Shown: piece after piece, positions 1 through 64,000 of the stretch | Layout of the letters: every line of letters begins with the position of its first letter | Numbering within the stretch: the first letter of the stretch is position 1 | Source of the DNA: Bacteroidales bacterium | GTDB lineage: Bacteria > Bacteroidota > Bacteroidia > Bacteroidales > JAADJA01 | NCBI GenBank assembly: GCA_020052415.1 | Contig: JAGVPB010000011.1 | Coordinates: 128,035-192,034, forward strand | Length of the DNA stretch: 64,000 bases | Reading direction: 5' to 3' | Notes under the pieces: generated by a model | Told to the model about the DNA's origin: nothing | The model's input: the letters and a program-made list of their open reading frames with translations, nothing else | Database searches by the model: none | Made by a program: the position numbers and the translations under genes

Positions 1-19
1 TTATGCAGTAATTTTAATT

Positions 20-1132
20 ATGATCTTTCGGACAGGGGGTTTTGCTCAGGGAGAGAACTACGAATTCGAAAGAATAAAAATCGGTGATGTAAAAAATCTT
101 ATTGTCGGTGTTGACCTGTCACCGGACAAACAAAAGCTTGCCATAAGCAGTGTTCAGAGTTATCCGATGGTTCTGTTCGATTGGTCTAAACGCGAAGTCT
201 TAAATAAGTTCGACGTCGGCGAGTGGTATGCTGGTTCCTCTGTCAGGTTTTCAACAGGGGGAAAGTATATTTTGTTGCAGCAGTTGTTTTATATTGACTG
301 GGCACTCAATAAAGATCGTGAGGTGAATTTCCTGGTAGTTGATGCAACATCAGGTAAAGTAGTTAAAAGTTTTGAAAAAATTCATGCCGCTGCATTTACT
401 CCGGATGAAAAATTTCTTGTGACAAATACTGCGGGTGAAATTGCTTTCTGGAACCTGGAATCGGGCAACAAGGATAAATCATTTTCTGTAGCAGGAACAA
501 CCAATGCTGTTGGGATAAGCCCCGACGGTAAACACCTCGCGGTTTCTCACCGGCCAGATCCGGCAGAATTAAAAAATAATCCTTCTTATAAAAAGAACAA
601 GAAAGCTTTAAATATCATCCTGAAATACAAACAGCAGGTAAGTGTTTATAATGCAGAAACATTTGAAAAAGAATATACTGTGGGTGAATTCTATGATATT
701 ATATACAGGTTGGAATATTCGCCTGACGGCAATACGATATTTTGTTTAAATATACCTCATCTTAAAACTCAAACCGCCATCGAAAGGATAACTTATATAA
801 ATACCATAACTGCTCAAACCGGCCAGGCATCAAGAAAAGGATTTACTTCGAGGGCAGTTTTTGAACCGGATTTTAAACTCAGCCATGATGGTAAATTGTT
901 GGGATTGGTGTCTCAAAGTTCAAAGTTCCCTGAATTACATATTTATGATTTTGAAACCGGTAAATTAACAAAACGTTTCGAATTGGCTACACGGTTTCTC
1001 GAAAAACACGACGACGATCTGATTGCCGGAGACATGCGCACTTCCTTCGTGTTTTTGCCTGATAATAAAGCCGTTTTAATGACTATGGGAAATCATTTGG
1101 TTTTATGGAATATTAATTTAAATGATCAATGA
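20..1132 (+). CDS. WD40/PD40-like beta-propeller repeat protein
   Basis: 370-aa ORF with recurring blade-like motifs (ISPDGKHLAVS, YSPDGNTIF, LSHDGKLLG). The ATG is only 19 nt from the window edge, so upstream context is unseen. Confidence 0.55.
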   Translation: MIFRTGGFAQGENYEFERIKIGDVKNLIVGVDLSPDKQKLAISSVQSYPMVLFDWSKREVLNKFDVGEWYAGSSVRFSTGGKYILLQQLFYIDWALNKDREVNFLVVDATSGKVVKSFEKIHAAAFTPDEKFLVTNTAGEIAFWNLESGNKDKSFSVAGTTNAVGISPDGKHLAVSHRPDPAELKNNPSYKKNKKALNIILKYKQQVSVYNAETFEKEYTVGEFYDIIYRLEYSPDGNTIFCLNIPHLKTQTAIERITYINTITAQTGQASRKGFTSRAVFEPDFKLSHDGKLLGLVSQSSKFPELHIYDFETGKLTKRFELATRFLEKHDDDLIAGDMRTSFVFLPDNKAVLMTMGNHLVLWNINLNDQ

Positions 1133-1133
1133 T

Positions 1134-1499
1134 ATGAGAATTACAATGGTGATGTTTTTGATTGCCTTATCAGCAACAACTTTTGCACAAAAAAAACTAC
1201 TTATCGAATCAAAAGATGAGATCATTGAAACAGCTACAAAAGAACTTACTCTTGCAATGCAGCCACCTAAGGGCTCACTTTATCTGTTTAATCAGGAATA
1301 TAAAATTACAGGCGAATACATTTTTGATATTACAATCAGGGAAAAAGGCGAAGTGGCATCTGTGTTTGCAGCAGGAAATGAGGGCGGGAGCATTCAGCAG
1401 CAAAATCTGGTGAAGGATAAAATCAGGAATTTTGAATTTGGTTTTAAAATGCCGAAAGGTAAAACTTTCAAGTTCCAATATATATTTAAGTTTAATTAA
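1134..1499 (+). CDS. small secreted hypothetical protein
   Basis: Second in-frame ATG of track ORF 1122..1499, right after the upstream stop codon. It gives a clean signal peptide, MRITMVMFLIALSATTFAQ. No recognisable domain. Confidence 0.5.
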   Translation: MRITMVMFLIALSATTFAQKKLLIESKDEIIETATKELTLAMQPPKGSLYLFNQEYKITGEYIFDITIREKGEVASVFAAGNEGGSIQQQNLVKDKIRNFEFGFKMPKGKTFKFQYIFKFN

Positions 1500-1536
1500 T
1501 AAGAAAATATCAGTTTAACAATTTAAATCTATTACT

Positions 1537-3183
1537 ATGAAAAAACTTTTACTGACAATTATTCTGTTATCCGGGTACCTTACTGTCTTTACCCAGGAAG
1601 AAATGCCTCAGGTCTGGCAGGCAAAACTCGAACATAAAATCATTTTCAGTGGTACAGGCCTTGAAGACAGGGGTTACAGCTACGCAGCATCCGACAAGGA
1701 AATGACAGTTTTTAAAAATGACGATGGTAAAGTTCTTTGGACTAAACCCTTTAAAGAATTAGCACCAAAACTCAGCAAAATTGATGAGCTTATTCCTTTT
1801 TGGGAAGGCAATACGGTCTTCCTGTTTGATCGCAAAATGGGAAAGGATCAGATTGCCTGTATTGACCTGGAAAAGGGTACTTTTTTATGGTCCACCGATA
1901 AATACCAGGATGTGACTGACGATGTGGTCCGTTACATTCCTGAAGAGGAAGGATTTGCAATTTCTTTAAAAAAATCGCTGGTCTTCATTAAAATGAGAAC
2001 CGGGGAAGAAATATGGCAAACCGATAAATTTAAAGGTGTTGTTGGAAAATATGTTTACGACAAAACTGAACGCAGTATGGTGATGGTAAACTTTGTGCCG
2101 GGAGGAATCGCAGCACTTTTTACCGGTTTTAAAAACCAGCTTGCAAAGATCAACGTACAGAATGGTGACATCATCTGGGAAAATACCTATACCGGCAGAG
2201 CTGAGCGCAAGGTATGGACGCGTGAATTTGTGTTCGACCTGGATGTGGAAGATGATAAAGTAATACTGCGTATCAATGGTTATCAGGTTTATGATTATAA
2301 AACAGGTGCGAGTCTTTGGTCGGCAGCTTTCGATTTTGTTCCGGAAGGTGTAGTTCCTAAACCGGCTGGAACAATAAAGTTTGGCGCTTACGGAACCGTT
2401 GCTGAACCTGTTACTGTTGGTGAAGACCTGTACATTCTCGATATGTCGAACAAGAAAAACCAGTTCGTGAAAAAATACGACCGCAATACCGGTAAACTCA
2501 TCTGGACCTCTAAAGAAATAAAAGATGCACGGGTCATACCCGGGATGTATATTGTGGGAGATAAGGTTCTGATGCAGATTGGCGGACGTGTTGAAATCCA
2601 ATATTATCGTTCTTACAAGAGCGGCGATTATGTTTATTATGAATGGGGCCGCAAGTTCCCCGAAGTAAAACCCTTCGGCATCCAGGCATTCAACACCAGC
2701 GACGGTTCGTTAGCCTGGGAATCGGAAAGATTTAAGAAAGGAATTACAAATGCTCTTTTAATGGGAGATCAATTCGTGGTGAGCAGCGGCAAAGCCCTCT
2801 ATTCGATTGATATGAACACCGGGGCTGAAAAGTACGAGGTTCCTGTTTCCAAAGGCGGAGTCGGCCAGGCTGAAATAATTCTGAAATTTAAGGAAAACGT
2901 CATTGTAGTAGTTGGTGAAAAAGGAATTTCGAACTTCGATGCCAAGACAGGAGATGTGCTCTGCAAGGGGGATTATAAATCAGCAAGCCTGCACGACAGG
3001 GTGGATGACCTCCTGATCATGAAAACCGATAAGGCTGACCTTGCAGCATTCGATCTGAATACCTGTACATATAAGGAATATAAGGCCAAAACAGGCGCCC
3101 GCACCGATATGACGCTTGATGGTAAATTTGTTTATGTTTACGAGAAAAATACAGTTACGAAAGTTTCTACAGGAAAAAAGTGA
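1537..3183 (+). CDS. secreted PQQ-like/BamB-like beta-propeller repeat protein
   Basis: 548-aa ORF with signal peptide MKKLLLTIILLSGYLTVFTQ. Repeated G-x-x-LW/IW motifs (DGKVLWTK, GTFLWST, GEEIWQT, GDIIWEN, GASLWSA, GKLIWTS, GSLAWES) are typical of PQQ-type propellers. Confidence 0.7.
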   Translation: MKKLLLTIILLSGYLTVFTQEEMPQVWQAKLEHKIIFSGTGLEDRGYSYAASDKEMTVFKNDDGKVLWTKPFKELAPKLSKIDELIPFWEGNTVFLFDRKMGKDQIACIDLEKGTFLWSTDKYQDVTDDVVRYIPEEEGFAISLKKSLVFIKMRTGEEIWQTDKFKGVVGKYVYDKTERSMVMVNFVPGGIAALFTGFKNQLAKINVQNGDIIWENTYTGRAERKVWTREFVFDLDVEDDKVILRINGYQVYDYKTGASLWSAAFDFVPEGVVPKPAGTIKFGAYGTVAEPVTVGEDLYILDMSNKKNQFVKKYDRNTGKLIWTSKEIKDARVIPGMYIVGDKVLMQIGGRVEIQYYRSYKSGDYVYYEWGRKFPEVKPFGIQAFNTSDGSLAWESERFKKGITNALLMGDQFVVSSGKALYSIDMNTGAEKYEVPVSKGGVGQAEIILKFKENVIVVVGEKGISNFDAKTGDVLCKGDYKSASLHDRVDDLLIMKTDKADLAAFDLNTCTYKEYKAKTGARTDMTLDGKFVYVYEKNTVTKVSTGKK

Positions 3184-3220
3184 TGTATTAATTCATAATC
3201 AACCCGCCCTAAAATTAAAA

Positions 3221-3254
3221 GAGGCCGTCTCAATTTTAAGACGGCCTCTTTTTT
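3221..3254. terminator. bidirectional intrinsic terminator hairpin between convergent genes
   Basis: GAGGCCGTCT (3221-3230), an 8-nt loop, then AGACGGCCTC (3239-3248), followed by TTTTTT. An A-run precedes the stem, so it can act on both strands. Confidence 0.8.
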
Positions 3255-3259
3255 AAGGA

Positions 3260-6200
3260 TTATAACTTAATGAATTTTTGTGTTTTTTGAACACCCTGAC
3301 TTAATACACTTACGATATAAAACCCTTTTTGCAAATGGATAAGGTCAATTTTCTCTGACAGTCTTCCGTCTGATCCTTTATAATTTTTACTAAAGACGAT
3401 CTGTCCGCTTAATGAAATAATGCTGATTTTTACATCTTCATTTCCGGAACTTTCAAATTCAACATTCAGATAATCGATCACTGGATTGGGAAACAAATTA
3501 AAACTTAGGTTTTCCAATAATTGCTCCGATCCATCCTTGAGTGAATTTTCATCTCCGCCTTCATTTCCCTTTCCAATAATATCAAGTATTTGGATAGTTA
3601 TAACTGCCTGACTCCATAAATTGCCAGCACCGTTATCCATTACTCTGACTGCCAGATGAAATACCGGAATAAATTCATAATTTATAAATCTTACATTCTT
3701 TACTGTTATGACTCCGCTGATATTATTAATTTGAAAAGCATTAAAACTGTTCCCGTTTTGAATGGAATATGTTAATGTCTGGCCTAAGTCAGGATCTGAT
3801 GCAACTACCGACCCAACTATTGTTCCAGTTGGAGAGTTTTCCAGAACAGCAAAGGTTTGATTGCCTATTACAGGATTTTCATTCACATTGATAAGGTTTA
3901 TGGTCATTGTGGCTTGCGATGATAAACTGCCGGCCCCATTATCCTGAACTTTTACTATCAGAGCAAAGGTTGGATTAACTTCGAAATTTATTGCTGAAGG
4001 TGTCGCTACTTTCAGAACCCCTGTGGAAGAAATGATTTGGAATGCATTACCGGTATTACCGCTTAGAATTGAATAGGTCAGCAATTGTCCGGCGTCAGGA
4101 TCAGAAGCTATTACTGTTCCAACGACCGTGCCCGAAACAGAATTTTCAGCAACACTAAAACTCTGGTTAACGATCACAGGATTTTGATTTATATTGCTGA
4201 CCGTTACTGTCATTGTTGCCTGCGACCACAAATTTCCGGCGCCGTTATCCTGTACTTTTACAACAAGAGCAAATGTGGTATTAACAACAAGTGCTGAAGG
4301 CGTAAGAACGGATAATATTCCCGAAGCGGCATTCACCTGAAAAGCGTTACCTGTATTGCCACTTACGATTGAATATGTGAGTGTTTGTCCGGCATCGGGA
4401 TCGGTTGCCACCACAGTACCCACCACGGTGCCTGCAGGTGGAGTTACCGGAACTGTAAAACTCTGGTTGCTTATGAGAGGAGATTCATTGACATTTGTGA
4501 GAACAATGGTCATAGTAGCTTGCGATGACAAACTTCCTGTTCCGTTATCCTGAACCTTTACTACAAGAGAATAACTCGGTGTAACCTCAAAATTCAATGC
4601 AGATTGTGTTGCTACCTTTAGTACGCCTGTCGTTGAAGTGATTTGAAAGGCATTTCCGGTATTGCCGCTTAAAATTGAATATGTGAGGGATTGCCCGGCG
4701 TCGGGATCGGTTGCAGCTACGGTTCCTACCGTTGTGCCTGCTGCAGAATTTTCTGCAATAGAAAAACTTTGGGGACTTACCGTTGGCGGCTCATTCACAT
4801 TAGTAAGATTTATGGTCATCGTCGCCTGTGACGATAGTGTCCCGGCTCCGTTATCCGTTACCCTCACAACAAGTGCAAAGGTCGGATTCGCTTCAAAATT
4901 TAAAGCCGCCTGTGTTGCTACCTTCAAAACTCCTGTTGTGAAAACGATCTGGAATGCATTTCCTGTGTTTCCACTGAGAATAGAATAAGTCAGCGATTGA
5001 CCCGGATCGGGATCAGTAGCAATTACAGTTCCAATGGTTGTATTAGTAACAGAATTCTCTGGAACAGTGAAAACCTGGTTTGCAATTACCGGAGGATTAT
5101 TTGTCGAGCCTCCCCCGCTATTATATTCAAATGCTCCGATATCCCGGATGGCCTCCTGGGGTACAGCTGTACTGTCAAGATCAAAGTTCCATGCCCCTGT
5201 ATATTCCACACCCTGGTTTCTCGCAATGGTTGAATTTGCAGTCAAGTGAAAATCGCCACCCGTAATATTTGCAAAATGAACTATATTATCGAAATATGAA
5301 AGGTCATTTGAATATAGCTCTACATTATTCGTCATAAATACATTCACTCCACCATTCATCCCGTCATTAACAAGGTATGTACCGGTAGGCATCATGAAAA
5401 TATTATTGCGCAGGTACATTGGCTGGTTACCCGAGCTTAGAAAATAAGTTTCGTTGCCTTGCAGGTAGAACCGAACAACATTATTGTTATATTGGTGGGT
5501 ATAAGGTGTCGGAGCACCTGCTGCAACTACAACCCCGATATTATCGAACAGGTTATAGGAAACATTGGCCACTTTGCATCGGAATATACCGCCCGCTGTT
5601 GAAGACTGACCCGGAGGCATTTGTGATCCGATAATCCTGTTGCCGATAAAATTAACTTCGCCAAGGATTTGAAAGTAAAACGCATTACTCGACCACGTTG
5701 GGTGCTGATTCGGAGGATAAATAGTATTGTTCCTGATGGTAGCGCTTTCTGTGTCGGTACGTCCGATAACTATAATTGAAAACTTGTAGGAAGTTCCCCT
5801 CCGGTCAAGAATATTGTCTTCAATTAAAACACCGCCAGCCCTGAGCAAATGAATACAGTCACCATCGCAGCTTCCGTTTTGCAGTTCGAGCCATTTCTGG
5901 TTCACATCATAAACGTGGGTGCCACGGATTGTTATGTTATTATAGGTTGCATTTGTTCTCGATTTTGCGAATATTCCGTCTGTCGAACTGCCGTGAACAA
6001 TACAGTCTTCTATAAGCAGATCTGAAATGTTTCCGGTTTCCGTTTCCCATACTTCCGAATTGATACCTCTCCATCCTCCAACCACTTCACAATCCCTGAT
6101 GGTTTGAAAGCTTGCAGAACGGCCGGCATGGGCGCCAAAACTAACAACTCCTGCAGGACCGTTCACCAATTTATAACCCTCAATAAGAAAATTGGAAGAA

Positions 6201-6565
6201 CCATCGCCATTGATACAGCACTGCCCGCCGGTATATGTAATGGTAGGACGGATGCCTGTACCATAAGTGCTGATAGTAACATTGTTTTTGCTTACAACAC
6301 TAATAGTTGCAGAATTAGTTACACTCGTACCCTTTTTCATAAGGTACGTGTTATTACTTGCGATACTGAAATCGGACCAGGAATCATAAGGGTGATCAAT
6401 TGATCCGTTTTGTCCCGGATCACCCGAATTCGCAGGATCAATATACACAGTAGTTTGGGAAAATAATAAAGAAGAATAATTTATAATCAGAACAAAGGTT
6501 AAAATCCAAAATTTGCCGCTTGACAAAAGATTTGTCTGACTTCCAGTTTGAAATCTGTAGTTCAT
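3260..6565 (-). CDS. T9SS-secreted adhesin: right-handed beta-helix region, five cadherin-type repeats and a T9SS C-terminal sorting domain
   Basis: 1101-aa ORF with an N-terminal signal-like segment. The beta-helix region carries repeated NN/G-rich turns. Five ~100-aa repeats follow the pattern P-x-I-x-NQ-F-x-V-x-EN...DPD-x-GQ-LTYSI-x-SGN...AFQI...V-x-D-NGAG...NVNE. The C-terminal tail FPNPVIDYLNVEF...GFYIVSV...KFIKL is of T9SS type A. Confidence 0.9.
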   Translation of the reverse strand: MNYRFQTGSQTNLLSSGKFWILTFVLIINYSSLLFSQTTVYIDPANSGDPGQNGSIDHPYDSWSDFSIASNNTYLMKKGTSVTNSATISVVSKNNVTISTYGTGIRPTITYTGGQCCINGDGSSNFLIEGYKLVNGPAGVVSFGAHAGRSASFQTIRDCEVVGGWRGINSEVWETETGNISDLLIEDCIVHGSSTDGIFAKSRTNATYNNITIRGTHVYDVNQKWLELQNGSCDGDCIHLLRAGGVLIEDNILDRRGTSYKFSIIVIGRTDTESATIRNNTIYPPNQHPTWSSNAFYFQILGEVNFIGNRIIGSQMPPGQSSTAGGIFRCKVANVSYNLFDNIGVVVAAGAPTPYTHQYNNNVVRFYLQGNETYFLSSGNQPMYLRNNIFMMPTGTYLVNDGMNGGVNVFMTNNVELYSNDLSYFDNIVHFANITGGDFHLTANSTIARNQGVEYTGAWNFDLDSTAVPQEAIRDIGAFEYNSGGGSTNNPPVIANQVFTVPENSVTNTTIGTVIATDPDPGQSLTYSILSGNTGNAFQIVFTTGVLKVATQAALNFEANPTFALVVRVTDNGAGTLSSQATMTINLTNVNEPPTVSPQSFSIAENSAAGTTVGTVAATDPDAGQSLTYSILSGNTGNAFQITSTTGVLKVATQSALNFEVTPSYSLVVKVQDNGTGSLSSQATMTIVLTNVNESPLISNQSFTVPVTPPAGTVVGTVVATDPDAGQTLTYSIVSGNTGNAFQVNAASGILSVLTPSALVVNTTFALVVKVQDNGAGNLWSQATMTVTVSNINQNPVIVNQSFSVAENSVSGTVVGTVIASDPDAGQLLTYSILSGNTGNAFQIISSTGVLKVATPSAINFEVNPTFALIVKVQDNGAGSLSSQATMTINLINVNENPVIGNQTFAVLENSPTGTIVGSVVASDPDLGQTLTYSIQNGNSFNAFQINNISGVITVKNVRFINYEFIPVFHLAVRVMDNGAGNLWSQAVITIQILDIIGKGNEGGDENSLKDGSEQLLENLSFNLFPNPVIDYLNVEFESSGNEDVKISIISLSGQIVFSKNYKGSDGRLSEKIDLIHLQKGFYIVSVLSQGVQKTQKFIKL
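3583..5098. repeat. five tandem ~300-bp coding repeats (cadherin-type domains) inside the adhesin gene
   Basis: Boundaries are estimated from protein repeats at about aa 490-995. Long identical peptide runs recur (GQSLTYSILSGNTGNAFQI, LSSQATMTI). Antisense shadow ORFs beginning MPLTIEYV / MPLKIEYV recur at 4356 and 4662. Confidence 0.85.
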
Positions 6566-6916
6566 AATACGTAGTTTTATAAGTTATACAAGTTATTTAC
6601 AAGTAAGAATTTCAGATTGCAGAAATTCCTGACAATTTATGGTACTCGCATAAGTATAATGATGCCAAAAGCGTAAGAATGTATTAATTACTGGTAATAA
6701 AGTACTTAAAAGGTGCAACACTTTTCTGTTGATCTCCGGAACCGGAGATTTGTATTTAAATTCGGATAGCACGCAAAACGGCCTGTTCACTCACTTGTTA
6801 TTTAATGAAGCCTCGCTAATGACTATGAACATTAGGTATTCCGGATTCGGAATAACATTAATTTGGGTTTGCACCATTCCTGCATCAATTATCTGCAGGG
6901 ATTCATAATCGGATAT

Positions 6917-6954
6917 AAAAAAACAGGAGGCTGCCATGGCAGCCTCCTGTTTTA
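6917..6954 (-). terminator. intrinsic terminator downstream of the lipoprotein gene
   Basis: ACAGGAGGCTGC (6923-6934), CATG loop, GCAGCCTCCTGT (6939-6950). On the minus strand a T-run follows the stem (A-run at 6917-6923 on plus). Confidence 0.75.
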
Positions 6955-6979
6955 TCAGATAAATTCCTGAAATTTGAAT

Positions 6980-7723
6980 TTATGTTTCGCTGATTATTTC
7001 ACCTGTCAAATAATCAATTTCGTAAATACTTCCTCCAATAGTGAGGGTAATGGTTCCGTCACCATTGAAAACGAGGGTGCCGTTTACCGTAAATCCGAAT
7101 CCTGAAGAAGTAGTCCCTGTAATCTTGACAGAGCACTCACCACTTAAAATTTCGTATGTCATTTTATCAACCTCAATATCAGTAAAGGTAGCTTCAATAG
7201 TGCTCGTATAGGTCCTTTGCTGCAGGATAGTTATGACCTGTGTGCCATAGCGTGAAGCGCTGCCGTTCAAAACATAAAATGTTTCGGCATTAAAGCAATT
7301 GTCGAGATCGAAGCTGCCGGAACCATTATCATTAGAGGATGTTCTCGGCGTTTCATAATTTCCGCTGGTAGAAAAATCCAGATAGAAAATGGTCGAATTA
7401 CCGACAGTCTGCAATCCAAAATCATAGGCCAGGCTGTAAGAATAATAAATGTAGGCTCCGGGAACGCTTGTAACAGTGAATGAAGAATCGTACATCATGC
7501 CCTGTCCGCTTTTATATTTTGACTCGCCTGCAAGCATAGCAGCATCCTCCATTTGTTGTGTATAGCCATAGGAGTCAGAACAAACGGAAGTCGCTATCAG
7601 TTCGGCAGACTCATCTGCAGAAAGCCCAACCTGTACTTCTTCCTTGCTGTCATCTTTTTTACATGATTGAAAAATCACCATTGTAAGTGCGATGAGGATA
7701 ATCAGTGTTTTTTTCGTTTTCAT
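6980..7723 (-). CDS. hypothetical lipoprotein
   Basis: Starting at the ATG at 7723 gives MKTKKTLIILIALTMVIFQSCKKDD, with an FQSC lipobox. The longer track ORF would start at a TTG codon. The gene lies 12 nt downstream of the preceding gene. Confidence 0.65.
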   Translation of the reverse strand: MKTKKTLIILIALTMVIFQSCKKDDSKEEVQVGLSADESAELIATSVCSDSYGYTQQMEDAAMLAGESKYKSGQGMMYDSSFTVTSVPGAYIYYSYSLAYDFGLQTVGNSTIFYLDFSTSGNYETPRTSSNDNGSGSFDLDNCFNAETFYVLNGSASRYGTQVITILQQRTYTSTIEATFTDIEVDKMTYEILSGECSVKITGTTSSGFGFTVNGTLVFNGDGTITLTIGGSIYEIDYLTGEIISET

Positions 7724-7759
7724 TTTTATAAAATTTAAAGTTAACAAATATGATGTGAA

Positions 7760-8662
7760 TTATTTAATTATTATTGATTTCATAATTTTCTTACCTTCTA
7801 TCGAAAATAGTGCAAAAGCATAACCTTTCGGAAGACCGTTAAGTGAAATACATTCATTGTAAATGCCCTTTTCCATTTGACCTGAAAAGGATTCTTCAAG
7901 GAAATTTCCATTTTTATCGAATAAGCTTACCTTAACTTCACCGGCTTCCGGAAGGTTTATTTCGAAACAACATTCACTGCGAGCCGGATTCGGATAAATA
8001 TTAATATCTGCTGTTTGCTCAATTGAATTTTCCAGAACCGCTTCAAGCTGGCTAAAAGGAACGGCGGGATTGTAAAGCAGGAAAGCTACAGGAAGCAGAT
8101 CTTCAGCAAGGCCTAGTTGTTTAAAGAGTGCAATTTTTGAGGATGGAATAAAATCCATAAGCCTGACAGGAAGTTGTTCTGATGCTATATTCCTGATTTC
8201 TTCCTTCCATGTTTCAAAATACGGCTTTGCCAAATCTAATTCACGACTGATGATGTCTTCATTATTGTCGGCAATTTCCCAAACCTTCATGATCTGTTTT
8301 CTGAATTGCTTACGCGTTTCTTTTATCAATACCAATTCTTCTTCGGTCAGTTCCCGGTTTGATTCAGCAATTTCCGCCGGTATTAAACCTGAGGATTTCC
8401 TGATATCGTAGATTTTTCTTAATTGTTCGCGAACTGAATTTATTTCCATTCTGTCGGAAAAAGAAAGTTCTTGTTCGACTGTCTCTCTTAACGGTTGAAT
8501 TACCGGTACAATTTGTTTTTCAGCATACACAATTATATCGTGCATGATTTGTTTTCGTAGCTGGACAGTTTCCCTTTGTCTGAACGAAGAGAACATAACC
8601 CATAAACTGATCAGAATCAAACTGGCCACTACAACTCCTGTGATTTTAATGATTGTTTTCAT
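7760..8662 (-). CDS. hypothetical helical protein with T9SS C-terminal sorting domain
   Basis: The signal/anchor segment MKTIIKITGVVVASLILISLWVMFSS starts at the ATG at 8662. A -7 box at 8690-8697 lies inside the longer track ORF. The C-terminus is INIYPNPARSECCFEINL...GYAFALFSIEGKKIMKSIIIK. Confidence 0.65.
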   Translation of the reverse strand: MKTIIKITGVVVASLILISLWVMFSSFRQRETVQLRKQIMHDIIVYAEKQIVPVIQPLRETVEQELSFSDRMEINSVREQLRKIYDIRKSSGLIPAEIAESNRELTEEELVLIKETRKQFRKQIMKVWEIADNNEDIISRELDLAKPYFETWKEEIRNIASEQLPVRLMDFIPSSKIALFKQLGLAEDLLPVAFLLYNPAVPFSQLEAVLENSIEQTADINIYPNPARSECCFEINLPEAGEVKVSLFDKNGNFLEESFSGQMEKGIYNECISLNGLPKGYAFALFSIEGKKIMKSIIIK

Positions 8663-8689
8663 TTTTTTTATTTTTAAATGTTTATTGGC

Positions 8690-8697
8690 CAAAAGTA
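8690..8697 (-). promoter_or_regulatory. Bacteroidota -7 promoter box (TACTTTTG)
   Basis: Matches TAnnTTTG on the minus strand, with 27 nt between the box and the ATG at 8662. Confidence 0.35.
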
Positions 8698-8894
8698 TTT
8701 GCACACAGGGGGCGTTTCCAAAAGAATTCAACCTTTGACCGGATTACTTCAATCAACACCTTTAATTTACTCATGAAAACAGCGATAATGGCAATATTGA
8801 AGTTTTAGCCCGGTTCGTTGATAAATTGAAACTGTTGGTTTACACTTTTTGCCTACATTTGAAGTCCTTCTTAATTTTACTGAATAATTTTTAA

Positions 8895-9935
8895 ATGATA
8901 CGAATAGCATACAACAGGTTATACATTAACAAAGGCTTGCAGGTTGCGGGCTGGCTGATCTATTTCATTTTAAATGTCAACTTCTTTTATAGTTTTGGAA
9001 TACTTCCCTTATACACATCAATACTAAGGAGTCTTTTACTTGTACTTCTGTTTTCCGGTATTTTTTATATCAACTACCTGGTTTTAATTCCCCGGTTTCT
9101 AAACCGAAAGTGGATGTGGTTGTATTTTGTTTTATTGTTGGTTATAATAATAGCCGGTACTTTTATAAGGTTAAGAATAGAAAAAGTATTTGTCAATGAA
9201 AATTTCCCCGAACTGGCAAGAATACCTGTTCAACGGATCGGTTTTGTTGCCGGGACAATTGTAGTTCTTTTGCTTTTAAGCACCGCATACCGTCTGATGG
9301 CAGATCATTTTTCAGCACAGGATCAGAAGAGAGAAATGATGAAAGAAAAAGCCGATGCTGAACTGAAATTTCTAAAAACCCAGATAAATCCCCATTTTCT
9401 GTTCAATACGCTGAATAATCTTTATGCGCTGGCCTATTCCGGTTCAGAAAACACGGCTCCCGGTATCATGGCTCTTTCGCAAATGATGCGATACCTGCTG
9501 TATGAAACAGGCCAGGAAGTGGTCAGGTTGAAAAAGGAACTGGACTTTGTGCTTAATTATATTGAACTCGAAAAACTCCGGCTCGAAAATTCGGATTCCA
9601 TAAGAATTGATTTTGATGAGGATCATCCTGAAATGATGATCGCACCTTTGATTTTCATCCCTTTTATCGAAAACAGCTTCAAGCACAGCCGCATTATTGA
9701 TGATGCTGAAGCCTGGATTGAAATTTCGATTAAAACCGGGAGTGGAAAGATATTATTCAAATGCAGTAACTCCATTCCACAAAAACAGGTTAAAAAGGAT
9801 ACGAATGGAGGGGTCGGCCTTGAAAATATAACAAAGAGGCTTCAGCTCATTTATCCGGGACGGCATTCGATCAGAATGACCAATGAATCCAATAAGTTTA
9901 ATGTGGAACTTGAAATTACGATAGATGAAATTTAG
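8895..9935 (+). CDS. LytS-type sensor histidine kinase
   Basis: Four or five N-terminal TM helices. The His_kinase (PF06580-type) motif INPHFLFNTLNNLYAL is present, and the C-terminal ATPase region has GGVGLENITKRL. Confidence 0.85.
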   Translation: MIRIAYNRLYINKGLQVAGWLIYFILNVNFFYSFGILPLYTSILRSLLLVLLFSGIFYINYLVLIPRFLNRKWMWLYFVLLLVIIIAGTFIRLRIEKVFVNENFPELARIPVQRIGFVAGTIVVLLLLSTAYRLMADHFSAQDQKREMMKEKADAELKFLKTQINPHFLFNTLNNLYALAYSGSENTAPGIMALSQMMRYLLYETGQEVVRLKKELDFVLNYIELEKLRLENSDSIRIDFDEDHPEMMIAPLIFIPFIENSFKHSRIIDDAEAWIEISIKTGSGKILFKCSNSIPQKQVKKDTNGGVGLENITKRLQLIYPGRHSIRMTNESNKFNVELEITIDEI

Positions 9936-10638
9936 CTGCATTACCGTGGATGACGAACACCTGGCTCACAAGCTGATGGCTGATTACATTTCGAAACTCC
10001 CGCAACTCGAATTAAAGGGACAGTTTAAAAGAGCGACCGATGCCCTTGCTTTTATTCTGGAACACCCTGTTCAGATCATCTTTCTCGATATCCAGATGCC
10101 TGATTTAACGGGGATACAATTTCTCGAATCGCTGCAAACAAAACCCGTTGTAATTTTTACCACTGCCTATGCTGAATTTGCGCTCCGGGGCTATGAACTC
10201 GAAGTTGCAGATTACTTACTCAAACCATTTACATTCGAACGCTTCGTTAAAGCAGTGAACAAAGCGATTAAAACTGTTGCACCTCAACCGGCTGCCATCA
10301 CCCAACCGTTTCAACCCGAACCTGCGGGAAATGACTTCCTGTTCGTAAAGTCAGGGTACAAATCATTTAAGATCAATTTCAACGACATTCTTTATATTGA
10401 AGGACTGAAGGAATACGTGAGTATTTATACCAGAGAAAGAAAGTTCATCCGGCTTGACAGGTTAAAATCATTGGAAGCTTTGCTTCCAACCGGCAATTTC
10501 ATGCGCGTCCATAAATCTTATATTGCTGCAATTGATAAGATTGAGACGGTGTATGGAAATACCATCGAAATCGGTGGAAAGGAAATACCGATAGGGCAGT
10601 CATATAAAAAGAATGTCGAGGACAGATTGTTCAAATAG
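9925..10638 (+). CDS. LytR/AlgR-family response regulator (receiver plus LytTR DNA-binding domain)
   Basis: Receiver motifs VDDE and FLDIQMPDLTG. LytTR-like C-terminus (ILYIEGLKEYVSIYT...RVHKSYI). Overlaps the kinase gene by 11 nt. Confidence 0.85.
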   Translation: MKFSCITVDDEHLAHKLMADYISKLPQLELKGQFKRATDALAFILEHPVQIIFLDIQMPDLTGIQFLESLQTKPVVIFTTAYAEFALRGYELEVADYLLKPFTFERFVKAVNKAIKTVAPQPAAITQPFQPEPAGNDFLFVKSGYKSFKINFNDILYIEGLKEYVSIYTRERKFIRLDRLKSLEALLPTGNFMRVHKSYIAAIDKIETVYGNTIEIGGKEIPIGQSYKKNVEDRLFK

Positions 10639-10749
10639 ACTGAAATTCATACATTATCCATTGTATTATTCTTTTCGCCTTCTGAATTCCTTATTCGGGG
10701 CAATAGGAGTTCGCATTATAGAAGTAAGAAAGTGCTATTTCCTTTCCTG

Positions 10750-11421
10750 TCATCTTTGCCGATAATTTTCAATATAAACCATAATAAATTCGTTGTACCT
10801 CTTTCGCCGGTATTGCACTATCCATCTGGGGTGGGGAAGGGGAATCACTTTGTTGAAGAAGTGATGCTTTTGGTTTAAATTCTGAAGAAAAGCAAAGTTT
10901 TTTCCCATGCCGAGGCAATAGCATAACTCAGTATTTACAGGAAATGACAGGATTTTTTCAATGGATGAAACAATAAAAGGAGTTACTGCTCTTTCGATTT
11001 CCCTCGAATCATAATAATTAAAATTGAGGCCCTTACATGTAAATCCTAGGGGACAAACTGCATGGATAAAATATTTGCTGTAGAATTTTTCCTTCCCTCC
11101 ATAAGCTTCTATCATATCATAAATAAATCCAGCAGAGGGTTCTGTGATCTTTTTCAGGTTATTTGCTATGCCACAGTTCTTTTCAAGTTTTACAGGATCA
11201 GTGAAAGGAATTCCGGTAACCCCTGCGCCAAACCTGCCCGGATTGATACCGAGAAGAAGAGTCCTTAAAGAATTATCGGAAAAATATTTCAGGTAAAACT
11301 TATCGGAGATTTCCACAACCTGCCGATCATGGAATGGATTCATAACCTGAACACCTTCGGGCAGTGGAATATCGAGTTCAAGGGATTGATTGAACCGGAT
11401 TACCTTTTGAGCAAATGACAT
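10750..11421 (-). CDS. uracil-DNA glycosylase superfamily protein (SMUG-like)
   Basis: LGINPGRFGAGVTGIPFTDP resembles the SMUG GMNPGP-type motif A, and LPHPRW resembles the HPSP-type motif B. 223 aa. Confidence 0.55.
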   Translation of the reverse strand: MSFAQKVIRFNQSLELDIPLPEGVQVMNPFHDRQVVEISDKFYLKYFSDNSLRTLLLGINPGRFGAGVTGIPFTDPVKLEKNCGIANNLKKITEPSAGFIYDMIEAYGGKEKFYSKYFIHAVCPLGFTCKGLNFNYYDSREIERAVTPFIVSSIEKILSFPVNTELCYCLGMGKNFAFLQNLNQKHHFFNKVIPLPHPRWIVQYRRKRYNEFIMVYIENYRQR

Positions 11422-11437
11422 TGGGAAACAGAAAAAT

Positions 11438-11941
11438 CTAAAACGGCCAGAAACTGTTATCGTTCCAGATTTGTTCCTTCAGATCTTCATTTAATCTGTG
11501 AAGTAGCCTGTGATGACCGCTTTCCCATTCGGCCAGCATCTTATAGGTTTCTTTTTCCATAGGATCGGTAGCAGCAATGGCTCTGTCGGAATATATTTTA
11601 ACAGCACGGGTCTCAAAATCCATAGCGGCAGAAATGGCAGCAGCTTCAAAACCTGCGGCAGATATTTCTTTTCTGATCTCATCGGAAAGTATCTTTTCGG
11701 TAATTTCATCGCTGGCATCATCATGCGGTTCTTCCGGCTTCGCAAATTTCTGATCCTGATTATAAGCCCTGAACTGCAGCGCAAGGAATTTAATGTGTTC
11801 ATCTTCTTCCTCGGCCATGATGTTAAAAACTTTTTTTACTGCTGCACTTTTGGTTTGCGCTGCAACATTCGAATAAAATGCTTTCCCTCTCTTTTCGAGT
11901 AAGATCGCTTCTTTTAGAATATCAGTAGGTGATTTTGACAT
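11438..11941 (-). CDS. ferritin-like / rubrerythrin-family protein
   Basis: Four-helix-bundle E-x-x-H motifs (AEEEDEHIKFL, WESGHHRLL). The start is taken at MSKSPTDILKEA; the upstream extension runs into the repeat tract. Confidence 0.7.
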   Translation of the reverse strand: MSKSPTDILKEAILLEKRGKAFYSNVAAQTKSAAVKKVFNIMAEEEDEHIKFLALQFRAYNQDQKFAKPEEPHDDASDEITEKILSDEIRKEISAAGFEAAAISAAMDFETRAVKIYSDRAIAATDPMEKETYKMLAEWESGHHRLLHRLNEDLKEQIWNDNSFWPF

Positions 11942-11960
11942 AATTGTTGTTTTTTGAATT

Positions 11961-12106
11961 AGCATGGAGCGTGGAGCAGGGAGCAAGGAGCATGGAGCAT
12001 GGAGCAGGGAGCATGGAGCATGGAGTGGGGATAGGGTTCAGAGTTCAGAGTTTTGAGTTTTCAATTTTCAATTTTCAATTTTCAATTTTCAATTTTCAAT
12101 TCACAC
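11961..12106. repeat. 146-bp tract of 7-bp-periodic tandem repeats (locus A)
   Basis: Ten AGCNNGG units (11961-12030), then TTCAGAG x2, TTTTGAG, TTTTCAA x6 and TTCACAC (12037-12106), all in heptamer register. Confidence 0.95.
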
Positions 12107-12107
12107 A

Positions 12108-12115
12108 CAAAAATA
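12108..12115 (-). promoter_or_regulatory. possible -7 box (TATTTTTG) for the ferritin-like gene
   Basis: Matches TAnnTTTG on the minus strand. If it is used, the whole heptamer tract would be transcribed as a ~160-nt leader. Confidence 0.2.
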
Positions 12116-12220
12116 GGCATTTCAGTTTTAGTTGAGAGCAAAGAATAAATGTGAATTGAATATTTTTTTTATCTGATCCGAAAGTTAAAATATTAAATGA
12201 TTGGCAATAAATGATTTCCT

Positions 12221-12228
12221 TATTTTTG
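12221..12228 (+). promoter_or_regulatory. -7 promoter box (TATTTTTG)
   Basis: Matches TAnnTTTG, with 13 nt before the ATG at 12242. Confidence 0.4.
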
Positions 12229-12241
12229 TCACGCTCTAATA

Positions 12242-13684
12242 ATGTCTAAATTGAATCAGGACAGGATAATAACGCTAAAGAACCTTTACCGTGACTGGTC
12301 GGGTGAAGATGTGCACAGTTTCGAAAGGATACTGGGTTCTGGTTCGAACCGGAAATATTACAGGCTTATGGGAGAGAACCAAACGGCCATTGGCGTAATC
12401 GGTGAAGATCCTTATGAAAACAGAGCCTTCCTAAGTTTTACTGATCACTTCAGGAAGCACGGACTGAACGTTCCTGAAATTTATTCAACGGATAAAAACG
12501 GTGAAATATATTTACTGCAGGACCTGGGTGATATTTCACTTTTCAGCCTTTTACCGGGAATGACGGGTTCAAAGGATAATATAAGCCGGATCGAAACCCT
12601 TTATAAAAGGATTTTGGATGATTTGATCCGGTTCCAGGTAATTGCAGGGAAGGACCTTGATTATTCCGTTTGTTTTCCGCGTGAAAAGTTCGACAGTCAA
12701 TCAATGCACTGGGATCTGAACTATTTTAAATATTATTATCTGAAACTTGCCTACATCCCGTTTCGGGAACAGGCGCTTGAAAACGATTTTTCAACGCTGT
12801 TGGATTTCCTTTCGATGGCTGACTCCGGTTACTTTATGTACCGCGATTTTCAGGCAAGGAATATTATGCTGCTTAACACAGAACCTTATTTTATTGACTA
12901 CCAGGGCGGGAGAAAGGGCCCTTTACAGTATGATGTTGCATCGCTTTTATTCCAGGCAAAAGCCGAATTGCCGCATTCATTCAGGGAACAGATGCTGGAA
13001 TATTATATTTCAAAACTGAGAGAACATATAGAAGTAGATCGGAATACCTTTATTCCTCTTTATTACGGTTTTGTTCTGATTCGCACATTGCAGGTATTGG
13101 GGGCTTATGGATACAGAGGTTTTTATGAACGCAAACCTCATTTTGTCGAAAGCATAGGTTATGCTTTGAAAAATATAGAATGGTTACTGGAAAATGTAAA
13201 ATATGCTATTGAAGTCCCTGAATTGATAGGATGTTTGGAAGCGATGGTAAAGAAAAATTCCAAACAAAGACAAAAAAAAGGTAATGAAAAGCTGACTGTT
13301 GAAATCAACAGTTTCTCTTACCTTCGGAATGGAATTCCTGAAGATAAAATGGGGCATGGAGGAGGTTTTGTATTCGATTGCCGGGCTTTACCCAATCCCG
13401 GAAGGCTTGAAGAATTCAGGAACCTGAGCGGACTCGATCAGGAAGTAAAGGATTTTTTGAACCGTTACCCGGAAGTGGAAAATTTTAATGACAATATTTT
13501 TGCAGTCGTATGTCAATCAATAGACAATTATATTGAGAAGGGATTCGATCACCTTGTTATCAATTTTGGCTGTACCGGAGGGCAGCACAGGTCGGTGTTC
13601 TGTGCGGAGCGATTATTTGAAAAAATAAAAGGTAAATATAACATCCGGGTAATCCTGAAACACACAATGAAGGAAAACTGGTAA
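12242..13684 (+). CDS. fusion protein: AmgK-like (APH-fold) kinase domain plus RapZ C-terminal domain
   Basis: The N-terminal ~340 aa carry APH/AmgK-type catalytic motifs YRDFQARNIML and FIDYQGG..GPLQYDVASLL. The C-terminal ~130 aa align with E. coli RapZ (FVFDCRALPNPG vs YVFDVRFLPNPH; INFGCTGGQHRSVFCAERL vs VAIGCTGGKHRSVYIAEQL). Confidence 0.75.
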   Translation: MSKLNQDRIITLKNLYRDWSGEDVHSFERILGSGSNRKYYRLMGENQTAIGVIGEDPYENRAFLSFTDHFRKHGLNVPEIYSTDKNGEIYLLQDLGDISLFSLLPGMTGSKDNISRIETLYKRILDDLIRFQVIAGKDLDYSVCFPREKFDSQSMHWDLNYFKYYYLKLAYIPFREQALENDFSTLLDFLSMADSGYFMYRDFQARNIMLLNTEPYFIDYQGGRKGPLQYDVASLLFQAKAELPHSFREQMLEYYISKLREHIEVDRNTFIPLYYGFVLIRTLQVLGAYGYRGFYERKPHFVESIGYALKNIEWLLENVKYAIEVPELIGCLEAMVKKNSKQRQKKGNEKLTVEINSFSYLRNGIPEDKMGHGGGFVFDCRALPNPGRLEEFRNLSGLDQEVKDFLNRYPEVENFNDNIFAVVCQSIDNYIEKGFDHLVINFGCTGGQHRSVFCAERLFEKIKGKYNIRVILKHTMKENW

Positions 13685-13689
13685 AAGTT

Positions 13690-14943
13690 ATGGTTGATAT
13701 AATGTCAATATTAATTACAAATATCAAAAAGCTGGTTCAGACAGAAACTAAACCGGTCAAATTCAGGGCAGGCAGGCAGATGACGGAACTCCCTTTCATT
13801 GAAAATGCTTTTTTAGCCATTAAGGATGGAAAGATCGCCTCATTCGGTGAAATGAATAACTTTAAACTTCAAACTTCAAACTTTGAACTTAACATTGATG
13901 CCTCAGGCAAAATGGTCTTTCCCTCTTTCTGCGACTCGCATACCCACCTTGTTTACCCGGCCAGCCGCGAGATCGAATATGTGGATAAAATCAAGGGATT
14001 ATCCTATGAAGAAATTGCCAAACGCGGAGGCGGCATCCTGAACACAGCCAAAAAGTTGAAAGAAACCACTGTTGCCGAGCTGGTCGAAAGCGCTCTTGAA
14101 CGGCTCGGTGAAATCAAAAAGTTGGGAACCGGAGCAGTAGAAATCAAAAGCGGTTATGGGCTGGATACAGAGCAGGAATTGAAAATGCTTTATGCGATCC
14201 GAAAACTAAAGGAACTGTCGCCGCTGACAATCAAGGCTACATTTCTTGGAGCCCATTCAATTCCTTTGGAATTTCGTGGCAGGCAAAGCGAGTATGTGGA
14301 TCTAATCATCAATGAAATGATACCGATGGTAGCAGCCGAAGACCTGGCGGATTATATTGATGTTTTTTGCGATAAAGGTTTCTTTACCGTTGAAGATACG
14401 GAGAGGATACTGATGGCAGGCATGAAATATGGTTTACGACCCAAAATCCATGCAAATGAACTGGATTATTCAGGCGGCATTCAGGCTGGTGTAAAATATA
14501 ATGCCTTGTCGGTTGATCACCTTGAATATACAGGAGATGCTGAAATCGAAGCATTAATAAACAGCGAAACTATGCCGACCATACTTCCGGGTGCCGCTTT
14601 TTTCCTCGGAATGACTTATGCTCCCGCACGCAGGATGATTGACGCCGGATTGCCGGTAGCAATGGCGAGTGATTTTAATCCGGGTTCTTCACCGTCGGGC
14701 AACATGCAGTTGATTTTATCAATGGCAAGTATTCTTTATAAACTTACTCCTGAAGAGGCCATCAATGCAGTAACTATCAACAGCGCTTATGCCATGGGCC
14801 TGGAAGAAGAACTCGGTAGCATTGCCGTGGGCAAAAAGGCCAACTTCTTTATTACAAAGGAAATCCCCACTGTCGAGTTTATGCCGTATGCTTATGGGAG
14901 CAATAAAGTAGAGACGGTAATTTTAAATGGTGAAGTTCAATAA
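13690..14943 (+). CDS. hutI: imidazolonepropionase
   Basis: Amidohydrolase metal motifs (FCDSHTHLV, IHANELD) with length and order typical of HutI. An alternative start exists at 13702. Confidence 0.9.
   Translation: MVDIMSILITNIKKLVQTETKPVKFRAGRQMTELPFIENAFLAIKDGKIASFGEMNNFKLQTSNFELNIDASGKMVFPSFCDSHTHLVYPASREIEYVDKIKGLSYEEIAKRGGGILNTAKKLKETTVAELVESALERLGEIKKLGTGAVEIKSGYGLDTEQELKMLYAIRKLKELSPLTIKATFLGAHSIPLEFRGRQSEYVDLIINEMIPMVAAEDLADYIDVFCDKGFFTVEDTERILMAGMKYGLRPKIHANELDYSGGIQAGVKYNALSVDHLEYTGDAEIEALINSETMPTILPGAAFFLGMTYAPARRMIDAGLPVAMASDFNPGSSPSGNMQLILSMASILYKLTPEEAINAVTINSAYAMGLEEELGSIAVGKKANFFITKEIPTVEFMPYAYGSNKVETVILNGEVQ
13861..13895. repeat. in-frame heptamer tract inside hutI
   Basis: TTTAAAC TTCAAAC TTCAAAC TTTGAAC TTAACAT encodes FKLQTSNFELN. 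The word family is the same as at intergenic loci C and D. Confidence 0.8.
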
Positions 14944-14982
14944 TTCAAAGTTTCAGGCTCAAGGAAAAATGCAAATTTTTAT

Positions 14983-14990
14983 TAGTTTTG
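14983..14990 (+). promoter_or_regulatory. -7 promoter box (TAGTTTTG) for the ATPase/Toprim cassette
   Basis: Matches TAnnTTTG, with 19 nt before the ATG at 15010. Confidence 0.4.
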
Positions 14991-15009
14991 CTCACTATTC
15001 TGACTTATA

Positions 15010-16002
15010 ATGGCAATTACAAAGATTCAAATTAAAAACTTTAAATCTCTTGTTGATATAACAATAGAAAAACCAAATCCTTTTACTGTATTTGTTGGAC
15101 CAAACGCATCTGGAAAGTCGAATATATTTGAAGCTTTGGAGTTCTATACTTATATTTATAAATATGGGTTTGACGAGGCATTGCGTCTTTTTCTCGGGAA
15201 GGAATCTATTGTTAATTTAAATAATGTTGGTTCTGAGTTTAAAATTCTAATGGATTTTTCAAACGGGTCAACTTATTTAAAAGCAAATAGTAATTTATTT
15301 ATTCCGGAAATTTTTGGATTTGATCCAAAGCAATTAATTCAAATAAAAATGGATCCAACTGAAATTCCATTTTTTAGTGAGTTTTCTAAAATTTTTATTA
15401 ATAATATTGAGAAAGTTAGAATACCTGAAAAAAGTGATTTTAAACTATCAGCCGACGCAAAGAATATTGAAAAGGTACTGAAGCGTGTTCTTCAGTATCC
15501 TGAATTAAGAGAGGAGCTTATTGAATTACTCAGCTTTTTAGTTCCTGATTTTAAAAATCTGGAGATTCGATCTGATGAACTATCAGGAAGTGATAATCTT
15601 TTAATTTATGAAAAACACACAAATAAGCCTTTACCCCGTCATTTAATTTCAGATGGGACTTTTAATATTATTTCATTAATTACTTCTGCTTTTCAGTCAT
15701 ATATTCATAGCCAATTCCAACGACAATTCCTATGTATTGAAGAACCGGAAAACGGTTTACATCCCGAAGCCATAAAAGAGTTAGTTTACTTTTTCAGGGA
15801 ACAATGTGAGAAAAAAGGTCATTACATTTGGTTGACAACGCATTCACAATCTCTGGTGTCAGTGCTAAAACCTGAAGAAATCATAGTTGTGGATAAAATT
15901 AAAGGTGAAACGAAAATAAAACAATTTATTGGCGAAAACTTTCATGGCTTAAAAATGGATGAAGCCTGGTTGTCGAATGTTTTGGGTGGAGGTTTGATAT
16001 GA
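15010..16002 (+). CDS. SMC/ABC-type (AAA_15/AAA_21-like) ATPase, candidate defence-system ATPase
   Basis: Walker A GPNASGKS (aa 30-37), signature-like ISDGT, Walker B/D-loop FLCIEEPENGLHP and H-loop TTHSQS. 330 aa and AT-rich. Confidence 0.8.
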   Translation: MAITKIQIKNFKSLVDITIEKPNPFTVFVGPNASGKSNIFEALEFYTYIYKYGFDEALRLFLGKESIVNLNNVGSEFKILMDFSNGSTYLKANSNLFIPEIFGFDPKQLIQIKMDPTEIPFFSEFSKIFINNIEKVRIPEKSDFKLSADAKNIEKVLKRVLQYPELREELIELLSFLVPDFKNLEIRSDELSGSDNLLIYEKHTNKPLPRHLISDGTFNIISLITSAFQSYIHSQFQRQFLCIEEPENGLHPEAIKELVYFFREQCEKKGHYIWLTTHSQSLVSVLKPEEIIVVDKIKGETKIKQFIGENFHGLKMDEAWLSNVLGGGLI

Positions 16003-16589
16003 TCAAAGTAGGATTTATTGTTGAAGGAAATTCTGAAAAGGTGGTATATGAATCGGAAATTTTTCAGGAATTATTGGAAAGATTTAATCTGACTTGTGTG
16101 GGCGTAATTACTCCAGGATCAAGAACTAAATTCTTTGCTCAGGAACAATTGATAAAGTATTATGAGAATATTAGAAAAAATGAACCTGATAAAATCATTA
16201 TAATCATTGATAAAGAAGGTGATGACGAATGTCTTTATGAAATAAAGCAAAGGATTAGTTGTATTGATCAAATCAATCAGATAAATATAATCCAGGTCAA
16301 AACATTAGAATCCTGGTTTCTTGCCGACTCAGTTGCCTTGTCAAGAGCTTTCCATAGGAACTATAACTATGAAACACCTGAAAGTACTGAAAACCATCCC
16401 TTTGATGAATTGCAAAATGAATTTATAGTAAATACTGAAAGAGGGTTGGGATCGAAGGAATCTACCTTACCCGCGAGGAAAATGGTAAACAAATATAAAT
16501 TTTCAATTGAAAATGCGGCCAAACATCCAAACTGTCCAAGTGCCAGATATTTTTTACAGAAACTCTCCGATTTAAATCGCAATTTATGA
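15999..16589 (+). CDS. small Toprim-like protein (DUF4276-like partner of the ATPase)
   Basis: ATGA overlap with the upstream stop codon. N-terminal FIVEGNSE (Glu9), acidic IIIIIDKEGDDE (aa 66-77) and ESWFLAD. 196 aa. Confidence 0.6.
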   Translation: MIKVGFIVEGNSEKVVYESEIFQELLERFNLTCVGVITPGSRTKFFAQEQLIKYYENIRKNEPDKIIIIIDKEGDDECLYEIKQRISCIDQINQINIIQVKTLESWFLADSVALSRAFHRNYNYETPESTENHPFDELQNEFIVNTERGLGSKESTLPARKMVNKYKFSIENAAKHPNCPSARYFLQKLSDLNRNL

Positions 16590-16639
16590 TTTTGCCCGCA
16601 ATTTATTTTGATTTTAATACCAGCAATTTAACAATTTTC

Positions 16640-16657
16640 CCGAAGGGATACCTTCGG
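16640..16657 (+). other. GC hairpin between the cassette and ftcD
   Basis: CCGAAGG-GATA-CCTTCGG with a 7-bp stem. It lies 50 nt after the cassette stop and 21 nt before the ftcD ATG. There is no T-run. Confidence 0.5.
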
Positions 16658-16678
16658 CAAGCAAATCAACAATAGAAT

Positions 16679-18373
16679 ATGAAGCAATTAATCGAATGTG
16701 TTCCGAACATCAGCGAGGGAAGAGATTCAAATATAATTAAACAAGTAACGGATGTCGTGGAAACCGTTGAAGGAGTGAGACTTATTGACGTTGATCCCGG
16801 GAAAGCCACCAACAGAACTGTGATCACTTTTGTTGGACCGCCTGAAGAAGTCTGTGAAGCTGCATTCCGGTTGGTAAGGAAAGCAGCAAGCCTGATTGAC
16901 ATGAGCAGGCATCATGGCGAACATCCGCGGTTTGGAGCAACTGATGTATGCCCGCTCGTTCCCGTGGCTAATATAACCATGGACGAAGTGGCAGGATATG
17001 CCCGCAAGCTTGGCAAAAGGATAGGTGAGGAGCTTGGAATTCCGGTGTATAATTATGAATTTGCCGCTTCAAAACCTGAAAGAAAAAACCTGGCAAATTG
17101 CCGTTCTGGGGAGTATGAAGGTTTAAAGGAAAAACTTTCAAACCCTGATTGGAAACCTGATTTCGGTCCGGATGAATTTAATGAACAGGTCGCCAAAACA
17201 GGAGCCACAGCAGTCGGTGCAAGAAATTTCCTTGTCGCTTATAATTTTAATCTGAACACAACTTCAACCCGGCGAGCCAATGCCATTGCTTATGATGTAC
17301 GTGAAAAAGGAAGGGAAAAGCGTGAGGGCGACACGGTAACAGGCAAAATCGTGAGGGATGAAAAGGGAAATACTGTTTTTATTCCGGGAACTTTAAAGAG
17401 CACTAAAGCCATCGGCTGGTTCATAGAAGAATACGGGATAGCACAGATATCAATGAATATGACCGACATCACGGTAACTTCGGTACATAAGGCATTCGAT
17501 GAAGTTTGCAGGGCTGCCAATGAAAGAGGTGTGAGGGTTACTGGTTCGGAACTGGTTGGTGTGATACCTTTGAAGGCTATGCTGGATGCGGGAAAGCATT
17601 ATCTGAGAAAACAGCAGCGTTCGATTGGAATTCCCGACATGGAGATCATAAGGATTGCAGTTAAATCTTTAGGCCTCGATGAGCTTGCACCTTTCGACCC
17701 GGGTAAAAAAATCATTGAATATATTCTTGAGGGTAAAAATGAAAAGAAGCTGGTTAACCTGACGATGACTGGCTTTGTAGAAGAAACAGCTTCCGAATCT
17801 CCTGCTCCGGGTGGCGGTTCCATTTCAGCTGCAATGGGTGCGATGGGCGCTGCATTGGGAACCATGGTTGCGAACCTGACTTCTCATAAAAGAGGATATG
17901 ACGATCGCTGGGAAGAGTTTTCTGATTGGGCGGTAAAGGGAAAATATTATCAGGAAGAGTTGCTGAAAATGGTGGATGAAGACACGCACGCCTTTAATAA
18001 GATCATGGATGCTTTCGGACTGCCGAAAAAAAGTGAGATGGAAAAAACCTTCCGGAATAAAGCCATACAGGATGCGACCAAATATGCCATTGAGGTGCCT
18101 TTCAGAGTGATGAACCTTTGTTATGAATCAATGGAGGTGATGAAAGCTATGGCTGGGTTCGGGAATCCCAATTCGGTTTCGGATGCAGGTGTCGGAGCCA
18201 TTGCTGCACTGGCAGGAGTGAAGGGAGCATACCTTAACGTAAAGATCAATGCTGGTGGACTCGATGATAAAGATTACGTTAAAGAAATCATTTCGAAAGG
18301 AGGTAAAATACAGGAAAAGGCTGTTGTGTTGCAAAAGGAGATTTTGGATATTGTTGACGCTAAGATCGGATAG
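16679..18373 (+). CDS. ftcD: bifunctional glutamate formimidoyltransferase / formimidoyltetrahydrofolate cyclodeaminase
   Basis: The N-terminus MKQLIECVPNISEGRD is the hallmark of the transferase domain. The C-terminal cyclodeaminase region has SPAPGGGS. 564 aa. Confidence 0.9.
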   Translation: MKQLIECVPNISEGRDSNIIKQVTDVVETVEGVRLIDVDPGKATNRTVITFVGPPEEVCEAAFRLVRKAASLIDMSRHHGEHPRFGATDVCPLVPVANITMDEVAGYARKLGKRIGEELGIPVYNYEFAASKPERKNLANCRSGEYEGLKEKLSNPDWKPDFGPDEFNEQVAKTGATAVGARNFLVAYNFNLNTTSTRRANAIAYDVREKGREKREGDTVTGKIVRDEKGNTVFIPGTLKSTKAIGWFIEEYGIAQISMNMTDITVTSVHKAFDEVCRAANERGVRVTGSELVGVIPLKAMLDAGKHYLRKQQRSIGIPDMEIIRIAVKSLGLDELAPFDPGKKIIEYILEGKNEKKLVNLTMTGFVEETASESPAPGGGSISAAMGAMGAALGTMVANLTSHKRGYDDRWEEFSDWAVKGKYYQEELLKMVDEDTHAFNKIMDAFGLPKKSEMEKTFRNKAIQDATKYAIEVPFRVMNLCYESMEVMKAMAGFGNPNSVSDAGVGAIAALAGVKGAYLNVKINAGGLDDKDYVKEIISKGGKIQEKAVVLQKEILDIVDAKIG

Positions 18374-18406
18374 ACGGGAAACGAAGAGGAAGATGACTGA
18401 CATTAG

Positions 18407-18428
18407 GGAACCTTCAAACTTTAACTTA
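18407..18428. repeat. short remnant of the heptamer word family
   Basis: GGAACCTTCAAACTTTAACTTA in the ftcD/M14 spacer uses the same GAACC/AAACT words as loci C and D. Confidence 0.45.
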
Positions 18429-18442
18429 TAGTTTACTGTGGA

Positions 18443-20191
18443 ATGGAAAAGAGTATTTTTGTAAAAAAGATTATTATAGTCATGTCAAAGCACTTAGGAT
18501 TTCTTCTTGTTTTTTTACTGCTAACTATTTACGGGATTAGTCAAAAAGTTTCTCAATATCCGGCAGATGAATTAACAAGGAGGGGAGAGGTTTATTTTCG
18601 TTTTGAAAATACCAGCCAAATTGACCGTGAAAAAATATCAAAGACAATTTCGGTTGATCATGCTACCAATCGCGAATGGGTTTATGCCTACGCCAACAAT
18701 AAAGAGCTTGATGAATTCCTTAAGCTCAACATCAGCTATGAAATCCTGCCTCATCCCGGATCGCTGATAAATCCGTTAATGAAAGATCATCTCAATCCTT
18801 CAGGCAACCTGGAATGGGATTTCTACCCGACTTATGAAGCTTATATGGAACTAATGTTTCAGTTTGAACAATTATACCCCGGAATTTGCAAAACAGTTTC
18901 TATTGGAAATACTGTACAGTCGAGGCAGCTTCTGTGTGCAAAAATTTCAGCAAATGTAAATACAACAGAAGCTGAGCCACGATTTCTTTATACATCATCA
19001 ATGCATGGCGATGAAACAACCGGTTATGTTCTCATGCTCCGGCTGATTGATTACCTTCTTAAAAATTATGGAAATGATCAATTGGTAACAGACCTTTTAA
19101 ATAACACAGAGATTTGGATTAATCCACTGGCTAATCCTGATGGAACTTATGCCGGCGGCAATGGTTCGGTTTGCTGTGCGACCCGTTACAATGCAAATAA
19201 TATTGACCTCAACCGAAATTATCCGGATCCCCAGGACGGACAGCATCCTGATGGAAATGTCTGGCAACCGGAAACTGAAGCTTTTATGGCATTAGCCGAC
19301 AGTCTAAGTTTTGTAATGTCTGCCAATTTTCATGGTGGTGCCGAAGTTTTCAATTATCCCTGGGATACATGGCCACAGCTTCATGCTGATGATAACTGGT
19401 GGCAATATGTCGGAAGGGAGTGGGCCGACACCGTTCATTTTTATTCACCTGCCGGATATTTCGATGATCTAAATGATGGCATTACTAATGGATACGCATG
19501 GTACACTCTTGCAGGAGGCCGGCAGGATTTTATGAATTATTTCCATCAATGCCGGGAGGTAACGGTTGAGATTTCAACAGTGAAACTATTGCCTGAAAGT
19601 GAATTGCCTGCTTTCTGGAATTATAATTTTCATTCATTCCTGAATTACATTGACCAGTCCCGTTATGGCCTGAAAGGAATTGTGACAGATTCGGCATCCG
19701 GAAATCCATTGCAGGCTGATATCGAAATTTTAAATCACGATAATAATAACTCGTGGATTACAGCCGAAAATTCAGGTCATTATTTCAGAGTTCTTTATGA
19801 AGGCAGCTATGATATTAAATTTTCAGCACCGGGACATAAATCAAAGACCATCGAAATGGTCAATATTATAAACCGGCAAAGCTCTCATCTCAATGTTCAG
19901 CTTGCTGAGGGCAGCGATGGAATCACTAACGCTGATATACAAACACTCTTTACCCTGTCTCCCAATCCTGCAAAGGATTTTATACATCTGAATTACCTGG
20001 GAAATCAAAGTATTAAATGTGAAATTGAATTGTCTGATGTAAAGGGTAAAATTATTAATTCCTGGTTACAAATTGTTGAACCGGATTTCTCACCGATCAA
20101 AATCAATACCAGGAATTTAAAATCCGGTTACTATTTTTTCAGGCTCACCTCCGGGGGTTTATATTACACCAATAAAATAATTGTAATGTAA
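18443..20191 (+). CDS. M14-family zinc carboxypeptidase with T9SS C-terminal sorting domain
   Basis: Zinc and catalytic motifs SSMHGDETTG, DLNRNYP and ANFHGGAEV. A carboxypeptidase-regulatory-like middle domain is present. The tail is FTLSPNPAKDFIHLNY...GYYFFRL...KIIVM. An alternative start exists at 18482. Confidence 0.85.
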   Translation: MEKSIFVKKIIIVMSKHLGFLLVFLLLTIYGISQKVSQYPADELTRRGEVYFRFENTSQIDREKISKTISVDHATNREWVYAYANNKELDEFLKLNISYEILPHPGSLINPLMKDHLNPSGNLEWDFYPTYEAYMELMFQFEQLYPGICKTVSIGNTVQSRQLLCAKISANVNTTEAEPRFLYTSSMHGDETTGYVLMLRLIDYLLKNYGNDQLVTDLLNNTEIWINPLANPDGTYAGGNGSVCCATRYNANNIDLNRNYPDPQDGQHPDGNVWQPETEAFMALADSLSFVMSANFHGGAEVFNYPWDTWPQLHADDNWWQYVGREWADTVHFYSPAGYFDDLNDGITNGYAWYTLAGGRQDFMNYFHQCREVTVEISTVKLLPESELPAFWNYNFHSFLNYIDQSRYGLKGIVTDSASGNPLQADIEILNHDNNNSWITAENSGHYFRVLYEGSYDIKFSAPGHKSKTIEMVNIINRQSSHLNVQLAEGSDGITNADIQTLFTLSPNPAKDFIHLNYLGNQSIKCEIELSDVKGKIINSWLQIVEPDFSPIKINTRNLKSGYYFFRLTSGGLYYTNKIIVM

Positions 20192-20200
20192 ACTTCAAGG

Positions 20201-21697
20201 ATGAAAAAATTTACTCCCGCGTTTACCATTTTTCTTGCCGGAACCTGCACGATGATATTTGAAATTTCAGGATCCAGGTTGCTTGGACCTTACGTTGGCA
20301 CTTCCATATTTGTCTGGACCAGCCTTATCGGGACTATCATGGCCGGCTTGAGTTTCGGATACTGGTTAGGTGGAATCGTATCATTACGGAGGTCCGACGG
20401 AATAGTTTTTGGCTGGATTTTACTGTTGGCCGGTATTTTCATCTTAATGACTGTCGTGGGACATGATTATGTATTAAGAAGGATCATTAAGTATATACCC
20501 GGGTTCAGAATTAAAACGCTGTTTGCAGCCATATTTTTATTTGGTACGGCAAGCATATTCCTTGGCATGATTTTACCTTACGGTGCGAAACTGGTGACTG
20601 ATAATGTCCTCACTTCGGGGGCCTCCGTAGGTACATTGTATGCTTTATCCACTGCCGGCAGCATAGCCGGGACTTTTTTAGCCGGATTTTTTTTATTACC
20701 TGAGTTTGGATTTGTGAAAGTATTATTCACTTCTGCAGGATGTTTATTGCTTATGGCGCTGATCGTATTTATGCCGCTAAAAAAATCACTTCCTTTAATT
20801 GCTTCAGCCCTGAGTTTGATTGTTCTCCTTTTATTTTGGTACCGGGCGGGACATAAAACCACTGAATACGTTGATATTGATACCCAGTACAATCGTGTTA
20901 TTGTTTACGAAACCATAGATGCCAATACCGGACGGCCGTTACGGATTTTACAAATTAATGATGAGAAAAGTTCGGCGATGTTTACAGATAAGGATGACGA
21001 CCTTGCATTTGAAGTATTGAAATATTACCGTTTGGCCGAGCATTTTAGTCCCGGTTTTAAGAGCTCGCTGATGATAGGTGGCTCTGGTTATGCTTTTCCG
21101 AAGGACCATCTTCGCCGGAATCCTGAAGCCACAATTGATGTCGTGGAGATAGATCAGGGTCTGACAGAAATTGCACGGGAATACTTTAACCTGCAGGTAG
21201 ATTCACGGTTAAAAATATTCCATGAAGATGGCAGGACGTACCTTAATAAATGCGCGAAAAAATACGATGCTGTTTTTATGGATGCCTATAAATCAATGCT
21301 TACGGTACCATATCAGTTAACGACCCGCGAAGCAGTAAGCAGGATTTCGGAGATTCTTAATGATGATGGTGCGGTTTATGCTAATATCATTTCGACCCTG
21401 AATGAGAAGAACAACTTTTTTCTGCGGTCCGAAATTGCAACTTATAAAAGTATTTTCCCACAAGTATTGATATTTGCTGTACAATATCCTCAACCCGATG
21501 AAAAAGAAAAAAATTATTTTCAAAATTTTTTACTTGTCGGACTGAAATCAGCTAACCAGCCGTCTGAATTTGAACCAAATCCTGAATTAGCTATTTACTT
21601 AAGCCGTAAATATACCGGTAACCTCGGCACTGAAGGAGATGTTCTTACCGATGAATATGCACCTGTAGAATACTTTGCTGACCAGGCAATGAGGTAG
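20201..21697 (+). CDS. fused polytopic-membrane / spermidine-synthase-like (PABS fold) protein
   Basis: About 7 N-terminal TM helices. The C-terminal methyltransferase-fold has IGGSGYAFP, VVEID and DAVFMDAY, as in spermidine synthase-like proteins. Confidence 0.7.
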   Translation: MKKFTPAFTIFLAGTCTMIFEISGSRLLGPYVGTSIFVWTSLIGTIMAGLSFGYWLGGIVSLRRSDGIVFGWILLLAGIFILMTVVGHDYVLRRIIKYIPGFRIKTLFAAIFLFGTASIFLGMILPYGAKLVTDNVLTSGASVGTLYALSTAGSIAGTFLAGFFLLPEFGFVKVLFTSAGCLLLMALIVFMPLKKSLPLIASALSLIVLLLFWYRAGHKTTEYVDIDTQYNRVIVYETIDANTGRPLRILQINDEKSSAMFTDKDDDLAFEVLKYYRLAEHFSPGFKSSLMIGGSGYAFPKDHLRRNPEATIDVVEIDQGLTEIAREYFNLQVDSRLKIFHEDGRTYLNKCAKKYDAVFMDAYKSMLTVPYQLTTREAVSRISEILNDDGAVYANIISTLNEKNNFFLRSEIATYKSIFPQVLIFAVQYPQPDEKEKNYFQNFLLVGLKSANQPSEFEPNPELAIYLSRKYTGNLGTEGDVLTDEYAPVEYFADQAMR

Positions 21698-21730
21698 GAC
21701 TTTTTCAAAATGGAGGAGTAATAAAATACT

Positions 21731-21924
21731 AATTCACCAATTCAACCGGTTCAACCAAATCGGTCCACGAATTACACGAATGTCACGAATTTACTGATTC
21801 AACCAGTTCTACAAACCAGTTAGCAAATAGGCAGTCGGCAATGAGCAAGATTAAACTCTGAGCCCGGAATACAAAACGGTCAAACCAGTAACCAGAAACA
21901 AGCAACCAGTAACCAGCAACAGAT
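21731..21924. repeat. mosaic periodic-repeat locus B (9-bp array, conserved modules, 7-bp array)
   Basis: 9-bp-periodic AATTCAACC/GGTTCAACC and CACGAATNN units run over 21731-21800. Conserved modules lie at 21834-21883. Heptamers AACCAGT AACCAGA AACAAGC AACCAGT AACCAGC AACAGAT run over 21883-21924. Confidence 0.85.
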
Positions 21925-21975
21925 CAATCCCTCAAATACTTTAGGCAGGTCAATGACTTTATGACGATTTTCACC

Positions 21976-24099
21976 TCAGGTCTTTTTTACCACAACAGGA
22001 GTCTCCTTCAGGTACCTGCTGATTAATAACTCCAACGTTTCCTCGCTCACCGGCTTGGTAATAAAATCATCGCATCCTGCTGCAATGGCGTTGTTTTTCT
22101 CATCAAGTGTGGAATAAGCAGTCTGGACAATAACCGGCAATTCCGGCCGCGAAGCCTTTATCTGCCTGGTTGCTTCATAACCATCCATGACAGGCATTTT
22201 GATGTCCATGAGCACAAGGTTTATCTCCGGATAAGTGTTACACTTGTCCACAGCCTGCTGACCATCGGTAGCTGAAAGAATTCTGAGGTTTGGATAGCTT
22301 TTCGATAATATCGTTTCAAAGTAGCGAAGATTATTCGTATCATCCTCAGCAATCAGAATGACTCCCGATGTATTCCCATTAATTTTCGTTGGTGTTTTTG
22401 AATATATGGTTGTGGTTCCGGGAACAGGTTTGTATGGAATCGAAAATGTGAACACCGAACCTACTCCGGGGCTGGATTCAACGCCGATTTCACCACCCAA
22501 CAGCTCGACATTTTCACGTGCTATTGACAATCCCAGGCCAAGCCCGCCAAAATTCCGTGCGACTGTTTCACTTTCCTGAAGGAAGCGTTCAAATATTTTA
22601 CCCTGATTTTCCTTAGCAATCCCAATTCCGGTGTCCTTAACATAAAATATTAATTTTCCTTTAGCATGCCTGCATCCAATTCCAACAAAGCCATTATTGG
22701 TGAATTTCAACGCATTTTCAACAAGGTTATTCAGAATTTTGAGCAACTTGGATTCGTCAATCATTACCACACATTCATATTCGCTTAAATCATTTACCAA
22801 ACCGAGGGATATATTTTTTTCGTTGGCTTTTATTTTGAAAACCGCGTACAAGTCAGAAAGCAGGTGATTCAGGTTGGTTTCAGCATTTTGTATCCTTACC
22901 TGTTTGGTTTCTAATTTCGAAATTTCAAGAATATCGTCAATGATCCGTAGCAACTGTTCACTGTTATGGTGGATTATTTTTATGAATTCATCCCTCTCTT
23001 CAGTAGTAAGATCTTCCTTATATAATAAATTTGAAAATCCCATGATACCGTTGACGGGAGTTCGAATCTCGTGCGACATATTGTGCAGAAATTCCGTTTT
23101 AAGTCGGTCGGATTTTTCAGCATGTTCTTTTGCAATTTTGAGTTCTTTTTTTTGATTGATATTATCTTCAAACAAAACTCCAATCCTCCTGAACTCACCG
23201 GGGGCATTCTGTAATTTTTTTATATATCCGGTATTTTCGGATGCAAGGATGCCGGAAACAAGCTTTAAGGGACGAATTATCCATGCGCCTGTGGAAATAC
23301 GAAAAATCAGCCAGGCAACCACAAAGAAAACGATAATCAGAATCTGCATGATCAGGGCCGTTTCATTATAGAGCTTCAATGCCTTAAACTCCCTGCTGAA
23401 AGCTATTGTTGTCACAGGAATGTTATCCCATCCTGCCAGATCCTTGTAAAGGGTTACAGTATAAGGATTATCCGACAACACAGAATCTCTTTTCTGCAGG
23501 ATGTCAATTTTTGCGCTGGTCAAACCCGATAAATTATCCAGAAAAGCCGAATCCCATTTTTTAGCAAGGAAAAAATAACCTCGGGGATTTGTTAAATTAT
23601 GATTGGGATCCTCATTTGTGTGAACCGATCCGCTGCTCACTGCAAACAGACCATCCGGAATCTTGATAAAAAAATCCAGGAACCTTTTCTGTTTAAGCAG
23701 TATAACTGCTTCCTGTGGAATGATCCCTTTAAGTTCCAGTCCTTCGGATGACATTTCATGATCAAGATTAAAAGATGAATCATACACGCAAACATAATCA
23801 AACCGGAAGGAGGCTAATACCGTTGAAATGTAATCGTTATACCACAGCGAATCATTCGTTTCGATGCCTGCAACAAATTCGTCCCAGAAAGTATAATCAA
23901 AAATTACCTGCTTGAGTGAGGCTCCGTTAAGAGTGACTATCGAATTAACCCCTTGTTCGAAATTATCGCGTGATGAGTCGAAAATGAGCTTTTCCTGTTT
24001 ATTCTTAAAAAAATATAGTACGGATAATAACAACAGATAAATGACACCCGTGATGGTCATCAGCAGAAGAATTCGTGCGTAAATACCTGGTTTTTTCAT
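21976..24099 (-). CDS. hybrid sensor histidine kinase / response regulator
   Basis: N-terminal TM, extracytoplasmic sensor region and second TM. HisKA motif HNMSHEIRTPVNG, HATPase motif (GGLGLGLSI), and a C-terminal receiver (ILIAEDD...DIKMPVMDG). Confidence 0.9.
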   Translation of the reverse strand: MKKPGIYARILLLMTITGVIYLLLLSVLYFFKNKQEKLIFDSSRDNFEQGVNSIVTLNGASLKQVIFDYTFWDEFVAGIETNDSLWYNDYISTVLASFRFDYVCVYDSSFNLDHEMSSEGLELKGIIPQEAVILLKQKRFLDFFIKIPDGLFAVSSGSVHTNEDPNHNLTNPRGYFFLAKKWDSAFLDNLSGLTSAKIDILQKRDSVLSDNPYTVTLYKDLAGWDNIPVTTIAFSREFKALKLYNETALIMQILIIVFFVVAWLIFRISTGAWIIRPLKLVSGILASENTGYIKKLQNAPGEFRRIGVLFEDNINQKKELKIAKEHAEKSDRLKTEFLHNMSHEIRTPVNGIMGFSNLLYKEDLTTEERDEFIKIIHHNSEQLLRIIDDILEISKLETKQVRIQNAETNLNHLLSDLYAVFKIKANEKNISLGLVNDLSEYECVVMIDESKLLKILNNLVENALKFTNNGFVGIGCRHAKGKLIFYVKDTGIGIAKENQGKIFERFLQESETVARNFGGLGLGLSIARENVELLGGEIGVESSPGVGSVFTFSIPYKPVPGTTTIYSKTPTKINGNTSGVILIAEDDTNNLRYFETILSKSYPNLRILSATDGQQAVDKCNTYPEINLVLMDIKMPVMDGYEATRQIKASRPELPVIVQTAYSTLDEKNNAIAAGCDDFITKPVSEETLELLISRYLKETPVVVKKT

Positions 24100-24117
24100 T
24101 AATCCGGTAGATAAGTT

Positions 24118-24885
24118 TTAAAAAGTAATACCAGCGACAACATATACACTTCTTTCAAAGGGATTTGCAATAAGGCCTAAACACAATGGCAGCTCCCACC
24201 TTTCGGTTATCGGGATTGGTTTTGTAACCATAAAACCAACGTTTACAAAACCAGGGTCAGAGGCGTAAAAACTGCCTTTTGCCTGATACCCGGCAAACGC
24301 AGTAACCTCAGTTGTACCTTTCGAATAATAATACTGGAGCTCAAGATAAAGGCTTTTGGTACTGTCGGCACCATAAAAAAACCAGCCTCCCATTAAACCA
24401 AACGGAAAAACCTCTTCATCTGCAAGCAGAATTTGTGTTTCAAGCAAATGGCCTGTTGTTTCTTCATTATAATCAAAAAAGTCTATTTCATTTGTATCGC
24501 AGAAAGTCCAGTAATCCCATACAGAGAGTGTAACAGGTCCAAAGGTTTTCGACAAGTAAAAGTCGGTCTCCTGTTCTCCTTCACCTGTAAATTTGTAGGC
24601 TCCCCATGCACCCAGTGTGAAATTCTTCCAGCCAAGTTCGATATACGGCTGGATGCTCGGCGCCTGTCCGTAATTCTGACCGCGCCAGATATACCGGCTC
24701 ACGAGGTCAACATTTACAGATATATCAACAGAATCAACCTTTGTCGAATCTGTTTGAGCCAATGAACGGAAAGAATAAAAATTAAACATAGAAAGCGTTA
24801 CAATAAGAAAACTTCTCAACCTGATATTGGTAATTACGGGTTTAACCAGTATTCTAACAATGCCTTCACATAAGTTACTGTTCAT
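24118..24885 (-). CDS. putative outer-membrane beta-barrel (TorF/Gcw_chp-like porin)
   Basis: Alternating beta-strand pattern with a C-terminal aromatic residue (GITF). SRYIWRGQNYG resembles the Y-x-x-RG motif of the family. Lies 18 nt upstream of the hybrid kinase. The start codon is uncertain. Confidence 0.4.
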   Translation of the reverse strand: MNSNLCEGIVRILVKPVITNIRLRSFLIVTLSMFNFYSFRSLAQTDSTKVDSVDISVNVDLVSRYIWRGQNYGQAPSIQPYIELGWKNFTLGAWGAYKFTGEGEQETDFYLSKTFGPVTLSVWDYWTFCDTNEIDFFDYNEETTGHLLETQILLADEEVFPFGLMGGWFFYGADSTKSLYLELQYYYSKGTTEVTAFAGYQAKGSFYASDPGFVNVGFMVTKPIPITERWELPLCLGLIANPFERSVYVVAGITF

Positions 24886-25113
24886 TATTATTTATTAAAT
24901 TTCGTCTGAATTTTTCACTGCCATTTTATGATTCCAGTGTCTATGATATATCCCCACAAAACCGATCGTATTGAGTTTGTTACATAAGAGTATCAGTGAA
25001 CGATATGATTGATTAAAGGTTTCAGTTTGATAAAACAAATGAAATATTTTCATATTCAGAACCATACTTCGGTACATCGGCTTACTTTTGCTATCCAATT
25101 CAAATTGAAATAT

Positions 25114-27525
25114 ATGAGATGGATTAATAATTCTGTCAGTCTGCTGCTGCTCTTTTTATTTTTTACAGCATTGCAATCACTGGCTCAGCAAAAAACTGTC
25201 AGTTACCTATTTGACGCGGGTGCGGTACCCACCGAAAAGTTCATTGATGTGACACACCTTACGGCAAAGATCAGCATTGATCCTTACAGGAAAATAGTGG
25301 ACGGCAAAGCAGCTTTTACTTTCAGGACCTTAAGGGAAACGACCGATTCAATTCAATTTGACTTAACCGATATTAGCGTCAGTGAAATTACAATTGACGA
25401 TAAGCCGGTAAATTATCATGTTAACGGAAATTCACTTATTATCCTTCCCGGATCACAAACCGAAAGGGGTAAGGATTATACTTTAAGTATTATTTACAAG
25501 GCAACCTCATCCTCCTATCTTTATCTTTCAGGCTGGGACGATACTTCAGGTATAAAAAGAAAGCAAATCTGGGCACACCGGCCATTTAGCTGGCTTCCCT
25601 ATACCGATGCACGGCTAACAGTGGATATGTTTGTTACCTTTAATAAAGACTATAAAGTTTTTTCAAATGGCGAACGGGTGGAGGTAATCCCGCAGGGCGA
25701 TTCGCTGTTGACCTGGCATTACCGCATGAACCACCCTCATCCGTTTTTCTCTACAGCGCTGGTAATCGGCGATTACGATTACCGTTCTTTTAAGGCCACA
25801 ACGGGTCTTCCTCTTGAAATGTGGTATTACCCGGAACAGGAGGACCGGGTCGAAACAACCTATCTTTACATGTCGGAGATGATCAGCTTTCTCGAAAAGG
25901 ACATGGGACTATCCTATCCCTGGGAACTTTACCGCCAGGCTCCGGTTGTGGATTATTTGTATGGTGCAATGGAAACGACGACTTCCACAGTTTTCGGGGA
26001 TTATATGTTTGTTGACCAAAGGGCATTTTCGGGCAGGAATTATGTGAATGTGAATGCCCATGAGCTGGCCCATCAATGGTTCGGGAACTATATTTCCCAC
26101 ATGGCTCCCAAAGACGTATGGCTCACGGAAAGCTTTGCGACTTATTATGCTAAGATTTTTGAACGGTCTGTATTTGGTGAAGACTATTATCAGAATGAAC
26201 GGAACAACGAATTTATTGAAACCTTTGAGGCCTCTGTTAGGGATAATTATGCAACAGGTCATAGTCATGGCGGACGTGCACGATGGTACCCAAAAGGCTC
26301 ATTAATCCTCGACATGCTTAGGGATGTTATGGGTGATGAAAACTTTAAAACAGCCATACGCTATTATCTTGAGAACCATCCTTATACCGATGCTCAAACC
26401 AGCGATTTTCTGAAATCTATTTACCTTTCCACCGGTTTGAACATGGATTGGTTCTTTGATGAGTGGATCAGAAGGCCGGGCGAACCGTCTTTCAAAGTAA
26501 GCTACGAAAGGATAACAGGGTCGGATAAAACAGATGTAACACAAGTTATAGTAGGCCAGGTTCATGAAATAAGCGAAATAACGGATTATTTCAGGATGCC
26601 GGTATGGATTGAGATCCATTACTCCGATGGTTCATTTACCCGTGAAAAGGCATGGGTGGACGGTCAGCAGACCATTGCAAATATTGAAAATACAAGTTCA
26701 AAAGGAATCGGATTTGTACTGTTTGATCCCGGAAGGCGGATATTGAAAAAAGTGACATTTGATAGGAGTTTTGATGAATTGTCATTGCAGGCACTTCGGG
26801 CTCCGCTGATGATTGACCGTTATGATGCCCTGGTCGCAATGGAGAATCTGCCATTGGATCAAAAAAAGGATTTGTTATTGAATTGTTACGGAAAGGAAAA
26901 ATTCTTTCTTACCAAATCCGAAATTATCAAACAGCTTGCCGGGGACTTGTCGCCGGAAGTTATCGAACTTGTGAGAAAGGCAGTTAATGACAGCGATGTT
27001 TATGTCCGGAGGGCTGCACTTCAGCATATTAAAAATGTCCCGCCGGTATTAAAAAAGGAATTTGAAAAATTGCTGGCAGATGAGTCGTATATAAACGTAG
27101 AGCTTGCACTGCAAAACCTTTCAGCATCCTTCCCTGAAGAAACTGCCTCTTATCTCGAAGCGACTAAGGATGAAAGCGGCTGGCGCGGGAAGAATATCCG
27201 CATCAGTTGGCTTGAAATTGCTATTGAGAACGGGCATAGAGAATACATTCAGGAACTTATTGGTTACAGCAGCAAAAGCTATGAATTCGAGACTAGGCAG
27301 AATTCGCTGAATGCTTTGAAAAGGATGAATTATTTGGATAAAGAGGTAGCAAATAATTTAATTAATGCTTACCTTTACTGGAACTACAAGCTAAGCAATA
27401 CTGCCAAAGAGGTGCTGGGTTTTTTTATGCAGGAAAATTATTCCAGAAAAATCCTCACAGATTTTTGGAAAAGCAATTCCTGGACTAAAAAACAGCAAAA
27501 GCAGTTATCAGTCTTTTTCAAATAA
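25114..27525 (+). CDS. M1-family aminopeptidase with C-terminal HEAT-like repeats
   Basis: GAMETT exopeptidase-like motif, HELAHQWFGN zinc motif and the downstream glutamate in WLTESFATY. The signal peptide starts at MRWINNSVSLLLLFLFF (ATG at 25114). Confidence 0.85.
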   Translation: MRWINNSVSLLLLFLFFTALQSLAQQKTVSYLFDAGAVPTEKFIDVTHLTAKISIDPYRKIVDGKAAFTFRTLRETTDSIQFDLTDISVSEITIDDKPVNYHVNGNSLIILPGSQTERGKDYTLSIIYKATSSSYLYLSGWDDTSGIKRKQIWAHRPFSWLPYTDARLTVDMFVTFNKDYKVFSNGERVEVIPQGDSLLTWHYRMNHPHPFFSTALVIGDYDYRSFKATTGLPLEMWYYPEQEDRVETTYLYMSEMISFLEKDMGLSYPWELYRQAPVVDYLYGAMETTTSTVFGDYMFVDQRAFSGRNYVNVNAHELAHQWFGNYISHMAPKDVWLTESFATYYAKIFERSVFGEDYYQNERNNEFIETFEASVRDNYATGHSHGGRARWYPKGSLILDMLRDVMGDENFKTAIRYYLENHPYTDAQTSDFLKSIYLSTGLNMDWFFDEWIRRPGEPSFKVSYERITGSDKTDVTQVIVGQVHEISEITDYFRMPVWIEIHYSDGSFTREKAWVDGQQTIANIENTSSKGIGFVLFDPGRRILKKVTFDRSFDELSLQALRAPLMIDRYDALVAMENLPLDQKKDLLLNCYGKEKFFLTKSEIIKQLAGDLSPEVIELVRKAVNDSDVYVRRAALQHIKNVPPVLKKEFEKLLADESYINVELALQNLSASFPEETASYLEATKDESGWRGKNIRISWLEIAIENGHREYIQELIGYSSKSYEFETRQNSLNALKRMNYLDKEVANNLINAYLYWNYKLSNTAKEVLGFFMQENYSRKILTDFWKSNSWTKKQQKQLSVFFK

Positions 27526-27551
27526 TCAGAAATCGGCTTTTTATAAAGTTT

Positions 27552-27559
27552 TATCTTTG
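27552..27559 (+). promoter_or_regulatory. -7 promoter box (TATCTTTG)
   Basis: Matches TAnnTTTG, with 20 nt before the ATG at 27580. Confidence 0.4.
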
Positions 27560-27579
27560 CGCCTTTTACTTTTCTAAAA

Positions 27580-28872
27580 ATGGAGCAAACGATCAATAAC
27601 CACAAAAGGGATTATCTTATCCCCATCATCATCATTGGAGCACTGTTCTTTATTTTCGGATTCGTCACCTGGCTGAATGCCACACTGATCCCATATCTTA
27701 GAATAGCCTGCGAGCTGACGGCCTTTGAGTCCTTTTGGGTGACCTTTGCATTTTATATTTCATATTTTGTGATGGCCCTGCCTTCATCCGCCGTATTGAA
27801 AAAGACAGGTTTTAAAAACGGAATGTCTGTGGGACTGATCACAATGGCAATAGGTGCACTGGTTTTTATTCCGGCTGCAACGACACGAACATACGGTTTA
27901 TTCCTCACTGGTTTGTTTATACAGGGAACGGGACTGGCCATCCTCCAAACGGCTTCCAATCCTTACGTTACGATTCTCGGTCCGATCGAGAGCGCTGCAA
28001 AACGGATCAGCATCATGGGAGTGGCCAACAAATTTGCAGGTATCTTAAGCCCGGTCATACTTGGAGCTGTTGTGCTTGAAGGGGCGGATGACCTTGTGAT
28101 CAAGCTTAAAGGAATGGATGCTGTCAGCAAGGCTGCCGAACTGGATATCCTTTCTGCAAAAGTGATCATGCCCTACATTATTATGGCTGTTGTTTTACTG
28201 ATCCTCGCAGGAATGATAAGGTTTTCATCCCTTCCCGATGTGGAAAAGGAAACTGACGGGGATGATCCCGCTGCTTCGTCACCACGAACCAGCATCTTCC
28301 AGTTCCCCTATCTCTGGCTCGGAGTTCTGACCATATTTGTTTATGTGGGTGTGGAAGTGATTGCTGTGGATACTCTGATAGGCTATGGCCATTTTCTCGG
28401 ATTTGAGTTTGCGGAAGCAAAGTTCTTTTCATCCTTCACACTCGGAGCCATGATTGTAGGTTATTTCGTCGGAATATTTGCGATTCCGCGCTTCATTTCT
28501 CAGTCGCAAGCATTATCGTCCTTCGCTTTACTTGGCTTGTTATTTTCCATTGCGGCAACCCTCACCAAAGGTTATACCTCCATTCTAATGATTGCTGCTT
28601 TGGGATTTGCAAATTCAATTATGTGGCCGGCCATCTGGCCACTTGCTATTGACGGCCTCGGGAAATTTATAAAGACCGGCTCGGCCCTGCTTATTATGGG
28701 AATTGCCGGAGGGGCTACATTACCTCTCCTGTATGGTTATTTATCGGGATTAAATTCTGTCGGATCGCAGAAGGCCTATCTCATTATGATACCATGCTAT
28801 CTGTTCATTCTTTATTTTGCGATACGCGGTCATAAAGTAGGCAGGAAACTGGTTATTAAAGTGAAGAATTAA
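27580..28872 (+). CDS. MFS sugar transporter (FucP/GluP glucose-galactose family)
   Basis: 430 aa with about 12 TM helices. The N-terminal pattern (FFIFGFVTWLNATLIPYL) is typical of FucP/GluP-type symporters. Confidence 0.75.
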   Translation: MEQTINNHKRDYLIPIIIIGALFFIFGFVTWLNATLIPYLRIACELTAFESFWVTFAFYISYFVMALPSSAVLKKTGFKNGMSVGLITMAIGALVFIPAATTRTYGLFLTGLFIQGTGLAILQTASNPYVTILGPIESAAKRISIMGVANKFAGILSPVILGAVVLEGADDLVIKLKGMDAVSKAAELDILSAKVIMPYIIMAVVLLILAGMIRFSSLPDVEKETDGDDPAASSPRTSIFQFPYLWLGVLTIFVYVGVEVIAVDTLIGYGHFLGFEFAEAKFFSSFTLGAMIVGYFVGIFAIPRFISQSQALSSFALLGLLFSIAATLTKGYTSILMIAALGFANSIMWPAIWPLAIDGLGKFIKTGSALLIMGIAGGATLPLLYGYLSGLNSVGSQKAYLIMIPCYLFILYFAIRGHKVGRKLVIKVKN

Positions 28873-28884
28873 TATTCAAAATAA

Positions 28885-29796
28885 ATGAAACCAACATTAT
28901 TGATCCTTGCTGCAGGAATTGGAAGCAGGTATGGCGGATTAAAACAAGTGGATCCCATAGGGCCAGGTGGAGAAGCCATTATTGATTATTCCATCTACGA
29001 CGCTATCCGTGCCGGTTATGGGAAAGTTGTGTTTGTGATCCGAGAGAGTTTTGCGGCATCTTTTATAGAGGCATTTGATTCAAAACTTAAAGGAAGGATT
29101 GAAACTGATTATGTGTACCAGGAACTCGATAGCCTTGTCCCTAAAGAGATTTCTATCCATCCTGACCGGAAAAAACCCTGGGGAACGGGGCACGCTATTC
29201 TTGTTGCCAAAGATGTGATTCATGAACCCTTTGTTGTCATAAATGCGGATGATTATTACGGGCCGGCTGGTTACAGCCTGATTCCGGCTTATCTTGAAAA
29301 AGCGTCGGTATTTAACATTCCGCATTATTGTATGGTAGGATACGGACTTAGAAACAGCCTGTCGGAACACGGATTTGTTTCGCGCGGAATATGCGAAGCA
29401 GATAAAGATGGTTTTCTAAAAACGGTGATCGAAAGAACACATATCGAAATTACTGATGGTAAGATTTTCTCTCAACTGGATGAAAATAACAGGATTGGAC
29501 TCACCGGTAATGAAGTCGTATCAATGAATATCTGGGGATTTACACCTGACTATTTTAGTTTCCTTGAAAGATATTTTAACACATTTATCACAAAAAATGC
29601 CGGTAATCCCAAAGCCGAATTCTATATCCCGTATGTTGTTAATGATCTGATACAGGATAAAAAGATCAGATTGAAAATACTTGAATCAAACGATCGCTGG
29701 TTTGGCGTCACTTACAAGGAAGATAAAGCAACAGCGGTTCAAAAAATCCGCGATCTTATCCTGAAAGGAATTTATCCCGAAAAATTGTGGAATTAA
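28885..29796 (+). CDS. sugar-1-phosphate nucleotidyltransferase family protein
   Basis: The N-terminal LILAAGIGSRYGGLKQ matches the G-x-G-t-R nucleotidyltransferase signature. 303 aa. Confidence 0.75.
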   Translation: MKPTLLILAAGIGSRYGGLKQVDPIGPGGEAIIDYSIYDAIRAGYGKVVFVIRESFAASFIEAFDSKLKGRIETDYVYQELDSLVPKEISIHPDRKKPWGTGHAILVAKDVIHEPFVVINADDYYGPAGYSLIPAYLEKASVFNIPHYCMVGYGLRNSLSEHGFVSRGICEADKDGFLKTVIERTHIEITDGKIFSQLDENNRIGLTGNEVVSMNIWGFTPDYFSFLERYFNTFITKNAGNPKAEFYIPYVVNDLIQDKKIRLKILESNDRWFGVTYKEDKATAVQKIRDLILKGIYPEKLWN

Positions 29797-29800
29797 AATT

Positions 29801-30868
29801 ATGGAGCCTGATTTTTATTCGATCATCAGCCGGTTCAGAATTGAAGGACAGGTAAAGCATGCCTTTCCGTTTGGATCGGGTCATATTAACGATTCGTATA
29901 AGGTGATGACCAATGATAAAAATTTTTTGCTGCAACGAATTAATCATAACATTTTCAAAGATATACCGGGTTTAACAAATAATATTACAAGGATCACCGA
30001 TCATCTCCGTGATCGCCTTACTGAAGAAAATCAGCAGGTTTTGATTCCGGTGAGGACAAATAAGGGAGATTACATTCTGAAGGATGAAGAAGACGACTAT
30101 TGGAGAGTATTTGATTTTATAGAAGGAAGTAAAAGTTATGACCGGGTCGGAAATCCTGAAATCGCCTGTGAAGGTGGCAGAGCTTATGGACAGTTTCTGA
30201 AAATGCTCGATGATTTCCCGGTTGATACTCTCATCGAAACCATTCCCCGGTTTCATGATATTGAATTCCGTTTGGAAAATTTCAGAGAAGCCGTGTTGGA
30301 AAACATTGCAGGCAGGGCGGGCGAGGTTCAGAATGAAATTGATTTTGCGAATAAAAGATCAGATGAGATGCAGCTTGTTTCGAACCTTGGCAAGGCTGGG
30401 AAACTACCGCTTAGGGTTACACACAACGACACCAAGATCAATAATGTACTGTTTGACCAGGATAATAAAGCCATCTGTGTTATTGACCTCGATACAGTCA
30501 TGCCCGGCTATGTGCATTTCGATTTCGGTGATGCCATCCGGACTTTCACAAATACTGCGGATGAAGATGAGAAAGACCTGACTATGGTTTCAATGAATAT
30601 TAATTTATTCGAAGCGTTTGCAAAAGGATTTTTATCAGAAACAAAAAACATCCTGAAAAAAGAAGAAATTGAAACACTGGCATTTTCTGCAAGGCTGATG
30701 ACTTATATTATCGGATTGCGCTTCCTCACCGACTATCTTCAGGGGGATGTTTATTATAAGACCCGTTTTCCCGGGCACAACCTGATTCGGGCAAGGGTTC
30801 AGTTCAGGCTGGTTGAAAGCATGGAGGAACAGCGCGTTAAGATGGAATCAATAATCGCAGGCACTTGA
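29801..30868 (+). CDS. APH-fold anomeric sugar kinase (N-acetylhexosamine-1-kinase-like)
   Basis: The catalytic loop VTHNDTKINNVLFD and metal-binding VIDLDTVMPGYVHFDFGD resemble NahK-type kinases. Lies 4 nt after the nucleotidyltransferase gene. Confidence 0.7.
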   Translation: MEPDFYSIISRFRIEGQVKHAFPFGSGHINDSYKVMTNDKNFLLQRINHNIFKDIPGLTNNITRITDHLRDRLTEENQQVLIPVRTNKGDYILKDEEDDYWRVFDFIEGSKSYDRVGNPEIACEGGRAYGQFLKMLDDFPVDTLIETIPRFHDIEFRLENFREAVLENIAGRAGEVQNEIDFANKRSDEMQLVSNLGKAGKLPLRVTHNDTKINNVLFDQDNKAICVIDLDTVMPGYVHFDFGDAIRTFTNTADEDEKDLTMVSMNINLFEAFAKGFLSETKNILKKEEIETLAFSARLMTYIIGLRFLTDYLQGDVYYKTRFPGHNLIRARVQFRLVESMEEQRVKMESIIAGT

Positions 30869-31082
30869 TACAATGGCTAAATTGATTTTTTCCTGCCTGT
30901 TTGATCAAAAAAAAGACAGCCGAAGGATATACCACTGTCATATATGCCAGTCTTTGTCGTTGAGGCAAGGAATCTTATTATCAGTACTTAATGGTAAACC
31001 AAGCCGTGCATAACGACTTTATGTGAGTCACAACTTCGCTCCACCTAAAGACTTACTTATCAGCTGAAGGGCTACTTTATAT

Positions 31083-31223
31083 TTATTTTGGTGCTTCATC
31101 CTCTTCTAAATAATATTCTTTTGTCAGCCTTTCTAGTTGTTGGAAGTATTCATAACCAAAATATTCTTCAGCAATATCTAAAATTTCTTGCTTCTGTTCT
31201 TCGGTTGATTTTAAATTTTCCAT
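31083..31223 (-). CDS. possible 46-aa acidic small protein
   Basis: Hand-translated as MENLKSTEEQKQEILDIAEEYFGYEYFQQLERLTKEYYLEEDEAPK (14 acidic and 5 basic residues). It is below the ORF-track cutoff. A -7 box lies 20 nt upstream. Confidence 0.35.
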   Translation of the reverse strand: MENLKSTEEQKQEILDIAEEYFGYEYFQQLERLTKEYYLEEDEAPK

Positions 31224-31243
31224 ATTAAATAAAATTTAGAATT

Positions 31244-31251
31244 CAAAAATA
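31244..31251 (-). promoter_or_regulatory. -7 promoter box (TATTTTTG) for the small ORF
   Basis: Matches TAnnTTTG on the minus strand, with 20 nt before the ATG at 31223. Confidence 0.3.
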
Positions 31252-31399
31252 TTAAAAATAATTTACTTCATTATCATATTTGATGTTTTTTTGAAATATG
31301 GCTATGTATTAGTGTTTATATCCGCTTTCCCCCCGAACCAGAGGTTCAAAAATAGAGAAAGGAGGTAAATTCAGAAAAAACCAATATAACAAGACATTA

Positions 31400-31493
31400 A
31401 CAAAAAACGATCAACGAGATTTAGTCAAGGACAACAGTCAAACTCTGAACCCGGAACTCAGAATTCTCAACTTCAAACCTTGAACCTTGAACT
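31400..31493. repeat. mosaic periodic-repeat locus C
   Basis: Conserved modules AACGATCAA (31406-31414), TTTAGTCA (31420-31427) and AAACTCTGAACCCGGAA (31440-31456). Eight heptamers follow: TCAAACT CTGAACC CGGAACT CAGAATT CTCAACT TCAAACC TTGAACC TTGAACT (31438-31493). The array ends 2 nt from the rocD stop codon. Confidence 0.85.
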
Positions 31494-31495
31494 AC

Positions 31496-32716
31496 TTAAA
31501 ACGCCAAAATCGATTTCCTGATCCTGCTGATGGCATCTCTTAATTCGTCCTCACTTATCACTAATGGAGGAGCAAACCGGATAATATGTCCGTGAGTAGG
31601 TTTTGCAAGCACTCCGTTCTTAGCCATTTCAAGGCAAACATCCCAGGCTTCCTTGCCCTGCATTTGGTTTATGACAACCGCGTTCAAAAGGCCTTTACCC
31701 CTCACAAGTTCAATCATAGGAGATTCAATTTTACGCATTTCATCACGGAAAATCTTACCAAGATAATCAGCTCTTTCGGCGAGTTTCTCATCTTTTACCA
31801 CTTCGAGAGCAGCGACTGCTACCTTTGCGGCAACCGGGTTCCCCCCGAATGTCGAGCCATGCTGGCCGGGTTTGATACAAAGCATGATATCATCATCGGC
31901 GAGAACCGCTGAAACGGGGTAAACACCTCCAGATAAAGCTTTTCCAAGAATCAAAATATCCGGCCTTACCTTTTCATGATCGCAGGCAAGAAGTTTTCCG
32001 GTTCGCGCAATTCCTGTCTGAACCTCATCGGCTATAAACAGGACATTCTTTGCTTTACACATTTTAAAGGCTCTTGTAAGGTAACCTTCATCCGGGACAA
32101 ACACACCCGCTTCTCCCTGAATGGGTTCAACCAAAAAACCGGCAACATCGGGGTTTTCCAATGCTTTTTCCAGTGCATTCAGATCGTTATAGGGAATGGT
32201 AATGAATCCGGGAGTATATGGACCGAAACCATCTCTTGCCTCAGGATCAGTTGACATGGAAACAACAGTAATGGTCCTTCCGTGAAAATTTCCTTCGCAT
32301 ACAATGATCTTTGCCTGGTTTTCTGCAATACCTTTTTTATCATAAGCCCATTTGCGGCAGAGTTTCAAAGCTGTTTCGTCACCTTCGGCGCCGGTGTTCA
32401 TCGGAAGAATTTTGTCATAACCGAAATATTTGGCGATGTATTCTTCGTAGGGTCCCAAAGCATCATTATGAAATGCCCTTGAAGTGAGAGTAAGAGTTTT
32501 GGCCTGTTCATAAAGTGCCTGTACGATTTTTGGATGGCAATGTCCCTGGTTCACAGCCGAGTAAGCAGAGAGAAAATCAAAGTATTTTTTCCCCTCGACA
32601 TCCCACAGAAACGGGCCTTCTCCTTTTGCCAAAACTACAGGCAGGGGATGATAGTTATGGGCGCCATATTTCTCTTCAATTTTAATCAGGTCTTTCGATG
32701 TCATCATTTCAATCAT
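31496..32716 (-). CDS. rocD: ornithine aminotransferase (ornithine--oxo-acid transaminase)
   Basis: Class-III aminotransferase. The N-terminus [46 protein letters not shown] is characteristic of OAT. 406 aa. Confidence 0.85.
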
Positions 32717-32739
32717 AATGCTGATATTTTATAATTTAA

Positions 32740-32747
32740 CAAAATTA
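32740..32747 (-). promoter_or_regulatory. -7 promoter box (TAATTTTG)
   Basis: Matches TAnnTTTG on the minus strand, with 23 nt before the rocD ATG. A second match (TACTTTTG) lies at 32754-32761. Confidence 0.35.
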
Positions 32748-32794
32748 TGCAGGCAAAAGTATAATATTAAAACACAATTTTTTTCAAACTCATT

Positions 32795-33940
32795 CTATTC
32801 CTTTAAAATGCTCTTCGATATAACCACCCTCTGAACCTGGTTGGTACCCTCGTAAATCTGGCAAAGCTTGGCATCGCGCATCATCTTCTCAACATGAAAC
32901 TCACGTGAATATCCGTCGCCGCCCATAGCCTGAACAGCATCTGTAGTCACTTCCATTCCAATATCAGATGCATAAAGCTTCGACATGGCCGAAAGCTTGT
33001 TTAATTTCTTTTTGTCAAAATCATAAGCCCATGCTGCATACCATGTGATCAGGCGTGCACATTCAATTTTTGTAGCCATGTCGGCCAGCATAAATCCGAT
33101 CGCCTGGTTGGATGCGATCGGTTGTCCGAACTGTCTCCGGTTTTTCGTCCATTCCTTGGCTATTTCATAAGCTGCACGTGCATTCCCAACGCTTAGGGCA
33201 GCAACACCGGTACGGGTTCTATCGAAGGTTTTCATGGCGATCAAAAAACCATGTCCCTCTTCTCCTATCCTGTTTTCAACCGGAATTTCCACATCATGAA
33301 AAAGAATTTCATTTTGAACCGAAGCCTTCTGTCCCATTTTCTGCAAGCGTGGCTTAAACTCAATACCGGCAGAATCAGAAGGAACAAGGAAAGCCGTGAG
33401 GCTCCGCGAACCTTTTTCCGGATCGGTTTGGGCAAAAACAGTCATAAAGGTCGAAACTTCGGCGTTGGTAATAAACCTTTTATGGCCATTCAATATGTAT
33501 TTATCACCTTTTTTCAAAGCCAGGGATTTGATACCCTGAACATCAGAGCCTGCATTGGGTTCTGTTAAACAATATGCGGCCACACCCTGAATCTCATTGA
33601 TCAGTCCGAAATATTTTTTCTTTTGTTCATCGGTTGCTGCAACGTATAGCGGTGTCAATGCGAGTGTGTTGGCATCAATACTAATCCCCATTCCTATGCA
33701 ACCTGCTCCTAACTCTTCGGAAGCGACGGCTCCATCCAGCAGGCTAAAGTTATGACCTCCATATTCCACGGGCATAACACCGTTCATAATACCTTCGCGG
33801 TAAGCAGCTTTAACTATTTCCCATGGAAATTCCGCAAGTTCATCATACTTTAACCGGTTCGGTATAACCCATCTGTCAACGAAATCTTTGTATTTCGCCT
33901 GGATTTCCTCTTGTTCTTTTGATAATTGAAAATTTAACAT
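32795..33940 (-). CDS. acyl-CoA dehydrogenase
   Basis: 381 aa with typical ACAD motifs (CLTEPNAGSD, GHKRFITNA, QAMGGDGY, YEGTNQVQR). Confidence 0.9.
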   Translation of the reverse strand: MLNFQLSKEQEEIQAKYKDFVDRWVIPNRLKYDELAEFPWEIVKAAYREGIMNGVMPVEYGGHNFSLLDGAVASEELGAGCIGMGISIDANTLALTPLYVAATDEQKKKYFGLINEIQGVAAYCLTEPNAGSDVQGIKSLALKKGDKYILNGHKRFITNAEVSTFMTVFAQTDPEKGSRSLTAFLVPSDSAGIEFKPRLQKMGQKASVQNEILFHDVEIPVENRIGEEGHGFLIAMKTFDRTRTGVAALSVGNARAAYEIAKEWTKNRRQFGQPIASNQAIGFMLADMATKIECARLITWYAAWAYDFDKKKLNKLSAMSKLYASDIGMEVTTDAVQAMGGDGYSREFHVEKMMRDAKLCQIYEGTNQVQRVVISKSILKE

Positions 33941-33972
33941 CTTAATATCGGCTTTATTTTATTAATGTGAAG

Positions 33973-33980
33973 CAAAAATA
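33973..33980 (-). promoter_or_regulatory. -7 promoter box (TATTTTTG)
   Basis: Matches TAnnTTTG on the minus strand, with 32 nt before the ATG at 33940. Confidence 0.35.
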
Positions 33981-34037
33981 AAATTTTCATTTATAGAAAC
34001 AATTTTTTTTGATTTTTCTTTCTGTAAAAAGGTTTGT

Positions 34038-34106
34038 TCAAAACCTGAAACCTGTCTCGCCTACGGCGAGATGAAACTTTGAACCTTGAACCTGGAACTT
34101 TAAACT
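34038..34106. repeat. mosaic periodic-repeat locus D with central hairpin
   Basis: Heptamers TCAAAAC CTGAAAC, then the hairpin, then TGAAACT TTGAACC TTGAACC TGGAACT TTAAACT. The array ends 3 nt from the fabI stop codon. Confidence 0.85.
34055..34071. other. conserved hairpin TCTCGCC-TAC-GGCGAGA
   Basis: 7-bp GC-rich stem. The same stem sequence recurs at 43288-43304 with an ATT loop. Confidence 0.8.
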
Positions 34107-34109
34107 AAC

Positions 34110-34955
34110 TTAATCCACCGGCGGGCACTCTTCACAATCAAGGCTCCGGGTGTACATTCTCATGGCTTTCAAACTCATCCCCATGCTTGAGAAACCACCA
34201 TCGTGATAGATGTTTTGCATGGTTACTTTTTTTGAAAGATCGGAAAACATAACAATGGTAAAGTCGGCACACTCCTCAGCAGTTGCATTGCCAAGAGGCG
34301 ACATGCGTTCAGTAAAATCCATTAATCCGTCAATTCCTTTAACGCCACTTCCAGCGGTAGTAAGGGTTGGCGATTGGGAAATGGTGTTGACCCGGATTCT
34401 TTTTTCACGTCCGTAAATATAGCCAAAGCTGCGTGAAATAGATTCAAGGAGCGCTTTGGCATCGGCCATATCGTTATAACCATACAATGTTCTTTGTGAG
34501 GCTATATATGAAAGTGCAACCACACTTCCCCATTCGCTGATTGCATCTAACTTATAGCAGGTTTGTAAAAGCTTATGAAACGACAAGGCAGATATATCAA
34601 GGGTCTTTTGAAAAAAATCATAGTGCAGGTCATTGTAAACTCGCTTTTTTCTGACATTCATTGACATTCCTATTGAATGAAGGATGAAATCAATCTTGCC
34701 CCCAAGAATTTCCATAGATTTTGAAACCAGGTTTTCCAGGTCAGCGATACTTGTTGCATCAGCAGGAATTACACTGGCATTGCATTTTTTTGCCAATTGA
34801 TCTATCTCCCCAAAACGCATTGCAGCAGGCGTATTGGTTAGCGTGAATATTGCTCCTTCATCGTAAGATTTTTCAGCTACCTTCCATGCAATTGATTTAT
34901 CATCAAGTGCTCCGAATATGATCCCTTTCTTGCCTTTCAGTAAATTATATGCCAT
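34110..34955 (-). CDS. fabI: enoyl-[acyl-carrier-protein] reductase (NADH), FabI type
   Basis: The N-terminus LKGKKGIIFGALDDKSIAW and the SDR-like Y/K region are typical of Bacteroidota FabI. 281 aa. Confidence 0.85.
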   Translation of the reverse strand: MAYNLLKGKKGIIFGALDDKSIAWKVAEKSYDEGAIFTLTNTPAAMRFGEIDQLAKKCNASVIPADATSIADLENLVSKSMEILGGKIDFILHSIGMSMNVRKKRVYNDLHYDFFQKTLDISALSFHKLLQTCYKLDAISEWGSVVALSYIASQRTLYGYNDMADAKALLESISRSFGYIYGREKRIRVNTISQSPTLTTAGSGVKGIDGLMDFTERMSPLGNATAEECADFTIVMFSDLSKKVTMQNIYHDGGFSSMGMSLKAMRMYTRSLDCEECPPVD

Positions 34956-34983
34956 TGTTTTTATGTTATTTAGTTATGTCGGA

Positions 34984-36645
34984 TTATTTCACCTGTTTTA
35001 ACAGATGTCTTGCCGTTTCTACAGAAGCAGAAGAAACTTCTTCACCACTCATCATTTTTGCTATTTCCAGAATGCGCTCCTCGGACTCAATTTCCCTGAT
35101 CTTTGTTTCAGGCAGGTTTTTATCCGTTACCTTATATACGAAATAATGTGCATTGCCTTTACCGGCTATCTGAGGAAGATGCGTAATCGCAATTACCTGT
35201 ACCGACTCCGAAAGCAAGCTCAGCAGGTTTCCCACTTTATCAGCGATTCTGCCCGAAACACCAATATCTATTTCATCGAATATCAGACTTGGAAGCAAAC
35301 TTTTTTTCGATATGAGCGATTTAACTGCAAGCATCAGCCGTGACAATTCACCACCTGATGCTACTACTGCCAAATCCAGTAATTTTCCGCCCTTATTCGC
35401 ATTAAACAGGAATTTAACAGCATCAACACCATCCTTACCCGGAACCTCTACCAGACTGTGTTGTATTTTGAACCGGGCGTACGGAATCCCGAGCCCGTCA
35501 AGATATTCTTCGATCCTGCTCTCTATTTCGCTGAAAAATTTTTGGCGATTTACCGATATCCCGGCTGCAAGTTTAATTATCTCTGATTCTGCATTTTCAA
35601 CTTCGCCACTGAGTTTTTTTATTTCTTCACCGAGAGAGTCAATATTTTCAAGTTTGTGGCTATATTCTGTCTTCTTATTAAGCAATTCTTCAACTGAATT
35701 TACCCTGTGCTTGGTTTCAAGGTGATAGATCAGGTCGAGCCTTTCTATTGTTTCATTTACCCGTTCAGGTGAAAATATAATTGATTCTGATTTTTTTTCG
35801 AGATGGCTGAAAATATCGCTCAGTTCAATATGGCTGCTCCGGATCCTGTCAGAAATTTCAGAATAATCCTGGCTAAACCTGGCTACAGAATCAAGGTTCG
35901 ACCTTATTTCTGCCAATCTTAGCAAAATGCCTGATTCATCATTGCCCAGAAGCCGGGAGGATGAAAACAATTTTGCTTTTATTTCTTCGGCATGATTCAG
36001 GATTTCCAGTTCCTGTTCCAACAGTTCCTGTTCATCATTTTGCAATTTTGCCTCTTTAAGTTCACTGAAAAGAAAATTAAAGAAATCTTTTTCATTGCTG
36101 GACTTGTTTTCTTCTTCAATCAGGTTATTAAGGCGGACCTTGAGATTTTGATATTTCAGGAACCGGGTATTGTAATCCTTTACCATTTCTGTTAAGCCTC
36201 CATAACTGTCAATTACATTCAACTGGTATTCCGGATCATTCAGTGCAGTGGTTTGATGCTGGGAATGTATGTCAATCAGGTTTTCACCAACTGTTTTCAA
36301 TAAAGAAGAATTAACAGGGGTATCATTGATGAAGGCTCGTGATTTGCCAGTAACCTGAATCTCACGCCTCAGAATAAGCTGCTCATCATAGTCAAGCTGA
36401 TTTTTTTCGAAAAAATCCTTCAGGTGATCCTTCTCAATAGAAAAGATACCTTCCACAACACACTTTTTCGAATTATCGAATAACACCTGCGTATCTGCCC
36501 TTTTCCCCAACATCAGGTTTAAAGCGCCCAATAAAATTGATTTACCTGCTCCGGTTTCACCAGTGATCACAGTGAATCCCTTAACAAAATCAATTTCAAG
36601 CTGCCTGATCAGGGCATAGTTTTGAACAGAAAGATGTAGCAGCAT
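34984..36645 (-). CDS. recN: DNA repair protein RecN
   Basis: N-terminus MLLHLSVQNYALI...ITGETGAGKSIL (Walker A), long coiled-coil middle region, and C-terminal SGGELSRLMLA signature with FDEID Walker B. Confidence 0.95.
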   Translation of the reverse strand: MLLHLSVQNYALIRQLEIDFVKGFTVITGETGAGKSILLGALNLMLGKRADTQVLFDNSKKCVVEGIFSIEKDHLKDFFEKNQLDYDEQLILRREIQVTGKSRAFINDTPVNSSLLKTVGENLIDIHSQHQTTALNDPEYQLNVIDSYGGLTEMVKDYNTRFLKYQNLKVRLNNLIEEENKSSNEKDFFNFLFSELKEAKLQNDEQELLEQELEILNHAEEIKAKLFSSSRLLGNDESGILLRLAEIRSNLDSVARFSQDYSEISDRIRSSHIELSDIFSHLEKKSESIIFSPERVNETIERLDLIYHLETKHRVNSVEELLNKKTEYSHKLENIDSLGEEIKKLSGEVENAESEIIKLAAGISVNRQKFFSEIESRIEEYLDGLGIPYARFKIQHSLVEVPGKDGVDAVKFLFNANKGGKLLDLAVVASGGELSRLMLAVKSLISKKSLLPSLIFDEIDIGVSGRIADKVGNLLSLLSESVQVIAITHLPQIAGKGNAHYFVYKVTDKNLPETKIREIESEERILEIAKMMSGEEVSSASVETARHLLKQVK

Positions 36646-36689
36646 ACGAATGTGTTAACAAAAACTAATTTGCAAAAATAGTAAAGAAG

Positions 36690-37601
36690 TTAACTTTTTT
36701 GATTAATCTTTAAATAAGTCGAAGTATTTGAAGGATCAATTTCTTTTAAAATTTCGATTACATCTGTTTTTTCTGTGGGATTACCTTCTTTAAAGATGTT
36801 AACAAATTCATCCCGCTTTGCATCCATGATCAACTGTAAAATAAACAGCCCCGGATTTTCATTGGCAATCTTTTGCAGCAATTTCAAGCTCTCCATGATC
36901 TCCGTTCTCCCCTGCGGAGTTTTTTCTGCCAGCACATCCATTCCTTTGATATGGTAACGGTAGAGAAAATTTCTAATTCCCGAATGAGCATTATCCAAAT
37001 AGTTTTCTACAAGCCAATACCTGTTCCTGGGATCATCGAATGAACTCCAACCGGTAAAGCCAGAACTTTCGGCTGAAGTCACAACTTGCTGCGCTTTCTC
37101 ATAAAATATTGTGCCGCCATGCTCAGAAAATGAATCGAAATCAAGCCCTAGAATAAAGTAAAGATAATAAGCAATAACCGATGTCAAATTCGAGTCAAAC
37201 TGGTTTTCCTGGAAATCAAGTGATTGAAATTCGACATATTCGAAGTCGAAATCCTTGTCAATATAATTTAATAAGGTTGAATTGTAGGTAGTTCCATACA
37301 CAGGTCGGCTCGCTACAATATTTATATTGGCTTTGAACAAATCAACCGAAGGCCTTTCTTTAATTGTGATGACCATGGTACACTCAATGCGCTCATTGGC
37401 TTTGAAGCTAAAGTTTGTCCAGCGCCTGTCGTTCACAAACTCATTAAGTGAGGTATTTAACGATTCGTAAACCCGTTTGTCGGTTCCCTGAATCTGCTGG
37501 GAATTAACCTGGACAGTGCACAGAAATTCCTGAGCAATGATGTTGGTTGACATACCAATAGTCATCAGGAAAAAAAAGAAGATTCGGACAGGCTGGTTCA
37601 T
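36690..37601 (-). CDS. DUF4835-family protein (labelled T9SS PorD in some annotations)
   Basis: 303 aa with a signal peptide. It occupies the conserved position between coaBC and recN seen in Bacteroidota. The family assignment is from memory of that synteny and the protein length. Confidence 0.5.
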   Translation of the reverse strand: MNQPVRIFFFFLMTIGMSTNIIAQEFLCTVQVNSQQIQGTDKRVYESLNTSLNEFVNDRRWTNFSFKANERIECTMVITIKERPSVDLFKANINIVASRPVYGTTYNSTLLNYIDKDFDFEYVEFQSLDFQENQFDSNLTSVIAYYLYFILGLDFDSFSEHGGTIFYEKAQQVVTSAESSGFTGWSSFDDPRNRYWLVENYLDNAHSGIRNFLYRYHIKGMDVLAEKTPQGRTEIMESLKLLQKIANENPGLFILQLIMDAKRDEFVNIFKEGNPTEKTDVIEILKEIDPSNTSTYLKINQKS

Positions 37602-37613
37602 AATTATCTATTT

Positions 37614-38816
37614 TCACATTAACTGTAAAGCACTAACTTTGTCGGCAATATCTTTGGCTACCTCGGTTTTCAATTTTAAATCCAATTCTTTGATAACTTG
37701 ATGCTTATCAATGAGAGTTACTTTATTTGTCGCATAGCCAAAACCCGCTCCTGCATCCTTTAACGAATTCAATACGATCAGATCAAGGTTTTTATTGTCC
37801 AGTTTTTGTTTTGCATTTTCAACTTCATTATTTGTCTCCAGTGCAAAGCCAATCAAAACCTGACCTTTATTTTTTATTTTTCCGAGTTCTTTTAAAATGT
37901 CAGGGGTCTTTTTCATCTTAATGGAGAACTCATCCTCAGGTTTTTTTATTTTTTGACTTTGAACATCAACCGGGGTAAAATCAGCAACTGCCGCAGCCAT
38001 AACAGCAACCTGCACCTGCGGAAATATTTCAACACATGCATTAAACATTTCCAAAGCGGAAACAACTTTTATAACAGTAATATTTTTATGTGTCGCAGCG
38101 ATTGCAACCGGCCCCGATATAAGCTTTACTTCAGCTCCTCTAGCGGCAAATTCCTCCGCGAGAGCAAAGCCCATTCTTCCTGATGAATGATTACCAATAA
38201 ATCTGACGGGGTCAATGGATTCATAAGTAGGACCGGCGGAAATCAGAACGGTTTGTCCTTCAAAGCCCTTTTTTTTTTTGAAAAAATCTATAAGAATTTC
38301 AATGATTTTTTCCGGCTCCTGCATACGCCCGGCACCGTAAAGGCCGCTTGCAAGTTCACCTTCATCGGGTTCGATAAGGGTGTTGCCGAAATCTCTCAGC
38401 TTTTGGATATTTGCCTGTGTTGAAGGATGATTGAACATATCGACATCCATAGCAGGAGCAAAAAAAACCGGGCATTTTGCAGCAAGATATGTTGCTGTAA
38501 GCAGATTATCAGCCATCCCGTTAGCCAGCTTACCCATCGTATTGGCCGAAGCCGGTGCAATAAGATAAACATCGGCCCAGTTTCCCAATTCAACATGGCT
38601 GTGCCATGATCCATCTGCCTTTTCAAAAAAATCAGAAAGCGCCGGAAAACCGCTTAAGGTAGATAAAGTCAGCGGAGTTACAAAATCTTTTGCCGCGTTG
38701 GTAAGTAAAATTTTTACTTCAGCACCCTGCTTAATAAGCAACCTTACAAGGAAAGGGATTTTATATGCTGCAATACTGCCTGTAATCCCGATAAGTACCT
38801 TTTTGCCTTTTAACAT
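37614..38816 (-). CDS. coaBC: bifunctional phosphopantothenoylcysteine decarboxylase / phosphopantothenate--cysteine ligase
   Basis: N-terminal flavoprotein motif KVLIGITGSIAAYK, PASANTMGKLANG, and C-terminal ligase motifs (ISAGPTYESIDPVRFIGNHSSGRMG). Confidence 0.95.
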   Translation of the reverse strand: MLKGKKVLIGITGSIAAYKIPFLVRLLIKQGAEVKILLTNAAKDFVTPLTLSTLSGFPALSDFFEKADGSWHSHVELGNWADVYLIAPASANTMGKLANGMADNLLTATYLAAKCPVFFAPAMDVDMFNHPSTQANIQKLRDFGNTLIEPDEGELASGLYGAGRMQEPEKIIEILIDFFKKKKGFEGQTVLISAGPTYESIDPVRFIGNHSSGRMGFALAEEFAARGAEVKLISGPVAIAATHKNITVIKVVSALEMFNACVEIFPQVQVAVMAAAVADFTPVDVQSQKIKKPEDEFSIKMKKTPDILKELGKIKNKGQVLIGFALETNNEVENAKQKLDNKNLDLIVLNSLKDAGAGFGYATNKVTLIDKHQVIKELDLKLKTEVAKDIADKVSALQLM

Positions 38817-38822
38817 AAAAGA

Positions 38823-39158
38823 TTAAAACTCATTGTCAATTTTTTTCTGCGGGTTACGATAATAAACCTTACCCTTCGAAAATTCATGAACTGCAATGAG
38901 GGTGGGCTTTGGAAGCTTTTCGTAAAATTTGGCAACCTCAATCTGCTCCCTGTTCTCAAAAATTTCTTCGAGGTTATCCTGCGTAGTCGCAAATTCCTGA
39001 ATTTTCTGGTTGAGTTCCTCTTTCATTTCAAGAGCTATTTGGTTCGCACGTTTCGAGAGGATTGCAACCGTTTCATAAATATTGCCTGTTGGCTTGTCAA
39101 AGTCCCTTATTTTTCGCGTAACTGCTGTTAATTCAGCTTTTGTTTTTTTATAATCCAT
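38823..39158 (-). CDS. rpoZ: DNA-directed RNA polymerase subunit omega (Bacteroidota type)
   Basis: 111 aa. NIYETVAILSKRANQI resembles the RpoZ core helix. It occupies the conserved position between bamD and coaBC. Confidence 0.6.
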   Translation of the reverse strand: MDYKKTKAELTAVTRKIRDFDKPTGNIYETVAILSKRANQIALEMKEELNQKIQEFATTQDNLEEIFENREQIEVAKFYEKLPKPTLIAVHEFSKGKVYYRNPQKKIDNEF

Positions 39159-39170
39159 TGATATTATTAT

Positions 39171-39971
39171 TTACAAGTTTTCCAAATCTTTTTTAGCCCT
39201 TTCGACCATATATTGTACATCCCGTTTGTATTTAGTTTCAGGATATTGCGAAACCAATTGCTGGTATATATCAATTGATTTCTGATATCTCTCCTGCCGT
39301 TTCGATTTCACACTTTTCGAAGCATAGAAATAGTACGCCTTGATCGAATAAAATAATGCATCTTCCTTATACTTCGTATCGGGATATTGAGTCAGTAAGT
39401 TTTTAAATGCAGAGACTGAAGCATTGTATTTGGCCATTTTCAGGTATAGCTTGGCTATTTCCAAATCCTTGCGCTGTAGCTTATCCCTTAGTTCATCAAT
39501 CAGATTATTGCATTGTTCAAGTCGTTCACTGCTGGGATAAGCATTTAAAAAGAGCTGTAATTCCTTTATTGCATCATAAGTATTTGTTTGATCAAGCTTA
39601 TATACCGGCGATTCAAGGTATTTGCAGTATGCCGACATAAAGGAACATTCTTCGGCTTTTGCATTGCGCGGATAAGTTTGTGCAAACCTGTTGAAATGAT
39701 AGCTTGCCATTATATTTTCTTTCTGATAATAATAGGCATAAGCATATTTATATGCAATGTCTTCAGCTTCAGCCTTGCCCCTGTAAAAAGGCATAACCTG
39801 GTCAAAAATGGTCATGGCCCGGTAATAATCTTCATTTTCATAATATTCCATTGCCTTTTCATATTTATATTGATAATCCTGACTTTTCTGAATCTTTGAA
39901 TACTTGCTGCAGGAAAATAAAATAATTGAAAATGAGAATATTACTATATAAAAAAGGGCTTTTTTAAACAT
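39171..39971 (-). CDS. bamD: outer membrane protein assembly factor BamD (TPR lipoprotein)
   Basis: Starting at the ATG at 39971 gives MFKKALFYIVIFSFSIILFSCSKY with an LFSC lipobox. TPR-like repeats run throughout. A -7 box at 39977-39984 lies inside the longer track ORF. Confidence 0.75.
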   Translation of the reverse strand: MFKKALFYIVIFSFSIILFSCSKYSKIQKSQDYQYKYEKAMEYYENEDYYRAMTIFDQVMPFYRGKAEAEDIAYKYAYAYYYQKENIMASYHFNRFAQTYPRNAKAEECSFMSAYCKYLESPVYKLDQTNTYDAIKELQLFLNAYPSSERLEQCNNLIDELRDKLQRKDLEIAKLYLKMAKYNASVSAFKNLLTQYPDTKYKEDALFYSIKAYYFYASKSVKSKRQERYQKSIDIYQQLVSQYPETKYKRDVQYMVERAKKDLENL

Positions 39972-39976
39972 GGGCG

Positions 39977-39984
39977 CAAAAGTA
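39977..39984 (-). promoter_or_regulatory. -7 promoter box (TACTTTTG), near-leaderless arrangement
   Basis: Matches TAnnTTTG on the minus strand, with only 5 nt before the ATG at 39971. Confidence 0.35.
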
Positions 39985-40078
39985 ATATAATTTAATGGAA
40001 TTTTAAAACGTAAATTTCGGTTAATTATTTTTTTCAAAAGAAATTGAAAACTTAATTTGATAAGAATTGAATAAAATA

Positions 40079-40086
40079 TAGTTTTG
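40079..40086 (+). promoter_or_regulatory. -7 promoter box (TAGTTTTG)
   Basis: Matches TAnnTTTG, with 49 nt before the ATG at 40136. Confidence 0.35.
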
Positions 40087-40135
40087 CGACTTTTAATTGG
40101 TTAACAGCAATTTATAATATAATTTTTATAAAAGT

Positions 40136-41386
40136 ATGGATATCTTTAGTAAAATTGAGAGTTATTTTGGCCCCCTGGGTAAATACATGGAACAGGCACA
40201 TGGTTATTATATGTTTCCAAAACTTGAAGGTGAGATTTCGAACCGGATGATATTTATGGGAAAAGAGAGGTTGGTATGGAGCCTGAACAATTATCTTGGT
40301 CTGGCAAACCATCCTGTGATCCGTAAGACAGATGCCGAAGCTGCCCAGAAATGGGGTATGGCTTATCCTATGGGAGCAAGAATGATGTCGGGTCAAACAA
40401 AATACCACGAGGAACTTGAGCATAAACTGGCTGCTTTTGTAAAAAAAGAATCAGCCTACCTGTTGAATTATGGATATCAGGGTATGGTTTCAATCATTGA
40501 TTCATTGGTCGACAGAAGAGATGTTATTGTTTACGATTCTGAAGCTCATGCCTGCATCCTCGATGGAATGAGATTACACATCGGGAAGCGGTTTGTTTAT
40601 CCGCATAACAATATGGAAAACCTTGAGAAAGGGCTTGAAAGAGCTACAAAACTTGTTCAGGTTTCCGGTGGAGGAATACTGGTAATTACCGAAGGAGTTT
40701 ATGGCATGGCAGGCGACCTTGGAAAATTAAAACAGATCACTGATTTCAAAAAGAAATATAATTTCAGGTTGTTGGTTGATGATGCTCATGGTTTTGGGAC
40801 GATGGGTGAAACCGGTGCCGGAACTGCTGAATTCCTGGGTGTTCAGGATAAGGTGGATTTGTATTTCGGCACTTTTGCAAAAGCAATGGCCGGATTTGGT
40901 GGATTCATTGCCGGTGATAAAAAAGTAATTGATTTTCTGATGTACAATATGAGATCGCAGATTTATGCGAAATCATTACCAATGCCCATGGTTATAGGAG
41001 CATTGAAACGTCTTGAAATGTTACAGAATGAACCGGAACACAAGCAAAAACTCTGGACAATTGTAAATGCATTGCAATCCGGATTGAAGGCAAAAGAATT
41101 CAATCTTGGTGAAACCGAATCACCCGTGACTCCGGTATTTTTCAAAGGAGGAATTCCGGAAGCCACTCAGGCAACAAAAGAGCTGCGGGAAAATTATAAT
41201 GTTTTCTGCTCTATTGTGACTTATCCGGTAGTTCCCAAGGATGTTATCATGTTACGGCTTATACCAACCGCCGTTCATACTCTCGAAGATGTGGATTATA
41301 CAATCAAAGCCTTTTCGGCCATCAAGGAAAATCTCGATGCAGGTAAGTATTCCGATGGGAAAATTGCCGGGATGGTCGTAAATTAA
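40136..41386 (+). CDS. alpha-oxoamine synthase family PLP-dependent acyltransferase (KBL / serine-palmitoyltransferase-like)
   Basis: 416 aa. SLNNYLGLANHP, DDAHGFG and the PLP-lysine context GTFAKAMAGFGGF are typical of this family. Confidence 0.75.
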   Translation: MDIFSKIESYFGPLGKYMEQAHGYYMFPKLEGEISNRMIFMGKERLVWSLNNYLGLANHPVIRKTDAEAAQKWGMAYPMGARMMSGQTKYHEELEHKLAAFVKKESAYLLNYGYQGMVSIIDSLVDRRDVIVYDSEAHACILDGMRLHIGKRFVYPHNNMENLEKGLERATKLVQVSGGGILVITEGVYGMAGDLGKLKQITDFKKKYNFRLLVDDAHGFGTMGETGAGTAEFLGVQDKVDLYFGTFAKAMAGFGGFIAGDKKVIDFLMYNMRSQIYAKSLPMPMVIGALKRLEMLQNEPEHKQKLWTIVNALQSGLKAKEFNLGETESPVTPVFFKGGIPEATQATKELRENYNVFCSIVTYPVVPKDVIMLRLIPTAVHTLEDVDYTIKAFSAIKENLDAGKYSDGKIAGMVVN

Positions 41387-41495
41387 AAATACAGACCTGT
41401 CATTTCAGCTTTCTATTGAAGAAATTTTAATATCTGTATATATGGATGTTTTTATGTTCCCTAATATATTACATTTGCTTTATTACAGTTGAAAG

Positions 41496-43184
41496 GTGAA
41501 AGAAGCAACAAGAAAATTAATTTTAGGTAAAAAATTCTATTCTGTTTACAGAAGAATTCGGTTTTTACGCTATAAGAAAAACCTTATCAAACAGGAAAAG
41601 AACCACAAGAAACCGGAATCAAAAAGTGAAGAGAATGGAAAGGTGCAGCCTGAGAAAAAAACGAGGCCATCTTTCTTTTACAGGATTTACCGCATGTACA
41701 GGATAACCAGGTTTTTGAGATACAGAAGAAAAACCATCCGCAATCAAAGAATTACAAAGAAAAAGATCGAAAGACAATTTGCCCGTGATCAGAAAAGGGA
41801 TATCAGAAAACAATTAAGAAATTTAAAACGGAAGGAAAGAAGTATATACTCAGCTCAATATTTTCGTCCTGCCTCTAAAAAAAGTGAGAAAATTTCACTG
41901 AAAAGAAGGATTTATAGAGTTAACAGGATTATCAGGTTTCTGCGACACAGAAAAAAAACACGACGGATTGAAAAACTTGCAAGAATAAAGTGGCAAAGGC
42001 TTGCGACTCAAATGGAAAGGCGTGAGATTCAGGAAAGGTTAAAGGAAAAGAGATTGACTGATAGAAAACTGGAAAGACACAAAACGAAGGAAGAGAAATT
42101 AACAACCCGGAATGAAAGCAAAGAAATTCGGGAACGATTAAAAGAAAAGAGGCTGACAGACAGACGGCTGGAAAGAAATCGTGCCAGGCAGGAAAAACTT
42201 GAAAGAAAGGTGAACATCCATAACCGAAAACGATTGATCAGGCAATTGTTTAAATCACGACTCAGGTCAATAATATACGAGCTAAAATCATTTGATATAT
42301 TTTCTCTTAAAAGGTGGAGATCCGGAATTCTTGCTTTTGCTGAAAACAGGGATAAAAGAAACAGTTTTTTTATCATCACCTTTAATTCCACAGTGTTGTT
42401 CATTTTATCCTATCTGGTCATTTACATCATCAGTCAGGCTTTGACTATCATTACAGCCCTTAGTTTTGATTATAAGACAATACTGTTTTATTATAAGATC
42501 TATTATAACATTGACAGCTACCAGTGGACAGCCGATTCGGTAAAGATCATTTACTCTATGAAGCCGGCCGTTGGAATCGTACTTGGAATTATTTTCATCA
42601 TCCTGTACAGTGTAAGAAGAGATACCCCGGGAAATACGAAGATATTTTACCTCTGGGGTTTTATTCACGGTATGGTCATGTTTTTTGGCTCATTGCTTAT
42701 GGGTACTATGCTCAACAAAGACTTTGGATGGGTAATAGCCTATATGTATTACCGGGATACGGGCAAAATGATCTTTTCCATTATTTCGATCTTCAGCCTG
42801 GTAATAATTGGCAGTTTTGTAGCCAAATCCTTTTTGGTATCGGGAAACTCATATTTTAACTTCATTAATCGCCAGGAGAATAAATTTTTACTTGCCAGTC
42901 AGGTAATATGGCCTGCAATAATCGGAACCTTTTTGCTTATTATCGTTAGTTCCCCGAATGAATCCTATTTTATGCCCGATGATGAGTTCGTTTATAAGAT
43001 TCTCAAGTTCCTTTCCATTTTTGTTCTGTTAATTCCAACCATGGTAACGTTCAGAACCTATAATGAAATATATTTTGATGAAGCACCGCGAAAAATCAGG
43101 TTGAGCTGGAAATTATTGCTTCTGACTCTCATCATCCTTCTTTCTTTCCGCTTCGGTTTGCAATCAGGAATACAGTTCGGTTGA
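41496..43184 (+). CDS. hypothetical membrane protein with ~285-aa Arg/Lys-repeat N-terminus and 7-8 TM helices
   Basis: GTG start per the track; the first in-frame ATG is about codon 66. Three copies of the Y-R-x-x-R-I-x-RFLR-[YH]-[RK]-[RK] motif and two copies of ERLKEKRLTDR-x-LER. The C-terminal half is hydrophobic. Confidence 0.6.
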   Translation: MKEATRKLILGKKFYSVYRRIRFLRYKKNLIKQEKNHKKPESKSEENGKVQPEKKTRPSFFYRIYRMYRITRFLRYRRKTIRNQRITKKKIERQFARDQKRDIRKQLRNLKRKERSIYSAQYFRPASKKSEKISLKRRIYRVNRIIRFLRHRKKTRRIEKLARIKWQRLATQMERREIQERLKEKRLTDRKLERHKTKEEKLTTRNESKEIRERLKEKRLTDRRLERNRARQEKLERKVNIHNRKRLIRQLFKSRLRSIIYELKSFDIFSLKRWRSGILAFAENRDKRNSFFIITFNSTVLFILSYLVIYIISQALTIITALSFDYKTILFYYKIYYNIDSYQWTADSVKIIYSMKPAVGIVLGIIFIILYSVRRDTPGNTKIFYLWGFIHGMVMFFGSLLMGTMLNKDFGWVIAYMYYRDTGKMIFSIISIFSLVIIGSFVAKSFLVSGNSYFNFINRQENKFLLASQVIWPAIIGTFLLIIVSSPNESYFMPDDEFVYKILKFLSIFVLLIPTMVTFRTYNEIYFDEAPRKIRLSWKLLLLTLIILLSFRFGLQSGIQFG

Positions 43185-43359
43185 ATCGGTTGAATCGGTT
43201 AATTGGGTTAATTGGAATAATTAGTGCCGACTTGTTGTTGGTTACTGGTTACTTATTACTGGTTTCGAGTTACTGGCTGCCAACTGCTCTCGCCATTGGC
43301 GAGACCGACTGGATTTTGGTTACTGGTTCAGAGTTCTCAGCTCTCAGTTCTTTTGTCAA
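43176..43359. repeat. mosaic periodic-repeat locus E (9-bp array, 7-bp arrays, hairpin)
   Basis: TTGAATCGG x2 then TTAATTGGG and TTAATTGGA start at the stop codon of the upstream gene. GTGCCGAC lies at 43224-43231. Heptamers GTTACTG GTTACTT ATTACTG GTTTCGA GTTACTG run from 43241. After the hairpin come GGTTACT GGTTCAG AGTTCTC AGCTCTC AGTTCTT. Confidence 0.9.
43288..43304. other. conserved hairpin TCTCGCC-ATT-GGCGAGA
   Basis: Same 7-bp stem as at 34055-34071, embedded in the heptamer array between convergent genes. Confidence 0.8.
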
Positions 43360-43418
43360 CTGCGAATGTGTTTGCCGGGAGCCTTATCTGCAATGCATGA
43401 AGACTGTCGGGTAATCGG

Positions 43419-43787
43419 CTAATGATCCTTTGCATAGTCGGCCATACCCTGAAAATCTACCACAACTACGGGCTCATTTCCTACAACCCAGGCATCATGA
43501 CCTGAAGGGAGGAGAGAAACATCGCCCTCGCGGCATTCAAGCTCCGTTCCGTCGTCCATTACTACCTTCATTACGCCCGAAACATGGTATTGAAAATGGG
43601 GCGCTTCGCAACTCTTTGTCTTTGCAATAGGTTTGACTGAGGTTGACCATCTCCATCCAGGCTCTAATACTGCCCGTCCGACAGTTGCTCCACCGATCAT
43701 CGTTAGTTCTATGTAGCCTTTGGGGAATTTCCGAATTTCATCCGGTTGCCCGAAACTCTTTTTTTCTGCTTTTTTCATTGTGAACAT
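43419..43787 (-). CDS. cupin-domain protein
   Basis: 122 aa. The beta-barrel pattern with H-x-H-like FQYHVSG and a G-D...P...H region resembles small cupins. Confidence 0.6.
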   Translation of the reverse strand: MFTMKKAEKKSFGQPDEIRKFPKGYIELTMIGGATVGRAVLEPGWRWSTSVKPIAKTKSCEAPHFQYHVSGVMKVVMDDGTELECREGDVSLLPSGHDAWVVGNEPVVVVDFQGMADYAKDH

Positions 43788-44159
43788 CTTTTTATATGAA
43801 CCAATAATTATTTAATATATTCAGACTGTAAATTAGCAGTCTGTCACCTCATTAGTTAATTATTTAACAAACTAATTATTAAATAGTTTTAGAATAATTT
43901 TAACAGGAATGAGCAAGGTATATGTTCCATTTTTAAATTCCTGTCAAAACTCCTGTACGTTGCAATGGTTCAAAAAAAAGTTATTGGAGAAAGCATCATC
44001 AGTACCTTATTAGTTTTAACAAAACTTTAACTCAACTGTACTAATACAGTTACAGGGCGACTAACCGGCGTCAGCCATGCCTGCGGATGATTTGTCAGGC
44101 ATCTGAATGATAAATCTTTAGTCCGGTTTTCTGACCTTTTTTCGGTTTTCTTCATTAAA

Positions 44160-44888
44160 TCATTTAAGCTTCCTGCTGTGGTTTAAAAACCAGGAATAAA
44201 GCTCATCATTCAGGTAGGTTTCCGTCCAGGAATCATGTCCGGCATAAGGATAGACAGTGAATTTAACTTCAGCACCAATGCTTAGGAGATGCTTTACCAG
44301 GTTGGCAGAAAATTCCATTGGGATGGTATTATCCAGCGCTCCGTGAAAAACCCATGAGGGCGTGTCCTTTAAAATATTTGCATTTAAAACATGGTAATTG
44401 CTGGCCCCGCAAACCGGCGCTATAGCTGCAAACCTTTGCGGCCGGTAAAGCACCCAGTCCCACACTCCAAAACCGCCCCTGCTTAAACCCGTCAGATAAA
44501 TGCGATTTGTATCCACAGGATAATTTACAATTAATTCATCCAGCAAAAGGTCAAGTGTCACCGGGTCCCAGGTTTTTCCTTCCTTGCATTGAGGCGCCAG
44601 GATTATGAAAGGAAAATCTTCATGAGCGTTCGCATAATTCCAGGGGCCGTGAACCATCACGAGTTCCACACTATCACCACGTTCGCCCGTGCCATGAAGG
44701 AAAACGATAAGCGGTAGTAATTCTCCCTTGGTTTGATTCTTTGGCAATTGTAAAATATAGCTGTAATCAAGCTTAATGCTTAAAGTCGAATTTTTGTTTA
44801 TCCGGGATTTAATAATATTATTTTGTGCTGATAAAAGCATGGGAGTTACGATTAATAAGATTTGAATACAGATGATTTTTCTTTTCAT
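44160..44888 (-). CDS. secreted alpha/beta-hydrolase (carboxylesterase/phospholipase-type)
   Basis: Signal peptide, oxyanion region VFLHGTGERG, nucleophile elbow GLSRGG, and late Asp and His (HGALDNTIP, GHDSW). Confidence 0.75.
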   Translation of the reverse strand: MKRKIICIQILLIVTPMLLSAQNNIIKSRINKNSTLSIKLDYSYILQLPKNQTKGELLPLIVFLHGTGERGDSVELVMVHGPWNYANAHEDFPFIILAPQCKEGKTWDPVTLDLLLDELIVNYPVDTNRIYLTGLSRGGFGVWDWVLYRPQRFAAIAPVCGASNYHVLNANILKDTPSWVFHGALDNTIPMEFSANLVKHLLSIGAEVKFTVYPYAGHDSWTETYLNDELYSWFLNHSRKLK

Positions 44889-45082
44889 TTTTTAGGTAAT
44901 TGTCTTTTTCACAAATGACTTTCAAGAGATGCTAATGATCACGCAACCATTAATTCTTTTTCCCTGAATTTTATCTTACAAAGATACATAAGCGCTGTGT
45001 TCCTGAAAGAATTTTAATTATTTCATGAAATCTGATTCAAATAAAAAAACCATCTTCCCGTCAGGGTGATGCATTATTCATA

Positions 45083-45090
45083 TAGCTTTG
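45083..45090 (+). promoter_or_regulatory. -7 promoter box (TAGCTTTG)
   Basis: Matches TAnnTTTG, with 30 nt before the ATG at 45121. Confidence 0.4.
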
Positions 45091-45120
45091 CCTTGTCATA
45101 CTTAAAAAAATATTAGTATT

Positions 45121-47118
45121 ATGAGAAGGAATTTATTTGTTACTCTGATTACAATTTTGGGAGGTATAGCTCTGTTTGCTCAAAATCCTCAAATGCCGGG
45201 TGGGGCTGAATATTGTTCTCACAAAAAAATGATGGGAACCAATCTGGCTAAATCAACTGATTTTTCACCCAATTCACCAAAACATTCCTTTGATGTTCTG
45301 AACTATACCCTGAATCTCGATATCTTTAATTGTTTTGCCTCGCCTTATTCCCAGTATTTCACGGGGAGCAATACCATTACTCTTCAGGTTGATTCCACAC
45401 TGAACCAAATTAACCTCAATGCAGCGAACTCATCCCTGGTCATTGATTCGGTAAGTGCACCGTGTACAACCTACAGTCATACTGGTAATGTACTTACGAT
45501 TCAATTGGATCAGACATATAATCCGGGAGATCAGATTACTCTGACGATATATTACAAGCACAACAATGTGGAGGACGGCGCTTTTTATGCAAACAATGGA
45601 TTTGTTTTCACCGATTGTGAACCGGAAGGTGCACGAAAATGGTTTCCCTGCTGGGACAAGCCAAGTGATAAGGCAACGCTGGATCTTACCGCCAGGGTTC
45701 CGTTGAATGTAAAGCTCGGTTCGAACGGCAGACTGCAGGATTCCACCATTGTGGGAAATGCTCTTTACTATCATTGGATCAGCATTCATCCGGTGGCGAC
45801 TTATCTTACTGTGATGACCGGTAAAGTCAATTATAACCTCGATATCGTTTACTGGCACAAAATATCCAATCCCAACGACAGCATTCCCATCAGGTTTTAT
45901 TTTAATGATGGAGAAAATCCGGGACCAATGGAAGATATTATTGGACCCATGTGTACTTACTTTTCTGAAAATTTCGGTGAACATCCATTTGAAAAAAACG
46001 GCTTTGCCACACTTAACAATGAATTTTACTGGGGAGGCATGGAAAACCAGACGCTGACAAGCTTTTGCCCGGGCTGCTGGGACGAGGGCCTTATGGCACA
46101 TGAATTTGCCCACCAATGGTTCGGCGATATGATCACCTGCGGTACCTGGGCCGATATTTTTCTGAATGAAGCTTTCGCCACCTGGATTGAGACCTTCTGG
46201 AATGAAGGACAGTTGGGTTATTCCTATTATCATCAGCAGATCGTGGGATGTGCCAATTACTATCTCAGTAATAATCCGGGCTGGGCGATTTCGGAACCGG
46301 ATTGGGCCATCAATACTCCACCTCTTGATGTTCTTTTTAATTATGCTGTTACTTACTTAAAAGGTGCCTGTGTGCTTCACCAGCTTCGCTATGTGTTGGG
46401 CGATTCGCTGTTTTTTGCAGGTATGAACGCCTATGCAACAGATATTATTAACTTCAAATATCAGTCAGCTGTGATCATAGATTTCCGGGATAAAATGGAG
46501 GAAGTGTCCGGCCAGGATCTCGATTGGTTTTTTGATGGATGGACTTTTTCGCCTAACCATCCGGTGTATGATAATACCTATTATTTCGAGGATATGGGCG
46601 ACGGCACCTGGAATGCTTATTTTTTGGCGAAACAGGTTCAGACAAATACAGGTTTTTTCACGATGCCCATCGAGCTAAAGATATTTTTCGGAGTCGGGCA
46701 GGATACAATTATCCGCGTAATGAATGACGTAAATGAACAGCAGTTCACTTTTAATTTCCCGCAGCAACCGCTGATGCTTTATTTCGACCCGAATAATGAT
46801 ATTGTTCTCAAGCAGGCATCGTTATCGGTGGGGGAGAAGGAATATTTTTCCAAACCGGGTGGGATTGCTATGATAATAAAACCTAATCCTTCAAATGCAA
46901 CAACAAACATTCAATTTAATCTGTCCGAGAAAGCACTTGTGGATCTGCGGATTTTCGACCTAACCGGCAAGGAAGTTTCACTCGAAGTAAATGCTCAGAA
47001 GGAAAAGGGTGAGCATATTGTAACAATTGATGGAAGCAATTTCGAACCGGGAGTTTATTATTGCAGGCTGGTGGCCGGAGGAAAAACTGAAACCCGGAAA
47101 CTGATCATAAGTAAATAA
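45121..47118 (+). CDS. M1-family metallopeptidase with T9SS C-terminal sorting domain
   Basis: WGGMENQ, HEFAHQWFGD, and the glutamate in LNEAFATW. The tail is IIKPNPSNATTNIQFNL...GVYYCRLVAGGKTETRKLIISK. Confidence 0.85.
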   Translation: MRRNLFVTLITILGGIALFAQNPQMPGGAEYCSHKKMMGTNLAKSTDFSPNSPKHSFDVLNYTLNLDIFNCFASPYSQYFTGSNTITLQVDSTLNQINLNAANSSLVIDSVSAPCTTYSHTGNVLTIQLDQTYNPGDQITLTIYYKHNNVEDGAFYANNGFVFTDCEPEGARKWFPCWDKPSDKATLDLTARVPLNVKLGSNGRLQDSTIVGNALYYHWISIHPVATYLTVMTGKVNYNLDIVYWHKISNPNDSIPIRFYFNDGENPGPMEDIIGPMCTYFSENFGEHPFEKNGFATLNNEFYWGGMENQTLTSFCPGCWDEGLMAHEFAHQWFGDMITCGTWADIFLNEAFATWIETFWNEGQLGYSYYHQQIVGCANYYLSNNPGWAISEPDWAINTPPLDVLFNYAVTYLKGACVLHQLRYVLGDSLFFAGMNAYATDIINFKYQSAVIIDFRDKMEEVSGQDLDWFFDGWTFSPNHPVYDNTYYFEDMGDGTWNAYFLAKQVQTNTGFFTMPIELKIFFGVGQDTIIRVMNDVNEQQFTFNFPQQPLMLYFDPNNDIVLKQASLSVGEKEYFSKPGGIAMIIKPNPSNATTNIQFNLSEKALVDLRIFDLTGKEVSLEVNAQKEKGEHIVTIDGSNFEPGVYYCRLVAGGKTETRKLIISK

Positions 47119-47232
47119 TTCAATTTTATTGATGCCAGGCTCGTGAAGAAGAACTAACGAAATGAACTGAAACCAAAATAAATGGATTATACCATAAATA
47201 AGATAAAACTGTACATTATGCAAATTGAAAAA

Positions 47233-47260
47233 GGATATAGGAGATATAAGGGATAAAGGG
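47233..47260. repeat. weak heptamer-periodic patch
   Basis: GGATATA GGAGATA TAAGGGA TAAAGGG. It overlaps an imperfect inverted repeat, GATATAAGGG ... CCCTTATATC (47283-47292). Confidence 0.35.
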
Positions 47261-47363
47261 GAAGTACGGATACGCGTGCCCTTATATCCTTATTTTTCCT
47301 CATACTATAATTTATCCCATGTGTAGTTAACTTCCGGTAAAAATCCTTTTAAATGCGACATTA

Positions 47364-49142
47364 TCAGGCATATTCCTTAATATAGTTGACCAATCCTTTG
47401 GCTTTGAAAATCTTCATCAGTTTATCGGGAAGCGGGGCAAAGGTAAATTCCCTGCCGGCGATTTTAATGATTCCCATTTCCATTTCAACCTCAACAATGT
47501 CTCCCTGTTTGTAAGCTTCGACTGCTTCAGGAACCAGGACTATAGGAAGTCCCTGGTTTACAGCAGAACGGTAGAAAATCCTGTTCACCGATTTACATAT
47601 AACTGCTTTTACACCAGCATAGGCAAGTCCGACAGCAGGGTGTTCGCGTGAACTCCCGCATCCGAAATTGGCGCCGGCCATAATTATATCACCTGATTTA
47701 ACACGGGTTGCAAAGCTTTCATCAAATCCCTTAAAAAGATGGGGCATAATCTTTTCCGCTTCGGAGCTCAGAACATCATAAGTAAGGTTACCGGCAAACA
47801 TCTGGTCGGTGTTCATGTTGTCGGCATCGGCATAATTCCATGTACCGAGGGCAAATCTGTCATCTCCTTTTTTAATTTCAACAGTTCCGCTTTGCTTAAT
47901 AGAGTATGGGAATTTATCCTGTACTTTGATCCCTCTCGGATCGGTGATTTCACCTGTCAGGGCGGAATGAGCAACTGCTGCAGGCGATGCTAGAAAAATA
48001 CTTGCTTCTTTGTTTCCCATCCTTCCTTTGAAATTGCGATTTGCCGTTGAGATCACAGTAAAACCGTCAGCCGGAATTCCCTGGCCGGTTCCAAGGCAGG
48101 GGCCGCATGAAGATGCAAGTACATTGGCTCCGGCTTCCATAAAGGTAGCTATGAGACCTTCTTCCATTGCCTTCATAAAAATATTTTTCGAAGCTGGGAT
48201 CACCAGCAGAATTACATCCGCAGGAATTTGCTTTCCTTTCAGAATTTTTGCGGCTTCTCTGAGGTCTTCGAGCCTGCCATTGGTGCATGTACCGATCATG
48301 GCCTGGTGAATTTTCGTACCCTGAACCTCAGATAGGGCTTTTACATTATCCACATGATGTGGCGCGGCAACAACCGGAAAAAGGTCATTCAGGTTGATTG
48401 TAATTTCACGGAAATATTTTGCATCATGATCGGCCCAAACACCAGTAATTTTCTTATCAAACCAATTTTCCAGTACGGTATCAGCCGGGAATACCGCGTT
48501 TTTTGCACCCATTTCCGAAGCCAGGTTTGCAATAGTCATCCTGTCGGAAACCGTAAGCGAACCAATACCTTCACCATGATATTCGATGGACATGTAATCG
48601 GCTCCGCTGGAACCTATCATACCTATGATCCAGAGGGAAAGGTCTTTGGAATAAACTCCTGATGGCAGTTTGCCGGTCAGCTCGATTTTTATTGTTTCAG
48701 GAACCCGAAACCATGTTTCACCTTGTTTCCACAGTCCTGCAGTTTCTGTGCGGTCAATACCCGCCGCAAAGGCATTAAATGCGCCGGCAGTACAGGTGTG
48801 GCTATCGCTTCCGACAATGATCATTCCGGGTTGGGCATAGTCTGCCATGATTTGATGGCATATCCCTTTTCCAGCATCATGAAATTTCGAAATGCCTTTT
48901 TGTACAGTAAGCTTACGAATATAATTGTAGTCGTTGGCTAACTTTGAAGTTGTAGGCGGAGCATTATGATCCAGAACGATCAATATCTGATTCGGGTCGG
49001 CAAGTTTACTTCCACCCATTTTTTCAAAAGTTTTTGAAATGCTTGCCGTATTATCGTGCGATAAAATAATATCGGGTTTGGCAAATACGATACTTCCTGC
49101 GTTTGCATTGAATATCTTTTCGACAAATGTTTTTCCTGACAT
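47364..49142 (-). CDS. aconitase-family hydro-lyase with fused large and small (LeuC-LeuD-like) domains
   Basis: Fe-S ligand motifs GSDSHTCT, GTCTNGR and SCGPCLG, followed by a swivel-domain-like ~170-aa C-terminus. The start is taken at MSGKTFVEKIF. A -7 box at 49187-49194 lies inside the longer track ORF. Confidence 0.75.
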   Translation of the reverse strand: MSGKTFVEKIFNANAGSIVFAKPDIILSHDNTASISKTFEKMGGSKLADPNQILIVLDHNAPPTTSKLANDYNYIRKLTVQKGISKFHDAGKGICHQIMADYAQPGMIIVGSDSHTCTAGAFNAFAAGIDRTETAGLWKQGETWFRVPETIKIELTGKLPSGVYSKDLSLWIIGMIGSSGADYMSIEYHGEGIGSLTVSDRMTIANLASEMGAKNAVFPADTVLENWFDKKITGVWADHDAKYFREITINLNDLFPVVAAPHHVDNVKALSEVQGTKIHQAMIGTCTNGRLEDLREAAKILKGKQIPADVILLVIPASKNIFMKAMEEGLIATFMEAGANVLASSCGPCLGTGQGIPADGFTVISTANRNFKGRMGNKEASIFLASPAAVAHSALTGEITDPRGIKVQDKFPYSIKQSGTVEIKKGDDRFALGTWNYADADNMNTDQMFAGNLTYDVLSSEAEKIMPHLFKGFDESFATRVKSGDIIMAGANFGCGSSREHPAVGLAYAGVKAVICKSVNRIFYRSAVNQGLPIVLVPEAVEAYKQGDIVEVEMEMGIIKIAGREFTFAPLPDKLMKIFKAKGLVNYIKEYA

Positions 49143-49186
49143 GATCTCTTTGTTTAATATTTTAATTATATCAAAAAATCCGGGTT

Positions 49187-49194
49187 CAAATTTA
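49187..49194 (-). promoter_or_regulatory. -7 promoter box (TAAATTTG)
   Basis: Matches TAnnTTTG on the minus strand, with 44 nt before the ATG at 49142. Confidence 0.3.
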
Positions 49195-49430
49195 TATATT
49201 TTCACCTGAGTTGAAAAAGCTGTTATACTTTTTATACCAGATTTTTTGTTTTGTAATGAGGAATCATAATCAAAAAATAAATATTTTTACACTGATTAAG
49301 TAAACTTATCTGATATACTCCGTAAAACAATTTCGGTTTTACCATGGCTAAGTAAACCAAATTTAATGGAGACACTTGATGGTATCAGCGAAATTATTTT
49401 AAAAAAATTGTCAATTTAAATTCAGTTGCT

Positions 49431-50150
49431 ATGACTATTGACGGAATGAACGAAGAGGAAAGGATCAGGGAAGCCATTAAAGAAAAGACGTGGAATGAAC
49501 AGATGACTACTGATTCATGGGCGGTATTTAAAATAATGTCGGAACTGGTTGAAGGTTTTGAAACACTTTCAAGGATAGGACCCTGTGTATCCATGTTCGG
49601 GTCGGCCCGGACAACACAGCAACACAGTTATTACAGGCTGGCGGAAGAAACGGCTTACCTCCTCACAAAAAAGGGATTCGGAGTCATTACAGGCGGTGGG
49701 CCGGGTGTTATGGAAGCGGCAAACAAAGGTGCTCATTTTGCAGGTGGTAAATCGGTAGGCCTTAATATTGATTTGCCTTTTGAACAGATTCCAAACCCTT
49801 TCATTGATCAGGATAAATTCATTAATTTCAAGCATTTCTTTGTGAGAAAAGTCATGTTCATGAAATATTCGCAGGGATATATTGTTTTGCCCGGAGGATT
49901 TGGAACAATGGATGAATTATTTGAAGCCATTACACTTATCCAAACGCATAAGCTTGTCCGTTTCCCGATAGTCCTTATGTCCAGGTCATATTGGAAGGGA
50001 TTAATTGACTGGATCAACAACACCATGTTAAATGAAAAAAATATAAAACCGAGTGACCTTGAAATTTTCACCCTCGTTGATAATCCCCAGGAAGCAGTGA
50101 CGGTAATTGATGATTTTTATAAGAAATACGCACTCAAACCGAACTTCTGA
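49431..50150 (+). CDS. LOG-family protein (TIGR00730-type nucleotide 5'-monophosphate nucleosidase)
   Basis: GGGPGVMEA and PGGFGTMDELFE motifs. 239 aa. Confidence 0.85.
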   Translation: MTIDGMNEEERIREAIKEKTWNEQMTTDSWAVFKIMSELVEGFETLSRIGPCVSMFGSARTTQQHSYYRLAEETAYLLTKKGFGVITGGGPGVMEAANKGAHFAGGKSVGLNIDLPFEQIPNPFIDQDKFINFKHFFVRKVMFMKYSQGYIVLPGGFGTMDELFEAITLIQTHKLVRFPIVLMSRSYWKGLIDWINNTMLNEKNIKPSDLEIFTLVDNPQEAVTVIDDFYKKYALKPNF

Positions 50151-50170
50151 TTGAATTCCCAATATTTCAG

Positions 50171-50310
50171 TCCAGAGTTCAGAGATCTGAGTTTATTTGC
50201 CGACGGCTTACTGGTTCCTTGTTACTGGTTACCTGTTACTGGTTACTGGTTCCGTGTTCTGAGTTCCGTGTTCCTGGTTCTGTGTTCGAGTGTCAAGTTG
50301 TTGACCGTTG
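50171..50310. repeat. mosaic periodic-repeat locus F (7-bp array)
   Basis: TCCAGAG TTCAGAG ATCTGAG, then TTGCCGAC (50197-50204), then 13 consecutive NGTTNNN heptamers over 50213-50303 (GGTTCCT TGTTACT GGTTACC TGTTACT GGTTACT GGTTCCG ...). Confidence 0.9.
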
Positions 50311-50387
50311 CCCAATAATTCGTTATTCTTATTTCAATTGTTCTTTATTGGTAATATAAAAGGAATAAGAGAATAAAAACGGTCAAC
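50300..50387. repeat. 10-bp inverted repeat GTTGACCGTT / AACGGTCAAC flanking a 68-bp AT-rich spacer
   Basis: Arms at 50300-50309 and 50378-50387. Inner imperfect arms are TTATTCTTATT and AATAAGAGAATAA. Confidence 0.75.
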
Positions 50388-50412
50388 GTTATTTAGGCAT
50401 TGACAGGGAACA

Positions 50413-50447
50413 CTCAATTCTCAAGTCTCAAATCTTAAGTCTCTTTA
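50413..50447. repeat. second heptamer array of locus F
   Basis: CTCAATT CTCAAGT CTCAAAT CTTAAGT CTCTTTA. Confidence 0.75.
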
Positions 50448-50476
50448 CTAAATTGAACAAAAACTATAAGTAATTG

Positions 50477-50484
50477 TATCTTTG
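50477..50484 (+). promoter_or_regulatory. -7 promoter box (TATCTTTG), near-leaderless arrangement
   Basis: Matches TAnnTTTG, with only 5 nt before the ATG at 50490. Confidence 0.35.
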
Positions 50485-50489
50485 ACCGA

Positions 50490-51818
50490 ATGAAAAAAGT
50501 GGTCTATATCATTGTGGGTTCACTACTGACTTTGCTTCTGTTCTTTGTAGTCAGAAGCTATTTTCCCAAGAGTGTCGGGCGATACCCTTTTTTTGTCATT
50601 CTTTTTCTGCTCGATTTGTACCTGTTTCTTTCACTGCTTCCCCGGATTAAATCATTGCCTGGTATTTTCTCATCAATTGCTTCAATATTATACTGGTTAC
50701 CTGCATTGCTTACCGGAATACTGATAGGCAGTCTGTTATTTTATCCATTTGATCATTGGAATAAATGGATTAAAATCTATATGGTCGGATTTATCTTTAT
50801 TGGATACTTCTCAAAGCTGATACCAATTTTTTTTCTTGTGGTTGATGATTCCAGAAGGATGATACAAAAACTTTTTGCAAGGAAGCGGGCAGAAAATAAA
50901 GCAGTTCAAAATAAAATTACCAGGAGTGTTTTTCTAAGAAGGTTTGGCTTGATCACGGGAGGAGTCCTGTTTACAACACTTCTCGGTGGCATGGTTAAAT
51001 GGGTATCCGATTTCAGGATACGGCGGATCAGCCTTCCTTTTCCCGGATTACCTTCTTCGTTCCTGGGATTCAAAATTGCACAGTTTTCTGATATTCACCT
51101 GGGGAACTGGGCATCGAAAAAGGATCTGGATGAGGCTGTCGCAATGATAAATGACCTTAACCCGGACATCATTTTCTTTACAGGCGATCTGGTGAATTAT
51201 AAAACCGAGGAAGCTTATGAATACAGAGAATCACTGGCAAATCTGAAAGCGCCGCAGGGTATATTCGCCATCCTCGGAAATCATGATTACGGCGATTATT
51301 CACCCTGGCCGGATGAAAAGTCGAAAAGGGAAAACATGGAGCTTTTATACGATTTTTACAAAGGATTGGGCTGGAAGCTATTGTTGAATGAAAATGTTAT
51401 TTTACAAAAGGGTGATGAGGAAATGGCTGTTGTTGGAGTGGAAAACTGGGGCTCTTTCGGCCGGTTTCAGAAATATGGCGACCTCGAAAAAGCGATGGCC
51501 GGATTGGAGTATGTTCCTGCCCGGATTTTGCTGTCGCACGATCCGTCGCACTGGGAGGTGAAAGCCCTGGATTTTCCTTCAGATATCGGTCTGACATTGT
51601 CCGGACATACCCATGGTGCACAGTTCGGATTTGAATTCCCGGGATTCAGGTGGAGTCCCTCACAATATATTTATAAATACTGGGCCGGCTTATATTCCGA
51701 ATTAAATAAACAGACCGGTAACAGGCAATATCTCTATGTAAACCGCGGGATTGGAACAATAGGGTATCCCGGAAGGGTCGGAATATGGCCCGAAATTACT
51801 CTATTCGAACTCATATAG
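50490..51818 (+). CDS. membrane-anchored metallophosphoesterase (calcineurin-like)
   Basis: Four or five N-terminal TM helices, then the motifs FSDIHLG, TGDLVN, GNHDY, SHDP and GHTHG. Confidence 0.85.
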   Translation: MKKVVYIIVGSLLTLLLFFVVRSYFPKSVGRYPFFVILFLLDLYLFLSLLPRIKSLPGIFSSIASILYWLPALLTGILIGSLLFYPFDHWNKWIKIYMVGFIFIGYFSKLIPIFFLVVDDSRRMIQKLFARKRAENKAVQNKITRSVFLRRFGLITGGVLFTTLLGGMVKWVSDFRIRRISLPFPGLPSSFLGFKIAQFSDIHLGNWASKKDLDEAVAMINDLNPDIIFFTGDLVNYKTEEAYEYRESLANLKAPQGIFAILGNHDYGDYSPWPDEKSKRENMELLYDFYKGLGWKLLLNENVILQKGDEEMAVVGVENWGSFGRFQKYGDLEKAMAGLEYVPARILLSHDPSHWEVKALDFPSDIGLTLSGHTHGAQFGFEFPGFRWSPSQYIYKYWAGLYSELNKQTGNRQYLYVNRGIGTIGYPGRVGIWPEITLFELI

Positions 51819-51972
51819 TCCGGCATAAAACAAATTTGTTTATCAGTTGTTCTAACAAGGCAATCAGAATGCTGAAAACAAAACGCATGTTGTAAATCAT
51901 TGAGACTGCCAGGCCTAAAAATCAAAGCTAACAGCCGAAAATGATGAAAAACATATTTGCAAGTGAACAATC

Positions 51973-52704
51973 ATGTGCACAGTAACATATATAGCCGGGA
52001 AAAATGGGACGACTCTGCTAACGCAGGGAAGGGATGAACTGGTTCGCCGGGAACTGACCACTCCTCCGATTGAAAAAATAATCAATGGATCAGAACATAT
52101 TTTTCCTGTTGATCCAAACTCAGGCGGAACCTGGATTGGAATGGCCGAAAACAACCGGATTGCTTGCATTATGAACGGAGGCACACATAAATACAAACCC
52201 AACCATCCTTATCGTAAAAACAGCGGACTTATAATTCCTGCTTTTTTTGAATTCAGGGATTTTTATACTTTTTACAATGAATATGACTTTAAAAACATTG
52301 AACCTTTCACACTTATTGTGATCGAAAATGGGAAATTGATAGAATTGTTTAAAGACGCGGATTCTCAATTTTTTAACATTCCTGATCCAGGGAATTCCCG
52401 GATTTACTCTTCTGTAAACCTGTTTTCGGAAAAGCAAATTCTTGAAAAGGAACTGAAATTTAACGATTGGCTTAACGACGGTTCAGAAAAAAAACCGGAT
52501 GATATTATTAATTTGCACAATGAATTTCGTATTGATTTGGATGGCCCTGTCCCTGTGAAAGGTGACCAGGACATGCTGAGAACCGTGAGTATAACTACTG
52601 TTTATAATACCGGCAGGCAACTGGAGATGATATACCTTGACCTGATAAATGATTTCAGGTTTTCAAAGTTCCTGAAAATAAAAAAGGAAGGTATCGCGGC
52701 ATAA
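51973..52704 (+). CDS. NRDE-family (TANGO2/DUF833-like) protein
   Basis: Starts with MCT, an N-terminal Cys as in this Ntn-like family. The GRDE variant of the NRDE motif occurs in TQGRDELVRRE. 243 aa. Confidence 0.5.
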   Translation: MCTVTYIAGKNGTTLLTQGRDELVRRELTTPPIEKIINGSEHIFPVDPNSGGTWIGMAENNRIACIMNGGTHKYKPNHPYRKNSGLIIPAFFEFRDFYTFYNEYDFKNIEPFTLIVIENGKLIELFKDADSQFFNIPDPGNSRIYSSVNLFSEKQILEKELKFNDWLNDGSEKKPDDIINLHNEFRIDLDGPVPVKGDQDMLRTVSITTVYNTGRQLEMIYLDLINDFRFSKFLKIKKEGIAA

Positions 52705-52709
52705 ATATC

Positions 52710-53303
52710 CTAATTCCTTTTCTTCATCAGGCAAATCCATATTTTGGAAGGCTGGGTATCGTTGGAATCAAAACGGCCGGAAGTCAGTGAAAGAATCTCA
52801 AAAAAAGGTTCAACGGCAGATACAACATCCCTTGCCGTCAGTTTAGGTGGTCCTGTTTCGAGTCTTCCGTCATCCACATTGCCGGTGAGGGTAAGCCAGA
52901 GCCCATCCTTTTCAATATATTTGAAGACATTACGGGCATATAATTTCCTTTCTTTAGCGTCGTCACAGCTGTGAAAACAACCTCTGTCGAAGATAAATCC
53001 GAATGGAGCTCCGGGTACATTATTTTTCAGAAAGTCAATTGTATAAAATACGGATGTTATTTTCGATTCTTCGGCTTTAATCCGAGCCTGGTGAATTGCA
53101 GTTTCTGCATAATCCACGCCGGTGACCTCAAATCCTTCACGGGCCAGCCAAATTACATTATCACCGGTTCCGCAACCTATATCAAGCGCTTTGCAGGGTT
53201 CTACCGGATGCGATTCCACAATGCCTACCAGGTTAAAATCAGGCCTGTTGATGTTCCAGGGCAGATCGCCGGTTTTGTATCTTTCATTGAATCGGTTTGT
53301 CAT
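52710..53303 (-). CDS. class I SAM-dependent methyltransferase
   Basis: Motif I ALDIGCGTGDNVIWLA followed by acidic VTGVD. 197 aa. Confidence 0.8.
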   Translation of the reverse strand: MTNRFNERYKTGDLPWNINRPDFNLVGIVESHPVEPCKALDIGCGTGDNVIWLAREGFEVTGVDYAETAIHQARIKAEESKITSVFYTIDFLKNNVPGAPFGFIFDRGCFHSCDDAKERKLYARNVFKYIEKDGLWLTLTGNVDDGRLETGPPKLTARDVVSAVEPFFEILSLTSGRFDSNDTQPSKIWICLMKKRN

Positions 53304-53323
53304 AAATTATTAATTAATGGTTT

Positions 53324-54145
53324 TCATGGCCTCATTAAGCTTAGTTTATCGCTAAACATTTTAACCCTTTCCTCTTCCACAAAATTATTGGCTTTACCTT
53401 CTTTCTTAAAATAACTCCCAACAATCATCCCGTCAATTACCGGGTAGAACTTTCCGATATTATCAGGTGTCAGTCCACTGCCCAATAAAACAGGAAGACT
53501 GACATTTTGTTTTACCAGTTTCAGGTTCAGGATACCGGCTTCGGTTCCTGTACGGTCACCCGTAACAATGATCGCATCCGCCATACCTCTTTCTGCAATA
53601 TCTGCGGCCTCCAGGTCAATACTCCTGGCTGCCAGCGGTTGAGCATGTTTTACTGCAACATCGGCAAAAATCAGAACTCCTGATCGCAGGTTTGCCCTGA
53701 GCCGCAATGTATCAAATGCTCGGCCCACAATAATACCCTGATCGGTAACCGCAGCACCCGTATGAATGTTTACCCTGATAAAATGTGCTCCGGCGGCTGT
53801 TGCAATTGATAAAGCCGCTACCGCATCATTCCGTAGTGCATTGACTCCAACAGGGACAGTAAAGTTATTAACTATTTCATGCGTTACATTAGCTAAGGAA
53901 GCTATGGTTTCAGGTGGAATCCGATCAGGATAAAATGGGATATCCCTGAAATTTTCGATCAGTAATCCGCTACAACCATATTTTACAAATATACCGGCTT
54001 CCTTTAAAGCCATGTCATAAATATCGTTCATTGTCCCGGAGTACCCGGGTGAACCGGGTAAAGGCAATAAATGCACACATGCGATGAGGGGCTTGCCTGA
54101 GAACAGATCAGAAAAGTTCATTAATGTCAGTTTAAATTTTTCCAA
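53324..54145 (-). CDS. BtpA/SgcQ-family TIM-barrel protein
   Basis: N-terminus PLIACVHLLPLPGSPGY, ENF.D.P and VNALRND are typical of the BtpA family. 273 aa. Confidence 0.65.
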   Translation of the reverse strand: MEKFKLTLMNFSDLFSGKPLIACVHLLPLPGSPGYSGTMNDIYDMALKEAGIFVKYGCSGLLIENFRDIPFYPDRIPPETIASLANVTHEIVNNFTVPVGVNALRNDAVAALSIATAAGAHFIRVNIHTGAAVTDQGIIVGRAFDTLRLRANLRSGVLIFADVAVKHAQPLAARSIDLEAADIAERGMADAIIVTGDRTGTEAGILNLKLVKQNVSLPVLLGSGLTPDNIGKFYPVIDGMIVGSYFKKEGKANNFVEEERVKMFSDKLSLMRP

Positions 54146-54251
54146 AAATATAAAACAATATTGGGGCAGAGAACATATTCTGAAGAATTCTGTTTCGGAA
54201 TCAATACCTGCATTTCATTAATGCTCAGTTTTTTTAATGAATATTTCATAC

Positions 54252-54259
54252 TATTTTTG
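54252..54259 (+). promoter_or_regulatory. -7 promoter box (TATTTTTG)
   Basis: Matches TAnnTTTG, with 128 nt before the trkA ATG. Confidence 0.25.
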
Positions 54260-54387
54260 CAACTTAAATTTTTGAACATAAATTCTGACAACACTAAATA
54301 CTCAACAAGTTATTAAAACAAGGGTATGCTTTTAATTGATTATATACAGGATTATAGGTTTTAACCCAGAAATATGGAACAAATTCA

Positions 54388-55083
54388 ATGAACAGACAAA
54401 AATTTGCAGTAATAGGCGTAGGTCAGTTTGGTAAATCAATTGCTAAAGCATTAACTCAAAATGAAGTGGAGGTGATTGCCATTGATTCTGATCAGGACGT
54501 AATAGACTCAGTAGCTGACGAGGTTGCGTTGGCTGTTTGTTTGGATGCGACGGACAAAAAAGCGTTGCTGTCGCAGGACATTAATGAATACAATACTGTT
54601 GTGGTGGCTATTGGAAGTGATTTTGAGCAGGAATTGCTGTGCATTGTGACCTTAATGGAGATCGGGATTAAACGCATTATTGCCAGGGCAAGGGGAGAAG
54701 CTCAGAAAAGAATTCTTGAAAAAGTCGGTATCAGCGAGATATTTTCTCCTGAAGTAGAAGTGGGGCTTGTAGTGGCTGAAAGGCTGATCAATCCAAATTT
54801 GGTGTCCTATCTTCAGCTTCCTGACGGATATCGGATTGCAGAACTGATTGCTCCGGTGAATACCATCGGAAGGACTCTTGGAGATATCAATCTTAGGGAC
54901 AGGTATAAGCTAAGTCTGATCACGATAAAAAAACAGTTCAAAGTGCAGGGACTGGATAAGGAAAATGTGGAACAGCATATCTCAGGAGTTCCTGATTCCA
55001 AAACCATACTTGAAAATACCGATAATCTCGTTATTTTTGGTAAAAGTAAAGACATTGACCGGTTTATAGAAATTAATGATTAG
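54388..55083 (+). CDS. trkA: Trk/Ktr potassium-uptake NAD-binding subunit
   Basis: Rossmann motif FAVIGVGQFGKSIA plus a C-terminal RCK_C-like domain. 231 aa. Confidence 0.85.
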   Translation: MNRQKFAVIGVGQFGKSIAKALTQNEVEVIAIDSDQDVIDSVADEVALAVCLDATDKKALLSQDINEYNTVVVAIGSDFEQELLCIVTLMEIGIKRIIARARGEAQKRILEKVGISEIFSPEVEVGLVVAERLINPNLVSYLQLPDGYRIAELIAPVNTIGRTLGDINLRDRYKLSLITIKKQFKVQGLDKENVEQHISGVPDSKTILENTDNLVIFGKSKDIDRFIEIND

Positions 55084-55094
55084 AACTGCAAATC

Positions 55095-56921
55095 TTGCTT
55101 AAGCTCAGTCATACATACATCCGGAAAATAAACAGCATTCGTGAAAAAATCAATGTAAGGCTCTTTACTCACAAACAATTTGTACTCAGATTTTTTAGAG
55201 CGATTTCAATTTTGGTCTCCATCCTCACGCTCGGTATCATTGTATTTTATTATGGATTTCCTGGAAACGAAAACAAGGCAGCACTGATTATCAACATCGT
55301 TTCGATAAGTATCAGTTTTTATCTTTTCAAGTATTTCACCCATATTTTCTATGATTTTCATCCTCTTCATTTTATCCGGCAAAACCTTGCCGAAGGAATA
55401 GTACTTCTTGTACTGCTGGTTTTAATAGTGTTATATTATTTTATGAGGGTTTCCCTTCTCGATTACCTTTCAAATACTCTGGGATTTGATGTTGAGCCTT
55501 ATATTTTACTTGCTGTTCAACTATATTTTCTTATCATAGTCGGTTTCGAGCTGGGAAAAGCAAGCTCCTATGTAAGGTTTCTGGAAATCCATCCTTCAAC
55601 GCTGATGACCATATCATTCCTGATTCTGATTTCATTTGGTGCAGGATTGCTTATGCTTCCGGAAATGACTCATGGGGGAATTCGTTTCATTGATGCATTG
55701 TTCACTTCAGCCAGTGCTGGCTGTGTCACAGGATTGACGGTGGTCGAAACGGGCGCCTTTTTCACATTTAAAGGACAGATTGTTATTTTAATTCTTATCC
55801 AGCTGGGTGGCATTAATATCATAACTTTTGCAACCTTTTTTGCTACTTTTTATCGTTCAGGCGGTGTTAAATATCAATCCATACTTCGTGATTTCCTTAG
55901 TGCGGGTAAAATATCAGACACGCGTAGCCTTCTGAGAAAGATTATTTTTTTCAGCTTCACTATTGAACTGGCTGGTACAATACTCATTTTCATTACATGG
56001 AATCCGATGATCGAATTCTCAAGTGCGTTTGAAAGATTTTATTATTCAGTTTTTCATGCCATTTCTGCATTTAATAATGCAGGATTTTCTCTTTTTGCAC
56101 ATAACCTTTATCAACAGGGAGTGTCACAATCATTCAATGTCCACGTAATAATAATTTTGCTTATTTTCTTTGGAGGGATTGGGTTTTCAACTCTTGAAGA
56201 TTTATATAATACAATATTTGTAAGAAAAAAGCTGCTGGATTTTTGGAAACATATTAAAATCGGGTCAAAGATAATACTGAAAACGTCAATATTCCTGATC
56301 ATTGCCGGGGCCTTGCTTTTCATTGCCTCGGAATGGAATAATGTATTGTCGGGCCAGGGCCTCTACCGGAAAATTCTTAGCTCAGTCTTTCAATCGGTTA
56401 CTACAAGGACCGCCGGATTTAATTCGGTGGACATTGCTGCCCTTACCCAACCCGTATTGATCTTTTTTGTTTTCCTGATGTTTATCGGCGCTTCACCCGG
56501 ATCCACAGGTGGCGGGATCAAAACAACCACTTTTTCCATTATTATTAAAAGCGCAATTGCAACAATAAGAGGTAAAAAGAATGTGGAAGCATATCACCAT
56601 ACTTTCTCGTTTTCGCTAATTGACAGAGCCTATGCCATCGCTTTGTTCTCCATTTTTACCATATTTACTTCCACACTTCTTCTTTCGTTTACCGAACCGC
56701 ATACACCATTTCTAAAGCTTATATTTGAGGAGACGTCAGCATTTGGTACTGTCGGACTCTCCACTGGAATAACACCATTTCTTTCTGATTTAGGCAAAAT
56801 AATCATTATAGTCAGTATGTTTATCGGCAGAATAGGCCCTTTAACTATAGCCTTTTTCTTAAGCCGAAGAACAATTTCAACAAAGTACAAATATCCTGAA
56901 GTCAATATCATGGTAGGTTAA
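55095..56921 (+). CDS. trkH: TrkH/KtrB-family potassium transporter with N-terminal TM extension
   Basis: Selectivity-filter-like motifs (CVTGL, NAGFS, RTAGFN, GTVGLS). The track start is a TTG 11 nt after trkA. The first in-frame ATG is about codon 117, so a non-ATG start is likely. Confidence 0.8.
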   Translation: MLKLSHTYIRKINSIREKINVRLFTHKQFVLRFFRAISILVSILTLGIIVFYYGFPGNENKAALIINIVSISISFYLFKYFTHIFYDFHPLHFIRQNLAEGIVLLVLLVLIVLYYFMRVSLLDYLSNTLGFDVEPYILLAVQLYFLIIVGFELGKASSYVRFLEIHPSTLMTISFLILISFGAGLLMLPEMTHGGIRFIDALFTSASAGCVTGLTVVETGAFFTFKGQIVILILIQLGGINIITFATFFATFYRSGGVKYQSILRDFLSAGKISDTRSLLRKIIFFSFTIELAGTILIFITWNPMIEFSSAFERFYYSVFHAISAFNNAGFSLFAHNLYQQGVSQSFNVHVIIILLIFFGGIGFSTLEDLYNTIFVRKKLLDFWKHIKIGSKIILKTSIFLIIAGALLFIASEWNNVLSGQGLYRKILSSVFQSVTTRTAGFNSVDIAALTQPVLIFFVFLMFIGASPGSTGGGIKTTTFSIIIKSAIATIRGKKNVEAYHHTFSFSLIDRAYAIALFSIFTIFTSTLLLSFTEPHTPFLKLIFEETSAFGTVGLSTGITPFLSDLGKIIIIVSMFIGRIGPLTIAFFLSRRTISTKYKYPEVNIMVG

Positions 56922-56983
56922 CAGGATAAAAAATTCTTAATAAATTACTTAGTCAATTCGTGAAAATCAAATAGAATAAATTT

Positions 56984-57457
56984 ATGGCAGTAAACTTTCA
57001 CCTCGACAGCCTCGATAAACGGATACTTACCATCCTTACAAAGAATGCCCGTATCCCATATCTTGAAGTGGCCCGCAACTGCAATGTTTCGGGTGCTGCA
57101 ATACATCAAAGAATTAACCGGATGTTTGAACAAAAAGCCATACTTGGTTCTGAGCTAAAATTGAATCCGAAAGGATTGGGTTATCTTACCTGTGCATTTG
57201 TCGGAGTCCGTGTAAACCTTACAAAGCAAACAACCCACGAGGATGTTTTTCAAAAAATAAAAGCCATTCCGGAGGTTGTGGAGTGCCATCATATTACCGG
57301 TAAATACTCCCTGCTGCTTAAAATATTTACCAGGAATAATGAACATCTGAAGCAAATACTGGTTGAGAAAATTCAGTCCATTATTGAAATAACAAGTACA
57401 GAAACTTTCATATCGCTGGAAGAAGGTTTTACACGACAATTGCCCGTAGAAAGATGA
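56984..57457 (+). CDS. Lrp/AsnC-family transcriptional regulator
   Basis: LDSLDKRILTILTKNARIPYLEVARNCNVSGAAIHQRI is the HTH, followed by a C-terminal RAM/ACT-like domain. 157 aa. Confidence 0.9.
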   Translation: MAVNFHLDSLDKRILTILTKNARIPYLEVARNCNVSGAAIHQRINRMFEQKAILGSELKLNPKGLGYLTCAFVGVRVNLTKQTTHEDVFQKIKAIPEVVECHHITGKYSLLLKIFTRNNEHLKQILVEKIQSIIEITSTETFISLEEGFTRQLPVER

Positions 57458-57494
57458 AAAATTCTAATTCAATGAAATACAAAATTTGATCGTC

Positions 57495-58883
57495 ATGAAA
57501 AAAAGTACATTTCTATTTTTAACCTCATTGAGTGTTAACATAGTTTGCAGCCAAATCATCCACATTCCGGATGACTTTGCTACGATTCAGTCAGGGATCA
57601 ATTCAGCGGAGGCCGGTGATACGATCCTTGTTGCGCCGGGAGAATATTTTGAAAATATTAATTTCTCCGGTAAAAATATTGTCGTTTGCAGCAATTTTGC
57701 CATGTCAGGTAATGTCGGCGACATTGAAACCACCATCATTAATGGAAGTAACCCGGTTAATCCCGATACGTCAAGCTGTGTATTAATTGTATCAGGCGAA
57801 GATTCCACAGCGGTTCTTCAGGGATTTACCGTAACAGGCGGCAATGGTACAAGATGGGAGGATGAACATGGTCCCGGCTTGTTTTATACCGAAGGTGGTG
57901 GCTTCCTGATCCAATATTCCTCTCCAACTATAAAAAACAATATTATCAGAAATAACAAGGCCATAAATGTTCCTGCCGGAACTATCAGCGCTGGAGGCGG
58001 AGCCATCAGGAGCGGTGACGGGAATCCTCACATTCTCAACAACCTAATTGTTTACAACCAGGGCAGGTACGGAGGGGGCATCGTCCTGAATTATTCCGGT
58101 GCTGAAATAAAAAATAATATATTCGCCTATAATACCGGTGGCGAGGATTACGGTGGGGGAGGACTCTGGTTTTTATCCAATGGAACTTCACCGATTATAT
58201 TAGAAAACAATACCATCGTTTACAATCATTCTGCATTGGGCGGAGGGGGTATTCGGCTTTGGTCCTCGCAGGCGCAGATCAGGAATAATATAATCTGGGG
58301 AAACACGGCAGTGAGCGCTCCGCAAATTCAGGGAAATACTGGAACTGTGACCTATTGCTGTGTGCAGGGCGGCTGGACGGGTACAGGTAATCTTGATACC
58401 GAGCCTTTATTTGCAACCTCAAACTTTATACTTGATGAAACCTCAGAATGTGTGGATGCCGGTAATCCGGATCCTTTATATGACGACCCTGAAGATCCTG
58501 ATAATGCCGGGTTCGGTCTGTACCCGGCAATGGGAACAGTAACGAATGATATGGGAGTTTTTGGGGGACCGGGTTGCATTCAATTACCTGAAATTGTAAC
58601 ATCTGTACCTCAAAATTCGGCAGAATCAGGGCGTAAAATTTCCATTTTGGGCAATCCGGTTTCAGATGGAAATATCGTTTTAAAATCTCTCGTTGATAGT
58701 GAACTGACGTTTAGCGTAAAACTAAAAGAATTAACAGGAAAATTGATCTTTGGCCAGCGTGTTATTCTTGGATCATTGGATTTGGTTTGTATTTATTCCG
58801 GCCATCTGTCGGAAGGTTTGTACATCATTCAAATTGAATATTCTGACAATTCCAAACAGGCCGAAAAGCTTATTGTCAGATGA
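57495..58883 (+). CDS. right-handed beta-helix protein with T9SS C-terminal sorting domain
   Basis: The ATG at 57495 gives signal peptide MKKSTFLFLTSLSVNIVCSQ. Repeated NN-I/G-G-G turns (GGGAIRS, GGGIVLN, GGGGLWF, GGGGIRLW). The tail is ILGNPVSDGNIVLK...GLYIIQIEYSDNSKQAEKLIVR. Confidence 0.75.
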   Translation: MKKSTFLFLTSLSVNIVCSQIIHIPDDFATIQSGINSAEAGDTILVAPGEYFENINFSGKNIVVCSNFAMSGNVGDIETTIINGSNPVNPDTSSCVLIVSGEDSTAVLQGFTVTGGNGTRWEDEHGPGLFYTEGGGFLIQYSSPTIKNNIIRNNKAINVPAGTISAGGGAIRSGDGNPHILNNLIVYNQGRYGGGIVLNYSGAEIKNNIFAYNTGGEDYGGGGLWFLSNGTSPIILENNTIVYNHSALGGGGIRLWSSQAQIRNNIIWGNTAVSAPQIQGNTGTVTYCCVQGGWTGTGNLDTEPLFATSNFILDETSECVDAGNPDPLYDDPEDPDNAGFGLYPAMGTVTNDMGVFGGPGCIQLPEIVTSVPQNSAESGRKISILGNPVSDGNIVLKSLVDSELTFSVKLKELTGKLIFGQRVILGSLDLVCIYSGHLSEGLYIIQIEYSDNSKQAEKLIVR

Positions 58884-58910
58884 ATTTAAATGGGTAAACG
58901 GGAAATGGTA

Positions 58911-59678
58911 TCAGGTTCGCAGATAGGAAGCACCATTCATATCCACTATGCAACCGGTCATATATTCTGTTCCAGGTGATGCAAGGAAAAGGATTGTTTG
59001 AGCAATTTCATCAGGTGAGGCAATTCGGCTTAGCGGACTTTGATTTCTTATTTCTTCCGACCTTTCGCCAATCATGGCATATTCAGCCATTTCGGTAGCC
59101 ACAAATCCGGGTGCAATAGTGTAAACATAAATATTATATTTTGCAAAGGCTTTGGCGAACGACTGTCCGAATGAGTTCATACCCGCTTTGCTTGCACCAT
59201 AAGCCGGGGCATCCGGTTCACCACGAAAAGCACCGCGTGATGAAACATTCACAATACGGCAGCCTCCCTCATCTTTCATTTTTTTTGCGATCAAAAATGA
59301 GAGGTTCGCTGCTCCGGTAAGGTTGGTTTTGATGGTTTTTTCCCACGATTGTTGCCAGGCTTCAAAAGAGAGTGACAGGACGTCAAATTCTTCAAAAACG
59401 CCGGCATTATTAATCAGGACATCCACCCTGCCGAATTTTTCAAAAACCTTATTTGCAAGATCACTTACCTCTTGTGCTACCGTTAAATCAGCCTGAACCA
59501 AAAAGTGATTGCACTCCGGCATGAATTCCAGGACTTTTTCTGCAAGCTGCCGGTTCTTATTATAATGGACTACAACACTGGCGCCTGCCTCAGCGAATTT
59601 TATTGCGCATGCTTTTCCAATTCCCCTTGAAGAACCCGTGACAAGCACAATTTTATCAATGAAGTCAAATTTAATCAT
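58911..59678 (-). CDS. SDR-family oxidoreductase (FabG-like)
   Basis: TGSSRGIGKA cofactor motif, NNAG, and Y-x-x-x-K (YGASKAG). Confidence 0.85.
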   Translation of the reverse strand: MIKFDFIDKIVLVTGSSRGIGKACAIKFAEAGASVVVHYNKNRQLAEKVLEFMPECNHFLVQADLTVAQEVSDLANKVFEKFGRVDVLINNAGVFEEFDVLSLSFEAWQQSWEKTIKTNLTGAANLSFLIAKKMKDEGGCRIVNVSSRGAFRGEPDAPAYGASKAGMNSFGQSFAKAFAKYNIYVYTIAPGFVATEMAEYAMIGERSEEIRNQSPLSRIASPDEIAQTILFLASPGTEYMTGCIVDMNGASYLRT

Positions 59679-59698
59679 AATAAATCCCTAAGTATTGT

Positions 59699-60616
59699 TC
59701 AGTCAATAATTTGTACTCCTTTATTCGAAGTAAAAGTTTTATAGGTCTTTGAATAATTAGGATTGGAAGAAAAATCTTTTTCCATCAGTTCTGCAATTTC
59801 ATCCTGTTTTTCGGTGGAGCAGAATGCAATAACCGAAGATCCTCCACCGCTGATTGTACAACCATAAGCACCTGCAGCCAGGACTTTCTTTTTGGTTCCC
59901 CAGTACCCCGGAATTGCGGCGCCACGAACTGGTTCGTGAATGTAATCCACGGAAATGGCGCTGCCGAACTCCTCCATGTCCCCGATATGAATTGCATGAA
60001 TCACTCGGGAGCAGCGAGCCATTTGTTCTTTCAGTTTTTCCTGCCCGATTTCATAGGTAATAAAACCACGTGTAGTGCGCTGGCTTTTCCTGATTGCTGC
60101 CAATACTACCGGAGTTTCAGGAAGCTCAAGTTTTAATACGTCAATCGGATTATAACTTTTAACGAGTACAAATCCTCCCAAAATTGCAGCCGCAACATTG
60201 TCAGCGTGGGGTGAACCTCCCGAAGCGACCTCTCCTTTCCTGGCAAAATCAATCATTTCGTTGGGAGCGAGTTGTAAATTCAGCAATTTATTGAGACCAT
60301 AGATTGTAGCTGCAGCAGAGGCGCCTGTGGTTCCCATACCTCCTCCAGAACACATGAACTTTAATATCCTTATTTTCAATCCGTGATTTATTTTTTTTAA
60401 TCTGAACAATTCCATGGCTGCAAGTCCGGCAGTATTGTCCTGTGGATTTGTCGGGATATTTTGAATATCATTTATGATCTCGATACTTATGGTTCCCGAA
60501 TCGTTTAGGGTAAGTTCAACCTGGTCAAAAGGTTCTTTAAGTGCCAGTGCAAAAATATCATATCCCGGACCGACATTAGCGCTGGTTGCCGGCGCCTGAA
60601 TTTTAACTGATTTCAT
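59699..60616 (-). CDS. GHMP kinase, homoserine-kinase-like
   Basis: N-terminus QAPATSANVGPGYDIFALAL, as in ThrB. The GHMP motif II is divergent (SGGGMGTTGASAAA). HADNVAAAILGGF is present. Confidence 0.65.
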   Translation of the reverse strand: MKSVKIQAPATSANVGPGYDIFALALKEPFDQVELTLNDSGTISIEIINDIQNIPTNPQDNTAGLAAMELFRLKKINHGLKIRILKFMCSGGGMGTTGASAAATIYGLNKLLNLQLAPNEMIDFARKGEVASGGSPHADNVAAAILGGFVLVKSYNPIDVLKLELPETPVVLAAIRKSQRTTRGFITYEIGQEKLKEQMARCSRVIHAIHIGDMEEFGSAISVDYIHEPVRGAAIPGYWGTKKKVLAAGAYGCTISGGGSSVIAFCSTEKQDEIAELMEKDFSSNPNYSKTYKTFTSNKGVQIID

Positions 60617-61491
60617 TTCAGACCTCTGTCCTTAAGAATTGATTCAAGAATTTTTGTTTTTCCTTCGCTGAGTTCGGTCAGGGGTGGACGAAGAGTTCCG
60701 TTAATAATTCCCATCATTTCGAGGGCTTTTTTGGTCGCCATTGGATTCGATTCGAAACGCATAGCTTCGAACAACGGATAATATTCGGTATGGAGTTTGT
60801 TTGCGTCTGCATTACTTCCGGCAAGTGCATAATTAATCATCTTCACCATTACATCGGGTATTACATTTCCTGAAACAGTAAAAGAACCCGCTCCGCCGAA
60901 AGCGACAGTCGGGAAAGCTGTGGTATCTTTTCCTGTAAAAACAAGGAAATCATCGTTTCGTGTGAGATATATGATTTTTGCGAGATGGTCGAGTTCTTTT
61001 TTACCATCTTTAATTGCCGCAATATTCTGATGTTTGGCAAGTGCAGCCGTGGTTTCGGGAGCAAGTTCAACCCCGGTTCTTTCTTTCGAACTATGAAGAA
61101 TAACCGGGACAGGGCAGGCGTCGGCAAGCTGCTCATAGTATTTGATTAACCCGGACTGAGTCGGCAGCACCATAAATGGAGTATATGCCACCACATAATC
61201 GGCTCCGAGATCAGCAAACATTTTTGCCCTGTCAATGGATTCCTGAGTACCAGCGAGACAAATATCGGGAAGAATGTCTTTCTTGCCTTTGGCTTCCTCC
61301 ACGATTATTTCAACCAATCGTCGTACCTCGTCATTGGTCATTAATGTATTTTCGCCGGTCACACCCAACGGTGCAATACCTGTAATTTCTGACCTGACCT
61401 GAATTCTGACAAGCCTTCGCAAAGCTTCTTCATCAAGTGAATAATCCTTTTTGAAGGGAGTGATTAATAATGTATAAGCGCCTTTTTTCAT
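60613..61491 (-). CDS. DapA/NAL-superfamily class I aldolase, non-canonical (not a typical DHDPS)
   Basis: Aligns without gaps to E. coli DapA over TPFMVLPTQSGL...ILHSSKERTG...IAAIKDG. Lys161 and Arg138 equivalents are kept, but Thr44->Val, Tyr107->Met and Tyr133->His. There is a 4-nt overlap with the downstream kinase gene. Confidence 0.7.
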   Translation of the reverse strand: MKKGAYTLLITPFKKDYSLDEEALRRLVRIQVRSEITGIAPLGVTGENTLMTNDEVRRLVEIIVEEAKGKKDILPDICLAGTQESIDRAKMFADLGADYVVAYTPFMVLPTQSGLIKYYEQLADACPVPVILHSSKERTGVELAPETTAALAKHQNIAAIKDGKKELDHLAKIIYLTRNDDFLVFTGKDTTAFPTVAFGGAGSFTVSGNVIPDVMVKMINYALAGSNADANKLHTEYYPLFEAMRFESNPMATKKALEMMGIINGTLRPPLTELSEGKTKILESILKDRGLK

Positions 61492-61605
61492 TTAAATTTA
61501 TTTTTTGCAAAATAAGGTAAATCCGTAAAATGATTTTATGTCAATGATTATCCTTCCCGAAAAAATTAAAATCAGGATACCTGTAAAGTAAAATGTAGTG
61601 TATTA

Positions 61606-62019
61606 TTATTTCTTCAGAAGATCGCGTATCTCTGCCAGTAACTTTTCCTGGTTCGTGGGTTCAGGCGGAGGTGCAGGTATAGCTTCTTCCTTTTTCTTAA
61701 GGGTATTCATAGCTTTAATCATTGCAAAAATGGCAAATGCAATAATGATAAAATCAATAATGCTGTTAATGAATATTCCATAATTCAGGGTTACAGCTTT
61801 AGTTAATTCCCCTGCATCGTTTAAAACTGAATCTTTAATGGTAATTTTCAGATCGGTAAAATCAACACCGCCCAATAAAATTCCAATCGGAGGCATAATT
61901 ACATCGGCGACAAATGAGCTGACTATTTTGCCAAATGCTCCGCCAATAATGATACCTACAGCCATATCGAGAACATTTCCGCGCATGGCAAACTGTTTGA
62001 ATTCGCTGATAAATCCCAT
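61606..62019 (-). CDS. mscL: large-conductance mechanosensitive channel
   Basis: Starting at the ATG at 62019 gives [33 protein letters not shown], the canonical MscL N-terminus. Confidence 0.9.
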
Positions 62020-62206
62020 AATAATCAAATTTTGAAGGTTAATTTGGAACAAAGTAACAAAAATTTTCTTTAATACCCTATTTTGCATGAACTTGAATTT
62101 TTGTTTTTTTTGTACTCGTTTATAACAAGCGATTATTGAATTAATCTTGCTTAGTCCACGGAAAATAATCTATGCATTATTGTCAAAAATTTATTATTAA
62201 GGAAAT

Positions 62207-62575
62207 ATGAATGGAATTTATACAATCGGATTACTGGTATTATCCAACAGTTTTATGACCATTGCCTGGTATGGGCATCTGAAATTCAATGAAATAAAGA
62301 GTTTTAATAATCTGGGATTATTTGCAATAATTCTCATCAGCTGGGGAATTGCTTTCTTCGAGTATTGTTTTCAGGTGCCGGCAAACCGCATCGGTTATCA
62401 GAATAACGGAGGTTCTTTTTCACTTGTTGAACTTAAGGTAATTCAGGAGGTCATTACCCTGGTAGTTTTTACAGTATTCTCTTTGTTGTTTTTCAAAAAT
62501 GAAATTCTGCGGCTTAATCATTTTATAGGATTTATATTTCTGGTATTAGCTGTTTATTTTATTTTCAAAAAATAG
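62207..62575 (+). CDS. DMT-superfamily small membrane protein (DUF486-like)
   Basis: 122 aa with 4 TM helices. MTIAWYGHLKF is typical of the family. Confidence 0.55.
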   Translation: MNGIYTIGLLVLSNSFMTIAWYGHLKFNEIKSFNNLGLFAIILISWGIAFFEYCFQVPANRIGYQNNGGSFSLVELKVIQEVITLVVFTVFSLLFFKNEILRLNHFIGFIFLVLAVYFIFKK

Positions 62576-62790
62576 CGGAATTAACAATTGTATCAAGTCA
62601 GTATTTGACATCGCCAGCTTAATCTTAGATACATGACGGTAATCATTCGTGAAAATTATAAAATATTATTTTCCTAATCCTTATATCTGAAAATAATAAA
62701 TATTAAATTTGTGTGCTTTAATTTAAATCTGGAATAATCAATCAACAAATAAAATATCTTACTATAATTTAAATTTCAGGAGGAACAAAA

Positions 62791-63846
62791 ATGAAAACAA
62801 GATTTTTACTGATTTCCTTAATTTTTTCAATTACTGCATTTTCGCAGATTACCTTAACGCATTCGGATTATGCAAACGGAATGGCAACCGGAAGCGATTT
62901 TACCTCTTATGCAACACCTATTAATGGCCCAATGCTTAGTGTATTTGTTGGTGAACCGTCCGGCTCGGCTCAAACCTGGGATTTCACCGGTTTTGATTTC
63001 ATTCAGGCAGGGGATGGAATATCGGTAGAGCCTTCATCCGCACCCTTTTATTCTTCTTTTCCCGGATGCAATGTTGTTTTATCGGAAGATACTTACGGAT
63101 TTGATGACGACACCATACATACATGGACCTACCAGGAACTTACTTCGGATCAGCTTTTGCTTCATGGATTGAGTGATGAAATTGAAATTGCCTTTACATG
63201 GGATCCACCGGCAGTTCAAGCCGTTGTACCTTTTACTTATGGAACTACCTGGGAGGAGGATTGGGATTCCACCTGGTATTATCCTGATGTATGGGTAATT
63301 TCCAAAATTGAAGTTGAAATTGATGCATTTGGAACCATGAAACTGCCCTCGGGAGACTATCCCTGTCTGAGATTAACGGATTACAACTTTATGATTTCAC
63401 ATACGCTTGTCGGAGTAGATTCTGTAACTGTCATTGGGTATCATTGGTATGCAAAAGATCTTACCCAGGTTCATATTACCTCAATATATGAAGAGCAATT
63501 CAACCTCTCAACCATTGAGATTGGCGCTTTCTCGTATTCCAAAGCCGGTGGACCGGCTGGTGTAAATGAACATGCAATTTCAATGAATTCTGCAACCCTG
63601 GAGCAAAATTCGCCGAATCCTTGCATCTCAAGCACAGTTATCAATTATTCATTAACAAAAGCTAATGAGGTTAGCCTTAAAGTTTATGATTATCTGGGTA
63701 AGGAAATTGCCACTCTCGTAAATGAAAGGCAGGCAGCCGGGCAATACCAGATTGATTTTTCAGCTAAAGGCTTAAATCCGGGGATTTATTTTTATAGATT
63801 GAATAACGGTGATGTCTGTCTTATCCGAAAAATGATTGTTCAATAA
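62791..63846 (+). CDS. hypothetical secreted protein with T9SS C-terminal sorting domain
   Basis: Signal peptide MKTRFLLISLIFSITAFSQ. The tail is LEQNSPNPCISSTVINYSL...GIYFYRLNNGDVCLIRKMIVQ. Confidence 0.7.
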   Translation: MKTRFLLISLIFSITAFSQITLTHSDYANGMATGSDFTSYATPINGPMLSVFVGEPSGSAQTWDFTGFDFIQAGDGISVEPSSAPFYSSFPGCNVVLSEDTYGFDDDTIHTWTYQELTSDQLLLHGLSDEIEIAFTWDPPAVQAVVPFTYGTTWEEDWDSTWYYPDVWVISKIEVEIDAFGTMKLPSGDYPCLRLTDYNFMISHTLVGVDSVTVIGYHWYAKDLTQVHITSIYEEQFNLSTIEIGAFSYSKAGGPAGVNEHAISMNSATLEQNSPNPCISSTVINYSLTKANEVSLKVYDYLGKEIATLVNERQAAGQYQIDFSAKGLNPGIYFYRLNNGDVCLIRKMIVQ

Positions 63847-63936
63847 ATATTTTTTTCACCTTTCTGTTTCAGGATTCAATTTTTTCTATTTTTACCTCCG
63901 AAATGCAGTTCAGTGCATATCGGATAATTTTGAATT

Positions 63937-64000
63937 ATGAAGCAGAGGGTATGGCTTATTTATTTATGGTTTCTACTGATTCCCGGATTGTTTTCCTGTG
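63937..64000 (+). CDS. 5' fragment of a lipoprotein gene (runs off the window)
   Basis: Hand-translated as MKQRVWLIYLWFLLIPGLFSC, a signal peptide with an LFSC lipobox. Confidence 0.35.
   Translation, partial: MKQRVWLIYLWFLLIPGLFSC

What the first reader, a model, noticed from the sequence alone, without database searches (positions are those of the whole stretch)
11961..50447. Dispersed mosaic family of 7-bp-periodic (and 9-bp-periodic) non-coding repeats, STRR-like, at eight or more loci in 64 kb
Heptamer-register tracts occur at A 11961-12106, B 21731-21924, C 31400-31493, D 34038-34106, E 43176-43359 and F 50171-50447. Short remnants lie at 18407-18428 and 47233-47260, and one in-frame copy sits in hutI (13861-13895). 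Units drift within a tract but share one vocabulary: NGTTNNN words such as ACTGGTT/CTTGTT (E, F, and B when inverted) and RGTTCAA/AGTTTNA (C and D when inverted), plus CAGAGTT and TTTTCAA. B and E also share a 9-bp array, GGTTGAATC in E versus GGTTGAACC/GGTTGAATT in inverted B. There are no unique spacers and no coding potential. Orientation is non-random. At all five loci that lie next to a gene's 3' end, the G/T-rich NGTTNNN strand is the sense strand of that gene. Those genes are rocD for C, fabI for D, the 41496 gene for E, LOG for F and the hybrid kinase for B. C, D and E start within 0-3 nt of the stop codon. This suggests an RNA-level or 3'-end role (termination, stability or a protein-binding platform) rather than random slippage. 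The closest described analogue I know is the heptameric STRR repeats of heterocystous cyanobacteria. I am not aware of such a family being described for Bacteroidota.
Basis: seen in the sequence. Interest (0 to 1): 0.75.

Follow-up and report, generated by a model that had tools for sequence, protein, structure and literature searches.

The report
Drifting 7-base intergenic repeat arrays
Six gaps between genes in this uncultured Bacteroidales genome hold real, fast-changing arrays of 7-base (sometimes 8- or 9-base) repeats of a kind already known from cyanobacteria, Xanthomonas and a few Bacteroidetes; their units turn over in register between relatives, and one 21.5-kb genome inversion has both ends inside them, but no function is shown.

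Summary
The core observation holds. Period-7 tracts sit at six intergenic loci and in one hutI loop. No other period except 9 gives any tract, and shuffles give about 0. The loci share words and short non-repeat modules. Fifty-six units in register show a near-invariant RGTT core with a free tail. The two "remnants" are not members.

These are STRR-like heptanucleotide tandem arrays, a known kind that has been reported in Bacteroidetes (PMC4679880, PMC4692102). Close relatives show:
- empty sites;
- unit turnover in register (A: 20 versus 21 units of different make-up; C: 9 versus 6);
- an array that supplies its gene's stop codon (E);
- a roughly 21.5-kb inversion in the window with both breakpoints inside tracts B and E.

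The orientation rule is not established. Only three or four loci are informative. A sample of 80 metagenome loci gave 15 sense against 9 antisense. The excess of sense arrays at stop codons is confounded by stop-codon content.

Tract D is 93% conserved where neutral sites are 50-60% identical, so some constraint exists.

Verdict: a real new member of a known kind. Interest is moderate.

The parts
11961..12106 (+). Tract A. About 20 heptamers share one register. The unit morphs from CATGGAG-type (x10) through AGGGTTC/AGAGTTC/TGAGTTT to TCAATTT (x6). It lies between the divergent rubrerythrin gene (start about 11942, minus strand) and the RapZ-like gene (12242, plus strand).
   Evidence: The ortholog in L184 has the same anchors and register but 21 units of different make-up.
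13854..13898 (.). In-frame period-7 stretch (AACTTNA x5) inside hutI. It codes for a hypervariable, indel-prone loop.
   Evidence: (family D7).
21731..21924 (-). Tract B, between the convergent SpdSyn and hybrid-kinase genes. It is a chimera. The SpdSyn-proximal GGTTGAA 9-mers come from the ancestral unknown/SpdSyn spacer. The kinase-proximal CTGGTTA/GCTGGTT heptamers and the TGCCGACTG module come from the ancestral kinase/cupin spacer.
31400..31493 (-). Tract C. Nine RGTT-core heptamers begin 3 nt after the rocD stop codon. They are followed by non-periodic sequence.
   Evidence: The L059 ortholog has 6 units at the same position.
34038..34106 (-). Tract D. Five heptamers come directly after the fabI stop codon, then a 7-bp hairpin (34055-34071), then two more heptamers.
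   Evidence: It is 93% identical to L058. The site is empty in L002.
43173..43359 (+). Tract E. It contains GGTTGAATC/GGTTAATTG 9-mers (43173-43225; the first unit holds the gene's TGA stop), ACTGGTT heptamers (43232-43276), the hairpin module (43288-43304) flanked by CCRACTG, and more heptamers (43311-43352).
50171..50294 (+). Tract F, left arm. It holds GAGTTCA-type, ACTGGTT and GTTCCGT/GTTCTGA heptamers in one register after the LOG stop codon. Near its start is the GCCGAC 'head' module.
50403..50447 (-). Tract F, right arm. Heptamers in the opposite orientation (CTCAAGT type) lie just upstream of the next gene's promoter. They pair with the left arm in a 310-nt fold. An inner inverted repeat is 50300-50309 with 50378-50387.
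   Evidence: (z = -2.0). The whole of F is absent from L188.
21759..43311 (.). Segment of about 21.5 kb that is inverted in the window compared with close relatives and an outgroup. Both ends lie inside tracts B and E, next to a CCGACTG(T)CTTGTT motif. That motif is present in inverted orientation in both ancestral spacers.

Best explanation
These are STRR-like long simple-sequence repeats: non-coding tandem arrays of 7-nt units (locally 8 or 9 nt) in an uncultured Bacteroidales genome.

Shown:
- The arrays sit at fixed intergenic sites, with stable anchors at both ends.
- They keep a single register. Their unit variants are gained, lost and amplified in whole units, as expected from slipped-strand mispairing or unequal exchange.
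- Whole arrays, or composite blocks of arrays, are present in some lineages and absent from the same site in others.
- Short non-repeat modules travel with them between loci: a GCCGAC 'head', a 17-nt hairpin, and TTCCGGGYTCAGAGTTT.
- They are places where ectopic recombination has happened. One 21.5-kb inversion has both breakpoints inside tracts.

Inferred:
- Most of the sequence is tolerated filler. It occupies the only free space between a stop codon and the next promoter.
- The G/T-rich 'sense after a stop codon' pattern arises partly because that strand can supply or tolerate stop codons at a gene's end.
- There is a residual constraint (the RGTT core, and the conservation of D) whose cause is unknown.
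For: - Period-7 specificity and significance. Period 7 is also the commonest period in 733 kb of protein-anchored, mostly Bacteroidales loci, at about one fifth of the window's density.
- A single register is kept through unit changes.
- Turnover in orthologous arrays: A has 20 units against 21 with a different composition. C has 9 units against 6. In E, arrays are added in steps across L001/L002 (none), L058 (9-mers only), L056/57 and the window.
- Empty sites: D in L002, the M1-to-MFS spacer in the window, and F and A in L188.
- Shared modules.
- Inversion with chimeric junctions.
- The arrays have no more RNA structure than shuffles (A z = +1.6; B about 0). There are no Rfam hits and no terminator enrichment.
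- Arrays of other heptamer units are equally common elsewhere. In IMG/VR, GAGTTCN gives 36 stretches, GATGTCN 35 and GTGATCN 99.
- The literature on the kind: PMC4679880, PMC4692102, bioRxiv 10.1101/2022.06.06.494920.
Against: - Pure neutral slippage does not predict the near-invariant GTT at unit positions 2-4 (86-96% of 56 units) beside free positions 1 and 5-7.
- It does not predict 93% identity of tract D to a relative whose fourfold sites are 50-60% identical.
- It does not predict arrays persisting at the same stop codons in lineages as far apart as 70% kinase identity.
- Slippage alone does not explain how the same unit with the same non-repeat 'head' came to sit at three or four loci.
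- Only 64 kb of this genome was available, so genome-wide statistics are missing.
Confidence: 0.6

Rival explanations
1. The arrays are a functional platform for binding single-stranded nucleic acid, or a 3'-UTR element. RGUU presented every 7-9 nt on the sense strand just after stop codons would recruit a protein that covers about 7 nt per monomer, such as a cold-shock or S1-like protein. This would affect mRNA 3'-end stability, read-through or termination.
For: - The RGTT core is invariant while the rest of the unit drifts. The 8- and 9-mers of E and its relatives also carry GGTT.
- Tract D is conserved far above neutral sites, with no sign of a local recombination patch.
- C, D, E and the kinase-downstream array keep their position at the stop codon in diverged relatives.
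- The arrays are no more structured than shuffles, as a single-strand platform would be.
- In the metagenome sample, 19 arrays that abut a stop codon are sense and 4 are antisense.
- MacGregor 2015 proposed S1, Csp or CsrA binders for TAACTGA arrays.
Against: - Orthologous sites are empty, or hold other elements, in close relatives with the same genes.
- Unit number and sequence turn over freely.
- The CATGGAG and TTTTCAA units of A lack the core.
- Orientation between co-directional genes is 15:9, which is not significant.
- The 19:4 figure is confounded. (GAGTTCT)n has TGA in all three frames and its complement has no stops (reasoning).
- No binder or RNA end is known.
Confidence: 0.2
2. The tracts are MITE-like or BIME-like composite mobile elements. 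These would be cassettes made of arrays plus small modules (the hairpin and the GCCGAC head) that insert into intergenic DNA and are lost again as blocks.
For: - The same non-repeat modules occur at several loci.
- Composite cassettes are present or absent as blocks: GT heptamers plus a spacer plus CA-rich 8-mers in L059 and L063 against 54 nt in the window, and F absent from L188.
- F has inverted arms and a long-range fold.
- Inverted array pairs are common in the metagenome sample.
Against: - No clear target-site duplication was found, and no transposase lies nearby.
- The arrays have conserved anchors and evolve in place.
- The array of E is fused to the gene's last codons and grows in steps across lineages.
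- Lengths vary continuously, not in element-sized steps.
Confidence: 0.1
3. The arrays are scars of DNA-break repair. A reiterative, telomere-healing-like activity would add repeats to the 3' ends at a break. Joining the two ends would then leave head-to-head arrays.
For: - Inverted array pairs are strongly polar. The pattern-strand array is 5' and its complement 3' in 18 loci against 2 (GAGTTCN, metagenomes), 25 against 0 (GTGATCN) and 6 against 1 (GATGTCN).
- Units morph progressively along arrays.
- The one reconstructed rearrangement has tracts at both junctions.
Against: - Both ancestral spacers already carried arrays before the inversion.
- The two arms of an inverted pair mirror each other, non-repeat inner segments included. 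This points to inverted duplication rather than independent addition.
- The ACTGGTT pairs do not follow the polarity.
- Many of the viral loci are related phages, so they are not independent.
- No candidate enzyme is known.
Confidence: 0.04
4. The tracts are a chance pattern or an assembly artefact.
For: Short-read assemblies do break inside such arrays.
Against: - Shuffles give about 0 tracts against 6-8 observed.
- Orthologous arrays recur in independent samples and assemblies.
Confidence: 0.01

Closest known systems
STRR (short tandemly repeated repetitive) heptamers of heterocystous cyanobacteria, within the wider class of long simple-sequence repeats with 5-11-nt units (Mrazek 2007, as summarised in PMC4679880 and PMC4692102)
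   Same: Both are tandem 7-nt units in non-coding DNA at many dispersed loci. Both have several unit types per genome. In both, period 7 is favoured over other periods, and function is unknown.
   Different: The host is an uncultured Bacteroidales bacterium, not a cyanobacterium. The units are RGTT-core words (ACTGGTT, GAGTTCA, GGTTCAA and others), not CCCCAGT, TTGGTCA or CAACAGT (unit sequences recalled from my own knowledge of Mazel 1990). The arrays are short, strongly drifted mosaics, and they are mixed with 8- and 9-nt arrays.
TAACTGA and other heptamer direct repeats in Beggiatoaceae, cyanobacteria and five Bacteroidetes (MacGregor 2015, PMC4679880)
   Same: That paper covers intergenic heptamer arrays in Bacteroidetes, with several unit types in one spacer. 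Close relatives lacked the arrays at the same gene neighbourhood. A possible role in rearrangement was already suggested.
   Different: The unit differs: TRF reports no array with a TAACTGA consensus in the window. Most TAACTGA arrays lie just upstream of start codons in forward orientation. Here four of the six tracts abut stop codons.
GGGAATC arrays of Xanthomonas and GGGGAYT arrays of Nostoc (Rehm 2015, PMC4692102)
   Same: Both are heterogeneous heptamer units with a conserved core and free positions. Both are mostly intergenic and include some inverted pairs. Both sit between the same genes in related species, with extensive variation in length and sequence.
   Different: Those arrays are G-rich and prone to form G-quadruplexes. 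Only the GGAG-rich part of tract A is comparably G-rich, and the other tracts have a GTT core.
REP/BIME mosaic elements of enterobacteria
   Same: Both are mosaics of short modules in intergenic DNA, often just after stop codons. Both include small hairpins. Both are known or likely substrates for rearrangement.
   Different: The basic unit of a BIME is a 20-40-nt imperfect palindrome. Here the bulk is direct heptamer arrays, and the 17-nt hairpin occurs only twice in 64 kb. No RAYT gene was looked for.

Membership tests
Heptanucleotide long SSR / STRR-like arrays | Head-to-tail tandem copies of a 7-nt unit, three or more copies | tested here: met
   TRF and autocorrelation find them at A, B, D, E, F and in hutI. 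C is in register.
Heptanucleotide long SSR / STRR-like arrays | Non-coding and dispersed at many loci in one genome | tested here: met
   Six of the 20 intergenic gaps of at least 100 nt carry tracts. The flanking genes were identified.
Heptanucleotide long SSR / STRR-like arrays | Period 7 over-represented relative to neighbouring periods and to chance | tested here: met
   There are 6-8 tracts at period 7 and none at periods 3-6, 8 and 10-13. Shuffles give 0-0.13.
Heptanucleotide long SSR / STRR-like arrays | Unit number and composition vary between close relatives in whole units, at a fixed site | tested here: met
   A has 20 units against 21 of different make-up, with the same anchors. C has 9 units against 6.
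STRR in the strict sense (cyanobacterial) | Units CCCCAGT, TTGGTCA or CAACAGT in heterocystous cyanobacteria | tested here: not met
   The units here have an RGTT core. The host is Bacteroidales: T9SS sorting domains are present and the nearest genomes are Bacteroidales MAGs. The STRR unit sequences are recalled from the literature.
TAACTGA repeat network (MacGregor 2015) | TAACTGA unit, mostly a few nt upstream of start codons in forward orientation | tested here: not met
   No TAACTGA consensus appears among the TRF arrays. C, D, E and the left arm of F abut stop codons.
REP/BIME | Units are 20-40-nt imperfect palindromes repeated across the genome | tested here: inconclusive
   Only one small palindrome type was found (17 nt, at D and E). 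The bulk of the sequence is direct arrays.
REP/BIME | Associated RAYT (TnpA-REP) gene in the genome | not tested
   Only 64 kb of the genome was available.
MITE | Terminal inverted repeats and a target-site duplication, with clean empty sites | tested here: inconclusive
   F has inverted arms, and empty sites exist. No duplication can be told apart from neighbouring repeat units, and A, C and E evolve in place.
CRISPR array | Identical repeats separated by unique spacers of similar length | tested here: not met
   The units are contiguous, with no spacers.
Intrinsic terminator | G+C-rich hairpin followed directly by a U run | tested here: not met
   The consensus scan reports no terminator-like site in any tract, and counts equal or fall below those of shuffles. 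The 7-bp hairpin of D has its U5 run at a distance from the stem rather than directly after it.

The most novel reading that the evidence does not exclude
Heptamer arrays might be laid down by a directional repeat-adding or fold-back process at DNA ends. That would explain why inverted array pairs are almost always arranged with the same strand type 5' on both sides (about 50 loci against 3 across three unit families). It would also make these arrays a record of past chromosome breaks and rearrangements in bacteria and phages.
Probability: 0.05. Interest if true: 0.85.

Novelty: new member of a known kind. Interest (0 to 1): 0.4.

Why it matters
Heptanucleotide arrays have been known since 1990 and are common in environmental bacteria, yet neither their origin nor any function is settled. 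This locus set has close relatives at graded distances. It therefore shows the life cycle directly: seeding at a gene's end, in-register turnover, spread of modules between loci, loss of whole blocks, and an inversion with both ends in arrays. It also gives two concrete handles for experiments. One is an invariant RGTT core. The other is a tract (D) that is conserved far above neutral sites. On the practical side, such arrays break short-read assemblies of metagenome-assembled genomes and can mislead calls of gene ends.

Tried and rejected
- Exact-protein look-ups of window genes found no record, so the source contig could not be walked.
- Rfam gave nothing, at gathering scores over the whole window and at E <= 1 around C. 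No tRNA genes were found.
- Promoter and terminator consensus scans showed no enrichment and no site in the tracts.
- GC skew follows gene orientation and gave no replication direction.
- Searching the literature for the unit strings found nothing. Mrazek 2007 is not held.
- I considered whether GAGTTCN or ACTGGTT are universally special units. Controls rejected this. Permuted units GATGTCN (35) and GTGATCN (99) are as common as GAGTTCN (36) or commoner. ACTGGTT (26) is only modestly above three permutations (3-11).
- I considered whether the units are quasi-palindromes with G·T wobble pairs. About 30% of random heptamer arrays would qualify, so I dropped the idea (reasoning only).
- I considered whether stop codons explain the polarity of inverted pairs. 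This was rejected, because the polarity holds for GAGTTCA, GAGTTCG and GAGTTCC arrays, which have no stops on that strand.
- The 19:4 excess of sense arrays at stop codons is not usable as evidence of function, because the ORF ends are set by the arrays' own stop codons.
- 18407-18428 and 47233-47260 were rejected as family members.
- The idea that D's similarity to L058 reflects a recent recombination patch was rejected. The flanking coding identity is ordinary, at 0.88-0.95.


Full report

Yes, in its core. Tandem Repeats Finder reports 7-nt arrays at 11961-12025 (AGCATGG, 9.3 copies), 12036-12052, 12058-12101 (TTTTCAA, 6.3 copies, 100% matches), 13858-13883, 21883-21920, 31476-31492, 34075-34106, 43239-43276, 50208-50287 and 50413-50443. 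It also reports 9-nt arrays at 43177-43222.

A lag-autocorrelation scan (28-nt windows, at least 75% self-identity) finds six period-7 regions and one period-9 region. It finds none for periods 3-6, 8 and 10-13. Locally shuffled sequence gives 0-0.1 regions per period.

When the tracts are written in register, one 7-nt frame persists across about 150 nt in A while the unit morphs: CATGGAG, then AGGGTTC, AGAGTTC, TGAGTTT and TCAATTT. F behaves the same way.

Similarity between loci is real:
- Direct families link E, F and A, and link C, D and the hutI stretch.
- Inverted matches link B to F (38 nt, 87%) and B to E (39 nt, 82%).
- AAACTCTGARCCCGGAA is exact in both B and C.
- The hairpin TCTCGCC-NNN-GGCGAGA is exact in D and E, with 0.11 expected by chance.

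Fifty-six units from B, C, D, E, F and the middle of A were aligned in register. Position 2 is G in 86%, position 3 is T in 93% and position 4 is T in 96%. No base exceeds 45% at positions 1, 5, 6 and 7.

The gene assignments are right. T9SS sorting domains and the nearest genomes place the window in an uncultured Bacteroidales lineage.

Two items fail:
- 18407-18428 is orthologous to a small hairpin in a relative.
- 47233-47260 is one arm of a 9-periodic palindrome between convergent genes.

**2. Geometry and the orientation claim**

- A lies between divergent genes.
- B and E lie between convergent genes, so any orientation is "sense" for one neighbour.
- Only C, D and F are informative. All three are sense, which gives p = 0.125.
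- One further independent case in a relative fits: GAGTTCN heptamers lie after the M1-peptidase stop in L063.

To test the rule on many loci I scanned metagenome contigs for GAGTTCNGAGTTCNGAGTTC. The 80 loci held have G+C from 34% to 74%.

With crude ORF calls, arrays between co-directional genes are 15 sense and 9 antisense, which is not significant.

Arrays within -15 to +10 nt of a stop codon are 19 sense and 4 antisense (my count from the table). This figure is confounded. (GAGTTCT)n carries TGA in all three frames while its complement has no stops, so ORFs are ended by the arrays themselves.

Within 150 nt of a gene's 3' end, my count from the same table gives roughly 27 sense and 20 antisense. 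Orientation bias is therefore not established.

**3. What relatives show**

Nearest genomes by the acyl-CoA dehydrogenase are Bacteroidales MAGs at up to 90% amino-acid identity. Closer relatives were fetched through homologues of three window genes. Fourfold-degenerate sites of the flanking genes are 59-81% identical to the L056/57 lineage and 50-60% identical to L058.

- **Tract D.**
  - L002 has a 78-nt spacer with no repeats, and L001 has a different hairpin element.
  - L058 has the same five-plus-two heptamers and an intact hairpin stem. It is 93% identical over 60 nt, with no locally raised identity in the adjacent coding DNA.
  - The otherwise closer L056/57 lineage has degenerate heptamers plus another element.
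- **Tract C.** L059 has 6 units where the window has 9, at the same place after the rocD stop.
- **Tract A.**
  - L184 has the same anchors (AATT|AGCATGG ... CAAT|TCAMACACAAAAATAGG) and the same register.
  - It has 21 units against 20, with a different make-up: block-wise AGCATGG and AGCAGGG, three TCTCAGT and one TTCCAAT. The window has interleaved variants and six TTTCAAT.
  - Three independent short-read contigs end inside this array.
- **Tract E.**
  - In the outgroups L001 and L002 the gene ends ...F-G-G-TAA and overlaps or abuts the SpdSyn gene.
  - In the window lineage it ends ...F-G-TGA, and GGT-TGA is the first array unit.
  - L058 has only 9-mers. L056/57 add 8-mers and a degenerate hairpin module. 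The window adds ACTGGTT heptamers.
- **M1-peptidase to MFS spacer.** The window has 54 nt. L059 has about 274 nt and L063 about 250 nt, made of GT-rich heptamers, a spacer and CA-rich CCCAATAT 8-mers.
- **L188.** Both F and the A array are absent.

Together these results show arrays that are long-lived at anchored sites, turn over in whole units, and are gained or lost as blocks.

**4. An inversion with both ends in tracts**

- In L056-L058 and in L001 the order is unknown gene, then convergent SpdSyn, then M14.
- In L059-L062 the hybrid kinase converges on the cupin gene.
- In the window, SpdSyn converges on the kinase (tract B) and the unknown gene converges on the cupin gene (tract E).
- Short-word BLAST shows both window spacers are chimeras. 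E equals the ancestral unknown/SpdSyn spacer (1-129), plus 43 nt, plus the cupin-proximal part of the ancestral kinase/cupin spacer (266-359). B is the reciprocal product.
- Both ancestral spacers carry CCGACTG(T)CTTGTT exactly at the exchange point, in inverted orientation relative to each other.
- The segment from about 21759 to 43311 is therefore inverted in the window lineage. The likely crossover is at a shared module of the repeat regions.

**5. Structure and known RNA families**

- The arrays fold no better than shuffles (A z = +1.6; both halves of B about 0).
- D and the left part of E reach z = -2.2 and -2.4 because of the 7-bp hairpin.
- F forms a 310-nt long-range fold between its oppositely oriented arms (z = -2.0).
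- There are no Rfam matches. No terminator-like site falls in any tract.

**6. How general, and how special, are the units?**

GAGTTCN and ACTGGTT arrays occur in many metagenome and viral contigs. Permuted control units are just as common: GATGTCN gives 35 stretches and GTGATCN gives 99, against 36 for GAGTTCN. ACTGGTT gives 26, against 3-11 for three permutations.

Heptamer arrays of many sequences are therefore common, and the window's words are not universal signals. Within this genome, however, the same unit with the same non-repeat head (GCCGAC-N2-4-(C)TTGTTACTGG) sits at several loci. That points to copying between loci.

In 733 kb of protein-anchored loci, period 7 is the commonest period (13 tracts). 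The density there is about one fifth of the window's.

**7. An unexplained regularity**

About a quarter of the metagenomic GAGTTCN arrays have a reverse-complement array nearby. The pattern-strand array is the 5' one in 18 loci and the 3' one in 2. The same holds for GTGATCN (25 against 0) and GATGTCN (6 against 1) in viral contigs. It does not hold for ACTGGTT (2 against 5).

Stop-codon content does not explain this. Many of the viral loci are related phages. F in the window has this arrangement.

**8. Comparison with what is known**

This is the kind described as STRR in cyanobacteria and as long SSRs with 5-11-nt units.
- MacGregor 2015 documents TAACTGA and other heptamer arrays in five Bacteroidetes. 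That paper notes their absence from the same neighbourhood in close relatives and suggests a link to rearrangement.
- Rehm 2015 describes heterogeneous heptamer units with a conserved core, inverted pairs, and variation between species in Xanthomonas and Nostoc.
- A Nostoc preprint reports effects of heptamer arrays on expression near start codons.

The window's family differs in host, in unit sequence, in its preference for stop-codon-proximal sites, and in its mixture with 8- and 9-mers. It fails the strict STRR and TAACTGA definitions. It fits the general class.

**9. Verdict**

The feature is real. It is a new member of a known kind, and its function is unproven.

The best-supported mechanism is in-register slippage or unequal exchange at anchored intergenic sites. 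It is accompanied by occasional copying of modules between loci and by ectopic recombination (confidence 0.6).

A protein-binding or 3'-end role remains possible (0.2), because of the invariant RGTT core and the conservation of D.

Noticed in passing
window 21759-43311: This 21.5-kb segment is inverted relative to close relatives and an outgroup. Both junctions are chimeric spacers with a shared CCGACTG(T)CTTGTT motif at the exchange point.
   Followed up: yes
L064-L143 (metagenome) and L189-L382 (viral): Inverted pairs of heptamer arrays are almost always arranged with the searched (G>C) strand array 5' and its complement 3'. The counts are 18:2, 25:0 and 6:1 loci for three units, while ACTGGTT is an exception. 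Stop codons do not explain it.
   Followed up: partly
window 18374-47363 versus L188 5918-6057: In a relative with 71% identity in the RapZ-like protein (L188), FTCD converges directly on the aconitase gene and is followed by LOG and the metallophosphoesterase gene. The 29-kb block that separates FTCD from the aconitase gene in the window is therefore placed elsewhere or absent there.
   Followed up: partly
window 30869-31400: About 540 nt next to tract C, including a plausible 46-aa ORF (31083-31223, minus strand), are absent from the 90-nt orthologous spacer of L059. There is no Rfam match.
   Followed up: partly
window 13854-13898: The period-7 stretch in hutI codes for a loop that differs in length and sequence in all three relatives compared, so a heptamer array sits inside an indel-tolerant coding loop.
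   Followed up: yes
window 3725-5090: Four to five tandem copies of a unit of about 300-306 nt (63-73% identity) lie inside the 1101-aa ORF 3260-6565. This is probably a repeated protein domain.
   Followed up: no
L001 9780-9900; L059 13790-13870: A different small dispersed element (GTCATTGCGA...GAAGCAATC hairpin) occupies intergenic sites in relatives. In L059 its loop holds a 5-nt (GAAGT)n array.
   Followed up: no
L185, L186, L187 position 1: Three independent short-read contigs start at the same point inside the (AGCAGGG)n array, so these arrays fragment metagenome assemblies.
   Followed up: yes
L059 6300-6575; L063 4827-5077: Composite spacer after the M1-peptidase gene: GT-rich heptamers, then CA-rich CCCAATAT 8-mers just upstream of the conserved promoter of the MFS gene. 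The window has a clean 54-nt spacer at this site.
   Followed up: yes
window 6913-6960: A 24-nt inverted repeat with 88% arm complementarity (ATATAAAAAAACAGGAGGCTGCCA / TGGCAGCCTCCTGTTTTATCAGAT) looks like an ordinary bidirectional terminator. The genome therefore does use conventional hairpins elsewhere.
   Followed up: no

Follow-up and report, generated by a model that had tools for sequence, protein, structure and literature searches.

Why is a two-gene cassette lodged between the housekeeping genes hutI and ftcD on this Bacteroidales chromosome, and how long has it been there? An earlier sequence-only reading of the window (the whole 64 kb stretch of DNA that was analysed) had proposed a PARIS/AbiL-type defence pair, formed of an OLD-type ABC ATPase and a small coupled partner and foreign to histidine catabolism. 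We found the genes, motifs, ATGA overlap, TAnnTTTG box and hairpin where that reading had placed them, and the cassette is indeed foreign to histidine catabolism. The interval is organised as follows.

13690..14943, + strand: hutI (imidazolonepropionase), flanking the cassette on its 5' side; Pfam Amidohydro_1/3.
14983..14990, + strand: TAGTTTTG, a promoter-like TAnnTTTG box of the Bacteroidota -7 type, 20 nt 5' of the ORF1 ATG.
15010..16002, + strand: ORF1, HEC-01A ABC ATPase (OLD/AAA_15/AAA_21 type), 330 aa; PADLOC and Pfam.
15999..16002, + strand: ATGA in which ORF1 stops and ORF2 starts, read from the sequence.
15999..16589, + strand: ORF2, a putative metal-dependent nuclease (HEC-01B; DUF4276 / Toprim-like) of 196 aa; PADLOC and Pfam.
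16548..16604, + strand: 3' end of ORF2 with the first 15 nt downstream, the segment that remains after cassette loss; alignment to relatives.
16640..16657, + strand: 7-bp GC-rich hairpin CCGAAGG-GATA-CCTTCGG (GATA loop), 21 nt 5' of the ftcD ATG.
16679..18373, + strand: ftcD (formiminotransferase-cyclodeaminase), flanking the cassette on its 3' side; Pfam FTCD_N, FTCD and FTCD_C.

All four genes share the + strand, and the ATGA overlap couples translation of ORF1 and ORF2, and nearly all homologous cassettes, in any genomic context, keep a 4- or 7-nt overlap. The TAnnTTTG box, which had been assigned to the cassette itself, occupies the equivalent position in three relatives (TACTTTTG in L001, TATTTTTG in L007 and TACCTTTG in L089), and is the cassette's own putative promoter of Bacteroidota type. 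The hairpin noted after the cassette is also present, but it has no T-tract, the terminator scan made no call there, folding of the surrounding 101 nt gave a modest gain over shuffles (z = -1.9), and it is not kept in the related loci compared; it is therefore poor evidence for a cassette terminator. Scans for sigma-70 promoters and terminators gave chance-level output, and no transposon-like terminal direct or inverted repeats were found bounding the cassette. Likewise, no tRNA genes were found in the window and an Rfam scan of the window gave no match, which indicates that there is no known riboswitch in the spacer 5' of ftcD.

ORF1 is an ABC (not AAA+) ATPase of the OLD/PtuA/Rad50 type with invariant catalytic motifs. 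It contains GPNASGKS (residues 30-37), ISDGT (213-217), FLCIEEPENGLHP (240-252) and TTHSQS (276-281), and across 48 homologs the Walker A K36, signature S214/G216, Walker B E244-E245 and H278 are invariant. Using PADLOC, the best model was HEC-01A (PDLC04176, 8.8e-86), followed among non-HEC families by PDC-M07A (3e-27), while Pfam returned AAA_21 (1e-23) and AAA_15 (5e-23). The AF2 model (pLDDT 89.5) gave its best Foldseek matches to PtuA, Rad50, SMC and OLD (E 1e-13 to 1e-10), with AriA missing from the top 50 structural matches, and hhalign of ORF1 against P2 Old gave a probability of 95.7%.

Further analysis suggests that ORF2 is a DUF4276 protein with Toprim-style acidic residues and a putative nuclease. 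The motifs FIVEGNSE (residues 6-13, with Glu9), IIIIIDKEGDDE (66-77) and ESWFLAD (104-110) are all present, and across 50 homologs E9, D71 (DxE/DxD), E104, D110, H176, C179 and S181 are invariant. PADLOC matched HEC-01B (PDLC04191, 1.7e-46 over residues 1-193 of 196; PDLC04185, 2.9e-42), with no match to DUF4435 or AriB at E <= 0.1, nor to AbiLii, RloB or mad4, in Pfam or PADLOC. The Pfam DUF4276 score (PF14103) was just below the gathering cutoff (29.6 against 30.2 bits, E = 1e-6), an assignment to PF14103.12 is precomputed for the identical protein P0001, and among the 50 homologs 48 matched DUF4276 (E <= 0.01), five matched RloB and four OLD-like_TOPRIM. Profile matches thus agree with an OLD-type ATPase coupled to a small DUF4276, rather than DUF4435, partner. 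The structural part of the proposal fared less well: although the AF2 model (pLDDT 94.6) shows a beta-alpha x4 core with acidic residues at the strand ends, Foldseek against the PDB returned generic Rossmann-like matches that were not significant (best E 0.03), including AriB (E 0.19, TM 0.28) and topoisomerase Toprim domains (~E 0.2). The top viral match in BFVD was a RloB-like protein, marginal at E 2e-3; the ORF2 profile found no match among PDB sequences, comparison of the ORF2 family with P2 Old by hhalign aligned the first motif alone (13 residues, E 0.087), and NCBIfam has no model for ORF2. Published work places DUF4276 and HEC-01B in the TOPRIM superfamily.

Taken with their adjacency, these matches place the cassette in a named family: it is a HEC-01 pair, of a kind already catalogued by PADLOC as a candidate anti-phage system (Hma-embedded candidate 01, PADLOC-DB v2; Payne et al., bioRxiv 10.1101/2024.01.29.577857). 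The earlier suggestion that this ATPase/DUF4276 variant has no experimentally defined function is outdated: the variant has a name and has been assayed with phages. The HEC-01 representative tested first was not protective against any phage (Payne et al., 10.1101/2024.01.29.577857), and another made E. coli B resistant to one or more of T4, T5 and T7 (PMC12881386). With one negative and one positive phage test, defence activity of the family is weakly established. As in other HEC-01 systems, the two genes are adjacent and co-oriented and encode an ABC ATPase and a small, putatively TOPRIM-like partner, and both proteins match the A and B models over their full length or nearly so, although the ATPase is ~40 residues shorter (330 against 371 model positions, in two matched stretches). 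An E. coli pair embedded in BREX matches the same sub-models (3e-182 and 1e-99), as do a pair embedded in a type III R-M system (L170) and a Spirosoma pair. HEC-01 was discovered by embedding in known defence systems, whereas the window cassette lies within the hutI|ftcD housekeeping pair and not in Hma, BREX or R-M; the defence-embedded pairs in BREX-1 (L096) and type III R-M (L170/L174) are more distant members. The window pair is a new member of HEC-01, unusual in being operon-interior, chromosomal, vertically inherited and long-resident.

Comparison with characterised systems gave looser likenesses. PARIS also joins an AAA_15/21-family ABC ATPase to a separate Toprim-superfamily nuclease and supplies a likely sensor-scaffold/effector logic for the window pair, and according to the PARIS paper DUF4276-partnered systems fall within the PARIS ATPase tree. 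However, its partner is DUF4435 and not DUF4276, AriA is ~480 residues against 330 for ORF1, and cassettes of the window type are essentially not carried by phages or satellites. PARIS identity was rejected, with AriA at 1.9e-26 against 8.8e-86 for HEC-01A and no AriB/DUF4435 in ORF2; AbiL identity was likewise rejected, the AbiLi match (3e-25) being at the generic ATPase level and ORF2 having no AbiLii match. AbiL and RloA-RloB do resemble the cassette in pairing an ATPase with a small Toprim-like protein, and a few ORF2 homologs match Pfam RloB. MADS Mad3/Mad4 similarly combines an AAA_15/21 ATPase with a DUF4276 protein; MADS was rejected because the MAD3 score of 79.7 bits lies far below the cutoff of 420 (no NCBIfam model exceeded its cutoff for ORF1), mad4 was not matched, and neither a methyltransferase nor any other MADS gene lies next to the cassette, the neighbours being hutI, ftcD, a peptidase and others. 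ORF1 is homologous to P2 Old and structurally nearest to PtuA, Rad50 and OLD, but in class 1/2 OLD proteins (P2 Old, Gabija GajA) the ATPase and Toprim are fused rather than encoded by two ORFs, and the nuclease here is DUF4276, not an OLD Toprim or the HNH domain of Septu PtuB.

That the cassette is an insertion was examined among related ftcD loci in GTDB (best 80 of 592), where the closest matches are Bacteroidales MAGs. About 20 relatives among these best 80 keep hutI and ftcD adjacent, with gaps of 25-250 bp; relative to this ancestral adjacent pair the cassette is an insertion, as had been claimed. Beyond the window, the cassette lies directly 5' of ftcD in 12 further metagenome loci. 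The hutI–cassette–ftcD order recurs in about ten diverged Bacteroidales lineages, and this context is seen in L001-L008, L089, L097-L100, L103/104, L111, L114 and L116. The arrangement is found in a patchy clade, with a composition unlike its flanks, rather than being universal with matching composition. L010 and L012 had been considered as cassette-free relatives and were rejected, being rearranged loci instead of empty sites.

The AT-richness of the cassette, which had been taken to support an insertion, is real. Its G+C is 0.315 against 0.434 in hutI, 0.450 in ftcD (a hand count of 48% in the flanks was slightly high) and 0.398 across the window; nowhere in the 64 kb is G+C lower, with 0.08% of equal-sized windows being equally low, and GC3 is 0.23 and 0.28 in the cassette genes against 0.44 and 0.42 in the flanks. 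This contrast (0.315 against flanks of 0.43-0.45), together with the generic AriA and AbiLi matches of ~1e-25, would fit a PARIS/AbiL-type pair that had arrived through fresh horizontal transfer. We regard that explanation as very improbable: HEC-01A and HEC-01B match better by 60 and 40 orders of magnitude, AriB, DUF4435 and AbiLii matches are absent, the insertion is shared with lineages whose ORF2 identity falls to 41% and co-diverges with its flanks, and the GC3 deficit is seen family-wide, even in hosts with GC3 of 0.70. Since low GC3 is a trait of the family in all hosts it is no marker of recent arrival, and AT-richness is no sign of recent transfer because both arrangement and deficit persist across diverged lineages (ORF2 identity 41-61%).

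Consistent with long residence, the window hutI shares 80-84% identity with its counterparts ahead of the cassette in L001 and L007, and in cassette-bearing lineages the flanks fall to ~80% and ORF2 to 41-61% identity. Cassette and flanks group alike by pairwise identity, the divergence rates of the cassette genes are inside the range of neighbouring genes, and cassettes in the ftcD context are monophyletic in a neighbour-joining tree computed without support values. Both ORF1 and ORF2 are under purifying selection, with dN/dS at most 0.13, although synonymous sites are saturated and these are upper-bound style estimates. The insertion is therefore real but ancient and vertically inherited, and not a recent arrival. 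Distribution among close relatives is patchy, with repeated loss of the cassette. In L074 a scar remains in which the N-terminal 45 residues of ORF1 are joined in frame to roughly the last 27 residues of ORF2, while in the 'empty' L009 the hutI-ftcD spacer aligns to 16548..16604, the ORF2 3'-end remnant; this segment also aligns to the start of L011 and has a second copy before ftcD in L001. The same junction in relatives houses other small selfish genes (HigB/HigA, 23S_rRNA_IVP and PDDEXK_3).

These scars bear on whether the cassette is instead a selfish addiction or anchoring element, retained because its loss is costly, either through an ATPase-checked nuclease toxin or because the downstream gene needs its promoter or read-through, with no benefit to the host. 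Such an element would account for the constant co-orientation and closeness to the downstream gene (tktC follows after 7-30 nt, ftcD after 42-123 nt) and for a junction that gathers other selfish small genes. What the L074 scar retains is exactly the two ends of the cassette, the 5' one including the start codon and N-terminus, as would be expected if these ends carry signals that ftcD needs. Losses that are clean or near-clean (L009 and the many adjacent hutI-ftcD loci) point the other way, as do invariant catalytic sites under purifying selection, which mere promoter dependence would not need, and we consider this explanation unlikely.

Homologous cassettes elsewhere occupy similar positions. 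In the Cytophagales sister clade they always lie between two transketolase halves (40 loci), and further sites are the moeA|ffh junction and upstream of sucD; each genomic context corresponds to one clade (again in a neighbour-joining tree without support values), and the downstream gene is always co-oriented and very close. Cultured Cytophagales carriers include Spirosoma montaniterrae, Arcicella lustrica and Emticicia agri. Homologous pairs also occur within BREX-1 on E. coli plasmids and within a type III R-M system. No match to the cassette was found in GenBank phages and IMG/VR gave two weak partial matches, a near-absence from viruses. At the window locus, ten flanking proteins had no meaningful PADLOC match, placing the cassette outside any defence island.

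This distribution raises the question of a domesticated, non-defence module with a housekeeping nucleic-acid task, such as a RecF/RecR-like DNA transaction or RNase M5-like RNA processing. [quoted passage not shown] It is favoured by synteny that is stable across genera (the 40 transketolase loci, 12 or more loci 5' of ftcD, moeA|ffh and sucD) with one clade per context, by strong purifying selection at divergence rates in the range of neighbouring genes, by the absence of defence neighbours and near-absence from viruses, and by the negative phage test in the original HEC-01 study. Yet close relatives have repeatedly lost the cassette, its codon composition remains persistently foreign, its insertion sites are unrelated and have no functional theme in common, the sub-family also occurs within BREX-1 and type III R-M operons, and one positive phage assay is in print, so that we judge domestication improbable. 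It is conceivable, if doubtful, that this branch of HEC-01 is an operon-interior resident rather than a roaming defence-island gene, found co-oriented within defence operons and housekeeping pairs alike. It would then last over genus- to family-level timescales under purifying selection, with its codon composition still foreign, retained through dependence of the host operon's expression on it or through a non-defence nucleic-acid function.

We favour, as the probable explanation, a HEC-01 ATPase/nuclease defence module that inserted at hutI|ftcD a single time and was then inherited vertically. If PARIS, OLD/Gabija and Septu are a guide, the ATPase would complex with the nuclease and keep it inactive, until it was licensed by a cue from the phage or by a conformational change that depends on ATP. 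The nuclease may bind metal through E9, D71/E73, E104 and D110 and could then cut nucleic acid (DNA or tRNA) and so stop the infection. Entry would have taken place in the ancestor of one Bacteroidales clade, with the low-GC codon composition retained throughout residence and the cassette lost from some lineages by internal deletion, while sister clades would have settled likewise at other co-oriented housekeeping junctions, chiefly the split transketolase of Cytophagales. Against a defence role, the cassette does not show the rapid turnover usual for defence genes, there is no defence island, it is not found in phages, and the first HEC-01 phage test was negative.

HEC-01 is abundant in environmental genomes, one survey of cold-seep genomes ranking it in the top 12 system types by abundance, though its phage tests conflict. 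The locus cautions that the age of an insertion cannot be dated from low GC, and that operon-interior embedding alone is no evidence of shared function; should operon-interior residence prove true, 'guilt by embedding' would partly reflect a preference in insertion or retention rather than a shared immune function. Together with its cultured Cytophagales counterparts, the locus offers a natural experiment, with a fixed junction, natural empty sites and deletion scars, in which it can be asked whether the module is immunity and why it has been retained for so long.

The interval 14944-16678 between hutI (13690-14943) and ftcD (16679-18373), whose identities Pfam upheld, is filled by two ORFs on the + strand, and on sequence grounds this cassette is a new member of a known candidate anti-phage family, HEC-01. 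The ORFs and their local signals are:

14983-14990, + strand, TAGTTTTG box
15010-16002, + strand, ORF1, ABC ATPase, 330 aa
15999-16002, + strand, ATGA overlap
15999-16589, + strand, ORF2, DUF4276 partner, 196 aa
16640-16657, + strand, hairpin

Every motif quoted in the sequence-only reading was located at the residues given for it, and the overlap, box and hairpin are likewise present. The hairpin is without a T-tract, the terminator scan made no call there, the region folds merely slightly better than shuffles, and no conservation of the hairpin was found in related loci.

ORF1 matches Pfam AAA_21 and AAA_15, and in PADLOC it matches HEC-01A at 8.8e-86 compared with merely 1e-17 to 1e-26 for AriA, AbiLi, mad3, Old and GajA; no NCBIfam model attained its cutoff (MAD3, 79.7 bits vs 420). 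ORF2 matches HEC-01B over its full length (1.7e-46) and no other named PADLOC effector, with DUF4276 matched at E = 1e-6, 0.6 bits below the Pfam gathering cutoff. The sequence-only reading was right to call a DUF4276 partner and an ATPase/Toprim-like architecture, but on these scores its PARIS/AbiL label gives way to HEC-01. Payne et al. set up this family from genes lying inside Hma systems and described it as an ABC ATPase with a TOPRIM protein (bioRxiv 10.1101/2024.01.29.577857); their tested representative gave protection against none of their phages, and a 2026 study reported protection of E. coli B by a HEC-01 representative from one or more of the phages T4, T5 and T7 (PMC12881386). 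The PARIS paper also put DUF4276-partnered MADS3-4 and AbiL among ABC-ATPase/TOPRIM systems, so the architecture is already named and catalogued, and cannot be called an uncharacterised variant as had been proposed.

Among 48 ORF1 homologs, Walker A G30, G35, K36 and S37, signature S214 and G216, Walker B/D-loop E244-E245-P-E-N-G249 and H-loop H278 are invariant. The Walker B (window 15739-15744, E244-E245) reads hhhhEE rather than the usual hhhhDE in 48/48 homologs, whereas the aligned residues of P2 Old are the usual D-E. For the AF2 model of ORF1 (pLDDT 89.5), structural matches at E 1e-13 to 1e-10 are PtuA from Septu and retron systems, Rad50, SMC heads and an OLD nuclease, and hhalign aligned the family profile with the P2 Old ATPase at 95.7% probability. 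In ORF2, residues E9, D71 (D-x-D/E motif), E104, W106-F-L-A-D110, E128, H176, C179 and S181 are invariant across 50 homologs, the last three within a conserved C-terminal motif, NAAxHPNCPSAxYF (aa 172-185, window 16512-16553). This motif lies outside the stretch matched by Pfam DUF4276. The ORF2 model (pLDDT 94.6) is built around a beta-alpha x4 core, the acidic residues lying where strands end; Foldseek gave no significant match in the PDB, and the best viral fold match was a RloB-like protein (E 2e-3). With P2 Old, hhalign aligned only FIVEGNSE to LLVEGKTE. In favour of a Toprim assignment, 4/50 and 5/50 ORF2 homologs matched OLD-like_TOPRIM and RloB, respectively, and TOPRIM superfamily membership of DUF4276 or HEC-01B is asserted in two papers, one of them by Payne et al. 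The family identity of both proteins, the intact predicted catalytic residues and the conserved gene overlap are shown. PARIS, OLD/Gabija and Septu suggest by analogy that the two proteins would form an ATPase–nuclease complex: the ATPase would sense a cue and gate a metal-dependent Toprim-like nuclease that, once licensed, may cut DNA or tRNA.

Using ftcD for a GTDB scan (best 80 of 592 loci, Bacteroidota), we found a hutI-ftcD gap of 25-250 bp in ~20 of these 80, none with the cassette. The closest ORF2 homologs (76%, 61% and 61% identity) share the order APH/RapZ_C–hutI–ATPase–DUF4276–ftcD, and 12 further metagenome loci carry the cassette directly upstream of ftcD, with ORF2 identity down to 39-43%. 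Pairwise identities of flanks and cassette group the lineages in the same way.

Pairwise identity (%) among the window and related loci L001, L005 and L007
Window–L001: hutI 84, ftcD 89, ORF1 79, ORF2 76
Window–L007: hutI 81, ftcD 81, ORF1 73, ORF2 61
L005–L007: hutI –, ftcD 91, ORF1 77, ORF2 69

In neighbour-joining trees, built without support values, cassettes from the ftcD context group as a single clade whose branching broadly resembles that of ftcD. Synonymous sites are saturated; with pN at 0.10-0.25, dN/dS does not exceed ~0.13, which shows that both cassette genes are under purifying selection. The insertion between hutI and ftcD, as read from these sequences, is real but old. A phylogenetically separate cassette lineage (L157, L161, L162), whose ftcD is 60-64% identical to that of the window, also lies directly upstream of ftcD, which suggests that it reached the same junction independently.

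Across the 64-kb window, GC reaches its minimum in the cassette interval (0.315 vs 0.434 in hutI and 0.450 in ftcD), a contrast that had been taken to support an insertion. The GC3 deficit is present in 4/4 diverged ftcD-context lineages (cassette 0.19-0.32 vs 0.34-0.49) and recurs in almost every other host, including Spirosoma (0.48, 0.47 vs 0.70, 0.66) and the R-M-embedded L170 (0.38 vs 0.60, 0.65). Low GC is therefore a maintained family trait that gives no date for transfer, and a recently acquired PARIS-type pair, contradicted by the data, is highly improbable.

Where the cassette was lost, scars remain. At L074:1389-1619 a 76-aa ORF between hutI and ftcD fuses in frame the first ~45 residues of ORF1 (with GPNASGKS) to the last ~27 of ORF2 (with NAAKHPGCKSAKYF), a deletion scar retaining the cassette's start and stop. 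In L009, an 'empty' sister lineage, the 173-bp spacer matches the final ~55 nt of ORF2 together with downstream sequence, and L011 starts with a decayed ORF2 3' end. We consider a selfish addiction or anchoring element unlikely. In L001 (4713-5807) and L002-L004, ORF2 and ftcD are separated by an additional 364-aa gene, which matched nothing in Pfam or PADLOC and has a PP-loop-like SGGKDS motif, read by eye. Two copies of the ~55-nt ORF2 3'-end segment flank this gene, suggesting that another insertion took place at this spot. In other Bacteroidales (L016, L078, L019, L025, L059), AT-rich 23S_rRNA_IVP genes occupy the hutI-ftcD gap in two independent lineages, and its other contents are a HigB/HigA toxin-antitoxin pair, a PDDEXK_3 gene, DUF4197, and cutC with a Na/Ca exchanger. 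The hutI-ftcD junction is a permissive, small-cargo hotspot in Bacteroidales.

Directly upstream of hutI, window 12242-13684 encodes a 480-aa protein with an APH-type phosphotransferase domain fused to a RapZ C-terminal domain (PF22740); this gene is also found there in L001 and L007 (61-71% identity) and evolves faster than the cassette. Intergenic heptamer tandem arrays occur at 11961-12025, 12058-12101, 21882-21920 and 50208-50291 (AGCATGG x9, TTTTCAA x6, TTACTGG x6, plus one 14-mer array), the first two within the divergent promoter region that precedes the APH/RapZ_C gene, and similar runs flank the L158 and L011 cassettes.

Five Cytophagales genomes (Arcicella, Emticicia, Spirosoma and two MAGs) carry the cassette between Transketolase_N and Transket_pyr, on the same strand and 7-30 nt from the downstream gene. 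Among 87 classified loci, 40 lie between transketolase halves, 12 upstream of ftcD and 33 in other or unknown contexts, with two too short to tell. Further Pfam-confirmed contexts are downstream of hutU, between moeA and ffh, beside deaD, and upstream of sucD, rsgA or a phosphoglucomutase gene. Each context corresponds to about one clade of the cassette tree, implying that insertion was rare and that cassettes were then inherited vertically for a long time. In the transketolase context of L137 (4574-5566), a second ATPase (AAA_21/AAA_15) resembling ORF1 directly follows the first cassette, through duplication or as part of a second cassette in tandem. In Emticicia agri a Uma2-family gene adjoining the cassette separates tktN from the ATPase (L091:5434-6021), and in the unrelated context of L146 (4730-5392) such a gene lies directly downstream of the cassette.

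Housekeeping-context homologs beyond the ftcD group likewise lie outside defence islands, and the cassette is essentially absent from GenBank phages and IMG/VR. More distant members sit within defence systems: in L170 and L174 the pair separates a type III R-M methylase from Res, and 11 E. coli plasmids have it inside BREX-1, flanked by pglX and pglZ. The PADLOC sub-models matched by the window pair are also those matched by the BREX-1 and L170 pairs; a domesticated module with a non-defence role is, in our judgement, just as improbable as a selfish element. The HEC-01 family and its ATPase and DUF4276/TOPRIM architecture were already known. The one aspect not found described in the literature consulted is the long co-oriented stay inside housekeeping gene pairs, with AT-rich codon usage kept and deletion scars left behind.
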